Notes under the pieces: model-generated
Told to the model about the DNA's origin: nothing
What the model saw: only the letters and a program-made list of their open reading frames with translations
Database searches by the model: none
DNA from: Mobula birostris
Taxonomy: Eukaryota
Direction of reading: 5' to 3'
NCBI RefSeq assembly: GCF_030028105.1
Contig: NC_092387.1
Location: forward strand, 20,221,590 to 20,285,589
DNA: 64,000 bases
Shown: in pieces, positions 1-64,000 of the stretch
How positions within the stretch are numbered: the first letter of the stretch is position 1
How the letters are laid out: every line of letters begins with the position of its first letter
Position numbers and translations under genes: made by a program

Positions 1-229
1 GACCTCCTGTCCCAGTAACATCCTTGGAAAAAAATGAAGTCCAACAATTTTCCTTTTGTGAGGTACAGTGCACAATTTGATTCCCATTGACCAGGTTTCC
101 TTCAAGGAATTCTTGACATCATTCTTGGTCAAATATTCCAAAGGCAACTACATGAACCTTACCCAAGGAGTTAAAGTCAAAGGATCTGGAGCCAAGTGGT
201 CATGGCAAAAACTAACCTGAACATTCCCA

Positions 230-530
230 TGCAAGTTATTAACGAGTATGTTCAAATCGGGAGCATTATGCAAACCTATTATTTGACTGATGTTGAGAAT
301 GGACTTGTAGGGTTGTTGTTAGTTGGATTGGATTTGCCCTTTTTCTTGTTGGCAGCACATACCTGGACAATCTTCCACACAGCAGGTAATGCCAGTCAGT
401 TGACTACTTTGTACCATGGTGGAACACTTGGGGAGAGATGTTAGTTCTGAGCACAACCCTTCAGCATTACAACGGGGATGTCGTTTGGTCCCACAGTCTT
501 TGTTGCATCCAGTCCTTTCAGCAGCCTCTC
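230..530 (-). mobile_element. Old CR1-group LINE RT fragment
   Basis: Minus strand reads RLLKGLDATKTVGPNDIPVVMLKGCA, followed by degenerate KxxKSNPxNY-like motifs. Confidence 0.65.
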
Positions 531-839
531 AACTATTTGTGAAGTGAATCAAATTTTAGCTTATGAAATGAGAGACTACGGGGCAGCATGGTATCATCAT
601 GGCAGGCACAATACTTTACTGTGTAAGCAACCCGTGTTCACTTCCTGACACTGACTGTAAGGAGTTTGTACGTTCTCTCTGTGACTGTGGGGGTTTTCTC
701 TGGTGCTCCGGTTTCTTCCCACAGTCCAAAGACGTACCTGTTGGTAGGTTAACTGATCATTGTAAGTTGCCCTATGATTAGGCTGGTGTGAAATTGGTGG
801 GTTGCTATGTGGTGTGGCTCAACGGGCAGGAAGGGCCAT

Positions 840-1643
840 TGTTACAAACCCACAGGTTTCGTTTACTGTGGACTGTCACTTTAAAAGAGCGCTTCAGTGA
901 GGCAGGACTATGATGTTGTTCACTGACTGACTCGCAGCTTGTTTATCTTTAAAACAAGGACACAGACAGTCACAGTCAGAAGTCGGGGGGGGCAGGGGGA
1001 GGGGAGGGGAGAGGGGGGAGGGAGAGAGAGGGAGAGGGAGTGGGAGAGGGAGGGAGATGGAGGGAGAGGGAGTGGGGAAGTGGGAGAGAGGGAGAGAGAA
1101 GGAGAGGGAGGGAGAGGGAGAGGGAGAGGGAGGGAGAGAGAGAGAGAGAGAGAAGGATCAATCAGTGACAACTTGAAGTTAACCCCCGCCTGGGTATGTT
1201 ATGTGGTAACCCCTTGAAGACAACAACCCTGTGACAGATCACGCTGGTGGTAATTCGTATGTGGATTTGGACCGGCTCGACAGAGGATCTTCAACAACTG
1301 ATATTTATTAATTACCATCGTGGAACCTGTGGAATTCAACGTAATTGCCTTCTCTCTACGTTTCACCCTGGATTACAAGTATCTCTCTCCCATCAGTCCT
1401 TCCGTGGATGAACTGAACTTTCCTACTTTACCATCTCAAGACCCTAATCTTTGTTTCCCCAAGCTTAACTTAGTTTGGGAGCTATATTACACACATATAT
1501 ACACATAACACTGTTAACATTTGTTTATCTTGGCTAAGTTACTAAGTAGATACGAATAAAGATAGTGGTTTTAACATTAAAACCTGACTCAGTGTGAAAT
1601 CTCTTGCTGCTGGTTTATTTCTAAAACGTTACAGTACGTAACA
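840..1643 (+). mobile_element. Solo LTR (Gypsy-like)
   Basis: TGTTAC...GTAACA termini, 4-bp TSD ccat/ctat, AATAAA at 1555-1560, inserted within a SINE. Confidence 0.75.
985..1153. repeat. G/A-rich low-complexity / (GA)n microsatellite
   Basis: Near-pure purine tract inside the solo LTR. Confidence 0.95.
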
Positions 1644-1984
1644 CTATACTGTGCTGTATTTCAATCAATCAATAAGACTACAGATGGAAGCTTTCATTGC
1701 ACTTGAGGCTAAAGATAATTAAAATATCTTTAATTAAGATAATTAAAGATATTTATCAGCTGTATGCCATAGTTGAGGAAACATTAACTATTCTATTGAT
1801 TGTTCAAGGCAACCAAAATAACTTGCTTTAAAATCCATTAATGATTAACTACATATCGTGATTAATTTAAAAAAAATTAATTGTCAATATAATCTTTTAT
1901 TGACTGAAAAGTCTAGTGAAATATAGCTTTGGGTTTCACTAATCTAGAGCTCTGGGGATCTTGTCTGATTTCATTTGATAGCTT

Positions 1985-2400
1985 GTACCTTGGATTAAGA
2001 GTTTTTGTGAATTATTTATGGGGATATGGCCAAAGCTGCAAGCGTATATTGCATATCCAAAATTGCCACTGAATGGGGTATCCCGTGCCACCTGGAACTG
2101 CGAGCAGTGGTACACATTGCAGAAGTAATTGGCCAATGGTGAGGGAGCAAATGTTCTGGTACCTCAAGCAGCCAGCTTTGCCCTGGATGATGAATATTTT
2201 TTGGTGCTGTACATGTCCAAGAAATTGTAGCATGAGCTAACATGCTCTGATCTCGTGACTTGTAGAACTTGGCTAAGATTTGGAAAACAAGGAGGCAAGC
2301 CACTTGACGAAGTAGACCCAGTATTTGCCTTGTTCTTGTAGCCACAGTGTTTGTGAAAAGTCCAGTCAAGTTCAGGTTCAGTTTCTGGTCGTTTCCTTTT
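1985..2400 (-). mobile_element. Old CR1-group LINE, C-terminal ORF2 fragment
   Basis: Frameshifted LDWT..NTVATRTRQILGLLRQV...AMCT motifs. Confidence 0.6.
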
Positions 2401-2611
2401 CCTCCTCATCACCTGAACCTGGGATAATTAGTGACTATAATTGTGTTGAATAGCAAAGGCAGATAATAAGACTGTCTTGTAGGAGCTGGAGATTTCACAG
2501 TGCAAATGTTTCTGGTCACTTGTCAGTCTGTGCCCGAGTGTTGTCCAAGTTTTCCGACTTAGACGCACGGAGTGTTTCATTATCTGATGTGTCAGAACTG
2601 GAGTTAAATAT

Positions 2612-2848
2612 TCTCACTGCTGCCTGTAATGAGTTTGTACATTCTCCCGGTGACTGTGTGGGTTTCCTCCGGGTGCTCCAATTTCCTCCCACAGTCCACA
2701 GGCATACTGGTTGGGAGGTTAATTGGTCATTGCAAATTGTCCTGCGATTGGGCTAGGATTAAAATGGGGGGGGGGGCAGAATTGCTGAGCAGCATAGCTC
2801 CAAGGGCTAGAAAGAGCTATTCCGTACTGTATCTCAATAAATAAAAAT
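2612..2848 (+). mobile_element. 5'-truncated V-SINE
   Basis: V-domain plus tail tccgtactgtatctcaataaataaa. Confidence 0.75.
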
Positions 2849-3312
2849 AATAATGTGTTGGAGCTGTTGTAAAATATTGTGATGTCATCAGTGAGTAACT
2901 CTGCTCTTGGCCCCTTGTCTCACAGGAGCCAAGGTATTGCCTTGAGAAGCTCCTGCAGGAGCATCCTGGAGCTTGAGCTGATTAACTTCAATAACCACAG
3001 CCACCTTCTACTGCTGTTGGAATGAATCTATCTGCTGGAGGGCTTTTCCCATAGTCTTCATTGGTATCACAAGGAGTGAGTCAAACTACATTGAAGACTG
3101 GTTGATGTCAAGGGGACCTCAGAAAGAGGCTGAGATGGAATGTTCTCTTGGCAGTTGTGGCTGAAGGTAGTTGCAAATGCATCAGTCTCACCCTGGTGCA
3201 AAGCTCAATCAAATGTTTCTGTGCTTTTACTCCTGCTTCACTCCTGGAAATTGAGCTATCATGATCAACCCTTCCTGGTGCACAAATTTATCAGTGCTGT
3301 CCCAATTCTGCT

Positions 3313-5879
3313 CACCAGACCTGGAATATCTAGCAGTAAAGTGCCGTCTTTTTTTTTTAACCTACCATGGGAGTTCTCCGGGGTCATTTTGGTAACAGTA
3401 TACATTCCACCTCAGGCCAACGTCAGTCAGGCTTTAGATGATCTGAGTAATGGGATCGACGTGCACAGAACAGTGCACCCTAATGCCTTCACCATCGTTT
3501 TGGGAGATTTTAACCAGGCCAGTCTGAAAAAAATCACTAAGCAACTATCATCAACAGATCACTTGCAACACCAGAGGAAGCAACACACTGGACCATTGCT
3601 ACACCACTATCAAGAATGCCTACTGTGCTATTCCACGCCCTCACTTCAGGAAGCCTGATCACCTGGCTGTACTTCTACACCCTGAGTATAGGCAGAGACT
3701 GAAGACTGCAGCACTAGCAGTTGAGGTCAAAGAAGGTATGGACAAGGGACGCACGAGAGCGCCTACAGGACTGCTTTGAATCGGTGAACTGGACTGTATT
3801 CAGGGATTCATCTTCGAACCTGGATGAGTATGCTACAGTTGTTACCAACTTCATTAAAACCTGTGTGGATGAGTGTGTGCCTACAAAGACTTACTCTACA
3901 TTCCCAAATCAAAAGCCGTGGATGAACCAGGAGCTATGTCGTCTGCTGAAGGCTAGATCTGTGGTGTTCGAGTTGGGCAACCCAGGCCTGTACCAGAAAA
4001 CCAGGTATGATTTGCGGAGGGCTATTTCAAGGGTGAAGAGACAATTTCGAACGAGGTTGGAGGCGACATTGGATACACGGCAACTCTGGCAGGGTTTGCA
4101 AGACATTACTTCCTACAAAGCGAAACCCAACAGCATGAATGACAGTGATGCTTCACTACCAGATGAACTCAACGCCTTCTACGCACGCTTTGAAAGGGAG
4201 AACACAACTACAGCTGTGAAGATTCCTGCTGCATCTGACAACCCTGTGATCTCCATCTCAGAGGCCGATGTTAGACTGATTTCAAAGCGAGTACTCCAGG
4301 TACTCCATCGGGACCTCGCAAAGCTGATGGAGTATCTGGTAAGGCTCTGAAAACCTGTGCCAACCAACTAGCAGGATTGTTCAAGGACATTTTCAACCTC
4401 TCACTGCTACGGGCGGAGTTCCCACTTGCTTCAAAAAGGCAACAATTATACCAGTGCCTAAGAAGAATAATGTGGGCTGCCTTAATAACTGTCACCTGGT
4501 AGCACTCACATCAACAGTGATGAAATGCTTTGAGAGGTTGGTCATGACTAGACTGAACTCCTGCCTCAGCAAGGACCTGGACCCATTGCAATTTGCCTTT
4601 TGTCACAGTAGGTCAACTGCAGACATAATCTCAGTGGCTCTCCACACGGCTTTAGACCACCTGGACAACACAAATACCTACATTAGGTACCTGCTGTTCA
4701 TCGACTGTAGCTCAGCATTTAATACCATCATTCTCACAATCTTGATTGAGAAGTTGCAGAACCTGGGCCTCTGTACCTCCCTCTGCAATTAGATCCTCAG
4801 CTTCCTAACCGGAAGACCACAGTCTGTGCAGATTGGTGATAACATATCCTCCTCGCTGATGATCAACACTGGCGCACCTCAGGGGTGTGTGCTAAACCCA
4901 CTGCTCTACTCTCTATATACATATGACTGTGTGGCTAGGCATAGCTCAAATGCCATCTATAAATTTGCTGATGATACAACCATTTTTCGTAGAATCTCAG
5001 GTGGTGACGAAAGGGTGTACAGGAGTGAGATATGCCAACTAGTGGAGTGGTGCTGCAGCAACAACCTGGCACTCAACGTCAGTAAGACGAAAGAGCTGAT
5101 TGTGGACTTCAGGAAGGGTAAGACGAAGGAACACATACCAATCCTCATAGCTGGATCAGAAGTGGAGAGAGTGAGCAGCTTCAAGTTCCTTGGTGTCAAA
5201 ATCTCTGAGGATCTAACCTGGTCCCAACATATCGATGTAGTTATAAAGAAGGCAAGACAGCAGCTATACTTTATTAGGAGTTTGAGGAGATTTGGCATGT
5301 CAACAAATACACTCAAAAACTTCTATAGATGTACCATGGAGAGCATTCTGACAGGCTGCATCACTGTCTGGTATGGAGGGTCTACTGCACAGGACCAAAA
5401 GAAGCTGCAGAAGGTTGTAAATCTAGTCAGCTCCATCTTGGGTACTAGTCTACAAAGTACCCAGGACATCGCTAGGGAGCAGTGTCTCAAAAAGGCATCA
5501 TTCATTATTAAGGACTTCCAGCACCCAGGGCATGCCCTTTTCTCACTGCTACCATCAGGTAGGAGGAACAGAAGCCTGAAGGCACACACTCGGCAATTCA
5601 GGAACAGCTTCTTCCCCTCTGCCGTCTGATTCCTAAATGGATATTGAAGCTTTGGACACTACCTCACTTTTTTTTTAATATACAGGATTTCTGGTTTTGC
5701 ATTTTTAAAAATCTATTCAATATATGTAATTGATTTACTTGTTTATTTATTATCTTTTAAAATTTTATTTATTATTATTTTTATTTCTCTGCTAGATTAG
5801 GTATTGCATTGAACTGCTGCTACTAAGTTAACAAATTTCATGTCAGATGCCAGTGATAATAAACCTGATTCGGATTCTT
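3313..5879 (+). mobile_element. 5'-truncated Rex1/Babar-clade LINE (APE endonuclease C-part + RT), frameshifted
   Basis: VYIPPQA, GDFNQA, FPNQKPW, GAPQGCVL, YKFADD, FRNSFFP; 3' end aataaacctgattcggattc. Confidence 0.92.
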
Positions 5880-6487
5880 TTTTCCACATTTGGACGGCAG
5901 TTCTATTGAAGCTGGAGTTAAGGGTTCCTGGTAAACTGAACAGAACATTGGTGAATAGATCTTGGGTGTGTGGACTAGTTTATGGCAGTGTTGATGATAT
6001 GTTTCATTGCTTTCACAATCATTGATCATGGTGGTTGTAGCTGACTCGGGATCAATAAAGTACTTATTATTATTATAGCTTGGAGATGCTGACAAGTGGC
6101 ATCTTCCACATTGTTTATTTGCCTGCTAATGTTATATCTCTATCTGCTCGAGGCTTAAAAAACTACAGACCATAACAACTTTAACACTACAAATAGCATC
6201 CTGACTGGTTCAGTGCTCTTCATTGGTATCACCTAGAGTGAGTCAAACTAGGTTGAAGATCAGTTGAAGTTAAAGGGACCTCAGAAAGAAGCTGGGATGA
6301 CATGTTCTCTTGGCAATTGTGCAAATGCTCCTGCTCTGCCTTTGGCTGGATTTTTGCTATGATTGAGAAACGGAATTGTTCCTGGAGATACTTCAGGTAG
6401 CTTTGTAATTGTCTACCATCATTCCTGAGCAGGTACCACTAGGTATGCAGAACCTGATAAATGGTTCTGTGCTCGCTTGATTCAGTT

Positions 6488-8100
6488 ATAGAGTCTTACT
6501 GCATGGAAACAGGACCTTTGGCACAACTAGCCCATGCCAATTACGATTCCTTCTAAGCCCCACGTGTCCAGATCTAAAACATTCCTCTCCATGCACTTGT
6601 CCAAGTACCTTTTAAATGTTGTTAATGTGTCTGCTTCAGCCACTTCCTCTGACAACTGTATCCATATACATACCACCCTCTGTGTGAAAAAGTTGCCCCT
6701 CAGGCTCTTATTAAATCACCCTAAACACACGTCATGCATTCTTTATTCCCAACCCTGGGTAAAAGACTCTGCATTCACCCCATCTATTCACTTCATGATT
6801 TTTCATACCTCCATACGATCAACCATCACCCTCCAGTGAATGAAGTTCCAACCTGATCACCTCTCCCCATAACTCAGTTCCTCGAGTTCAGGCAACAACT
6901 TTGTAAATCTCATGTGCACTCTTTCCACTGAGTGACATCTTTCCTATAGCAGGGTGACCCCAACCTGAACACTACATTCCAAATGTGACCTCGCCATCAT
7001 CTTGCACAACTGCAACACATCACCCCAGCTTCTATATTCAGAATCCTGACTGATGTAGGCCTGCATGCCAAAAGCATTCTTCACCATCCTGTGTAACTAG
7101 ATGCCACTTTTGAGGAATCATGCACTTATCCTCTTGGGTCTTTCTGTTACACAACACTCCCCATTAATGAAAGTCTTTTCCTCATTAGTATTCCCAAAAT
7201 ACAACACCTCACATTTATCTAAATTAAACTCCATTTGCCATTCCTTGGCCCACTTACCTGCTGATCAAGATCCCATGGCTATTCATGATAACCATCTTTA
7301 TCACCACCTATTGTAATACCATCTGCAAGCTTATTAATTATGCCTTTTATATTCTCATCCAAATCATTGATGTACCAAATAGCAATGTGCAAATTTAACA
7401 CATAACTAGTCACAGGCTTCCAGTCCAAATTCAGCCTTCCACCATTGCCTTCTGCTTCCTAACATTAAGCCAATTGTGTATCCAACTAGTTCTCCCTGAA
7501 TCCCATGTGATCTAACTTTCCAAAGCAGCCTGCTATGAGGATCCTTATCAAAGCTCTTAATGAAGTCCGCATAGACTACATCTACTACTCTGCCCCCATC
7601 GACCTTCTTGGTTACATATTCAATAAACTCAGTTGAATTTGTGATACATGGCCTTTCATGGACAAAACCATGCTGACTTTTGCTATTCCATCCCTACCTT
7701 TCCAAATTAATGTATATCTTATCTGTCAGAATTTCCTCTGGTAGGTTACCCACCACAGATGTTTGGCTTTTGGTCTGGAGTTCCCAGGTTTACCTTTACA
7801 GCCCTCCTTAAGTAAAGACCCAACATTAGCCATTCTCCAGTTTTCCAGCACCACACCCATCACTAACAATGATGGATACATCTCAACCAGGTCTCCCACA
7901 ATTTCTTTTCCAGCTTCTCACAATTTTCTTGGGTCCTATAGTTTTTTATATCTTCATGACATCCAGTACTTTCCCTGCTGCAATATGGACTGCACCCAAG
8001 ACATCTCCACTAACTACCTCAAGTTCTGAAGTCTTCATGTGTTTCCCAGCAGAAAAAGCAGAGGAGAAGTAGACATTGAGGACCTTGCCCGTCTCCTGTT
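6488..8100 (-). mobile_element. Degenerate CR1 (HER1-like) LINE, ORF2 3' part
   Basis: Reverse-strand CR1 3' tail and RT-region remnants, homologous to the cleaner copies at 15403-16270 and 53085-56235. Confidence 0.75.
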
Positions 8101-8454
8101 CATAGCTGGAACACTGAGTCATCAGCCAAGGGAGAATGGTCAGTGAAACCTCAGGTGGAGCATTCAGTGCTGAAGAGGCTTATTTCAGCTCACATTTGTG
8201 TAGCGGAGTGTTAACCAGGAACTGGAATCACTTGCGAGTTGTGCTAACATTGGAGAGTACTGCCTCCAACTTCCCCAATCAGTTTTCCTCCCTTTTGACA
8301 GCTGTTCAAAGATTTCATGCAACACATTCCTGGAAAATCCTTGTTGGTTATTTTGCAGTTAAAAACTAAAAGCAGTTTCTGTGAGAAACTGATGGTTGTG
8401 TAATGCACATTGCTGGGTTGCTGGACCTCCAGGACTGTTCTGAAGTCCCTTGTT

Positions 8455-8892
8455 CCAGCTCCTTAGTATGAATATAGAATTCTCCAGCTTCCGGTAATTC
8501 CCTCCCCCTCCCTTCCCCTATCCCTATTTCACTCTGCCCCCTCCTCCAGCTGTCTATCACCTCCCTCATGGTTCCGCCTCCTTCTACTACCCATTGTGTT
8601 TTCCCCTATTCCTTCTTCACCTTTCCTGCCTATCACCTCCCTGCTTCTCCTCCCCCACTCCTTTACCTTTCCCCTTACTGGTTCTTCACCTGGAACCTAC
8701 CAGCCTTCTCCTTCCCACCCTCCCCCCACCTTCTTTATAGGGTCTCTGCCCCTTCCCGCTTCAGTCCTGACGAAGGGTTCCGGCCCGAAATGTTGACTGA
8801 TCGTTTCCACGGATGCTGCCCAACCTGCTGAGTTCCTCCAGTGTGTTGTGAGTGTTGCTTTGACCCCAGCATCTGCAGAGTATTTTGTGTTC
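8455..8892 (+). mobile_element. Penelope-like element 3' end / pLTR with hammerhead motif
   Basis: Pyrimidine-rich tract, hammerhead motif, then gatgctgcc..ctgctgagttcctccag..cagcatctgcag tail shared with GIY-YIG-linked copies. Confidence 0.8.
8761..8800 (+). ncRNA. Minimal type-I hammerhead ribozyme motif (best-preserved copy)
   Basis: tcagtc-CTGACGA-a-gggt(tccg)gccc-GAAA-t-GTT-gactga: 6-bp stem I, 4-bp stem II, intact core. Confidence 0.7.
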
Positions 8893-9815
8893 ACTGTTCT
8901 GGAGTCTCTTGTGAGAAAGAATCGCTCCAGCAGATTTAAGGATTCTTTGTTAATCGGTTCATTTAATGCTTTTCACTTATTGTATAAGCAAATTCTGATG
9001 GGGAAAAGGATGGTTGAATTGAAGTTGAGAAACTGATCAGTTGGTAAAGTTGCCCCTGGGCGCGGTGAGCTTTTTAGGCAAAAATAGGTGTAGAGGGGCA
9101 TGTGATGTAATAAAATATCCAGAAATTGATGCATCTTGAAATGACAGCTTGACACTTCTGGGGCACAAGTGAACACACACCTCGAATCATTAAGATGGAG
9201 ACCCAAGCTACTGCAGGTGCTGGAGTCTGGCCACACAGGAGATGGTTTGTTCCAAATCTTTTTAAATACTTCTTGATCAATGGGACACCAGCTGTTTTGG
9301 TGAATGTCACAATGAAGCTAAAATTCCACATTTCTCTTCGAATGCATCAGTCATCACTGCTACAACAATATCCAATTGCCCCCATTTACAGTTTTGCTGA
9401 GGACATTAGATGCACCCAGATTTCAGCAGGTAAGGCATCAGTGGCAGACTGACGGAGAATAACACCGGAATGTCATCATTGTATAGGAGATGTTTTCTAA
9501 TTTAGGTTTGGCTGACATCTGCCAGAAAGTTCCCTCACCAGTCAGGTTTGGAGACTGGACGGAATAAAGTAATTGGAATTAACTATGAGCTCATCATTTG
9601 TATTATGGAACCATCTTTCCCCTCACTGCTTGTGCCTGGAGAAATAATCCCTCTTTTATGGAAGGATATTTCAGTTCTGATTATTTGTTCTGTTTGCAAG
9701 CAGAACTTGTCACCAAAGTTGGAAGAGTTCTATTGGTTCACATAAACTTTATGGCTGCTTCTTGTACTATTTTGAACATACTTCACATGGGCTGTATTAC
9801 TTACAAACATAGCTA

Positions 9816-9950
9816 GGTGTGGCTCAGTGGATAACAGATCTGACTCAGAGTCTGAATGTTGTGGTTCAAGTGTCACTCCTAGGTTTTGAGCACATAATCT
9901 AGACTGACTGCAGGATATTAGTAAGAGAGCACTCCCTTGACAGAGCACCC
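9816..9950 (+). mobile_element. SacSINE1/DeuSINE-like SINE 5' part
   Basis: gtggctcagtgg (A box)...gttgtggttcaagt (B box)...ttgagcacataatctagactgac. Confidence 0.65.
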
Positions 9951-9959
9951 TAAGCTGTT

Positions 9960-10140
9960 ATTCCCTTCCCTCAATCTTATTCTGGTTTGTACCTCCTTCC
10001 TTTCCTGTCCTGATGAAGGGTCTCGGCGCAAAACATCGACTGTTTATTCCCCTCCATAGGTGCCGCCTGGCCTACTGAGTTCCTCCAGCATTTTGTGTGT
10101 TTTGTTCTGGATTTCCAGCACCTGCAAAACCCTGTGTTTA
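9960..10140 (+). mobile_element. Penelope-like pLTR fragment with degenerate hammerhead (10005-10042)
   Basis: ctgtcCTGATGAagggtctcggcgcAAAAcatcgactg plus shared tail. Confidence 0.75.
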
Positions 10141-10519
10141 TGTTCTTCTGAAACCCCACCTGCACAAATCAAGGATTCTCAGACAATATTTAAGCCTGAA
10201 CCATGGTCAGATTATTCGGCAGAGTCAATAGCTAGAATAATGAGTGAATTTGTCCAGAATTAAATCTGTTAGACCTCAACATGCAGATTAATTGATGGGT
10301 TTGAGCAGCAGACAGTCCTAAGGAACAATCCTATAAAGGTATAATACCATGGCTGCTGTCTGGGAGAAAAAGAATTGATAAAATGCTGGGATCAGTGCTA
10401 TTGGAGGCTTGAAGTTTAGATTTTGAAGGAAGGACAAAGAAATTGGCAGAAAGCAGGATGTAAAAAAATAGGAGTAGGTGTTGGCCACACACTTCAACCA
10501 TTGAATGTGTGAACAGTAG

Positions 10520-10892
10520 AGCGTTGTAGACTCAGACAGCTCCATCACGGGCACATACCCCACCCTCGGGGGGAGGGGGTCTTCAAAAAGTGGTGCCTCA
10601 AGACAGCATCCATCAATAAAGACCCTCACCAAACATGACCTGCCTTATTGACATGACTCTCCTTCAGAGAGGAGATACAAGGGTATGGAGACACATGCTG
10701 AGTGTTTTAGGAACAGGTTCTTGACCCCTGCCATCAGATTTCCGAACAGTCCTTGAACCCATGAACATTACCTCACAATTCCTCTTATTTATTTATACGT
10801 TATTTATTTTTTTATTATAACATAGTAGTTTTTTAAGCACAAGACACCATATTTCACAACATCTGTCAGTGATAATACACCTGATTCTGAAT
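10520..10892 (+). mobile_element. Rex1/Babar-related 3' fragment
   Basis: Similar to 5400-5879; ends cctgattctgaat. Confidence 0.65.
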
Positions 10893-11037
10893 ATTCACAC
10901 CAACCAGCTTTCCTTCCCTATTCACACATCCTGTTTTTTAAACTTTCCACATCTCAAGCTTAAGTATGTTGAATGCATGAGTAGCTATCTGGGTGGAGAA
11001 TTCCGAAGACTCACAGTGACCTACCGTTTGGAAGGAT

Positions 11038-11832
11038 TGTTACATATCCCGTGAGCATGATGTAATTATCTTGTGAGCATTGTCATTATCTCGTGATGGG
11101 CATGATGTAATTGTCTCATGATGACGGGTGATGTGATGTCACGTGATGGTGTAGCATAAAAGAAAAGCCCGCCACTGTGACGCAGTTCTCATTTTTATTT
11201 TTAGTGCAGTGTTGTTGTTGCCGGTCGGATGTCTTGGGGACGCCACCGGATTTGTTTGTTGCACGTTTATTTTCCCCTTACAGTCCAGTATCAGAGAGTG
11301 AAGACATCACCAGCATTATCCGAACCCAAAGGATTGGGTAAAGTTAACGTCGTTCGGCGTCTTGGGAATGATTGACCTTTTTGAATTTTCATTGGGGAAT
11401 TGTGGCATGCACATTTGAGTTAAACCCCTGCAAGGTCAGGAAAGTTTGTGTGGTGACCACCCTCCAGCCAAAAGGTCAGTTCCTTTAGGACACTGTATTT
11501 CTTCGTGATTTCTTTGGACAAGACATCTCTTGGCTGTGATCGGCAGATTCATCATTACCTTGAAGGAATTGTTGTTCCGAGGAAGTCTCTCCTTAATGAC
11601 TGTATAAGTCACTTGGGCTTTTGAATTTACCACTAAGTCTGTGCTCGGATGAGAACTCATTAAGAACAGTTTATAAGGTTGACTGTTTGTTTGATATAGC
11701 CGCCTAACTGTTAACTTCCATTTAAGTTAGTCGTTCGTTTATTTTTCGATGTTTTGAGTAGAGGTTAATAAATTTCGTTGTTTATTTATAAAAACCTGAC
11801 AGTTTCATATCCATTGCTGCTGGTTCATAACA
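11038..11832 (+). mobile_element. Solo LTR (Gypsy-like), 795 bp
   Basis: TGTTAC...ATAACA termini, perfect 4-bp TSD GGAT (11034-37 / 11833-36), AATAAA at 11767-72, internal ~21-bp tandem repeats. Confidence 0.85.
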
Positions 11833-12005
11833 GGATAAACTTAACATGACAATGGATGCAACTTTTTGAATGATATGGGGATATCCCTGCTTTGCATGAG
11901 TTATAAATGTTCTTATGGACTCAGTATTTAATAACTGATATCACACCTTGATACTTGGTCAGGCTTTCAGTCCTGCTGAGCCTTCTAGAGCTTTCTGAGG
12001 AGCAG

Positions 12006-12079
12006 GCTCATCAGCACATGAACTAAAATTGGAATGATAACCATGGAGCCCTGAAAGAGGATGACATGGAAATTAATGA
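12006..12079 (+). pseudogene. Degenerate U6 snRNA pseudogene
   Basis: cagcacatgaactaaaattggaatgata...ccatggagccctg...aggatgacatggaaatt aligns to U6; the ACAGAGA box is deleted. Confidence 0.75.
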
Positions 12080-12334
12080 CAAAGGTACAACCAGTGTTGT
12101 GTGAATCCTAACCACCAGCTTTGAGCTTCTACATGTTCACTGCATGAGCTCAGTTACAGGGAATAAAGCTCTAGTTTCCAACTGATGAGTTAAAACCAGA
12201 AGTATTACTGCTGCTCTGAATAATAAATGTAGAATATTCAACCTGAATAAAAGACACAGGGACATTCCACCCTGGCTGAAAACAATCTTGACATCTCTCG
12301 TTTGACCCTCACTGACTCTTATCGAGGGACCTGT

Positions 12335-12832
12335 CTGGATGCATCTCGGCTTAGTCTGTCTGTGACTACAAGAAACTGCAGAGAGTTGTGGACGTAGCTC
12401 GGCACATCACAGAAACCAGCCTCTCCCCTCCACGGATGCTGCCTACACTTCTCCACTGCCTCAGTAAAGCGCCAACAAGACCCCCCCCCCCCGGCTCTGA
12501 ATATTCTGTCTTCTCACCCTCCCCCCATCAGGCAGAAGATACAAAAGCCTGAAAACACATGCTACGAGGCTGAAAGACAGTTTCAATCCCACTGTGAAAA
12601 GACTGCTGTAAGAACAATCTCATAGTATAAAATGGTCTCCTGACCTCACAAGCTTCCTTGATATGGTCTTGCACATTATTGTCTGCCTGCACTGCACTTC
12701 TCCTGTGACTGTAACTTTATATTTTGCATGCTGTTATCATTTTCCATTTACTATCTGCACTGATACAATGAAACGATCTGTACAGGTAGCATACAAAACA
12801 ATTATTCTCAATAGATGGGACAATAATTAACC
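12335..12832 (+). mobile_element. Rex1/Babar-related 3' fragment
   Basis: KKLQRVVDVA..., PSGRRYKSLKTHATRLKDSF motifs. Confidence 0.7.
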
Positions 12833-13111
12833 AGTTCAGCCGACAGCCTGTACAGTATTTACTTCCTCTATCCCTTGCTGGCATAAGGCACTTCAATTTT
12901 CTCCTGTAGATTTTTGTGAATATTTACCATAACACATCACGATTTCTTTGCATCAAAACAATGATCACTGTTCAAAAAGTGCAGTACTTTAAGCCTTTTC
13001 ATTAGACTTATAATGATAAGGGCAAACAACCGTCCGGATAATAAAACATTCTTACAGAGTGGAAGAATAGGAAGTTGTAGGTAGACGGTTCCAATCCAAA
13101 GTTGAGAAATC

Positions 13112-13680
13112 CACTCAGTGGCCACTTTATTAGGTACACCTGTACACCTGCTTGTTAATGCAAACATCTAATCAGCCAATCATGTGGCAGCAACTGAATT
13201 CACAAAAGCATGCAGGCATGGTCAAGAGGTTCAGTTGTTGTTTGGACCAAACATATCAATGGGAAGGAAATGCGATCTAAGTGACTTTGATTGTGGAATG
13301 ATTGTTGGTACCAGACAGGGTGGTTTGAGTATCTCAGAAACTGCTGACCTGCTGAGATTTTCACGCTCAACAGTCTCCAGAGTTTATGGAGAATGGTGCA
13401 AAAAACAGGAAGAAACATCCAGTGAGTGGCAGTACTGTGGGCAAAAGCACTTTGTTGATGAGAGAGGTCAGAGGAGAATGGCCAGACTGGTTCATGCTGA
13501 CAGGAAGTTGACAGTAACTCAAATAACCACACATTACAATAGTGGTGTGCAGAAGAGCATCTCTGAATGCACAACATGTCAATCCTTGAAGTGGATGGGC
13601 TACAAGCAGCAGAAGACCACAAACATAAACTCCGTGGCGACTTTATTAGTTTGAGGAGTATGTAATAAAGTGCCACTGTG
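13112..13680 (+). mobile_element. Internally deleted Tc1-like DNA transposon (paired/HTH domain only)
   Basis: TIR cactcagtggccactttattaggtacacct and imperfect inverse at ~13654-13680 followed by TA; ORF MGRKCDLSDFDCGMIVG..SISETADLL..STVSRVY; no DDE domain. Confidence 0.88.
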
Positions 13681-14251
13681 TAGATGTCATTATTTTTCTA
13701 AATGTTTGAAGAGGGAAAAAAATACAGATTGAAAGAATTTAGCAAATCACATTTAATGTTCTTGTATAATAAACAGAAATGACCAAAGCAGTAGGCGTTC
13801 CTCCTCCAGGTCATCTGCTTGTGTTTCAACAGGAATGATCAAGTGGAAGTCGCAATCCCCACTGTTCTTCACTGTCACCATGTCAATCACATGTTTACCA
13901 GTAGCACAGCCCATTGGTCGTCAGCAATGATGTCGGCACCACAAACTGTGGTCAATTTTAATTTAGACTTTTCACTCCCTTCTTCCCACCACATGGCTAA
14001 ATACTCGGAATGTGGTCACACTGTGATGATGTTGCAATATACAGTCAAGTTTGTTACACATAGGGAATAAAGGGAAATGTTCTACGAAGTGCATGTCTGT
14101 GGACACAATTAATTCATACAACAGCATGTGTACATGACAAAGCCAGCAACTCTATTCCTTGTTTTGTAGACAATTGGTTGGGGTAATCTCCATCTTTATA
14201 ATAACATGGCAACTGGACAACAAATTTTTTAAAAATCTATTTACAAATTTG

Positions 14252-14381
14252 TTAGAAGTGTTGTTTACATGGTTCAATGTTGTTATACAGTTTGCAGCAG
14301 TTTTGAAAGAAAGAATAACTCTGATTGACTTTCAACCACTGTCCTTCAAAAACAATGGTTTGATTTCCGGTGGACACCACA
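14252..14381 (-). CDS. slc28a1: SLC28A1/2 last coding exon [42 protein letters not shown]
   Basis: ttccacag acceptor, phase matches, TAA at 14254-14252; CNT2-like FxGxW...NCCxxYNN tail. Confidence 0.92.
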
Positions 14382-17300
14382 CTGTGGAAAGAAATGATAG
14401 TGGGATGGAATCAGTTCTGATGGATAATGTTATAGTGACAAATCAGATCACAAAGAATTATAGACCAACACATGAATAAACCAGTCAACAGTTTTCTAAC
14501 CCCACACAATATTAACTCGTTGCTTAGGTAGAAACAATGATCTTCCTTTGATCAAGGCTTCTTTCTGCCATGTAATATTTAAATGGTCAGGTTATTTGTG
14601 GTGTTCAATAGGAATCAGATTGTTGTTTTGGGTGCATTGGGAGATGTGCAAAACTGTAAATCATGGGTCTTGAAATTGCTCACAATGATGCAGAAAGAAA
14701 GCAACAACAAAAGGCTGTTTTGGGAGGCGGCTGTCTGCATGGGACATAACAAACTGATCTAGATACCCACCCACAGGCTGAATTAAATGGGGAGGGAATG
14801 GAGATGAGTTAGTGGGCACTGGGTTCGGGTGTTTCGGTCTTCATTCTTATCACACTTTTACTTTAAACTTTTTTAGCACTATGATGTTGAGAAACATGAA
14901 TAAAATACTTATTTTTTTACAATAAGACCATATTTCAAAAGCCAAATCTGTGTTGATTCATTCCAATGGAAGGAGTTGGAAATCTGTTAGAAGATGCGTG
15001 AAAGAGTGGGTTCAGCGAGTCATGTATCTTAAAAACAGCCGTACATTAAAATGTTAAATTCCACTGGTGTGTGAGTCAGAATTTTTTCCAGGTAAGCTCC
15101 CACTGGGGAGTGTTGGATGATGAATTACTGCCACACCTTCTTGGACTTCTTTCCCAATTGTTTGTGACTGAAGAGAATGTTAGTTCCATTAATAGACTAG
15201 AGAGCACTAGGTCACCCTCTGTCAACCGAGCTCGGTGACCGCACTGCTGAAAATGACTGGGATTTATCTTTTGCATGTTATTTTTGTGTAACTATCTACC
15301 ATTCTCTGCAACATCTACAGAAGTTAAATCCTTCTGTTTGCGTCTTTCCATTCCCCAAATGCCCTGGCATTCCCTGCAGTCTTGCCTTATCTGAAACATC
15401 TCATAGACTCATAGAATAGTACAACCCAGTACAGGCCCTTCAGCCCACAATGTTGTGCTGACCCTCAAACCCTGCCTCCCATATAACCCTCCACCTTAAA
15501 TTCCTCCATATACCTGTCTGGTAGTCTCTTAAACTTCACTAGTGTATCTGCCTCCACCACTGACTCAGGCAGTGCATTCCACGCACCAACCACTCTCTGA
15601 GTAAAAAACCTTCCTCGAATATCCCCCTTGAACTTCCCACCTTAAAGCCATGTCCTTATGTCTTGAGCAGTGGTGCCCTGGGGAAGAGGCGCTGGCTATC
15701 CACTCTATCTATTCCTCTTATTATCTTGTACACCTCTATCATGTCTCCTGTCATCCTCCTTCTCTCCAAAGAGTAAAGCCCTAGCTCCCTTAATCTCTGA
15801 TCATAATGCATACTCTCTAAACCGGGCAGCATCCTGGTAAATCTCCTCTGTACCCTTTCCAATGCTTCCACATCCTTCCTATAGTGAGGCGACCAGAACT
15901 GGACACAGTACTCCAAGTGTGGCCTAACCAGAGTTTTATAGAGCTGCATCATTACATCGCGACTCTTAAACTCTTTCCCTCGACTTATGAAAGCTAACAC
16001 CCCATAGCCTTTTTTATCCACCTGTGAGGCAACTTTCAGGGATCTGTGGACATGTACCCCCAGATCCCTCTGCTCCTCCACACTACCAAGTATCCTGCCA
16101 TTTACTTTGTACCCTGCCTTGGAGTTTGTCCTTCCAAAGTGTACCACCTCACACTTCTCCAGGTTGAACTCCATCTGCCACTTCTCAGCCCACTTCTGCA
16201 TCCTATCAATGTCTCTCTGCAATCTTCGACAATCCTCTACACTATCTACAACACCACCAACCTTTGTGTCTGATGGGGTGTGAGAAAAAACACTTCACTG
16301 TTTAGGCCCAAGGGCTTGAGCTGAGCAAATAACTGCTTGTAGCCAGCCTCCAGAGTAAACTTCCTGCTGAACTGGAAGGATAATTAAGAAGGGGGTGAAA
16401 CTGTATAGAATTGACAACATAAAAATAAGCCATTTGGCCCTTCCAGTCTGAACCACAGTTTATGCTCCACTTAAGCCTCCGCCTATGTTTCTTTGAATCC
16501 ATCAGCATAGTGAGGTGGCACTTCACCTGTCAAAGGCCAGGGTCATCTACTGCAGCAGAGGCTCCCTGTGAGGCCTTTGCTACGTCAATGAGACTCCATG
16601 TAATTTGGTGGAATCGCTTCACCGAGCACCTTCGCTTCATTTGCCACAAAAGGAGGGATTTCCCAGTCACCAGCCATTTCATTTGACTTCCCATTCTCTT
16701 TCTGACATGTCAGCCCATGGCCTCCTCTATGATGAGGCCACACTCAGGTTGGAGGAGCAACATTTCATCTTCCGTCTGGGTTCATGAAACTAGGTGAAGG
16801 GGAGACGGGTGCGTGGGGTTCACCAACCTGATGGCATGAACATCAATTTCTCTAACCTACAGTAATTTCTCCCCCTTCCCCCCTTCTCCTTTTCCATTCC
16901 ACATTCTGGTTCCCCTCTCACCCCTTCTCCTCGCCATCCCATCACCTCCCTCTGGTACCCCGCTTCATTCCCTTTTTCCTATCGTCTGCTTTTCTCCCCT
17001 ACCAGATTTATTCTTCCTCAGCATTTGACCTCTTCCACCTATTATCCTCCAACTTCTTACTTCATCCCTCCCTCACACAGACACCATCCCCCTCACCTGG
17101 TTGCATCTATCACGTGCCAGCTTGTATTCCTCAACCTTCCCCTCCTTCTTATTCTGGCATTCTTTCCTGATAAAGGGTCTCGCACAAAACATCGACTGCT
17201 TAGTCCCCTGAATCGATGCTGCTTGACTTCCTTTTTGTACTTTCGGCATTGTGTGTGAGTATAGCCTCATATTCCCTTCAATGAATCCACGCCATTCCCA

Positions 17301-20300
17301 ACATCACCAAGTTCCATTGTCTCCCCACTTGGTATAAACAGTTTCTTCTGAATTCTATAACGGATTTCAAGTTGACTGTTTTATATTGGTGTTCTTTCAA
17401 AGTGGTCTTTGCTAAAGACATTGAAAAGCGGTGTAGAATGAGTATTTGCTTTGCTTTGATTTGATTTATCCATCTGCACGTCTCTAGCCACTTTCCTCTT
17501 TAAACAGCGATGGAACTCACCTGTCAAAGAGATCCTGACAGCAGTTTTGGAGGTTTGCACTTGTCCCATTAAAGGAGCTGCTATTGAGGTAACTTATGCA
17601 GTCCAAAGTCTCCCTGGGCACAAACAAAATCCCTACAAGACAGAAAGTAAAGATGAATCCTGCACCAAATAAGTAATCAGTTTTAACTCAGTTTTTTTTT
17701 CTCTCCACAGATGCTGCCTGACTTGCTAGTTATTTCCAACATTCTCTTTTAATTTTTCAGTCTTGGTCTGTCCTGTGTTTTGTGATATCACACCGCAGGA
17801 AATATTGTATCATTTCTTAATGCATGCATTACTAAATGACAATAAAAAGAGGACTGTGTGTCTTCATAATCTAATCTAATCTCATTCAGGTTTCCAGTAA
17901 ATCCTTGTTTCTATTTCCAGCAGGAATTTTTTTCTTTCTCAGAGCCTTCAATCTGAAACATCAACTGTTTCTCTCTCCATACTTGTTATGTGGCCTGTTG
18001 AATGTATCCAACATTTCTATCCCGGCTTTTGTCTTTTCCCTCTCCTCTGTCCCCATTCCCCTCTCCCTCAGACAGATCAACTGTGATTAACAAACCTCCA
18101 CAACCCTCCCACTCACTCTATCCCTTGTCCTTCTTGCTCTCTACCTTCCCACCCCACAGCTCAAAGCAGGTTTGACTTCCATCTAGTTCTGATGGTAGGT
18201 CATCGACCCAAAACCTCTTTCGACTCCACAGGTGCTGCCCACCCTGTATAGTATCTTTAGCATTTTGTCCTTTCTGTGAAATTTGATTTTCATTCCTTTT
18301 GTTTTGTCGGGTGGGGATAGACCTGCAGTGTGAAGTTCATGGCTGAATACCTGCGACGCATGCATTCACCAGCGAGGTGACGAACCCGGTGATGAGAGCT
18401 CGGATAACCACCTCCGCAAAGTCATTCTTGCGGTTTGGGGCCATGGCAGCTGCAGAGGGCAGGACAAGGGGATGGTGGAGAGAGCATGTGTAGAACACGT
18501 GAATTTACACCAAAGAACTTGGCATAATTACAGCACATTATAGAATTTTTAGTGATTTTTAAAGAATGGCCTCTGGTAATTAGATAATCAGCTTTAGTTA
18601 TTTCTTTGAGGGATAAATATTGGCCAGGATATGAAAAGAACACTCTGTCTTTTTAAACAGTACAAGGCATCTTTTCTATTCAGCTAAGAGGACAGAGAGA
18701 GCCTTGGCTCATGTTCTGTCTGGGTAGCCTCCAACCTGAAGGGATGAACATCGATTTCTCTAACTTCTAGTAATTTCTCTCCCCTCCCTCCTTCCCTCTT
18801 CTTCCTTGCCCCAGACTGGATATCCACTCACCCCTTCTCTTCGCCTCACCCACCTTCTGGTCCTCCTCCTTCCCTTTCCTCCATGGTCCACTGCCCTCTC
18901 CTATTAGATTTCTTCTTCTTCAGCCCTTTACCTTTTCCACCTGTCTCCTCCCTGCTTCCTACTTCATACCCCCTCCTTCACCCACCCATCTCACCTAGCC
19001 TCCAACTTGTGCTCCTCCCCCTCCCCCCACCCTCTTGTTCTGGCTCCTTCCCCCTTCCCTTCCAGTCCTGATGAGGGGTCGTGGCCTGAAATGCTGACTG
19101 TTTTTCGCTCTCCGCAGGTGCGCTTGACCTGCTGAGTTCCTCCATCATTTTGTGTGTATTGCTTGATTTAAAGTATCATCCGGAAAACATCTCTGACAAG
19201 GTCTTGACCTGAAACGTCAACTCTTCATTTCCCTCCATAGATGCTGCCTGACCTGCTGAGTTCTTCCTGGTATTTTGTGTGTTGCTACAAATTTACATTA
19301 TCTGCTATCCCTCTTGTGTCTCCACTCTTACAGCATAGTGTGACCTTGGCACTCTTTATAAGATTCTTTTTTTTGGAGCAAGGCCATCATTTATTGCAAG
19401 TCTCTACTTGCCCCTGAGAAAGATAGCTACCTTCTCGAACCACCGCAGTCCTTCTGGTGTTGTTAAGGAGAGTGTTTCAGGATTTAGACCTAGTGGCAAA
19501 GAATGACCAACAATATATTTCCAAGTGACAATGTTGAGTGACTTGAAGGGCAACCTACAAGTGGTGGGGTCATCAGACCATATTGCCAGGTTCAAAGGAG
19601 GTTCATGAAAATGATTCCAGGATTCAATGGCTTGTCATATGAAGAGTGTTTGATGGCCCTGGCCTGTATGCACTAGAATTCAGAAGAATGACCTTATTGA
19701 AACCTATCGAATGTGAAAGGCCTTGATAGAATGGATGTGGAGATGTTTCCTATGGTGGGAGAACATAGGACCAGAGGACACAGCCTCAGAATAGAAGAGT
19801 GTCTGGAGATGAGGAGGAATTTCTTTATCCAGAGAGTAGTGGATCTGTGGAATTTGTTGCCACAGGTAGCTGTAGAGGCCAAGTGATTACATATATTTAA
19901 GGCAGCGGTTGATAGAGTTTTGATTGGTCAGGGCATGGAGGGATATGGAAAGAAGGCAGGAAATGGGGGCTGAGAGGGAAAATTGGATTAGCCATGATGA
20001 AATGGCAGAGCAGACTGGATGGGCCAAAATGGCCGAATTCTGCTTCTATATCTTCAGCTTGTATTGTCTTTCTTGGCAGTAGATGTCATGGACTTGGGAG
20101 GGTGAGTAATGGCAGTGGAATTTATAGTTGGAGAGTCATTGAGAGATTCAGTTTAGAATCAGACCCTTGGGCTCATTGAGTTTGTGCCAAATATCAAGTT
20201 CCCATTTTTACACTAATCCCATTTCATCCCACATTCCCATCAACACCACCCCCCCCCCACAGATTCTACCTTACACCTACACAGAAGGGGCAATTTACAG

Positions 20301-23300
20301 TGGCCAAGTAACCTATCAGCTTGCACAGTTTTGGAATGTGGGAGGAAACTGGAACTCCCAGAGCAGTCGACTGGGAAGATGCAAACTTTGGCCAGACTGC
20401 ACCAGGACAGGTGGTGCACACCGTGGCCAATGTGTGCCAGCAGTGGAGGAAATTAATTTTTATGATGATAGACGGGATGCGGCTCAGGTGAGCTGCTTTA
20501 GTCCTGGATGGTGTAGTACTCACTGAGAGTTGTACTTGTGTAGGGGAATGTATTTCATCAAGGTCAGTGTTATTTGTCACATGTACGTGGAAGCATTAAA
20601 ACATAAAATGAAATGTGCTGTTTGCATCAACGACTAAATCAGAAAGTAATATTAATGGGAAGACTCTTAGCAGTGTGGAGGATCTGAGAGAACTTGGGGT
20701 CTGTGTCAACAGGACACTTAAAGCTGCTGTGCTGGTTGACAGTGTTGTTAAGAAGGTGTATGGTGTGTTAGCCTTCATTAACCATGGGATTGAGTTCAAG
20801 AGCTGAGAGGTAATGTTACAGCTAAATAAGATCTTGGTCAGACCTCACTTGGAGTACTGTGTTTAGTTCTGCTCACCTCACTACAGGAAGGATGTGGATA
20901 CTATAGAGGAGTGCAGGGGAGATTTACAAGGATATTGCCTGGATTGGAGGGCGTACTTTATGAGGATAGGTTGAGTGACTTGGCCTTATTTCCTTGGAGT
21001 GATGGAGGATGAGAGGTGACTGATAGAGGCGTATGAGATGATGAGGAGCATTGATCATGTGGATAGCCAGAGGCTTTTTCCCAGGACTGAAACGGCTAAC
21101 ACAAGGGGGTATAGTTTTAAGGTGCTTGGAAACAGGTATTGAGGGGATGTCAGAGGTAAGTTTTTCACACAGAGCGGTGGGTACATGGAATGCAGTGCTG
21201 GTGATGGTGGTGGAGGCGGATACAATAGGGTCTTTTAAGAGTCTCTTAGGTACATGGAGCTTAGAAAACTAGAGGGATGTGCGCTAAGGAAATTCTAGGC
21301 AGTTTTTAGAGTAGGCTACATGTCAGCCCAGCATTGTGGGCCAAAGGACCTGTAATATGTTGTAGATTTCTATGTTTTATGTTCTATGACCAATGTAGTT
21401 CGTCATATGCTGGGGGATAATCTGCACATGTCGCTAAGCTTTTGGCGCCAACATATCATGCCTACAACTTACTAACCCCAGCTTATATGTCTTTGGAATG
21501 TGTGAGGATGCCAGAGCATGCAGAGGAAAAGCATTATACTAACTTCTAAGCTCTCATGCTTCCCTACAAGGAACATACCCAGTTCCTGAGAGTGGACAGC
21601 ACATGGAAGTGAGTCACTCACTGCAGGATATCCAGTCTGACTGCTCTTGTAGCATGGTGTTTATATGGCTGGTAGTGTTGTTGCTGGTCAATGCTTGGGG
21701 GAGTTGATGATGTCATATTGTACTTCAGGGAAAAGTGTTGGACACAGTAATTACTTGGCCCTTCTGTAGTACGAGTGTTACGTGGTATTTTCCAGCCACG
21801 CGTGGACATTGTCCAAGTCCTGCTACATACACGAATTGGACCGCTTCATTCCTGAGGAGTTGCGAATGGAATTGAACTGTTGAGTTGGCTTGAGTTAACT
21901 GCTCAGGTTTACAGAGTGGAACATTAGTCTACGAGCTACTGATTCGGAGATGGACATTTCACACTGGGAATATTGACACTTGATCTTCTACATAATTCTT
22001 TTATTGAATCTAAAAGGATGGTGTTGCTATACTAAAAGAAATTTAAATCAGTTCCATTCCCGAAGAAGCCCTTTGCCAAGTTCGAGCAAGTCGAAGCCCT
22101 TTCTACTGTTCACCTTCAAGGCTCAAACTTAAAATTTGGGCCACATCCCAAACAGGTGCCACATTGAGGGGTGTTATATTTTGGATGAGAGTTTTAATCA
22201 AGGTTCCTTGTTCCATCAAGCTGGATGTAAGTGATCCCATGACACTGTGTAAAAGGGAGCAGAGAGTTTCTCCTGGTATCTTGGCCAACATTTCTTACTC
22301 TGATTACAATAGCAATAGATAACCTGGCCATTACTGTTTGCCTTGTGTAAATCAAACACTATTACGCCATTCCTTAGTGATAGCAGTTCATGTCAGCTTC
22401 CAACAGCAGACTCCCAACAGATCCATTTTCACTCCTTATTTCCCTGTATCCCAGCAACATGTTCTTCCAACAAATCCATTAGCTCCCCAGTGACACATTC
22501 TTGCCACTTCCACCTGTTCCATGAACATGGTGTCTGCAAATCAGCCACATCTTATCCAGGGGCCACCCATGGAAATTGTCTGTGGGTGAAGAAGCCCAAC
22601 CAGGAGGGAAAATACATCTGTTGGGCTTACGTGGAAAGAAAGAGAACTTTCACAAGCTCTGCTACAACCTCAGATTGCCCCAAAGCAATTGAATTGGACA
22701 GAAATTAAGACTATTAGAACAAAGAAGTTTAAGGTAAAATATGCGAGCATGGTTTGATGATGCAATTTAGAGCAGCTAAAGCTTACAGAAGATTGACTTG
22801 TTACATTGAGGAGCCATAAGCACATAGACAGTGACTGGCTACTTACAGAGTCCTCCGAGCGTGATACCGATTGAAGAGAAGTTAGCAAAGCCACAAAGGG
22901 CATATGTGGATATTGTTTCTGCTCTGAGCTACAAAAATAAAAAAGGAATCAAACCTTCTCCATTCACCGCTTTGATTTCTTAGAACAGGGGTTCCCAACC
23001 TGAGGTCCATGGACCCCTCAGTTAATAGTAGGCATCCATGGCAAAAAATGGTTGGGATCCTCTGGTTTAGATGTTCTAATTAAAGTTCCTACTTAGTTAC
23101 AGAGTCATACACCACAGGCCCTTCTGCCCACCTTGTCTGTACCAGTCTTCAAGTACCGACCTACACTAATCTTATTTACCAATACTTGGTCTGTAACTTC
23201 TGTGCCTCAGTGACTCAAGTACCCATCCAAATGTCGTGAGATTTCCTGCCTTCAACAGCTCCTCAGGCAGATTCCAATCAGGCTCTGCATAAAAGCTTTC

Positions 23301-26300
23301 CTCCTCAGTTCCTCCCACCAACATCACCCTTACCCTAAAGCTTTAGTTTTAACCATGTGTTTGAATGAATGTCACTTTTAATTTAACAATACATGCTGCT
23401 TACATTTTGGGTAATAGGGTTTGCGGCGATTTGGATCTGAGCCAAGTAACCCGAATACAAATTCAGCCTGGACTGAAGTGTTACCAACATGTTGAAACTA
23501 AATGAAACTTCATCTGGTCTCCTCACTGGAAGTCACCGTGCAAAACGACTGGGTGATCTGACACCCACGCCACGGTGAAGAGGCACACGAGCTCTGGGAA
23601 TTACATGGTCACACCACAAGTAGATGATTAATATTATAACTTTGCTACAGTTATATTCCGGTTATTGATGTTACAATGATAAAAAAGCTGCATGCTAATA
23701 TGTTTTTGAGAACTCCTGCACAGGCTCAAATTGGCTAAGGTATTGGCTAAGCCTGATATGGAGGCTCCAATGCACAGGAATACAAAAGGCTGCAGATGGT
23801 TAGACACCCAGATGGTTGTACAGCCACAACCATCCCCACCATCAGGGGCATCTTCAATAGTTGGTGCCTTAGGGTTAGCGTTAGGGTGGTTTCCTTCACC
23901 GAGGGCCACCACCATCTGGGACACGGAGGTTACTATGGTGAAGAGGTACTGAATCCACACTCAATGTTTTAGAAGCATTTTCATCCCCACCACTGTTATA
24001 TTTCTGAAAGGCCCACAAATCCATTAGTACTACCTTATTATTCCTTTTTAACATTATTCCTCAAGACCTACAGGGGCACCACTGAGAGCATACTGATTGG
24101 CTGTATCACCGCCTGGTACAGGAACTGCACCGATCTTGATTGCTGGGTGCTGCGGAGAGTGTTATAGACAGCCCAGCACATCTATGGATGTGAGCTTCCC
24201 TCCATTGAGGACATATACAGCAGCAGGTGTGTAAAGAAGGCCTGGAAGACCATCGGGGACACCAATCACCCCAACCATAAAGTCTTTCAGCTGCTTCTGT
24301 CTGGCAAACAGTACCGCAGAATTAAAGCCAGGACCAACAGGCTACGGGACAGCTTCTTTCTACAAGCCATTAGACGTTCAAATTCAAATATCCGTACATT
24401 GTGATGGAGTCATAATGCAAAGATTTTTACTCCTTCACATTGTGGGATGGATGTAAGATTTAAATAAATTCTAATTCTAATTGTAATTATTTCTGTAATT
24501 TACAATAATTTTACGTCTCTGCACTAAAATGCCACTGAAAAACAACAAATTTCATGTCATATACGGTAGTCAGTGATAACAAGTCTGCTTCTGATTCTAG
24601 TTGCCCACCCCTCCATCACCAGGTACCCATACTCTCCCTACTTCCCAAAACTTTCACCCTTTAGTAAACTTCCCACCATCATTGTCATTGCATTAAAGAA
24701 GTTATGTTAGGATTGGCGGGCACCTTGAGTTAATGTGACCTCCTGGAGGCAGATCCATGAGATGAAGTTTTCCTCAACCTGTTGGGTGTCAACAACTCCT
24801 TGGGGCCTGGCTACTTGTTGGCTGAAATTTAACATTGCACATGGTCCATACTCACTGAAATCCACTGCTTTCGGCCATCAATAAATTCAGGTACACCTGC
24901 CAAACGTTTGGTCTTGTACTCGGCAAGATGCTGGTAAGCCACAAACTCGTTGAGAAAGAGTTTGGTTCCAATCAACTCAGCCACAAGGAAGGAGTCGTTC
25001 CACTCTGCTCCCATTATGAAGGCGATTGGCATGAAGATGTAGGAGCAAATGTTCTGCATAAACAGTACAAAACAGTCCTCACTAAAGTGTCCCACATCCT
25101 GAGCCAGCGACTCTAACTAAGAGAGTTCACAGTTCATTTAGGGGAAGTGGTCTTCCTGGTTTAAAGCAGAACTGACTGGTGACTTATCAGGGATGGCTGT
25201 GGCTCTCTTCTTCAGAAAAGTGGCAGTGGGAAGCCTTTGAAGTTCTGAAAAAGTTTGATAGAGTAGATGAAAGAAGCTGCTCCCACTTGGAGGAAGCCTG
25301 TGAGGCAGTAAATAAAAATGCAGGAGGGATTTCAGGAATGGACTCTTAACCAAAAGGCTGAGCGAGCTAGGACTTTTCTCTTTGGAGCAAAGGAGGATGA
25401 GAAGCAACCTAATAGAGGTGTATGAGATTATACGATGCATACATAGAGCGGACGGCCAGCATCTTTTTCCCTGGGCAACAATGACTAATGACTAATATCA
25501 GGGGACATCCCTTCATGGGGAGCAGAGGAAGGTTTAGGAAGAGATGTCAGAGGTATGGTATTTTACACAGAGAGTGGTAATTGTCTGACGGTGGTGGTGA
25601 ATGCTGATAAACTGGGAACATTTAAGGGACTGTTGCATAGGAACATGGATGAAAGAAAAATGGAGGGTTTTAGGCTATGTAGGAGGGAAGGGTTGATTGT
25701 GGTGTAGATTGAAAGGTTGGCACAATATTCTGTGTTGTACTGTTCTACGTTCTGTGTTCCAATGAGTGATTAGGAAGTGCAACTCGCTGCCACTGGGGGA
25801 GGGTGAAGCCAGTATAACGGATGCATCTGGGAGAGAGGTACAGTGGATAACACTGAAGTAGGAATGGCACTGGGATGCCAGAGTGCTTATAGCACGTACC
25901 ACTGAATGGGATCATATGGGCATTAGCCTGGCACTTAGGGCAGCATGGTAGGGTAGCAGTTGGTTTAACGCTGTGACAATGCCAACAACCCAGATCGAAT
26001 ACCCCCGCTGTTGGTAAGGAGTTTGTATGTTCTCCCCGTGACCACGTGGGTTGCCTCTGGGTGCTCTGGTTTCCTCTCACATTCCAAAGATGTACACCTT
26101 TGGTAGTTTAATTGGTCACATGGGTGTAATTGAGTGGCACAGGCTCTTTGGGCTGGAAGGTGCATGTCACAGTGCTGTCTCTCTAAATAAATAAATAAGA
26201 AATAGCAGCAGGTAATGCTTGTAGTGCTCATGACTCTGCTTTCCTGTTCAGTAAGATGTCATCCTTTATATCTTTAATTTCCAAAAGAAATCAGGAATTA

Positions 26301-29300
26301 GAGTCATGCACTTCAGAAACAGGCCCTTCGGCCCAACTCATCCAGGCTGACCAAGTTGCTCAACTGAGCCAGACCCACTTTTCTGAGTTGGCCCTTATCC
26401 CTTTGAATCTTTCCTATCCAGGTGCATGTCCTTTTTAAATCTGTTGTGTCTAATGTGACATGGGTAACGAATGTTGTGGCTCATGTGACGTAGTGTGCAC
26501 CCTTTCAGAGAATGTAGCATGTGAACAATTGCTCTGTGAATGCACTGCAACCAGTAGTCTGAAACAAGGTTCTAGAAAGTCAGTCAATGGGAGGGTCCTT
26601 GGGAGCGTTGCAGAATAGAGGAACCTAGGAGTACATGTACATGGTTCACTGAAAGTGCATTGCAAGTAGACAGGCTGGTGAAGGCTTCTTGGCATGCTGC
26701 CCTTTATCATTCAAGGCATCCAGCATGGAAGTTGGGTTGTTACTGTATATTGAGCTGTACAAGACGTTAGTGAGGACATATTTGGAATAATGTGTTCAGT
26801 TTGATTACCCTGCTATAGGAAAGATGCTATCAAGCTGGAAAGAGTGCAAAGAATACTTACGAGGATGTTGCCGGGACTTGAGGGACTGAGTTACGGAGAG
26901 TTCTTTCATTGGACAGTAGAATGAGTAGTGATCTTATAGAAATGTACAAAAAATGATGAGGGGCATAGGTATGGTGAATGCACATAGTCTTTTTCCCAGG
27001 ATTGGGGAATCAAAAATACAGGGTATAGGTTTAGGATGAAAAGGGAGAGATTTAGTTGGAACCTGAAGGGCAACTTTTTCACCTAAAGCAGGGGTTCCCA
27101 ACCTTTTTAATGCCATGGACACCTACCATTAACCAAGGACTATGTGGATCTCAGGTTGGGAACCCCTGCCCTAAAGGGTGGTCTTTATGTGGAATGAGCT
27201 GCCAGAGGAAGTGGTTGAGAGAGGGTTGTACATTATCAACATTTAGAAAGCTGGTTGGACAGGTACACGGATAGAGAAAGCTTGGAGGGTTAAGGGCCAA
27301 ATACAGGGCAAGTGGGACTAGATTAGATGGGAATCTTGGTCAGCATAGACCAGTTGGGCTGAAGGGCCTGCTTATGTGGTGGGTCAGTTTACTGTGTGTC
27401 TCCATTACTTGCTGCAGCTGTGTTCCCATCGGTTTGGACTGAGTGAATTTGTCGCTCTGTGACATGTGGTCGAAGGCCGAGTCTGTGTGGGCGGACCAGT
27501 CAGATTCATTGTCAGATGGCCTTAGGTGGAAGGTTGGACCATACCTGGAAACTGAGCTGGGGATAGTCCACCATTCCTCCAAACCAGGAGAGTGCTGCAT
27601 TCAAAAACGCCAGAATAGCTAAAAATGCAAGTAGGTTCACAGCAATGTTAGCAATCAGACCAACAGAGGCAGAGGCACCATTACTTGCAGCTTCTAGAAC
27701 ATTCTGTTCTTCACTGAAGAGGAATAAATAAGAAAAAAATGGTTACTCTCATTTTAGATTAAAGAGCATAGAAAATGAAACAATGGAAAATCGGTAAATT
27801 GAAAGGAATTTCTTCGGCCTTTCATAATGATACTAGCCACTGTTAGACTCGGTTCCTTTCCCTTTCTCTGGGGCCCTTTCTTTAGTCCTCACACCTCAAA
27901 TCTACAGCTTCAGTTCTGTCGAGCCTCTTGGCAACACTTAGTATGTTATTGGGCTTGGATTTTACAATTTCTAACTAATAAAACCCAAAGCAACATCAAG
28001 AAATGAAACACAAGAGGCTGCAGATGTTGGAATCTGAACACGTAATTTGCTGTAGATTGGGCAGTATCAGTGGGGGGAAGGAGGGTCAAAACCCTGTATC
28101 AGTCTTGATGCAAGGTTTCATCCCCAAACACTGGCAACTTCTTTCATCTCATGGATGCTCCCTGACTCACTGAGCTTCTGCAGCAGGTTGTAACACCAGC
28201 AAAGGTCTAAAATACAAATAGAAACGTTGAGCAGTTCAGGCGTGCCTTCCACTGATGGAAAGAGTTTCAGTCAGGCTGTCTGCTCCTCTCATTATTAAAC
28301 TCAGAGTGAGTTGACTCTGAGCTGGGAAGGTGTTTTAACTAAAATAAAAGAAAAGAAAATGCTGGAAACACTCAGCAGGTCAGATAGTATCTGTAGAGAG
28401 AGATTTAAATTTGAAGCCAAAGACAATCCATTGGAATATGTAGACTGAGCCTTTAGTCTATTTCTTTTTCTTCAGAGACTAAGTACTTCAGCATTTCCTG
28501 TTTTTATTTCCATCTTCCAGCGTCTGAGCTTCTTCCTTGATTTCTTCTGGGCGCCTCCTCTACTTAGGAAGCTGCTGCTTGAGCCAGTAAGCGAATAGCA
28601 AGTCCGCAAACTTGGTTTTAACTCCAGTGCTGGAGAGAGCACGTTGAAATCTCCTCCCTATTGTTAACTTAAAGCTGTATTAGCCAGGTGCAAGGTGAAA
28701 GCTTATGGTCTGGAAATCGGTCTTCAGAGTACCTTCATTGCAGTTAAACACCAAGTACTCTGTCTTTTTAGCGTTTAGGTGAAGTCCACCTTTATTGCAC
28801 TCAATTTCCACTTTTGTCAGTAGATGCTGTGCTTCCTCTATCTGGTCAGAGAGCAGGACTATGTCATCTGCAAAATCGAGATCTGTGAGTGTAACTGCTC
28901 TGACCCTTTTGGTTCACCCTGGTTTTATGGTAAAACCGAGCTTGTCATGATCTTTGGTAGCTTGATGCAGAGCGTAATCAAGGACGATTATAAAGATGTA
29001 GGGTGCCAGAGTGTCTCCTTGCAGCACACCAGCTAGGAGCTCGAACACTGCTGTTTCTCCGTCTGGTGATATAGCTTTCGCCATGGTCTTGATATAGCTG
29101 GACTCTGTTGCTCTCAGTAGATGGTCTGGCACTCCGTGAGCTTTCAGGATCTTCAGCATTTTACCTTGGTGAATGGAGTCAAAAGCTTTGCGAAAATCGA
29201 TGTAAGTAAGCATGGCTGGTAGGTTGTTCTTCTTGACTTCCTCGATGATCCTACAGAGAGCAAGTATTTGCGCTTCTGCTGAAAACCATTCTGATTGAAT

Positions 29301-32300
29301 CTTAGCTTAGGGTCAATGGCGGTGTGAATCCTGTTCAAAATCATCCGATTGTATAACTTTGCTAAGATGCAGGTCAAGCTGATACCGCGGTAGTTATCTG
29401 TCTTCATGAGGGATCCACACTTGGGGACTGGGATAACGTTTGAGAGTGACCATTGTTCTGGTTTGTCGCCTTTCATCAGTGCCGTATTACATATGTCCAG
29501 CAAGATGTCGTCCAGGTCGCAGTTCTTCAGGACATCTGGTTGTGTCCCATCTGGTCCAGCGCTCCCGCCCTGTTTGAGTGCATATTTGGCCTTCTTCAGT
29601 TCCTCAATGGTGAATAGGCTGTCATCGATATCAACGTGGGTATGTCCTCTTCTTCTTCTGATATCATTGGAGGGCTTCCCAGCAGGCTCTTAAAGTGGGT
29701 AAACCATGTATAGACATGGTCCTCTGCTGTTTTACCACTTATTTGACCTGATGGGGACTTCTTCTGTCTACTGATCTCATTGACTAGGTGCCATGCTTCT
29801 CCATGCTGCATGTCTTCATTAGCATCCTCTATCTCTCTAATCCTCTCAGCTAGTTCCTCTTCCTTCAGTCGGTCATCAGTGGCAAAGAGATTCTTCTTTG
29901 CTGTCTTGAACTTGTCTCTTAGCTCTTCTGTTTCGCTCCTTCTAAGTTCGGCATGACAAGCATTGACCACACTTCTTGCTGCGACGATGTCAGGATGTTT
30001 CGAGATCCAGCTCTTCTTGATTCGCTTCACAGTAGGCAAACTCTTTGTTGTTTCTATGTGTGCATCTATGAGCCATTGATAGCGGTTGGTGGCAGTCTCT
30101 TCCTCCCCGCTTTCCAGTGGGCCGAAGCGATTTCTCACCTCCACTGTGTACTGGGCTTGAAGAATAGGTTGTGAGGAGAATGCCTTCCAGTCTATCTTCT
30201 CCTTGGGACCTGTGGCTTTGGGTTGCCGCAGGCTCAGCCTCACTTGCATTGACACTACTCTGTAGTCAGAACTGACCGAGTTGAAAGCGCTGTAGGCTTC
30301 TGTGTTGATCACACAATTACGCCATTTTGTTCTTACGAGGATGTAATCGAGCTGTTTCCTGTAGATGGAGGCTCTGTTTTCATATGTCCACAGTTTACCA
30401 GCTCGCTTCTTGAATTGTGTGTTGGTGGCAATGAGACTGTGTTCCTGGATGAAATCAACTAGATATTGTCCATTTCTGTTGGTGAAGTCTTGGTATAAGT
30501 ATGGAACATCTTCCAGTCCGACCTGGGCATTAAAATCGCTGAGCACAGCCAGGAAGTTATGTGCCAGTATTGAAGTGACAGCTTCGTGAAGTTTACTGTA
30601 GAAGGCCTCCACCTCCTTCTCCTCGCTGCAGTTGTGCGGGGAATAACAGATGATGACAGAAGTCACCGGGTTTCCGTCGAATTCCGCAGTAAGGATTCTG
30701 TCACTGACTGAGACGACGCCCCTCAGTGCCTTCTTCGCCTTGCAGTTCAACATCAGCCCTACTCCACCTTGTGCTGACATCGTCGTCGGCTCTCCCCATG
30801 CGGATGAGGTGATGAGGTGCATCCCCTCTACCTCGGTGAATCTTATCTCTTTGTCAGGGTGTACATGACGGTGTTCTTGGATCCCCAGGATGGAGATCTT
30901 GTAGCTGCTTGCCAGTGATGCCAACTCTGTGCATGGAGGCAAGAGGCGGATGGTGTTTGCCTTGAAGGTTGAGACGATTGTTTTTACCTTACAACGCAAA
31001 AGAGGCACAGTTCGCTCAGCTCCCTTGTCAGACTCAACCCTCCCCGTGGGGTTTGAGGTTGCACCTTCATACTGCCTGTCTAGGCCAGGGTCTGGGCGTT
31101 CCGCAGAGTTCCTGAGCACTCCCAGCTCTGGAAGTATAGGGTTTGTTGGCTTGTCTGTCATCATAATGCCTTACGAAGCGCGAAACGAAAGACTGTGTGG
31201 CGCGCCACTCCTCACACAGACAGTAGGTAGCCGTTGACTCACAAAGAGTTCATCCACCCTTTGACAGGTTTTGTTTTCAGTCCTGCTGGGTGCCTACACA
31301 CCCTCCTCCCTGGTTAACCGAAGTGCACCAGGGGGTGTGCCAGTTGAGCTGCCGACAATCTGACCCGAGACAGGTAGTACAGGTAATATGAGGATAGGCC
31401 CATTCTGGTTAACCTCTCCAGTTTAACCCAGATTCCTATTTGTGGTTTTCTTTGGGCTCATGGACGGTGGGTGGAATTTCTGCAGAGGGTTTTTCTCATG
31501 TCCCACTTTGACATCAATAGGAAAGGAGCATTATACAATCACATTAAGGTGATAAGTCAGGAGAATCCCTGCAGCAATCTTACTCTGAGGTGTCTTGACT
31601 TTAAACCATGTCAGGCAGCCTGGACTTGGTTTAATGTCTTTCTTTCTTTTTAAATCTTTTTATTAATTTTTCAAAATTATAAACTCAATAACAAAGTTGG
31701 TACAAAGAGATTGGAAAAATGTTCATCAGCATATATAAAATGAATTTTAAGTAACATAGATATAAAAGACTTCCAAATTCATAATAAGATTAAACATTAA
31801 AAAAGAAATAAAAAGAAAAAAAAATATATAAACAAAAAAAACCCCAAAAGAAAAAGAGAAAAAAAACCCAAGAAAAAAAAAACAGGGCTAGACCAGGTTT
31901 AATGTCAAGAATTAAACCTATAGCCCACTCCATCCTAAACCTGGTATTGTGATGTGTTATTCTGGAGGATTTTGATCATGAAATGAAGGTTCTGAGCACA
32001 TTCAGTGCAGGGCTGATCTTACATACCTCTTATCAAGTTTTATTCCCTCTTCGGTCTTGAACTTGGATTCTTCCAGCTCAGGGTAGCTGAGTTTTGAAAG
32101 GGCGAGTGCACATGGTGCTGCCATCACAGAGGCTGCAATCAGATTGGATGCATTAATCTGGAATACAAGGTGAGAATGTCAGCTGACTGAAGCAGTTAAT
32201 CGAGAAGAGCAACTAACATAAAAAAGTCCAAGGCAATTTCTTGGAAGATATGTTCTAGGATAATTCTTCACACATGAGAAGTATTTATTAACTCTCCAAA

Positions 32301-35300
32301 ACTTTATGTTCACAAGTATATCCATGAGTACCTTACTATTCAATGTTACAAAGTTTGGTGCTACCCACAGTATATCCAAGGGACCTCCTGGGAAGTTGAA
32401 CCCTTAGCCAGATGAGGGTAATTAAGTAGATCTACTTGGGAGTTCTGCAGACTCCACAAGGAATTCCTGTATTTGGAGGCAGAGAATGAAATTGCCCTTT
32501 GGGTCTCTTTTAAATCTTCCTCTCACTTTAAACCTGTGCCCACTAGTTTTTGAGTCCCTCTCCCTTGGAAAAAGACTGAGTACAATTGCCCTACCTATGA
32601 CTTTTATGAGGCCATAACATCACCCCTGACTCTCCCGTGCTCCAAGAACAATAGTCCTTGTTGCGACTACATGTGAGCTGGAATGTTGTCTTGGTATATG
32701 AGCAAATACCACATCCCCAACTCTTGCACTCTATAACAAATACACACAGGAATAAAAAGTGTTAAAGCTCTTACAAGCTCATTTGATTGATTGTTTTATA
32801 ATATCCCTATCATCCTTTTCCTCTTGTGATCCTAATTCATATTAATGACAGTAATTTGGAGAGATGGAATCATGGAAACAACTCGATCATACCAACCAAC
32901 ACGACCATCCAGGCTAATCCCATTTGCCCAAGTTTGTCCTGTATCTCTTTAAAACTTCCCTATCCATCTCTTCATTTCTGTAGAAAAATTTGCCAAGAAT
33001 AATCATGGTCATGGAAAGACCATGATCACCCACGTCATACGACACAGCAGATAAGGAACAAACGGTCTCTTAAAACTACTACAACTACAACTACTTTCTC
33101 TGGCACCTCTTTCCTATGCACACCACCCTCTGCATGATGAAGTTGCTCCTCGGGGTAATTAAGTAGATTTACTTGCGAGTTGGGAAGAATTCTGCAGACT
33201 CCACAAGGAATTCCTGCATTTGGAAGCAGAGAATGGGCTTTTTTAAAGGATATGTCATGAAGAAGCTACTCTCAGGCCCCTTTTAAACCTTTCCTCTCGC
33301 ACCTTAAACCTGTGTCCTCTAGTCTTTGAGTCACTTTCTCTAGGTAAAAAGGTGGTGTGCGATCATCCTATTTATGGTCCTTATGATTTTACAGACCTCT
33401 GTATGGTCACCCCTCTGTGTCCTATGCTCAAAGGAATAGAAAGCAAGCCTCCCCAGCCCCTAGCTATAACTTAGGCCCTTGAATTCTGGTAACATTTTCA
33501 CAAATCTTCTCTGCATTTATGTATCGTTAGCAAGAATCATTTTGTTTTACAGTCATCAGAAATAGTAGTGAGCGGTGAGTGGTGGGGAAATAAGTACTCT
33601 AATGAACAGCCCATAGGTAAAATAATAATCTACCCTCCTAGTTGGATGTGGGGCTATCCAACCTTTCATGTCTGTTCTTTCATTTAAATTTTGACCAGAC
33701 TAATTAATCTTAAAATACTCATTCACTGTCTACCTGCCTTTATTTCCTAACCCTTTGCATCAGGAACCAAGAAGCTACGCAGTTTTGACCTGTGGAATTG
33801 AACATGTTTTTGGGCAGTGACTTCCAGATTTCTGCTGTCGCATCTATGAAAGGTTTGAGAGAAAGGGACAAGGATTGATGGGAATTAATGCAAAAAAAGG
33901 AGCTTCAAACTGACACATACTTACCCCAAAGGAGATGTAGGCTCCCAGAACACTGCCAGCGATGGTGGCAAATCCTCCAGTCATAACAGAATGTATCTCT
34001 GACTTGGTCATTTCTGACAAGTAAGGCCGGATGAGAAGAGGTGCCTCTGTCTGAAAAGAAATATTCCCTCATAGTTGTTGCAAGATAGCTGTTTGGATGA
34101 AGGGTTCTGTTTGCAGTATGTCCTATAAGATTTGTTACCTAACTGATCATATCATATCAGTGATTTTTGCAAATATTGTTTTGTTGTTCCTGACTGACAT
34201 CCAGTGGCATGGAAGTCTTGTGTCAGATCAATGATGATTTCAAGAATGGGAGATTGTGTTGGCAAAACCAAAGAAGATTGGGGTGAGTGAAGGTACAACC
34301 CCTGTTAGACCATAAGATCATAAAACATAGGAGCAGAATTAGGCCATTTGACCATTGAGTCTGCTCCACGATTCCATCCTGGATGATTTATTATCCCTGT
34401 CAACCTCATTCTTCTGTCTTACCCCCATAATCTTTAATGTCCTGACTAATCAAGAACCTATCAACTTTAATCTGCTTTAAGTATACCCAATGACGTTGGC
34501 CTCCCCAGCCACCTGTGGCTGCATTGAAGAGATTGTCTGAGCATTGGAGTTCAGTGGTGGGCTCAATGATGCACTGAGAGACCATTTAGTCTGTGGAATC
34601 TTACAAGAAAGCATTCAAAAACAGCTCCTAACTGAAGCACAACTCACATTTAAAAGAGCAGTTGAAATCACTGTATCAATGGAAACCACAGTTAAAGGCG
34701 CAATTGAGTTGTAGTCAGGAATAAAAGTGAGCGTGAACAAAATTGCAACATCTAAACAGAAGGTGATCTGGCAGAACAATTTGTGCTATCATGGTGGCAG
34801 GGGCTCACATACACCAGCCAGGTTTTGAGGTGTAACTTGCAGAAAATGCAACAGAGTAGGACACAAATAAAGAACATTTTGGGCAGACAAAAATAAATGG
34901 ACTGTATATGTCACAGTACTACCACATGATAAGAGCATGTTTAGATTAGATAATGAGGACGCGCAGTCCTCTTTTATTGTCATTTAGTAATGCATGCATT
35001 AAGAAATGATACATTATTCCTCCGGTGTGATATCACAGAAAACAGGACAGACCAAGACCGGAAAACTAACAAAAACCACAGAATCATAACGTTTAGTTAC
35101 AACAGTGCAACAATACCATAACTTGATAAAGAACAGGCCATGGCACAGTAAAAAAGTTCAAAGTCTCTTGAAAGTCTCACATCTCATGCAGATGGGAGAA
35201 GGAAGAAAACTCTCCCTGCCATGCCCGACCACAGTCTGACTCTGGGTCGTCCGAAAACTTTGAGCTCTGATCAGCCCTCCGACACCGAGTACCGAGCACC

Positions 35301-38300
35301 ATCTCTGCTGAGTGCTTCGACCGCAGCCTCGGTCACCAGCAGCAGGCAAAGCCAGGGATTTTGGGGCCTTCCCTCCGGAGATTGTCGATCGCACAGTAGC
35401 AGCGGCAGCAAACCGGGCATTTCAGAAATTTCTCCAGATGTTCCTCTGCTTCTTACGTCTGTCTCCATCAAATCAGAATTGTGTACGGCATCCTACTTAA
35501 CAAATATGATATAATTTCACCAGAGAGCTGTGGGCGCTGCGTCGCGTTGCCATCTTCTCCTTCCGCCACCAATGGGATGTCATTTACTTTAGCATGTCTT
35601 GCTAAAGTAAAGAACAAACTAAGACCCATTCTCCTGGACTCCTGTCTTTTTATTGCAATTAGTCTTTACGTTTTGAAGTTACTACACATAAAAAACAGCA
35701 AATTAATTAACACTGAAATGGACACTGGCTTGGCTGTTCAAGTCATTCCACAAAATGAGTTTGAATGACATTTCAAAGATACTGAACTGAAGCCTATAGA
35801 TACCCAATTAAGAACTTATAATGGAGAAAAGATAACTCCTGTGAGCATGACATTTGTACCCGTGAAATACAACAACCAACGAGCCATACTTGGCTTGTAT
35901 GTGGTAAAAGCAGATGGACCAGCATTGTGAGGATGTGATTGGCTGAGACAACTACAACTTGATAGGAGGTCCATTCACCGTTTGCATGCCACATCGCCTG
36001 CAATAGGGTCAGCTGAAATCGAATTAAGAAATATACTGGATGATGCCAAAGCAGTGTTCATAGTCATAGTCATAGTCATACTTTATTGATCCCGAGGGAA
36101 ATTGGTTTTCGTTACAGTTGCACCATAAATAGTTAAATAGTAATCAAACCATAAATAGTTAAATAGTAATATGTAAATTATGCCAGGAAATAAGTCCAGG
36201 ACCTGCCTATCGGTTCAGGGTGTCTGACCCTCCAAGGGAGGAGTTGTAAAGTTTGATGGCCACAGGCAGGAATGACTTCCTATGTCACTCTGTGTTGCAT
36301 CTCGGTGGAATGAGTCTCTGGCTGAATGTACTCCTGTGCCCACCCAGTACATTATGTAGTGGATGGGAGACATTGTCCAAGACGGCATGCAACTTGGACA
36401 GCATCCTCTTTTCAGACACCACCGTGAGAGAGTCCAGTTCCATCCCCACAACATCACTGGCCTTACGAATGAGTTTGTTGATTCTGTTGGTGTCTGCTAC
36501 CCTCAGCAGATTGATGGCATTAGAAAACTCAAACACATTGAGGTCAAATGAAAATGCTAAACCCGAAGTCTTATAAAGGCCATCTGGTTCCTTATACTAT
36601 CCATGATAAAGTAGCCAGTGAGTGAGAGCGCATGGAGTATGAAGGAATTCTTTCCAAGTTTGAATGGAGCCCATGGGCAACACCAGTGATCCCAGTAGGC
36701 AAGAAGAATGTGTCTGTCAGGATCTGTGGTGATCTTAAGGTCACAATCAACTGAAAGTAGATCAATACCATCTGCTCAGGATAGAGGATATCTTTGCAAA
36801 CTTTTCTGGAGGATAACACTTTAGCAAAGTGGACTCAGCTGAGGCCTACCTACAGTTGGAGATGGAAGGAGACTCCAAGGTGTTTCTCACCATAAACACT
36901 CACAAAGAGCTTTATCACTATAATAGGCTTATTTTTGGAGTAGCTTCTGCACCTGCACTCTGGCAGAAAGCTATGGACCAGGAGCTGCAAGGCTGCCCTG
37001 GCGCTCAGTGTAACCTGGATGACATCATTGTTATCAGTAAGGATGACAAAGAACATCGCCAAAATATCAAGGTAGTGTTAAAAATATTAGAAGATTATCG
37101 GCTCAGATCACAATGCAACAAGTGTGAATTCTTTAAACCAAGCATCACTTACTGTGCTTAGACCATCGACGCACGAGGGTTACTAAAAGTGTTGAGAAAA
37201 TTCAAGCAGTGATGAGTGCCTCAAGGCTAAAGGACATGTCACAGTTGCAGTCCATTTTACTATTTGTCAATTACTATTACGGATTCCCACCAGAACCTGG
37301 CTACTGTGCTCAGCTCCTTGAACTTACTACTACAGATTGGGAAGAAATGGAAATGGACGTAGCAGTGCAGATGGCTTTCCGAAAGACAAAGGAAATGGTG
37401 ACATCAGACACTGTACTCAACATTATGATCCACAACATCCAGCGAAGCTTGCCTGTGACACCTCCTTTTATGGTGTAGGTGCAGTCATGTCACATGCTAT
37501 CAGTGATGGAAGTGAATGCCCATAGCCTTTGCATCCCGTTCCCTTACTGCTGCAGAGAATCGTTACGCACAGATTGACAGAGAGGTGATTCCACAGATTC
37601 CAGGGTTTAGCTGGAGTGGTCCCTTTAAGTGTCAGGACAATTCTGCTAATTGCCAATCACATTTTGGGCACCGAGAATTGCGCATTTAAAGAGCACCTGA
37701 ATAGAGCCTTGATGCTCAATAGTAAGCCCTACTACTGATATCATCTAGTGTTTGTTTTGTGCTCAGTTCTCAATCCAGTTTCAAACCATGTCTCAGTCCT
37801 TGTTTCAGATACTCCAGCATTTGGGTCCAAACCATCCTCGTGAAGGACTCTCGTCACAGTAGCATGGACCCAGCAGGGTCAGGGTATCAGAGTCTTTCAT
37901 CCACTGTGACCAGCCACAGCAAGAGGATTTCCAGACAGAGCCTGGAGCTACACGACCTCCAGGTAGCCGTTTGTCAACTTTCGCAAGAGGGAGGTCAGAG
38001 TCGCTTGGGGGAGGCAGCTGGTTGCTCTGCAGAATCAATACATCTTCCAAACCCGGAGAGATTGGACAGTGACCTGGATTCCTGCTGCAGCTTCCCCATT
38101 CAATGCTCATTAGTGTTTGAACTCCAGCTGCTCCGGTTCCCTTCGGTGCACGGAAAGGCAACCTTCGTTATCTCTCTTCTGACCAGGAGAGCCCTGGCCT
38201 GGGCCACCGCGCGTTGGGAATGCAGGTCAGAGATTTGCCCAGATTCGCAGGAATTCAGGACCGCCATGAGGAAGGTGTTCTATTATCCCACCAGAGCAGA

Positions 38301-41300
38301 CTGAGCTTCGGACCGTCTGATGAAGATTTGACAGGGTGGATGGTCAGTGGCTGACTATGCGATCGAGTTTCAGACCTTGGCCTAAGAGAGTGGTTGGAAC
38401 AGGGAGGCCTTGGCCTTGGCTATACTGCCACAGACTCCAAGGTGAACTGAAGGATGCCCTGCCTTGGGAGAATCAGCACAGAGCTTAGAGATTCTGGTTG
38501 ACAAGTCCATTTGTCTTGATAAATGCCTGATAGAGTGATTGAGGGACTACTTCAGAAGGTCAAAGAGTGCTAGTCCCAACATATGGCAGTTCTGCTCCAC
38601 AACCTTGGACCATGACTAGTCTGTCTCCTGCTCAAGATCCTGTTGAATCCATGCAGATCAGTTGCACTAGACTCTCTGTCGATGAGAGGTCCTGGTGTCA
38701 GAGTCAAGGGAGCTGTTTCTACTGCGGGGAAGCAGGTCACCTGCGGGCCGAGTGTTTCAGGCTGCACCTATCGGGAAAGTGCTGAGACTGTCCAGTGTCG
38801 GGAGGACTGTGTCAGTAGCAGACACTACTCCCGATCCCATGGATTCTGGTTTCGCGCTGAAGGCAGAACTCACTTGGGGTAAGAACCTGAGGCAGATGGC
38901 TTTTGTGGACTCTGGGGCAGGGGGTAATTTTCTGAACCGCCCGTCAGCTCGACATACCGCTGTGAGAGTTGAGCTGGTCTATGTCTGCAGTTGTCTTGGA
39001 TGGCTGCCCGCTAGGTTCCGGGCAGATGAGGAGAGGGGATCATGTGGAAGACATTAGTTTTTACATCACTGACTCTCCACTCATACCCCTGTTTGTCAGG
39101 TACCCTTAACTGTCCCAGCATAACTCATCCATGGTCAGAAGGGAGGGGAGAATAATTCCTTGGTCCAGTCATTGTAAGAGGGTTTGTTTGCAGCCTGGTG
39201 TTCTGACCCCTAGACTCTCCCGAGACCAACGACCAACAAGGGGACACCCTTCAGTGTGAGGTAACCTGAGGCCTTCGGGAGACCTAGTCCTGCCCTCAAG
39301 GATAGACAAGATGGTCCCGGCCAACAGGACTGTGTGTGCTACGACCCTGTCTAGCTGGGACTGTGCATGAACTCGAGAGAAAGAATCTCTAGTTCAGGAG
39401 AAGACCAAGGAGATGCCCAAGCAGTCTGGAAAACCTGAGCTGAAGACTAAGAAATCCAGCCGACAGCTCTCAGGTCCAGAGAGAAACACAATGGAGGTGT
39501 ATACAAAGGAGGCTGTTGCCATGGGCTTCATTCAGCCCTCCACTTCACCTGCAGGTTCTTCTCCATACGAAGGAAGGATGGTCATGCATTGATCATAGGT
39601 GTTTAAACCTCATAATGGCCAATAATTGCTAGCCCCACTCAAGAATGCGGCTTTCAAGGGTGAAGGCAAGGGCAAGAGTATTCACGAAGCAAGACCTGTG
39701 GAGTGCATAGAACGTGATCTGTATTAAGGAGAACGATGAGCAGAAAACTGAATTCAATACACTGACAGGTCACTACGAGTACCTGGTTATGCCCTTTGGT
39801 CTTCTGAATGCTCCAGCTGTTTTTCAGGCCTTCAAAAATGATGTGCTCCTGATGCTCTCCATAAGTACACTTTTGTCAACGTGGATGATCTCCTAATCTT
39901 CGCAAAGTCCGAGGAGGAGCACGTTGCTGACATCAGGGACATCTTAAAGAGGCTTCGAAAACATGGACTTTGAGAAGTCTGAGTTTCACATGGCCGCCTT
40001 TTCATTTTTGTTTTTTTTTTCATCTCTAATGGCAACCTAAAGATGGACCCTATTAAGACCCAGGCAGTCAGAGACTGGCCACAACCATCTTGTGTGAAAC
40101 AAACCCAATGATTCCTGGGGATTTGCAAACTTTTACCAGAAGTTCATCAGGAACTTCAGCTCAGAGGCAGCCCCACTGAGAGCACTAACAAAGAGATCCA
40201 TGGTCCCCCTTGTCTGGACTATCGAAGTGAAGGCTGCTTTTGTAGAGTTAAACAGCCGTTCACATCAGCTCCCATCTTGGTTTCTCCTAACCCGGACCTT
40301 CGCTTTGTCGTGGAGGTGGACGCTTCAGACTTTGGAACGGATGCAGTGATGTCTCAACAGACACCATCGGACAATAAACTGCACCCATGTACATTCTTCT
40401 CCAGGCGACTATCCCCGGCAGAGCGAAACTATGACATCAGGAATTGGGAGCATCTTGCAGTTAAGTTAGCTTTGGAGGAATGACGTCACTGGCTGGAGGG
40501 GGCCAAGAACCCTTTAATCGTCTGGAAGACCACAAGAACCTAGCTTATATTCAGGAGGCCAAGAGACTGGATTCCAGGCAGGCCAGGTGGTCTTTGTTCT
40601 TTAACCGCTTTAAATTCATCCTGACTTATTGACCGGGGACAAAGAACCAGAAATGAGATGGCTTGTCCTGTCAGTTTGATGAACCCACAGGAGAGGAGCA
40701 GCCTACCACCATTGAGCTCCAAGCCAAGGAGGTAGTGCTAATTCACTGGGGAATTGACGCTCTTGTTTGCAAGGCCCAAGCACAAGGGGAGATTCCAAAG
40801 AACAGTCCTCTGGGTCGGCTGTTCATTTCAAGTTCCATCTCATCTCAGGTCCTCCAATGGGGACATCGATAGAGAATAACCACTCTCCCAGGGATTGCCA
40901 GGACCTTTGAGTTTATCAAGGCATCATATTAGTGGTCTGAATTGATGAAAAATATCCGGCAGTACATGCAGGCATACAAGGTGTACGCTCGGAACAAGGA
41001 GACCTGTACCTGACCTCAGGGGTTCCTCCACACCCTAGCTGTTCTAGAAAGAGCATGGACTTTGTCATGGATTATCCACCATCCAAGCGAAGACTGTCAT
41101 CATAGTCATCTGTTCCAGCTTCCAGAGTTTAGACACTGTCTCACCATATATGGATAGCTGGCACAGTCCCATGAGGGTTCAAGATCGTCTCGTTAATTGC
41201 CAGTCATGTTTTGGGTGCCAAGAATTGAGTATTTAAAGAGCACCCGAATGGAGCCTCAGAACTCAATTGTAAGCCCTACTAGTGATATCGTCTAGCATTT

Positions 41301-44300
41301 GGTTTGTGCTCAGTTCTTGATCCAGTTTGATACCATGTCTCGTCCCTTGCTTTGCAAACTCCAGCATTTGAGTCCAAACCATCTTTGTCAAGTGCATGGT
41401 CATGCACTTTGGTAGTAGAAATAAATGTCCGGACTATTTTCTAAAAGGGGAGAAAATCGAGGAGTCTGAGATGCAGAGGGACTTGGGAGTCCTTGTGCAG
41501 AACACCCTGAAGGTTACCTTGCAGGTTGAGTTGGTGGTGAGGAAGGCAAATACCATGTTAGCATTCATTTCAAGAGGTCTAGAATACAAGAGCAAGGATG
41601 TGATGCTGAGGCTTTATAAGGCACTGGTGAGGCCTCACCTTGAGTATTGTGAACAGTTTTGGGCCCCTCATCCTAGAAAAGATGTGATGTGCTGGCATTG
41701 GAGAGGATCCAGAGGAGGTTCACAAGGATGATTCCAGGAATGAAAGGGTTATCATACGAGGTACGTTTGATGACTCTGGGTCTGTACTCACTGGAATTCA
41801 GAAGGATAAGGGGGGATCTCATTGAAATCTTTTGAATGTTGAAAAGCCTAGACAGGATGAAAGGGCGCCCTTTCAAAACAGAGATGCAGAGAAATTTCTT
41901 TAGCCAAAGGATGGTGAACTTGTGAAATTTGTTGCCACGAGCAGCTGTGGAGGCCAAGTCATTGGGTGTATTTATGGCAGAGGCTGATAGGTTCTTGATT
42001 GGACGTGACATCAAAGATTACGGGGAGAAAGCTGGGAACTGGGGTTGAGGAGGAGACAGAAAAAAGAATCAGCCATGATTGAATGGCGGAGCAGACTTGA
42101 TGGGCCAGATGGCCTAATTCTGCTCCTATATCTTATGGTCTTATGGGCAGGGACTCTCGTCACACCTTGAGTCTGGTTTGGGGTGTAAAATGTTTCAACT
42201 AGTACTTGTATGGGAGAAAGTTTACCCTCATTAATGACATCAAACACTGGTGTCGGTTTTCAATCGACAGAAGGGTGTTCCACTAAAAGCAGCAGCACGA
42301 ATGCAGAAATGGGCTCAGCTTCTTGGGGGACACAATTACAAGATTTAATTCAAGAGGACAATTAATCATGAAAATGCTGATGGATTGTTCTATTTACCTT
42401 TGGAAAAGGAAACAAGTACCTGAGACATTTACAAAAGAGGACACTCCTTTTGACATATTCTTCATAATGCAAATCGACATTCTCCCTATTATGGCAACGA
42501 TGATCCACAGGGAAACCAGAAAACGCCCCACACCATCTCAGGTCCACTTGACTACCCAAAATGGCTGGAATTTGCATTAGAATTTCCAGTTCCCACATTC
42601 TACCAGCACCAGGGGGGTCTTGCCCTTGACAGAGGTTGCCTTATGTGGGGATTAACAGTTGTTGCACCATCCAAGCTGAGAACTAAAATGTTGGAGGAGC
42701 TGGTCATCTAGGTGTGGTCAAAATGAAAGCCAGGCTTGAAGCTTTGTCTGGTGGCCCGGGAAAGATCAGCAGGTGGAGCAGCTTGCCGTGCACTGTTCAC
42801 ATCCGTAAGGAAGGTGTCCAGAGCTGTCCGAACCACTTCCTGTTGTTCCAGAGCCAACTCCTACAACCACCACGGAGGAGGCCCCAGAACCTGAGATTGT
42901 TTCACAGCCACCATTCTCACCTGCCAAGCAGAGTGACCCACCGCCCCACCACCACTGTCAGGAAAGATGCCCTTCCACAAGCAAGATGACTAGAGAGCAA
43001 TACGTTACATATTTGAATTAAAATGCATTCTCTATTGAGTTGGAGTTTATAGCTAAGCAGAGATAAGTGTAGTGTATTTAATAGTTCAGTAATACTTGAG
43101 TAATATTGTAAATATATTGTTTGATTAAGCATTTGTTGTTGTTTACATAATTCATTATGAGTTATACTGTATATAAAAGTATGAGAATGGCGAATGTCAT
43201 TATGCCACTATGTAATATATGCCAATAAAAGTAAAGAACGGATCTCGAGCATACATTTATCTTGGTCTCATGTTGTTCTTTTGATTAATTTCTGGATTGA
43301 CAAAACTTAACAGAAGTTATCTTTAATTATCTACCTACCTGCCCCACAAAGATGTTGCCAGCAACACTCAGGGTCTCTGTTGCGGATGTACCCATTGAAA
43401 CCTGCATCAACCATGCGATCTGAAAACAACACCAGATTTCACACTGACCACATGCAGCAAAACAGCTGAGTGCGACGGTGATACATCCATGTTTAACATA
43501 TTGGAAACTCAAAGCAAGGGGAGGTGTGCGATGGTGGTGGGATGGTATGGAGGCACAGAGAGGGAAGCACAAGGAGAGGCAAGTAACTTTCAAGCTTTAC
43601 ATTTGCTCTGCCTCCGAAGAGTATCCTATTGAAGTTAACGGAATGATTTGGGGAAGCAGAATGTAATGCACTGATGTTACAGCATCATAAGTTCAGCAGT
43701 ACCTACCAGGGATATATGTTTACTACCTTAAGAATTAGCCACTGCATAGCGCCAACGTAGTACAGAACGGACATCACAGAACTGAAGAAAACAATGATCG
43801 GCAATGCCTGTGGACAGAGAGACAAAACATTGAATAAAATCCTGAAGGAGTGAATGCAATGATTCAAGGATGCAACTGGCCAAGGCTGACCCTCCAGGAC
43901 TGGGGGAATTCTGCCAACAATATTTTAAAAACCAAAGCCTTGCAACTGTCCAGCATTCAAGGAGATGTTACAGGTCTCACAGCGTGTCAGTAAAAGGGTA
44001 TCTCTGAGTGACCTGGCCAATGTTTGTCGCCAAGTAACACCAAAACAGGTTCAAAAATAACATGCTGGGAAATGGACAGTTGAATTTTGGGGTTGAGACT
44101 CTCTATTTGGAATGAAAAGTAGTGGAGAGGTGGCCAGAAAAAAGCAGTGAGGGGAAAGGGTTTTGAAAAATCTGGCCAGCAACGGGTGGATCCAGGTGAG
44201 GAGGTGCGATAGGAGAATGGAGGAGGGAGGAGTCATGATCGTGACAGAGACTGTGAGGTTTGAGGTGGAGGCGATGAAGGCTGGTGGAATCTGACTATGG

Positions 44301-47300
44301 AGGAACGTGGAGTCTGGGACCAAATAAAGGAGGAGGAGCTGGATTTTGGCTCCAGATTCCAGCATCTGCAGTCTCTTCTGTTCCCAAAACAGAGTAACCC
44401 ATCCCCTCATTTATGAAGCCCTGTGATCGATTCTCCATAATCAAATTCCTATCTTCATCACAGAACTGAAGAGGCTTTAATCGAAATTTCGACTGACCAC
44501 CTCCTGTGATGGTGAGTGACCTTGGTTAATGACTTGTTCTGATCTTTCTCAACTTGTTGCCTTGCTTTGAGATAGGTTCAGTCTGAGGTAACACTGCTCC
44601 TAGATGATATTGCACTTGTCAATTAAGTTGTAATTGAACAATCCCCTGCAATGACTTCTCTTCCTGATTTCCCTCTTTGGTTCTCCCTTCCTCCACCTCC
44701 CCCCCACATCACTCAATTTCTCAGCCACGCCGTGCAGAGATATGTTGTAAGATTCTGCTGATTTGATGATGACACGTAGTTCAGCCTCTTCACAGCCTCC
44801 CTCAGCTCCTGCCCACTGCAGTTTGTCAGTGCTTGCTCCACATTCGGTCCTCAATGTGTGGAGCATAGGAGAATAAAAGGGGATCTCATTGAAACCTACC
44901 AAATGTTGAAAAGCCTAGATAGGGTGGATATGGAGAGGATGTTTCCAATACTGGGGGGGTCTCGGACCAGGGGCATAGCCTCAGAATACAAGGATGTCCC
45001 TTTAGAGCAGAGATGAGGAAGAATTTTTTTACCCAACAGGTGGTGAATCTGCGGAATTCATTGCCACAGATGGTTGTGGAGGTCAGGTCTTTGGGTATAT
45101 TGAAAGCTGGGGTTGATTGGTTCTTGATTAGTAAGGGTGTAAAAGGTTATGGTTAGAAGGCAGGTGAATGGGTTTGAGAGGGATAATAAATCAGCCATGA
45201 TTGAATGGCAGAGCAGGCTCAATGGGCCAAATGGCCTAATTCTGCTTCTATGTTTTATGGTCTTATGGAAATTTCATCTGATCTTTACATCCTGAATTGC
45301 TCCAGGCAGGCAAAATTACAACATTTAAAAGGCATTAGGACAGGGTCGTGGATAGGAAAGATTTAGGGCAGGGGTTCCCAAACTTTTTTATGCCATGGAC
45401 CCCTACCATTGACCGAGAATGGAAACGGCCAAATGAGGGCATATGGGACTATTTTAATTAGGCAACTCAGACAAAGGGCCTGTTTGTGCACTGTGTAACT
45501 CTATGTCTCCATGACTCTTAAGACTTTATTTCCAAGTCACCTGGAACAAATGGGGACTCAAGAAAGTGCAGATGCTGAAACAACCTGGAGCAACAAACAA
45601 AGCACTGGAGGAACTCATGGGTCAGGCAGCATCTGTGGAGGGAATTGGACAGTTGACATTTCAAGTTCAAATCATTCATCTGTACTGAAAGGTAGAGGAG
45701 AGAGAGCTGGTATCAAGTGGTGAGGGGAAAATGGTGGAACAAGAGTTCCCTTCACCAGGATGTGCCTATCATTTTGCTAGTTCTTGCTCCACCTGTTTAT
45801 ACCTCTCTCTGATCTGTCTTTCAGTCCAGATAAAGGGTCTTGACACGAAACGTAGACTGTCCTTTCCTGCCTTAGCCATTGAGTTCCTCCAGCTTTTTGT
45901 CTGTTTCACCTAGAACAAACCTGATTCCCTGACCCAAGCACATTAACCCGATCATGTGAATACCCAGTATTTAAACTGATGAGTAAAGTTTTTGGCCTGA
46001 AATATTGGTCTGAAACTATCAGAACTTCCATAGTGTTTACAGCCTTTACTTATATACGCATTCTTTCAAAACTGCAATCACATGGAACTGCAATCCGTGT
46101 CCAGTTACAATTTGCTCAAATCTGTATCAATTTCTTCCCTCAGATTCCCTCCTTGAGTAGGTAACTCTGCGTTAAATATTTTCTTGGGTTAACCTGCAGT
46201 TGTGTCCTTCATTACAATTTAGGGACCAACTTGTTGTCTATAATGTTGTAAAACTTGGACCAGAGGCAATAGTTCATTCACCAGAATAAGAGGAAGTAGA
46301 AAACTGACCTGAAAGGCAAAAAGGCCATTGATCAACTCATTTCCAAACAGGAAGCTGGACCCTGCAGTTGTATAATTCAGAAAGGTCTGCAAGGAAAACG
46401 AAGCAAGTTATTGTTACAGCTGTAAGGCTTTCAGTGTTGATGTTGCTTCAGAACTCTTCTCAAAATAACAATAGATAAGGTGGAACAGTTCTGTTCAGGA
46501 GAGAAACCTTCCTTTGTTTGTTCGTCAGAGCTAACATCACCAGCTGACTACCTGCTGAGAAGGTCACGGCCATCCCGCCTCTGTGCCCACCACTTTCCTT
46601 GTGGTGGAAAGTAATCTCGCACTGTATTGGATAAGGATTCTTGGGGCTTAGACCCAGTGAATGGAATGAATGGCGATAGACTACATTTCAGAGTCAACAA
46701 GGTGTGAGGTTTGGAGTGGCAGTATTTCCATTGATAAATTGGTCTTGCTTTTCTAATTAACTGAGGCCGCAGGTTTACTAAACACTGATAAAGATGCTTT
46801 GGTGGGTTCATTGCTGATATTTAGTGATGAACACATTCAATATATTGTGAGTGGGAGGAGAGAATGTTCATACAAGCATGAACAAGCTGAAAACAATGCA
46901 GAACCTGGCTTTTGCACTTATCTTTCCTCAGCCCAATATTTGTATCTTATATTGTCTTACTCCAGAGGTGGGTTAGAGATACGTCTCTGCCAAAGGAGGT
47001 GTAAGGCTCTCCTTCCCTCTGCTAGCCTGCAGGTCACCCTTGGGCATCTGTTTAGTGCCTCCCCCGAACGGGGTCACGTGAAACCAAGGGAGAAGTTGGT
47101 GGATGGTCATATGAGCGGCTGGTGCATATCGCTAGTCCTAGTTATGCAACCACTGACGCCAGGCAGACAATCTCTGAAGAGTACTGATAATGGCTGGGTC
47201 GCCTGTCTTGTAAGACACTGCATAGAAGAAGGCAATGGCAAACCACTTTTGTAGAAAAATTTGGCAAGAACAATTATGGTCATGGAAAGACCATGATCGC

Positions 47301-50300
47301 CCACGTCATATGACACAGCACATAATGATGATGATTGTCTGACTAATTTTTTCTCCTCTTACCATTTCAATTAATCTATCACAAAGTATGAGCCCAGAAA
47401 TTTGATCACACATTAATCTTGTACCTCCTTCATTTAGCAGACAACAGTGTACAATGGAAGTGTTAAATTATGGGACCAGGAAGTGGGTTGTCCAGTAATA
47501 CTGTGACTCCTGTTTTTAGGAGATAACACTGAGCAATGAAAATGCTAAAATGATATGGAACTATTAAAGTACCAACAATAACATCGCATTGCTAGTGGAT
47601 GACACCCACACCTGAGTGAGATTCCTTCCCTCTGATCTCACCTGAACCTGGGTTCCAAGCCAATCAAACGCCTGTAAGCCAGGTTCCGTCCTGATGATAA
47701 AGATGCCAAGGACAAACTGTAAGCCCAGTCCCACAAACAGTGCTCGGCAGGATACCTGGGAGGTGGGAAGTGGCAGTTAGTACACACTTAGGCAATGTCA
47801 CTGAATGGAATTACGGCAAAATTCTCATTGAGACATACACACAAACTTAGTTGGCTGAACTATTTCAAACATTAGAGGATGGAGTGGTGTGCTGACAATG
47901 TTCGTTGTTTTGCAGGAAATTTTATTAATGATCTTATTGGTGAACAGATTGACACAGCCCATTATGTCTCTATTAACTCACAACTGCTCACAGCCTTGCA
48001 TTATTTTCTTTTTTGAGCATTACCAAGCTCTCTATTAACCCTGAATGATAACCAGTTTTTTCAAAAAAAAACATATGTCCCTATCTCAATTTCAAAATGT
48101 CTTTTGAGAACTAAGCCAGGTTAAACCTACTGCCAATAGATCTAGTTTCTTCTTGAATGATCACTGCCTCTCACAATTCCCAATTCATTGATTCTTCCCT
48201 TAACCACTCTGGTTGAAAGGGAACAGCTATAATTTGTCCAGTCTGTCCACATGCTGAAACTTCATCAAACAAATCTCCCCACCACCCTCTGGGATTTGTC
48301 TATGAGAGTGATGCTCAGAACTGGCTGATGACTATGAAATCATTTAATAGAAGTGTCGCATTTCCTTACGCTGATGTACCTATACAAACCTATGGATGCT
48401 TGAGTGTTTTAGGATCTTATCCTGACATCATTCATCAACGTACTTGTCTGATTTCCCGTTTTCCCAGCAATAATGGATGACTGACATTTAGAATTTGGAG
48501 GGAAAAAATGTGTCTGTTCATTGGCTGCTTTTGGCCCACTTGAACTAATCTTCAGGTGGTCCTAAAAATAGGGAGACAAGATCTAAGCCCGATCCTGGTA
48601 GGAAAGTAAGTCTCCTTCAGTACTGGGATCTAGCATTGTCTGGTGGAACCAGCTTCCAATCTTCATTACCCCAGAAGTGTTTCAGATGTGCACATAATCC
48701 TCCCTCTATGATGAGCCATGAAGCAGCACAACCGACAGTTATTTAGGGGTTAAATCAAAGCAGTTGTGAGCACGTCGTTTGGATGGTTAATATCCAGCTC
48801 TGGGCACTCATCACCTTCACTGCCATTGACGTGAACAGTTCAAGAAATGTTAAACATTTACCTTCTTCAACAAGCCAAGTGCTATATCTGTTCAACGCTG
48901 GAATGCTATGACTCTGATGAATGGTCACCAACCTGAAATGTAAACTCAGTTTTTCTTCCACAGATGCTGCCTGGCCTGCTGAGTACCTCTAGTATTTTCT
49001 TCTTTTCCCATCTCAAGAAGAAAGATGTGACGGCCATGATGTGGTTCCAGAGGAGATCAAAAAGATTGTCCTCGGGAATGAAAGGCTTACCTATGATGAA
49101 CATTTAATGTCTCAGGGAGTTTGGAAGGACACGGGTGGATCTTATTGGAACTGTCGGATACTGAGAAGCCTGGATAGAGGTGGAGGGTTGATGGGAGATG
49201 GTAGGAGATTCTAGGCCCCAAGGGTACAACCTCAGAATAAAAGGATGTCCTTTTAGAATGGAGACGAGGAGGATATTTTCCAGCCAGGGGGTGGTTAATC
49301 TGTGGAATTCATCAACATAGGGGGCTTGTGGAGGCCAAGCTTTTTGGTGAGTTTGAGGCAGAAATTAATAGGTTTCTGATTGGCAAGGGATTAAAAGTTA
49401 TGGGGAGAAGGCGGGAGAGTGGGGTTGAGAAAAAAATCAGCCATGATTGAATGGTGGAGCAGACCCAGTGGGCTAGGTAGCCCAATTCTGCTCCTATATC
49501 ATACATTTAGGAAGAATGTAATGTGTTGTCGTTTGAGAAGACAAATCAGGGTAACACATTCACAGTCAAAGAGAGAGCCCTGGGAGTGGATTTAAGTCCA
49601 TGGGTGTATTTAAGGCAGTGATTGATAGGTTCTTGATTGATAAGGGAGTTAACAGTTATGGGGAGAAATGGTACTGGAGAAAGTAACGATATTGAATGAT
49701 GAAGCTGACTCGATGGGCTGAATAGCCTGGTTCTGATTCTATACCTTATGGTCTGATAGTCTTTTATTTTAGATTTCCAGCATCTTCAGGATTTTGATTT
49801 TCACTTATGGGGAAGATTGTCTGGGTGCGTTTGTTGCAGATACATGAACCGGGTTAGAAGATGGAAGAGAGTGAACTCACCGCCAGAGGCTTTGTAGAGA
49901 AGATAAAGAGCAGGAAGATGAGTATACACAATCCTCCGAAGGAAATTAACTGCTCGGGTCTTTTTGAAGTATCAACGCCAATCCAAATAATTAATCCCGC
50001 CACAGCCAAAAAAGCAACAGTCCTGGCAGGAAGAAACCCCAAACCATTAGACCTTTCATCTGGTATTACTTTGACAGTTAATAAGGTTGAAGTGGGATGT
50101 GAGGAGTTCACTAAATGGCTTTACAAGGTGCTTGTATTTCGCTTACGCGCCGATGGTCGTGGGTTCGACACCTCACTCTAGTCTAGGCTAATGTACTGTG
50201 GGAGTTCTGCACTGTTGGAAGAGCAGTGTTTGGATGAGCAAATAGATCAGTTCTCTCAAGAGGTTGTAATAGATCGGTAGAGGATCAAGGGGTTCTCTCT

Positions 50301-53300
50301 GATTTTCTGCCCAGTGTTAATCCCTCAGCCCAGAGAGGTTCTGGAATAATGCAGGTCATCAGCCCTGAATAGAACTAAAACATAAAGAAATTTTATCCCT
50401 TTCTCTCATTAATGCTTTGCATTGGTTCAGCAAGTATTAAGTTTTGCAAGGCACAAAGAATAAGCAGCTTCACCATGTAGATCAGGTACAAATGACCTAC
50501 CATTTAAACCACTTGCTGTACTTCTGTAGGAAGGAACTCACAGGCGCGAAGAAATTCATGATCTGTTCCCCCAGCAACTTTTTCACAAGCTCGTAAACCG
50601 TAAAGAAAACCACTATGCACGTCATGATGAGGAGGGCGAGAGCTCGCTGAAGATTAAGGATGCATGCGGCGATGAGAAACCCCAAAAAGGCTGCGTTAGG
50701 AGGAAACAAACAAATGGTCAGCTAATTTTAATTTCATTTATTGGGTAATAGATTGATATAACAGGCAAAAATATTGCAATGGAGACAAACGTTGGACTAG
50801 GCGAGGTAGAAGAGTACTTTTAATTAGACAAAGGATTTGGACGTCACTAGTAATACCAGCATTTCACAGTTCAAAGTACATTTACTATCAAAGTACATAT
50901 ATGTCACCATATAGAACCCGGACATTAATTTTCTTACGGGCATATTCAATAGATCCAATAATCAGAACAGGATCAGTGAAAGACCACACCAACAGGGCGG
51001 ACAGCCAATGTGCAAAAGACAACAAACTGTGCAAATACAAAAAAGAAAAGAATAGAAATAATAATAATAATAATAGCTTTAAATAATAGCATTGAACAAT
51101 TAGGCCTACACAGCAATATTTATGTAAATATCCAGAAAGCCACAATACTAAACAACACTAGAATAGTCCGAAAGTTCCTAGCAGTTGAAAATGAGTGTGA
51201 TTGGCTATGCCCATACCTAAGGTTTTCCCAGCTAGAGCTGAGAAAAAGTACAAATAATAATAATAAATAAATAAGCAATAAGTATCAAGAACAGGAGATG
51301 AAGAGTCCCTAAAAGTGAGTCCATAGATTGTGGGAGCAGTTTAGTGATTGGGCAAGTGAAGCTAAGTGAAGTTACCCCTCTGGTTCAACAGCCTGAGAGT
51401 TAAGAGGTAAGAATTGTTCCTGAACCTGGGTGGTGGGGGTTCCTGAGAGTGGATGCTGCTTTCCTGTGACAGCGGGCCATGTAGATGTGCTCAGTGGTGG
51501 TATTGGCATTGATACAGGTTTTTATTGTCACATGTGCAGAATTACAGTAAGAAGCTTAGTTTTAAAAGCCATCCAGACAGATCATTTCAAAACAAAAGTT
51601 CTTAGAAACATATAAATTACAGAATGCATACCATAGTGTTACCGTTAGCGAGAACGTGCAATGCTGGTAGATAATAAGGTACAAGGGTCATAATGAGGCT
51701 GATTGTTAGATTAAGACTTTATCTTCAATATACAAGATGGGAGAGATGCTGTCTTTGAGTCTGGTGATGTATGTTTTCAAGATTTTGTATCTTCTGCCTG
51801 ATAAGAGGGGTAGAAAATGTTCGGGTGGGAGGGATCTCTGACTGCTTTTCTGAGACAGTGAGAAGTGTTGACAGAATCTGTGGAGAGGAGGCTGGTTTTC
51901 ACAGTGGATTGAGCTGTGTCCACAATCCTTAATCGCTCATAAGCTGATGAGGCGGTTAGAAGTCAGGTACATTGTTAGGTCTGGAGTTATATGTAGGCCA
52001 GACCTAGTAAGGATGGGAAATTTCCTCTCCAGAGATGTATGGATAGGTTACTAGGTCATTGTAAAATACCCTCTCGGTGTTGCTAATTGGCAGAAGAATC
52101 CGAGGGGAGGTGAAGGTTATATAAAAGAGGGTAAGTTTCAGGAATACAGGTAGGAAAGGAGAGTGGGAATGGGCCTGATGAGATTACTCTGCAGGGAGTT
52201 GGCAAGCGGCAAAATTACCAAATGCAGTCCTTCTGCATTGTACTAAATAAAAGACAGACAGCTTCCATACTGGGAGAGAACAGCCAGTGGAGTTTTGGGG
52301 ACCAAATGAGATGCGGGCGGGTGATTTTAAACAGATCATAACCCCAGTGAACTGGATAAAGTTTACAACAGTCCAGAAGCTTTAATACTCCTGTTACTGA
52401 ATCTGGGTGTTTATAAATTCCTGATGTTCGTAATTAAAAGGCAACGTGAAGAAAGGCTGTGTTTTGTCACCTTATTAAAATCTGGAAGAATCAAGAGTGG
52501 CATTCCAAAGGGAATTGGGTATATACTTGAAGAATTTGCAGCAGAGTGGAGAAAGGGAGGGAACATGAGACAATTGATAGCGTTGTTAGAGAGCCAGAAC
52601 AGTAATGATGGTCTCTGATTCATGATTTGAATACCAGGTGTTTCCACAAATGGTTCTGGAGATGATATGGAATAAAGGCCTAAAGTGTCCTTACTGACCT
52701 AGAGAAGATCAAAGTTAATTGATATATTTAAATCACCTGCATATCCCTCTAGGTCCTGCTTATTTTTGATTTAGTACAATGCAGAAGGAGTACATTTGCC
52801 TTGTTGGGCCCTTGCCAACTCCCTGAAGAACAATCCCATTACTCCCAATCCCACTCTCCTTTCTTGCCTATATCCCTGAATCTTATTCTCTTTCACAACT
52901 CCTCTCAGGTTCTCTTGCCACTTAGCAACACAAAGGGATATTTTACAAGTGGCTTAAGCTGCCAGAACATCCTTGGTACGTGGGAGGAAACTAGAGCACC
53001 CAAGGGATCTATGAAGATTGATACTGAGATCCTCACTGGTTGTTGGATGTGAATGTAGGAGATATAGTTTTCAACCACAGAACAATAGACAGAAAACGGA
53101 AAGAGGCCCTACACAGTGAGTATATAGAGTTAGGAAAGAGGCTAAAGAGAAAGGTAGTAATTTCTGGATTACTCCTGGTGGCGTGGGTTAGTGCGGGTTG
53201 GAATGGGGTGATAGCATGGATGAATGAGTGGCTGAGGAAATGGTTCAGGGGACAGGGATTCAGGTTCTACGATCAATGGAACTTTTTCTGGGGAAGGGGT

Positions 53301-56300
53301 GCCCTGTGCAAGAGGGCCAGGTTGCACATGAAATGACGGAGAACCAATATCCTGGCCGGGAAGATTGCTAATGCTACTCGGGAGAGTTTAAATTAGTTTT
53401 TCAGGGGGCTGGGAACTGGAGCACCAGGTCAGTGAGGGAAGGATCAGACTGAAAGGTAGATGTCTGGGAAAGTATTAAAATACCAGATATGATAGGTCAG
53501 ATAGTCTGATGTGTGCTAGGAGTATTATGGATAAAGGAGATGAACTTAGAGCATGGATCAGTACATGGTACTACAATACTGTAGCCATTACTGAAACTTG
53601 GTTGAGAGAGGGGCAGGAATGGGTGATTAATGTACCAAGTTTTTGAAGTTTTAGGAAAGATAGAGAAGGAGGTAAAAGGGGTGGGGGGATTTGCACTAGT
53701 AATCAGGGTCAATATCACAATTGCATTCACGGAAGACATAATGGAGGGGCCAGACACTGAGTCCATTTTGGTAGAACTCAGGAATAGGAAGGGTGCAATC
53801 ACACTAGTGGGATTGTACTATAGACCTCCCTCCCCTCTGTCCCCCATAGCCACTGGGACATTGAGGAACAGATATGTAATCAGATTAAAGAAATGTGTAA
53901 TAATAATAAAGATGTATAATGGGGGATTTCAACCTTCCTAATATAAACTGGGACCTTCTTAGTGCAAGGGGTTTAGATGGGGTAGAATTTGTTAAGTGTA
54001 CCCAGGAAAGTTTCCTAAATCAATATGTAGATGGTCCAACGAGAGGAGGGGCTGTACTGGGCCTGGTGTTGGGTAATGAGCCTGACCAGGTGACTGATCT
54101 TTCTGTGGGTGAACAGGGAGTGAGCAGAGACAACATTTCCTTAACTTTCAGGATAACTATAGATAAGGATAGGTATAGTCCTTGCAGGAGAGTTTTAAGT
54201 TGGGGTAGGGAAAATTATGAGGGCATTTGGCAGGAACTAAGAAGCGTTCATTGGGAAAACCTTTTTTCTGGCATGTCCACGTCAGACATGTGGAGGGTGC
54301 TTAAAGATCAATTGCACAGATTACAGGAAAGGTATGTTCCTGTTAGAAGGAAGGACAGGGATGGAAAGATTAGAAAACCTTGGATGTCCAGAGAATCAAA
54401 AAGTCTTTTTCTTTTTAGTCAAAAAGAAAAAGGAAAACTATGTAAAGCTTTAGAAGTTAGGATCAAACAAAGCACACGAGGAGCATAAAGATGCCAGAAA
54501 AGAACTAAAGAGGGGAAGTAGGAAAATCAGGAAGGGCCATGAAAAGTCCTTGGCAGGTAGGATTAAGGTGAACGTCAAAGTATTCTATACATATATCAAG
54601 AGCAAAAGGATAACTAAGGACAGGGTAGGGCCACTCAAGGATAAAGGAGGCAGAACATTTGCTTGGATGAGGAGAATGGGAGTGAGGTACTAAACGAGTA
54701 CTTTGCTTCAGTATTTACCAAGGAAAAGGATATGGAGGGACCAGAGATCAGTCATGAGTGTATATGTTAGGGTGTTGAAGAAGACAAAAAGAAGGAAGTG
54801 TTGGGCCCCCTAATGAGTATTAAGGTGGATAAGCCCTTAGTGCCTGATGGAATTTACCCCAGGTTATTGAAGAAGGCAAGAGACAAGATTGCTGGGTCTT
54901 TGACCGCTATCTTTGTGTCGTCTCTGGCCACAGGTGAGGTCCTGTTGTACTTCTATTTAAGAAGGAAAGAAGGAAAAGTCATGAGAACTCTAGACTGATG
55001 AGTCTTATGTCAGTTGAAAGGAAATTGCTGGAGAAAATACTTAGGGATAGGATATATGAGCATTTGGAAACCCATAGCCTAATGAGGGAGAAGACAGCAT
55101 GGCTTTTTGTGGGGCAGGTCGTGCCTTACCAACCTTAATGAGTTATGAGTTTTTTGTTAAGGTGGTGAGAAAGATTGATGAGGGTAGGGCAGTGGATGTT
55201 GTCTACGTGGATTTTAGTGAAATGTTTGACAAAGTCCCTCATGGGAGGCTAATCCAGAAGATTAAGGTGCATGGGGTCCATGGCAAATTGGCTGCTTGGA
55301 TTCAGAACTGGCTTGCACGTAGAAGACAAAGGGTAGTGGTTGAAGGGACTTATTTGAGCTGGAGGTCTGTAATTAGTGGATCTGTGCTGGGACCTCTGTT
55401 GCTTGTAACGTATATAAATGACCTGAATGAAAATGTAGATGGGTGGGTTAGTAAATTTGCGGATGATACCAAGATTGATGGAGTTGTGGACAGTGTAGAA
55501 GACTGGCTTCAAATATAGTGTGATATAGATCAGTTGCAGATATGGGCAGATAAATGGCAGATGGAGGTGAACCCAGGGAAATGTGAAGTGTTGCACCTTG
55601 GTAGGGCAAATGCAAGGAGACAGTACACTGTTAAGGGCAAGATCCTTAGTGGTATTGCTGAGCAGGGAGATCTTGGGATCCAAGTTCATAGCTCCTTGAA
55701 TGTGGGTACAAAGGTCGACAAGGTGGTTAAGAAGGATTATGGAACAATGAAGGGTCTCGGCCCGAAACGTTGGTTGTTTACTCTTTTTCATAGATGTTGC
55801 TTGGCCTGCTGAGTTCCTCCCGTATTTTGTGTGTGTTGCCTGGATTTCCAGCATCTGCAGATTTTCTCTTGTTTGTGATAGGAGGTAGAAAAGGGAGGTG
55901 CAGGATGAAGTTTCTCCCATTAGTCAAGAGGTTGTGCTGCAAACTTATAAAACTCTGGTTCAGCCACATCTGGAGTATTGCGTACAGTCTGGTTACCCTA
56001 CTACAAGAAGGACGTTGAAGCTTTGGAGAGGGGTGCAGAAGATGGTTATCAGGATGCTGGCTGGTTTAGAGGGCACGTGCTATCATGCGAGACTGGATGA
56101 ACTTGGGTTGTTTTATCTGGAGTGTCAGAGGCTGAGGGGAGATCTGACAGAGGTTTATAAGATTATGAGAGGCAATGATAGAGTAGACAGGGAGTATCTG
56201 TTTCCCGGGGCTGAGGTGTCTAATACTACAAGTACCTAACTTAGAATCACCTGTACTTATGTGACTTTCACTTTTGACTTTGATTAACGACTTTCCATGA

Positions 56301-58630
56301 TCTTATTAAATTTAATAGTCCAAGAAACATACAGTGCATACTATATGGTGGTACCTAAGAATAGCAGAATCAGTTTCTTCTCTCCACTTTTAGTAATTGT
56401 TCTTCCTTATCAGCTACTTTTGATGCAGTTCACTATAACATGTGGAGCTGAGTTGTCACATTGAGTGACTTCTGTGTACTTTTTGGCTCACAGACTAAGT
56501 TGACTTAGGGACATGCATAGATAGGTGTGAGGTGATACATTTTGGAAAGCCAAATGAGGGTTGGACATTCACAGGGAATAGTAGAGCCCTGAAGAGTGTT
56601 GTTGGACAGGGGGACTAGGAACAGGAGTGCATGATTCTCTGAAAGTTGTGAAGCAGGTAGACAGGGAGGTGAAGAAGGCTTTTGGTACGCAGGCCTTCAT
56701 CAGTCAGGGTACTGAGCATACAAATTGGGGTATTATGTTGCAGTTGCACAGGATATTGGTGAGACTGCCTTGAAGTATTGTGTTGGGTTTTGGTTACCTT
56801 CCTACAGGAAAGATAGCATGAAGCTGGAAAGACTGCTCAGGAGATGCCAAGAAGGCCCACCAGCGCCTTTACTTCCTGAGGAAACTAAAGAAATTTGGCC
56901 TGTCCCCTAAAACCCTCACTAATTTTTATAGATGCACCATAGAAAGCATTCTTCTAGGGTGCATCACAACCTGGTATGGAAGTTGTCCTGTCCAAGGCGG
57001 AAAGAAGCTGCAGAAGATCGTGAACACGGTGCAGCACATCACACACAACCAATCTTCCGTCAGTGGACTCACTTTACACCGCACGCTCTCAGATCAGTGC
57101 TGCCAGGATAATCAAGGGCACGACTCACCCAGTCAACAGACTTTTCATCCCTCTTCCCTCCGGGAGAAGGCTCAGGAGCTTGAAGACTCATATGGCCAGA
57201 TTTGGGAACAGCTTCTTTCCAACTGTGATAAGACTGCTGAACGGATCCTGATCCCGATCTGGGCCGTACCCTCCAAATATCCGGACCTGCCTCTTGGTTT
57301 TTTTGCACTACCTTACTTCCCATTTTTCTATTTTCTATTTATGATTTATAATTTAAATTTTTAATATTTACTAATTTTAACTATTTTTAGTATTTTAATA
57401 TTTAATATTTGTCATCCAGGGAGTGTGAAATGCAGAATCAAATAACGCTGTGACGATTGTACGTTCCAGTACCAATTGTTTGGCGACAATAAAGTATAAA
57501 GTATGTACAAGGATGTTGCTGGGACACGAGGAACTGAGTCATAGAGAGAGGTAGAGCAAGTTGGGACTTTAATCACTGAAGTGCAGGAGAATGAGGGATG
57601 ATCTTATGGAATTGCATAAATTATGAGGGGTATGGATAGGGTGAATACACACAATCTTGTTCCCAGGGTTGGGGAATCAAGAGCTAGAGGGCCGAGGTTT
57701 AGGGAGAGAAGAGTAAGATTTAATTGGAACTGAGGGGAAAAATCTCTCACCTGGAGTTTGAATGAACTGCCAGAGGAAGTAGTTCAGGCAGGTGCATTAA
57801 AAACATTTAAAAGGCACTTGAGAGCAGATATGTGAATAGGAAAGGTTTAGAGGGATATGGACTACATGCTGGTAAATGGGACTAGGTCAGATTGGAATCT
57901 TGGCCAACACGAGGGGCCGAAAGACCTCTTCCCATCCTCTATGACTTCATGACATCTGTAAAGGTGGAGCTAATTTATTTCCCAGGAAGACCCCACAGTT
58001 GAAAACCTTCCCACATAGCATAACGTATAAGGAAAGGAGGAAGAGTGGGTCTGAGGAAGAATTTTTAGGACAATACTGGCTGGGTGGAAGGTAGAGGCAG
58101 GTACGCCCACTGCATTTAAAAATATGTGGTCAAGCAACTGAATCACCAGGGCACAAATATTACAAATCAGATGCAGATAAGTGGAATTAATATGGATAGG
58201 CGCACGATAGTCAGCATGGACTTGATAAGTCAAAGGGCCTGGTTCTCTATTGTATGACTGACACACACAGAGGTTGAGTGTGAGTCAGAGCTATACAGTG
58301 CAGAATCAGGCCCTGTGACACCAGTCCACACATTGGTTTTTCATTCCAACGTGTCCCATGGGCTGGAATTTTGATCCCAGTCTGGGGCAGGTTATCCTGG
58401 TAAAGGTCTGAAGGTTGTACAGAATACAACTGGAAGGGTCGCTCGCAGCTCACCTGCGGGAGCAGGATTTGAACTCAGGACACACATGTGACTGATGCTG
58501 CACTACACCAGCCAGCTTTACCTGATAGTTACTGTTACCTGCACTCAACAAGCCGAGGATCAATCGTTTAATCATTGTGGAGTGGGTGTTGTATGCCAAC
58601 TTTACTGTAGAAGCACCCTGGATTATTTTT
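14252..58630 (-). CDS. slc28a1: Sodium/nucleoside cotransporter (concentrative nucleoside transporter), SLC28A1/SLC28A2 clade; 15 coding exons in window, 5' exons outside window
   Basis: The spliced exons give an open 607-codon frame with CNT motifs ([61 protein letters not shown]). [16 protein letters not shown] and the C-terminal CC..YNN match CNT1/2 rather than CNT3. A1 vs A2 orthology cannot be resolved without synteny, so the symbol is tentative. Confidence 0.95.
15403..16270 (-). mobile_element. Young 5'-truncated CR1 LINE
   Basis: Open ORF 15656-16222 with [32 protein letters not shown]; CR1 3' tail. Confidence 0.93.
16508..17250 (+). mobile_element. Penelope-like element 3' part (GIY-YIG remnant + pLTR, degenerate hammerhead 17167-17198)
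   Basis: [39 protein letters not shown]. Confidence 0.8.
17521..17632 (-). CDS. slc28a1: SLC28A1/2 exon (112 bp) [36 protein letters not shown]
   Basis: ttgtag / gtgagt; extracellular tail with C and CC and N-glycosylation sequons (NSS, NGT). Confidence 0.93.
18351..18449 (-). CDS. slc28a1: SLC28A1/2 exon (99 bp) [32 protein letters not shown]
   Basis: ctgcag / gtattc. Confidence 0.95.
18570..18710 (-). mobile_element. DeuSINE-like fragment interrupted by a Penelope-like insertion
   Basis: Reverse complement of the Deu-domain cctggccaatatttatccctc. Confidence 0.65.
18712..19165 (+). mobile_element. Penelope-like 3' end with hammerhead motif 19063-19100
   Basis: [16 protein letters not shown] end; cagtcCTGATGAggggtcgtggcctGAAAtgctgactg. 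Confidence 0.8.
19590..20055 (+). mobile_element. CR1 3' fragment
   Basis: Homologous to 41700-42146 and 44865-45270. Confidence 0.8.
20645..21388 (+). mobile_element. 5'-truncated CR1 LINE
   Basis: [30 protein letters not shown]; (ttctatg)n tail. Confidence 0.85.
22155..22345 (+). mobile_element. DeuSINE-like (SacSINE1) Deu-domain fragment
   Basis: ggatgaga...gatcccatgacact...gagcagagagtttctcctggtatcttggccaacatt. Confidence 0.65.
22847..22928 (-). CDS. slc28a1: SLC28A1/2 exon (82 bp) [27 protein letters not shown]
   Basis: ttgtag / gtaagt; ALCGFAN motif. Confidence 0.97.
22986..23064. mobile_element. ~80-bp hAT (Charlie/Buster-type) MITE
   Basis: CAGGGGTTCCCAAC TIR and degenerate inverse; degenerate nnnTAnnn flanks. 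Confidence 0.75.
23750..24600 (+). mobile_element. Nested Rex1/Babar-related 3' fragments
   Basis: [25 protein letters not shown] inside a second Rex-type tail. Confidence 0.7.
24856..25053 (-). CDS. slc28a1: SLC28A1/2 exon (198 bp) NICSYIFMP...[12 protein letters not shown]...RKQWIS
   Basis: atgcag / gtgagt; CNT signature GxKxxxNEFVAY. Confidence 0.97.
25937..26200 (+). mobile_element. V-SINE/HE1-like SINE
   Basis: gggcagcatggtagggtag head, V-domain, (taaa)n tail. Confidence 0.8.
26580..27375 (+). mobile_element. Degenerate 5'-truncated CR1 LINE (hosts hAT MITE)
   Basis: CR1 ORF2 C-terminus and 3' tail. Confidence 0.8.
27089..27168. mobile_element. 80-bp hAT MITE
   Basis: Perfect TIR CAGGGGTTCCCAACCT / AGGTTGGGAACCCCTG; 8-bp TSD acctaaag/ccctaaag. 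Confidence 0.9.
27545..27713 (-). CDS. slc28a1: SLC28A1/2 exon (169 bp) [32 protein letters not shown]...PQLSFQ
   Basis: cttcag / gtatgg. Confidence 0.96.
28720..31430 (-). mobile_element. RTE-clade LINE, 5' end retained, 3'-truncated (APE endonuclease + RT)
   Basis: Single-ORF layout; 522-aa open stretch with GIQEHR, DFNAQVG, QLDYILV; then [23 protein letters not shown]. Confidence 0.9.
31639..31895 (-). mobile_element. 5'-truncated L1-like 3'UTR fragment
   Basis: 11-bp TSD ggtttaatgtc (31628-38 / 31896-906); 3' end matches that of the L1 at 61221-62811. Confidence 0.8.
32027..32157 (-). CDS. slc28a1: SLC28A1/2 exon (131 bp) [43 protein letters not shown]
   Basis: ttccag / gtatgt. Confidence 0.96.
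33925..34050 (-). CDS. slc28a1: SLC28A1/2 exon (126 bp) [42 protein letters not shown]
   Basis: tttcag / gtaagt. Confidence 0.96.
34940..35565 (-). mobile_element. Non-autonomous LINE-tailed retroelement inside Gypsy gag; 3' fragment also at 17760-17885 (+)
   Basis: 3' hairpin gaggac-gcgca-gtcctc and (aatct)n tail shared by both copies. Confidence 0.65.
36059..36505 (-). mobile_element. 5'-truncated Rex/Babar-type LINE inside Gypsy pol
   Basis: [26 protein letters not shown]; (gactat)n tail. Confidence 0.8.
37586..42164 (+). mobile_element. Sushi/Ty3-type (PEG10-related) LTR retrotransposon nested in Gypsy RNase H; LTRs 37586-37858 and ~41110-42164 (split by CR1)
   Basis: MDPAG gag, [63 protein letters not shown]; both LTRs end in ggactctcgtcaca; integrase core deleted. 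Confidence 0.92.
41390..42146 (+). mobile_element. 5'-truncated CR1 inside the sushi 3' LTR
   Basis: [22 protein letters not shown]; (ttatggtc)n tail. Confidence 0.9.
43339..43419 (-). CDS. slc28a1: SLC28A1/2 exon (81 bp) [27 protein letters not shown]
   Basis: tttcag / gtaggt; HP1 motif NIFVGQ. Confidence 0.96.
43727..43807 (-). CDS. slc28a1: SLC28A1/2 exon (81 bp) [27 protein letters not shown]
   Basis: ccacag / gtagta; LPIIVFFS motif. Confidence 0.95.
44865..45270 (+). mobile_element. CR1 3' fragment
   Basis: Same subfamily tail as 41390-42146. Confidence 0.8.
45369..45416. mobile_element. Truncated hAT MITE copy
   Basis: caggggttcccaaactttttta tgccatggacccctaccatt. Confidence 0.7.
46309..46386 (-). 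CDS. slc28a1: SLC28A1/2 exon (78 bp) [26 protein letters not shown]
   Basis: ttgcag / gtcagt; AGSSF..FAFQ motif. Confidence 0.95.
46962..47333 (+). mobile_element. Short non-autonomous RTE-related retroelement; 3' fragment also at ~32972-33064
   Basis: gaaggcaatggcaaaccact RTE/BovB-type motif, (tga)n tail, 11-bp TSD attgtcttact/attgtctgact. Confidence 0.75.
47642..47755 (-). CDS. slc28a1: SLC28A1/2 exon (114 bp) [38 protein letters not shown]
   Basis: cccag / gtgaga; GLGLQF..IRTEPG motif. Confidence 0.95.
49025..49500 (+). mobile_element. CR1 3' fragment
   Basis: Homologous to other CR1 3' ends in the window. Confidence 0.75.
49881..50022 (-). CDS. slc28a1: SLC28A1/2 exon (142 bp) [30 protein letters not shown]...KPLA
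   Basis: tgccag / gtgagt; DTxxRPEQL motif. Confidence 0.95.
50145..50335 (+). mobile_element. DeuSINE-like SINE in the 478-bp intron
   Basis: ggtcgtgggttcga B box, tctaggct, ctgcactgttgga, ggatgag, ttaatccctcagcc. Confidence 0.6.
50501..50690 (-). CDS. slc28a1: SLC28A1/2 exon (190 bp) [21 protein letters not shown]...SKWFKW
   Basis: aacgcag / gtaggt; ACILNxQRALAL motif. Confidence 0.95.
51076..51252 (+). mobile_element. Dong/R4-clade non-LTR 3' fragment inserted in (TAA)n
   Basis: Encodes ..[17 protein letters not shown] (R4-type C-terminus); (aat)n on both sides, inside a Rex-type tail (50866-51500, -). Confidence 0.7.
53085..56235 (+). mobile_element. Near full-length degenerate CR1 LINE (ORF1 esterase C-part, APE, RT)
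   Basis: [20 protein letters not shown]; ITETW, YYRPP, GDFNLP; FDKVPH, SKFADD. Confidence 0.92.
55748..55878 (+). mobile_element. Penelope-like pLTR fragment (5'-clipped hammerhead) in CR1
   Basis: aTGAagggtctcggcccGAAAcgtt plus shared tail. Confidence 0.75.
56843..57503 (+). mobile_element. 5'-truncated Rex1/Babar LINE inside a CR1 (56520-57950)
   Basis: [34 protein letters not shown]. Confidence 0.85.
58539..58630 (-). CDS. slc28a1: SLC28A1/2 exon (92 bp) [30 protein letters not shown]
   Basis: ttttgcag acceptor, gtaaca donor; phase joins the next exon (G+CC=Ala); resembles the CNT pre-TM1 segment. Confidence 0.85.
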
Positions 58631-58663
58631 CTGCAAAAGACAAGCACATAAACTTTCAACTCA

Positions 58664-60370
58664 AGAGAGTCTGCAGATGCTGCAAACCCAGAGCAACGCA
58701 CACGAAAAGGAGGATCTCTGCAGATCAGGCAGTAACTATGGAAATAAATAAATAGTCGACGTTTCAGGCCAAGCCCCTCCATCAGGACTGGAAAAAGAGA
58801 GGGTAAAAGCTGGAATAAGGAAGTGGGGGGAGGGGACAGAGTACAAGCTAGAAGGTGACAGGTGAAGACTGGTGGAGGAGGATGTAGTAAGAAGCTGGGA
58901 GGTAGAAAAGGCAAAGGGCTGGAGAAGAAGGAATCTGATAGGAGAGGAGAGTGGGCCATGGGAGAAAGAAAATGGGGAGGGGGCACCTGGGTGTAGGTGA
59001 TAGGCAGGCTGTGTCATAGTCTGGTATGGAAACACCAATGTACTTGATTAGAAAATCCTACAAAAAGTAGTGTTTTTCCCAGTCCAATATGGGTAAAGCC
59101 CTCCCCACTATTGAGCACATCTACCCCAAGTGTTTTTTCAGGAAAGCAGCATCTATTATCAGGAACCCCACCACCCAGGCCATGCTCTCTTCTCACTGCT
59201 GCCATCAGGAAGAAGATACAGGAGCCTCAGGACGCACACCACCAAGTTCAGGAGCATTTACTACCCCTCAATCATCAGGCTGTTGAACCAGAGGGGATAA
59301 CTTCACTCAGCTTCACTCGCCCCATTACTGAACCGTTCCCACAATGTCTGGACACACTTTTAAGGACTCTTCATCTCATGTTCTCAATATTTATTGCTTA
59401 TTTATTATTATTATTATTATTTCTTTTTTAATTTTTGTATTTGCACAGTTTGCTCTCTTTTGCACATTGGCTGTCCACCCTGTTGGTGTGGTCTTTCATT
59501 GATATTCTTATGGTTATTGGATCTATTGAGTATGCCCACAAGAAAATGAATCTCGGGGTTGTATATAGATATATTCTGCATGTACTTTGATAATAAGCTT
59601 ACTTTGTACTTTGAGGAGAAGAGAAGAGATGGGGGGGGTGCTGGAGTGAGGAACTGAAGAAAAGAGAAAGGATGAGGGGGGAAAATCACCATAAGTTGGA
59701 GATATTGGTGTTGATGCCATAAGGTTTGAGGCTCCTCAGGAAGAATACGAGGTGTTGTTCTTCCAAACTGAGAACAACCTCCATGTGGTAGTACAGGAGG
59801 ACATGGACCGATATGGGAATGGGGATTGGAGTTGGAATAGTTGCCTACTGGGAAATTTTGCTTTTTGCAGATAGAGCAAATGTGCTCAACAAGGCAGTCC
59901 CCCAATCTACGCAGGGTCTCACCAATGTAGAGGAGACTGCATTGGGAGCACCAGATACAGTAGATGACCCCAACACATTTGCAGGTGAAGTGTTGCCTCA
60001 CCTGGAAAGACCGTTTGGGTCTGAATGGAGGTGAGGGAGGAGGTGAATGGGCAGGTGTTGCACTTATTTGGCAGGGTTAAGTGCCAGCAGGGAGAATAGT
60101 GGGGAGGGACGAATGTACATTGGAATCATGGAGTGGGTGATCCCTGTGGAAAGTGAAGAGTGGGAGGGGTGAGGTAATGATGTGTTTGGTGGTAGGATCC
60201 TGTTGAAGATGGCAGAAGTTGTGGAGGATGATGTGGAGGCTCATGGGGTGGTAGGTGAGGACAAGAGGAACTATATCACTGTTAAGGCAACAGGAAGATA
60301 GGATGAGGGTGGATGTCCAGGAAATGGAAGAGATGTGGGTGAGGGCAGCATCAATGGTGGAAGGGAAACT
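58664..60370 (-). mobile_element. Penelope-like element, left arm of inverted pair (Rex-type insertion ~58995-59620); hammerhead 58753-58790
   Basis: PLVLTYHP; RQHFTC..VIYCIWCSQCSLLYIGETLRRLG (GIY-YIG). Confidence 0.88.
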
Positions 60371-63330
60371 CCTCCATTTCCCAAACATCTGCCCTCACCC
60401 CATCTTCCTGCTGCCCTAACAGGGATAGAGTTCCTCTTGTCCTCTCCTACCACACGAGCCTCTACATCCAGTATATCATTCTCTGCCATCTTCAACGAGA
60501 ACTATCACCAAACACATCTTTACCTTCCCCCAATCTCTGCTTTCCACAGGGATTGCTCCCTCTGTGATTCCCTTGTTCATCTGTCCCTTCCCACTAATCT
60601 CCCTCCTGGCATTTATCAGGCAAATGGAGGAAGTACTACACCTGCCCATTTATCTCCTGCTCCCTCACTTCCATTCAGAGCCTCAAGCAGTCCTTCCAGG
60701 TGAGGCAACAATTTGCCTGGGAATCTTTTGAGGTCATCTACTGTATCCAGAGCTCCTGATGCAGCCTCCTCTGCACTGGTGAAAACCAACGTAGACTGGG
60801 GGATGGCTTTCTCAAGCACCTTCTCTCTATCTGCAAAAAGCAGGATTTCCCGGTAGTCAACGATTTTAATTCCAATCCCCATTCCCATTCTGACATGTTG
60901 GCCCATGGCCTCCTCTGCTGCCATAATAAGGCCACTCTCAGGTTGGAGGTGCAACACCTCATATTCCATCTGCGTAGCCTCCAACCTTAAGGAATGACCA
61001 TCAGTTTCAAAGGTTTCAAAGGTACATTTAATGTCAGAGAAATGTATACAATATACATCCTGAAATTCTTTTACTTCACAACCATCCACAAAAACAGACG
61101 AGTGCCCCAAAGGATGAATGGCAGTTAAATGTTAGAACCCCAAAGTCCCCCCAGCTCCCCCTACCTACGCATAAGCAGCAGCAAGCAGTGAATTCCTTTC
61201 CCACACCAGTGAAAAAAGCAAAATACATTTACAGAAAGCTAAGAGAGATGAAGGTTTAGCATTACCTAACTTTAGATTCTATTATTGGGCAATTAATATT
61301 TGACACATGAAATTTTGGTTACTTGACCAAGATACACTATCCATTCCTAAATGGGTAGCATTGGAATTACAATCTGCTCAAGGTTATGCACTTGGCTCTA
61401 TTTTAGGTTCTTCTCTTCCTTTTGATTTGAAACGCCACAAACAGGTCTGTAACCCGATAGTTAAATATACCTTACGTATTTGGTTCCAATTCAGAAAATT
61501 TTTCGATCTTAACCAATTTGGGCTAGCGATCCCTATTTTAGGTAACATTTTTTCCTCCCTCTTTCATGGATCGTGCTTTTCAAATTTGGAAGACTAAGGG
61601 TATTTCACGGTTTTTGGATTTATTTTTAGATGGTTCCCTTATGTCTTTTGAACAATTATCTAATAAATATATTTTACCAAGAATACATTTTTTTAGATAT
61701 CTCCAAGTTAGAAATTTCCTAAGTACTATACTTTCTTCCTTTCCAATTCTCCCTCCTACATATATTTTAGATACTATAATTAACCTTAATCCATGTCAGA
61801 AAGGTGCAACGGCTATTATTTATAATATTATTATGAAACTTAGGAAAGCTCCATTTGATAAGATTAGGTCAGATTGGGAACAGGAATTGGGTTTTATTAT
61901 TTCGGCGGATGACTGGGAGCAGATTTTACAACTAGTCAATACTTCCTCTATCTGTGCTAAATTCAATTTAAAGTTGTCCATAGAGCACATATGTCCAAAG
62001 ATAAATTAGCTCGTTTCTATTCTCATATTAATGCTTTTTGTGATAGATGTCAGGGGCAGATAGCCTCTTTAACTCATATGTTTTGGTCCTGTCCTACTCT
62101 GGAAACTTTTTGGAGAGACATTTTTAATATTATCTCAAAGGTATTGAATATAGATATCTCTCCTCATCCTATTACTGCTATCTTTGGATTACCTAAAATT
62201 GCCAGTAATCTTTCTCCTTCAGCCCGTAGAATGATTGCATTTTTTACTTTAATGGCGAAAAGATATATTTTACAACATTGGAAAGAGGCTAATGCTCCAA
62301 CTACGTTTTTTTGGTTTTCCCAGATGATATTATGCTTAAATTTGGAGAAAATTAGAAGTAATCTTTATGATTCTTCAGTTAAATTTGATCAGACCTGGAG
62401 ATCTTTTATTCAACATTTTCATTTAATGTAATTTTTTTTTCTCTCAGTCCATATTTATATTCCCTTCTTGTTTTTTTTTAACTGTTTTTAATGGAGGTCG
62501 GGTTTGAGGACGTGATTTTAAGTTCTTTAACTCTACTTGTTTCCTAGTTAGCCCATTGCTTTGCTTTGCTTTTTAGTTTATTTGCACGGTGGGTTTTTTT
62601 GGGTTTTTTTTTTCTTTTTCTATTGATATGTATAAAAATTAGTATACTATTATATTACCTTGTTATTTTATGTTTAAATTGCACTGTTTGTATTAATTTT
62701 TTCTGTATTAATATTTCCTGTAATATATTATATTCTAACAGTGTATTAGTGCCTATATGGTTTACCTTCTGTGTACTTATTCAATAAAAAGATTTAAAAA
62801 GAAAAGAAAGAAAAAAAGCATCAACGCCCCCCACCGAGCACTCAAGTGTGCAGCAAAGCATCAATAAACACACAGACTTGCAGTACCCGATAATTCAACA
62901 TACCACAGGCTCTCTCTCTCTCCCTAATAAGGGAAAAAGCTGATTTCACCAACTTCTGGTACTTTCCCCCCTCCTCCTTCCCTCTTCTTAGTTTCATGCT
63001 TGGACCTTACCTTTTCTGTGTTCTTCACCTGCCTATTACCTCCCTCTGGTGCCCCTCCTCCTTTCCTTTCTCTCATTGTCCTATCAGATTCATTAATCTC
63101 CACCCCTATCCCTTTTCCACCTACCACCTTCCAGCTTCTTACTTCATCTTCACCCCTCCCACCTATCATGTTTTAACTTGTACTCCTTCCGCTCCCACCA
63201 CTTTCTTATTCCTGGCTTCTACCCCCTTCCTTTCCAATCCTGAAGAAGGATCTCGGCCTGAAACATCGACTGTTTGTTCATTTCCAGAGATGTGGCCTGA
63301 CCTGTGGAGTTCCTCTAGCATTTTTGTGTT
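60367..63330 (+). mobile_element. Penelope-like element, right arm of inverted pair (interrupted ~61005-62938); hammerhead 63235-63272
   Basis: DRVPLVLSYH..VIYCIQSS..GENQRRLG..EVQHLIFHL; resumes at ~62940. Confidence 0.85.
61221..62811 (+). mobile_element. 5'-truncated L1-clade LINE (ORF2 C-terminus with CCHC finger)
   Basis: GLALPNFRFYYWA, FFRYLQVR, CDRCQGQIASLTHMFWSCP; A-rich tail; TSD aaaaaagca (61212-20 / 62812-20). Confidence 0.92.
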
Positions 63331-63439
63331 TATAAGCTTTCAACTCATCATTCAGAGGAAAACATTTCGTGGTTTGGTATGCAATTTCAATGATAAGTAG
63401 AGTCAGTAACTAGGCATGTGAATTGAATTGGAAACACAG

Positions 63440-63970
63440 CAGACTGCAGATGCTGGAATCACTGCTGCCATTCCCCACCTCTGCCCCGGCCTCCAGTGCT
63501 GTTCCTCTTTACTACACATCCCTCCGCCACTCCCCTCCCTACCCTGGTCTCTCACGCCAATCCCCAGCCTCTCAATCTCACTTTACTTCTCTGAGTCCTC
63601 CTCTTGCCCCCACCTCATGTCCCCCGAGTCCCATACTCAACCCCACTGCCCTCCTCTGAACCCCCACGTGACCCCAGCTCCAAACCCTGTCATGTCTTTC
63701 CCACCCCCTCGCTCTGAAACAGAGTGGTCTATACTGAGCAGAGGTTTCACTTTTGTACCCCTGTGCCTGCACATCATTGAGTTCCTGCCATGACACCGAG
63801 CTCTTCTTCCATCATGTTTGCATCAAATCCTGGCTCTTCGGCAAGGATACTCTGCCCTCCCCCCACTAATGATCCCTTCTCCCACCTCAAACTCTCCTCC
63901 ACCTCTTGCACACTTCACTCAAGCCTTTTGCTCTCTCTTTTCATTTGCAACTACCAAAAGGACATCAACC
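63440..63970 (+). mobile_element. Penelope-like ORF N-terminal fragment
   Basis: SETEWSILSRGFTFVP..HDTELFF motif (LSxGLxFxP-type). Confidence 0.65.
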
Positions 63971-64000
63971 ATAGAACATAGAACAGTAATGAACAATATG

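Follow-up and report, generated by a model that had tools for sequence, protein, structure and literature searches.

Minimal type-I hammerhead ribozymes are known from the pLTRs of Penelope-like elements (PLEs). In their published description (PMC4209133), helix I of these motifs (min-HHRs) is short, A9 and G10.1 are separated by an extra base, G10.1 pairs with C11.1, and positions 15.2-16.2 are palindromic without a loop 3; the motifs lie in both pLTRs and mostly occur as solo copies from truncated elements, with some opposite-strand pairs. Their activity is low even as dimers (PMC4209133), and PLE hammerheads are reported to cleave as dimers (Lunse et al. 2016, via PMC6765202). In PAc, a Poseidon element of Anolis carolinensis (Frangieh et al. 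2024, PMC11167929), the hammerhead is described as protein-assisted and unnecessary for insertion; reverse transcription starts internally, two 3′-end positions define a 30-40-nt tail, few RNA or cDNA ends are reported at the cleavage site, and the ORF begins within the ribozyme. Neptune EN+ PLEs are described as having an RT, a Zn-finger-like linker and, at the C terminus, GIY-YIG, together with pLTRs, a pLTR hammerhead, inverted 5′-truncated partners and an optional tail (Craig et al. 2021, PMC8557442). The same work gives a CX2-5CxxC linker as common to Neptune and Nematis and treats the role of hammerheads in Penelope elements as a still open question. Non-LTR retrozymes, ORF-less tandem units with a complete type-I hammerhead each, are described as derived from PLE pLTRs and as occurring in one cartilaginous fish (10.64898/2026.07.22.740005). 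Finally, a variant described from phage Bcep176 has C in place of A at core position 6 (A6C) in an otherwise consensus core, and is Mg-poor and Mn-preferring (PMC3088659, PMC7151607); C6 is also described as strongly lowering Mg2+ activity in other hammerheads (PMC7151607).

The repeats analysed here, in a 64,000-nt stretch of the Mobula birostris genome (hereafter the window), carry the already published minimal motif, with all the features listed above for PMC4209133. They are very probably 5′-truncated or short insertion products of an EN+ PLE with this hammerhead in its pLTR, nearly all dispersed copies being neutrally decaying relics. Helix II has 4 bp, with a 4-nt loop, as against 7-8 bp in the Schistosoma min-HHR family, and a C6 subfamily and a youngest subfamily that is mostly U11.1 set these repeats apart from the min-HHRs of PMC4209133. 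Their ~0.8 million family matches and tens of thousands of intact cores compare with ~4,000 descriptor matches in coelacanth and ~9,000 in Xenopus (PMC4209133), counts obtained by different methods; the one supplement file of that study that we searched contains no shark or skate terms. The family shares with PAc the pLTR hammerhead, the paired 3′-end positions with their tail and the rarity of ends at the cleavage site, but it has a linker of the Neptune/Nematis type, and the first in-frame ATG of copy L055 lies ~165 nt downstream of C3. With the Neptune EN+ PLEs it has in common every trait given above. Like retrozymes, it includes ORF-less, pLTR-derived copies with a type-I hammerhead, but these are solo or head-to-head and have ragged 5′ ends. 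Whereas Bcep176 provides a single phage ribozyme, C6 is shared here by an entire retrotransposon subfamily, in putative ribozymes of the minimal, dimer-type format.

Copies in the window

A profile search of the window returned 17 rows, one of them the opposite-strand shadow of the match at 28095, and thus 16 distinct family matches; in the control (10 shuffles and the reversed window) the best match had an E-value of 1.5. The hammerhead is partly covered by 14 of the 16 matches and the other 2 cover only the tail. All 8 copies listed in the earlier note were recovered at their positions, the minus-strand one at 58753 with its motif at ~58752-58791 and C3 at 58785. To these we add copies at 17949+, 18185+, 19192+, 28100+, 45687- and 48914+, and the tail-only matches 17698+ and 28404- (Table 1). 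An Rfam scan of the window gave 8 weak matches with E-values up to 5, none to a hammerhead family.

The earlier reading of these motifs as minimal type-I hammerheads inside PLE pLTRs holds, as does the anatomy it described: a stem I of AGUC/GACU (4-6 bp), CUGANGA, an extra A, GAAA and a loopless ACGU. The copy at 8761, said to keep a full core, does have its catalytic letters in place, yet stem III reads AUGU there, with a U.G wobble, and not the ACGU palindrome. It is the only one of the 16 copies to pass a relaxed descriptor, and none passes the strict one.

The association of several copies with GIY-YIG remnants was also borne out: the sense ORF end lies ~300 nt above the motifs at 17167 and 19063, the final ORF codons stand upstream of 8761, and for 58753 the link runs across a ~600-bp insertion of other repeats that interrupts the 3′ UTR. 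The copy at 63235 stands before a degraded ORF that continues past the window end, where its RT core and residues up to aa 865 are located. Pfam, run on 10 ORFs of the window, left a degraded GIY-YIG piece unrecognised, and it was identified through intact relatives. The copy at 8453..8892 is 89% identical over 406 nt to the ORF-bearing copy L051. It is flanked by a 19-bp direct repeat (17/19 identical, at 8434-8452 and 8893-8911), which is likely a target-site duplication; among the six window copies examined it is the only one with such a duplication, besides a 7-nt match of doubtful meaning.

Table 1. Features of the PLE family in the window (core changes are given for the copies of the earlier list)
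Feature	Position	Strand	Details	Core changes
5′-truncated PLE copy, subfamily B	8453..8892	+	last ORF codons MNIEFSSFR*, 3′ UTR, motif, tail	
Minimal type-I hammerhead motif	8761..8800	+	6-bp stem I, C3 at 8767, GUU site, U15.2.G16.2 wobble	C15.2U, with U17
Short PLE end, class C	9965..10135	+	motif at 10005	G12A, G16.2A
PLE 3′ end	16540..17265	+	GIY-YIG remnant 16542-16862 (tblastn E 5e-17), 3′ UTR, decayed motif 17164-17200 (copy 17167)	G8A, G12A, G16.2A
Old fragment	17949..18015	+	motif 3′ half and tail	
Old short copy	18179..18268	+	strongly decayed	
PLE 3′ end	18690..19188	+	ORF end 18699-18767, 3′ UTR, decayed motif at 19063	C11.1U, C15.2U, U16.1C
Second short copy	19192..19293	+	broken core; head-to-tail after the 19063 copy, a partial tandem	
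Old short copy	28095..28193	+	strongly decayed	
Tail-only piece	28354-28404	-		
Old copy	45559..45728	-	head-to-head with the 45822 copy	
Old copy	45753..45914	+	motif at 45822	U4A, G8A
Old short copy	48914..49035	+	begins at C3; stems decayed	
Short copy	55748..55872	+	truncated within core, begins ~+4 from C3	lacks C2.1-G5 (5′-truncated)
PLE 3′ part	58669..60385	-	RT-thumb to GIY-YIG remnant 60385-59692 (tblastn E 3e-57), 3′ UTR, motif 58791-58752, tail	A9G, C11.1U
Inverted 5′-truncated partner, same ORF region as 58669..60385	60370..61020	+	head-to-head at ~60370; tblastn E 6e-48; marked by inverted repeats I1, I10, I11	
Likely 5′ pLTR of degraded old element	62941..63335	+	3′-UTR piece, motif at 63235, tail	C11.1U, G16.2A
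Broken ORF start of the 63235 element	63661..64000	+	from aa 361 (L063 numbering)	

The parent element

In copy L055 the ORF is bracketed by two direct repeats of 370 bp that lie 3.72 kb from each other, and the motif occurs in both. The element's single ORF carries the RT plus, C-terminally, GIY-YIG, whose motifs are visible in the frames of L063 and L051. The open frame of L063 has 1079 codons, the N-terminal ~80 of which derive from an inverted junction. Its matches to RVT_1 (E 6e-6) and GIY-YIG (E 9e-4) are both below the Pfam cut-offs, and a PDB sequence search with this frame gave no match. Between RT and EN, L063 has the linker CKRNKCYTC (C-X4-CxxC), which fits CX2-5CxxC; from this motif and the host range, the element is likely of the Neptune type. 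The pLTR direct repeats, the inverted 5′-truncated partners and a 30-40-nt tail are all present, and the motif lies 190-440 nt downstream of the ORF stop in all four classes (A to D).

Abundance and decay

A random 1 Mb sample of the genome contains 201 family matches, with none in shuffled or reversed sequence, which extrapolates to ~0.8 million matches genome-wide. Motif-spanning copies number 138 per Mb, or 1 per 7 kb, close to the 1 per 8 kb guessed earlier, and exact intact 35-mers number 5,626 against 0 in the control. The core is intact under the relaxed definition in 22 of the 201 matches and under the strict one in 8, giving genome-wide estimates of 55,000-134,000 relaxed and 14,000-63,000 strict cores.

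Decay after insertion looks neutral. In the old class, the lethal change G12A (28/85) is about as common as a neutral G>A change in the loop (28/82), C15.2U (34/88) compares with G16.2A (39/89), and C17U (39/91) with G1.1A (37/88). As a point against neutrality, non-CpG mismatches are slightly fewer in the core than in the tail (for A, 29/398 versus 34/320).

The earlier note had seen in this density a very large ribozyme reservoir, including ORF-less retrozyme-like copies. We consider it highly improbable that a large active reservoir cuts host or element transcripts and that the short copies are an independent retrozyme-like family spreading via circular RNA. The estimated numbers of intact cores, the lack of an ORF in many copies and the described origin of retrozymes from PLE pLTRs, with their presence in a cartilaginous fish (10.64898/2026.07.22.740005), would fit such a scenario. 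However, only the small fractions of cores given above are intact, the core decays neutrally, and solo min-HHRs showed no cleavage in vitro (PMC4209133). Same-strand dimer partners are scarce, with only 10 same-strand pairs at most 1 kb apart in which both motifs are spanned, and none of the 39 tandem arrays of period 40 or more found in 1.06 Mb belongs to the hammerhead PLE family. The short copies themselves have ragged 5′ ends and share their subfamily tails with ORF-linked copies; they come from the autonomous element as truncated or short products and run colinear with the end of its ORF. Our finding does not demonstrate that active ribozymes form a large pool in this host.

Subfamilies and core variants

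The subfamily masters conserve the core and the stems, without compensatory covariation. Of the 29 positions in core and stems, 1 differs between subfamily majorities, as against 4 of the 7 free ones (Fisher p 0.003); in the flanks 37 of 91 differ. The CUGANGA/GAAA core with U16.1 and H17 is the majority state in classes A, B and C, and class D has C6. Helices I and II are present, with G10.1-C11.1 and the extra base after A9; each of the four classes has C15.2 and G16.2 as its majority letters (palindromic, no loop 3), and, position 6 aside, the 15 core letters all agree with what is consensus in hammerheads. The earlier note had proposed stem covariation across copies as a criterion, which is uninformative here, since none of the 18 stem positions differs between subfamily majorities and there is nothing to covary. 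With no compensatory change in the genome, the structure is backed by conservation only, and this conservation could also serve a promoter or a protein-binding site.

One subfamily, class D, amplified with the A6C core. In addition, 44 of 57 young copies have U11.1, which gives a G.U pair with G10.1, and the youngest subfamily is mostly U11.1. In a tree of 47 copies, B and A are well-supported clades. Next to A, the C6 copies radiate as a star without resolution, and support is weak (40/94); the tree thus demonstrates neither C6 monophyly nor a C6 to A6 reversion. The predicted monomer fold of 5 out of 6 natural copies is a rod in which G5-G8 pair with 15.2-17. C6 is predicted to abolish this inhibitory rod and to place the active dimer 1.1 kcal/mol above two monomers, compared with 2.9-10.5 kcal/mol for A6 copies.

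Copy ends

We counted end offsets from C3, with the cleavage bond (C17/G1.1) at +28. Among 185 random copies, 52 have their 5′ end at -10..+4 and only 2 at +27..+30. In a set of 100 tail-selected young copies, the first ones on one contig and not a random draw, 18 begin at -5..-1 (the front edge of stem I), 22 anywhere in the 350-nt span -400..-51, and a single one at the cleavage bond. Copies thus begin at words (YCAGTCC/TTAGTCC, at -4) that agree with the initiator consensus YYANWYY. Judging from these DNA ends, the front edge of stem I is likely the 5′ end of the RNA. Stalling of the RT at the hairpin was rejected as the cause of the pile-up, on the reasoning that it should leave ends near +31 and not at -4. 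The 3′ ends fall at two positions ~33 nt apart (out of 108 rows, 61 end at +82..105 and 46 at +114..139), and 54 of the 201 sampled copies are in head-to-head pairs.

These ends predict that the RNA starts with the A in the 5′ strand of stem I or immediately upstream of it (-4, with a second start near -9), and reverse transcription would begin inside the RNA, ~94 or ~127 nt downstream of C3 (~+94, ~+127), like in the Anolis element. Copying from the 5′ pLTR would then give short inserts of ~100-130 nt, and copying from the 3′ pLTR longer truncated ones.

Genome-wide, 154 joints were counted at +28 versus 35, 90 and 99 at +26, +30 and +32, a comparison in which the +26 set holds segmental duplicates and base composition is unequal between patterns. 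Among 30 inspected joints at +28, 23 are inverted, 5 direct and 2 lead to unique flank; 9 of the 30, all inverted, are explained by 3-4-nt microhomology (GAC/GACT). Out of 20 inspected joints at +32, 16 are inverted, including 9 at the GTAC palindrome. Despite the share of microhomology, the excess at +28 could record real cleavage.

Role of cleavage

The spread of one subfamily with C6, and of a youngest one that is mostly U11.1, suggests that efficient self-cleavage is probably dispensable for the jumping of the element. The motif would be kept by selection in master elements only, where it would cut slowly, as a dimer or helped by the element's protein, and the usual insertion template would be uncut RNA.

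That cleavage is instead a regular and needed step in the master cycle, for example to release unit-length RNA from read-through transcripts, with C6 and U11.1 motifs still cutting enough with the help of protein or metal, seems to us rather unlikely. It would account for the conservation of core and stems across subfamilies whose flanks have diverged, for joints being 1.6-1.7-fold more frequent at +28 than at +30 and +32, and for the predicted loss of the inhibitory rod with C6, which brings the active dimer closer. Against it, copies start mainly at the front edge of the motif rather than at the cleavage bond, catalytic mutants are reported to have left insertion of the Anolis element in vitro unaffected (PMC11167929), and the loss of Mg2+ activity with C6 in other hammerheads is strong (PMC7151607). 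The initiator-like words at the 5′ ends, the inactive rod predicted for the monomer, the absence of covariation and the fixation of C6 in one subfamily would also fit a motif that is no longer a ribozyme in this lineage and is kept as a promoter or initiator, or as a hairpin to which the element's protein binds. We judge this improbable: subfamily differences within the motif fall mostly where hammerheads are free to vary (N7, loop II, H17), the core letters besides position 6 all fit the hammerhead consensus, and the homologous Anolis motif is described as cutting in vitro with protein (PMC11167929).

A broader reading can be offered tentatively. A vertebrate Penelope subfamily with C6 fixed in its core would have reached tens of thousands of copies, and this subfamily and the U11.1 lineage would make up a natural allele series. 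Cleavage would then either be dispensable for retrotransposition in vivo, or C6 would break the inhibitory rod and so gain in folding what it loses in chemistry. The 5′ strand of stem I might double as the transcription initiator, in which case the ribozyme would stand at the very start of the mRNA and its cleavage would serve as a switch for decapping. Our search of titles and abstract beginnings found no earlier report on C6 variants or strong-stop copies in PLEs. Bursts of copies in this genome go back to different natural variants, namely the consensus, U11.1, GUU with a UCCG loop, and C6, which are directly comparable for dimer and protein-assisted cleavage.

The motif and its carrier element

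The family is a Penelope-like element (PLE) that carries a hammerhead motif, a very abundant new example of an already known type. The eight motif copies listed in the earlier note (named by motif start) were all found in the window, where a profile built from the window and from ORF-linked copies identified 16 distinct family pieces; shuffled or reversed versions of the window gave no profile match below E 1.5. The motif order was also as proposed: the 5' strand of stem I (AGUC), then C3UGANGA9 and one additional A, stem II (GGGU/GCCC, 4-nt loop), G12AAA, C15.2 G16.2, U16.1, H17, and stem I 3' strand (GACU). Most listed copies are indeed decayed: 7 of 8 are changed or truncated, either within the core or, more severely than by a wobble, within stem III. 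Among the 16 window pieces, none conforms to the strict descriptor and only the 8761 copy to the relaxed one; the insertion containing it (Table) is flanked by a 19-bp repeat whose two copies differ by two mismatches.

The reported association with GIY-YIG remnants was confirmed. In the window, copies 17167, 19063, 8761, and 58753 are the 3' ends of ORF-bearing elements. Copy 63235 probably represents the 5' pLTR of an old, degraded element, the RT of which runs on beyond the window. The genome (4.01 Gb) has repeats that may be those of a cartilaginous fish. A search of it with a GIY-YIG-like peptide (window 59810-59995) yielded 91,575 candidates at first look, and 150 of these were scored. 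The motif lies close to the ORF end in all 20 long-frame loci retrieved, and the sense ORF ends 190-440 nt upstream of C3 in all four tail classes (A to D). Locus L055 is a full unit with 370-bp direct repeats 3.72 kb apart, each with the motif.

Copy number and arrangement

A random sample of 100 segments of 10 kb each, taken from 13 large contigs (1 Mb in total), contained 201 family matches (bootstrap range 166-239 per Mb); neither the shuffled nor the reversed control contained any. If these contigs are typical, the genome has about 0.7-1.0 million matches. The motif is spanned in 138 of the 201; 22 conform to the relaxed descriptor and 8 to the strict one, which scale to 55,000-134,000 and 14,000-63,000 genome-wide. 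An exact intact 35-mer occurs 5,626 times in the genome.

The suggestion that some copies are ORF-less and retrozyme-like found no support in this sample. Retrozymes are defined by tandem units that are each complete (10.64898/2026.07.22.740005), and none of 39 tandem arrays in a 1.06-Mb sample comes from this family. Of the 201 sampled copies, 54 lie head-to-head with a partner no more than 300 nt away; on the same strand, the motif is spanned in both members of 10 pairs within 1 kb.

Decay and conservation

Once inserted, the motif decays like neutral DNA. The G12A change, which removes the general base (PMC6155905), is present in 28/85 copies of the old class vs 28/82 for G>A in the neutral loop, and the remaining CpG pairs decay symmetrically. 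For A, G, and U, the non-CpG rate is slightly lower in the core than in the tail, and for C it is higher; a slight effect may therefore exist. The majorities of the four subfamilies differ at 0/18 stem, 1/11 core, 4/7 free, and 37/91 flank positions, the pattern expected if master elements kept the hammerhead; no compensatory stem changes were found between these majorities.

Core variants

Class D was delimited by letters of the tail, which lies outside the motif; among its 10 random copies, 7 have C6. When 30 copies were chosen by tail only, the core was readable in 18, with C6 in 13, A in 4, and U in 1 (counted by eye). Conversely, the D tail is present in 11/15 C6 loci vs 0/15 G6 or U6 loci (Fisher p 5e-5), and several D copies are joined to their own GIY-YIG end. 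C6 occurs in 11 of the 136 random copies covering core position 6, which puts C6 copies genome-wide, mostly decayed, at the order of 40,000; they form no resolved single clade in the tree. A6C occurs in phage Bcep176, where the hammerhead has low Mg2+ activity and prefers Mn2+ (PMC3088659, PMC7151607). A PLE C6 subfamily was not found in the literature searched, which did not extend to Lunse et al. 2016.

In young class A, U at 11.1 is found in 44/57 copies, including 22/22 whose tail is the GCAC variant; G12A is found in just 3/57. Because U11.1 is frequent where G12A is rare, it is inherited from master elements and is not solely CpG decay. It would either wobble-pair as G10.1.U11.1 or shift the register so that the extra A pairs with U. 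Both pLTRs of the youngest lineage have U11.1 (loci L055, L063, L064, L072, and other young A copies). Loci L061, L066, L079, and L165 are a B-type sublineage with GACC as stem I 3' strand, so that a mismatch interrupts stem I after just 3 contiguous pairs.

Predicted folding

For 5 of 6 natural copies, folding predicts a rod-shaped monomer that pairs G5-A6-N7-G8 with 15.2-17 and so hides the core. Two monomers are predicted to be favoured over the active dimer by 2.9-10.5 kcal/mol, in models without core tertiary energy. In the C6 copy the rod pairing is lost and the predicted active dimer is only 1.1 kcal/mol from two monomers. The predictions agree with the low in vitro activity (PMC4209133) and protein dependence (PMC11167929) reported for motifs of this type.

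Copy ends

In the random sample, where upstream alignment of old copies may be lost artificially, 52/185 copies start at -10..+4 from C3 and 2/185 at +27..+30. We then chose, by tail alone, the first 100 young copies of one contig, taking 8 duplicates out of 108 rows manually: 24 extend beyond -400, 22 end in -400..-51, and 36 in -15..+9 (18 of them in -5..-1), with 1 at the cleavage bond. These ends suggest that element RNA would begin at the front edge of stem I, with the short copies being full-length cDNAs of the initial 100-130 nt of this RNA. The sequence word at -4 fits the initiator consensus. In Drosophila, the Penelope pLTR contains an internal promoter that includes Inr and DPE (PMC2377424). 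Genome-wide, joints at the cleavage bond are 1.6-1.7-fold over two neighbouring offsets, a ratio confounded by microhomology and composition, and are at best a minor class. The 3' ends of young copies fall into two groups ~33 nt apart, in agreement with the tail by which internal RT starts are recognised for the Anolis element (PMC11167929).

Other features

Features of the window, and example loci of subfamily D in the genome
Feature	Position	Strand	Remarks
8761 copy	8453-8892	+	440-bp insertion; starts in last ORF codons
Broken LINE	3134-5629	+	Pfam RVT_1 and ALKBH8_N
U6 snRNA-like match, weak	12000-12095	+	21.8 bits, under gathering score
Tc1-like transposase fragment	13172-13654	+	HTH_23, HTH_Tnp_Tc3_2
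Non-LTR element, relatively young	29153-31170, 28914-29306	-	524-aa open frame
Broken gypsy-like LTR retroelement frames	36817-40483	+	RT, RNase H, protease-like text by eye
Subfamily D, genome-wide (examples)	L177, L180, L182, L191, L193, L206, L212, L226		fixed C6 core; own 3' UTR and tail; linked GIY-YIG end

The 524-aa frame encodes an APE-type endonuclease (weak Exo_endo_phos_2 match) followed by RT fragments. Fragments related to the broken LINE lie at 56822-57364 and, inside an insertion, at ~59100-59270. Two PLE ORF fragments are inverted head-to-head (59627-61020, centre near 60370), and this pair accounts for weak miRNA-like Rfam matches at 60293-60428. Two near-identical inverted pieces (17749-17847 and 34972-35069, 89-98%), 17 kb apart, are probably the ends of a young DNA-transposon-like repeat, and the U6-like match is possibly a pseudogene fragment. 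Outside the window, seven PLE-end loci (L384-L390, contig C17, 106-111 Mb) are nearly identical, indicating a putative segmental or tandem duplication, of which five further matches of this pattern on small contigs may be part.
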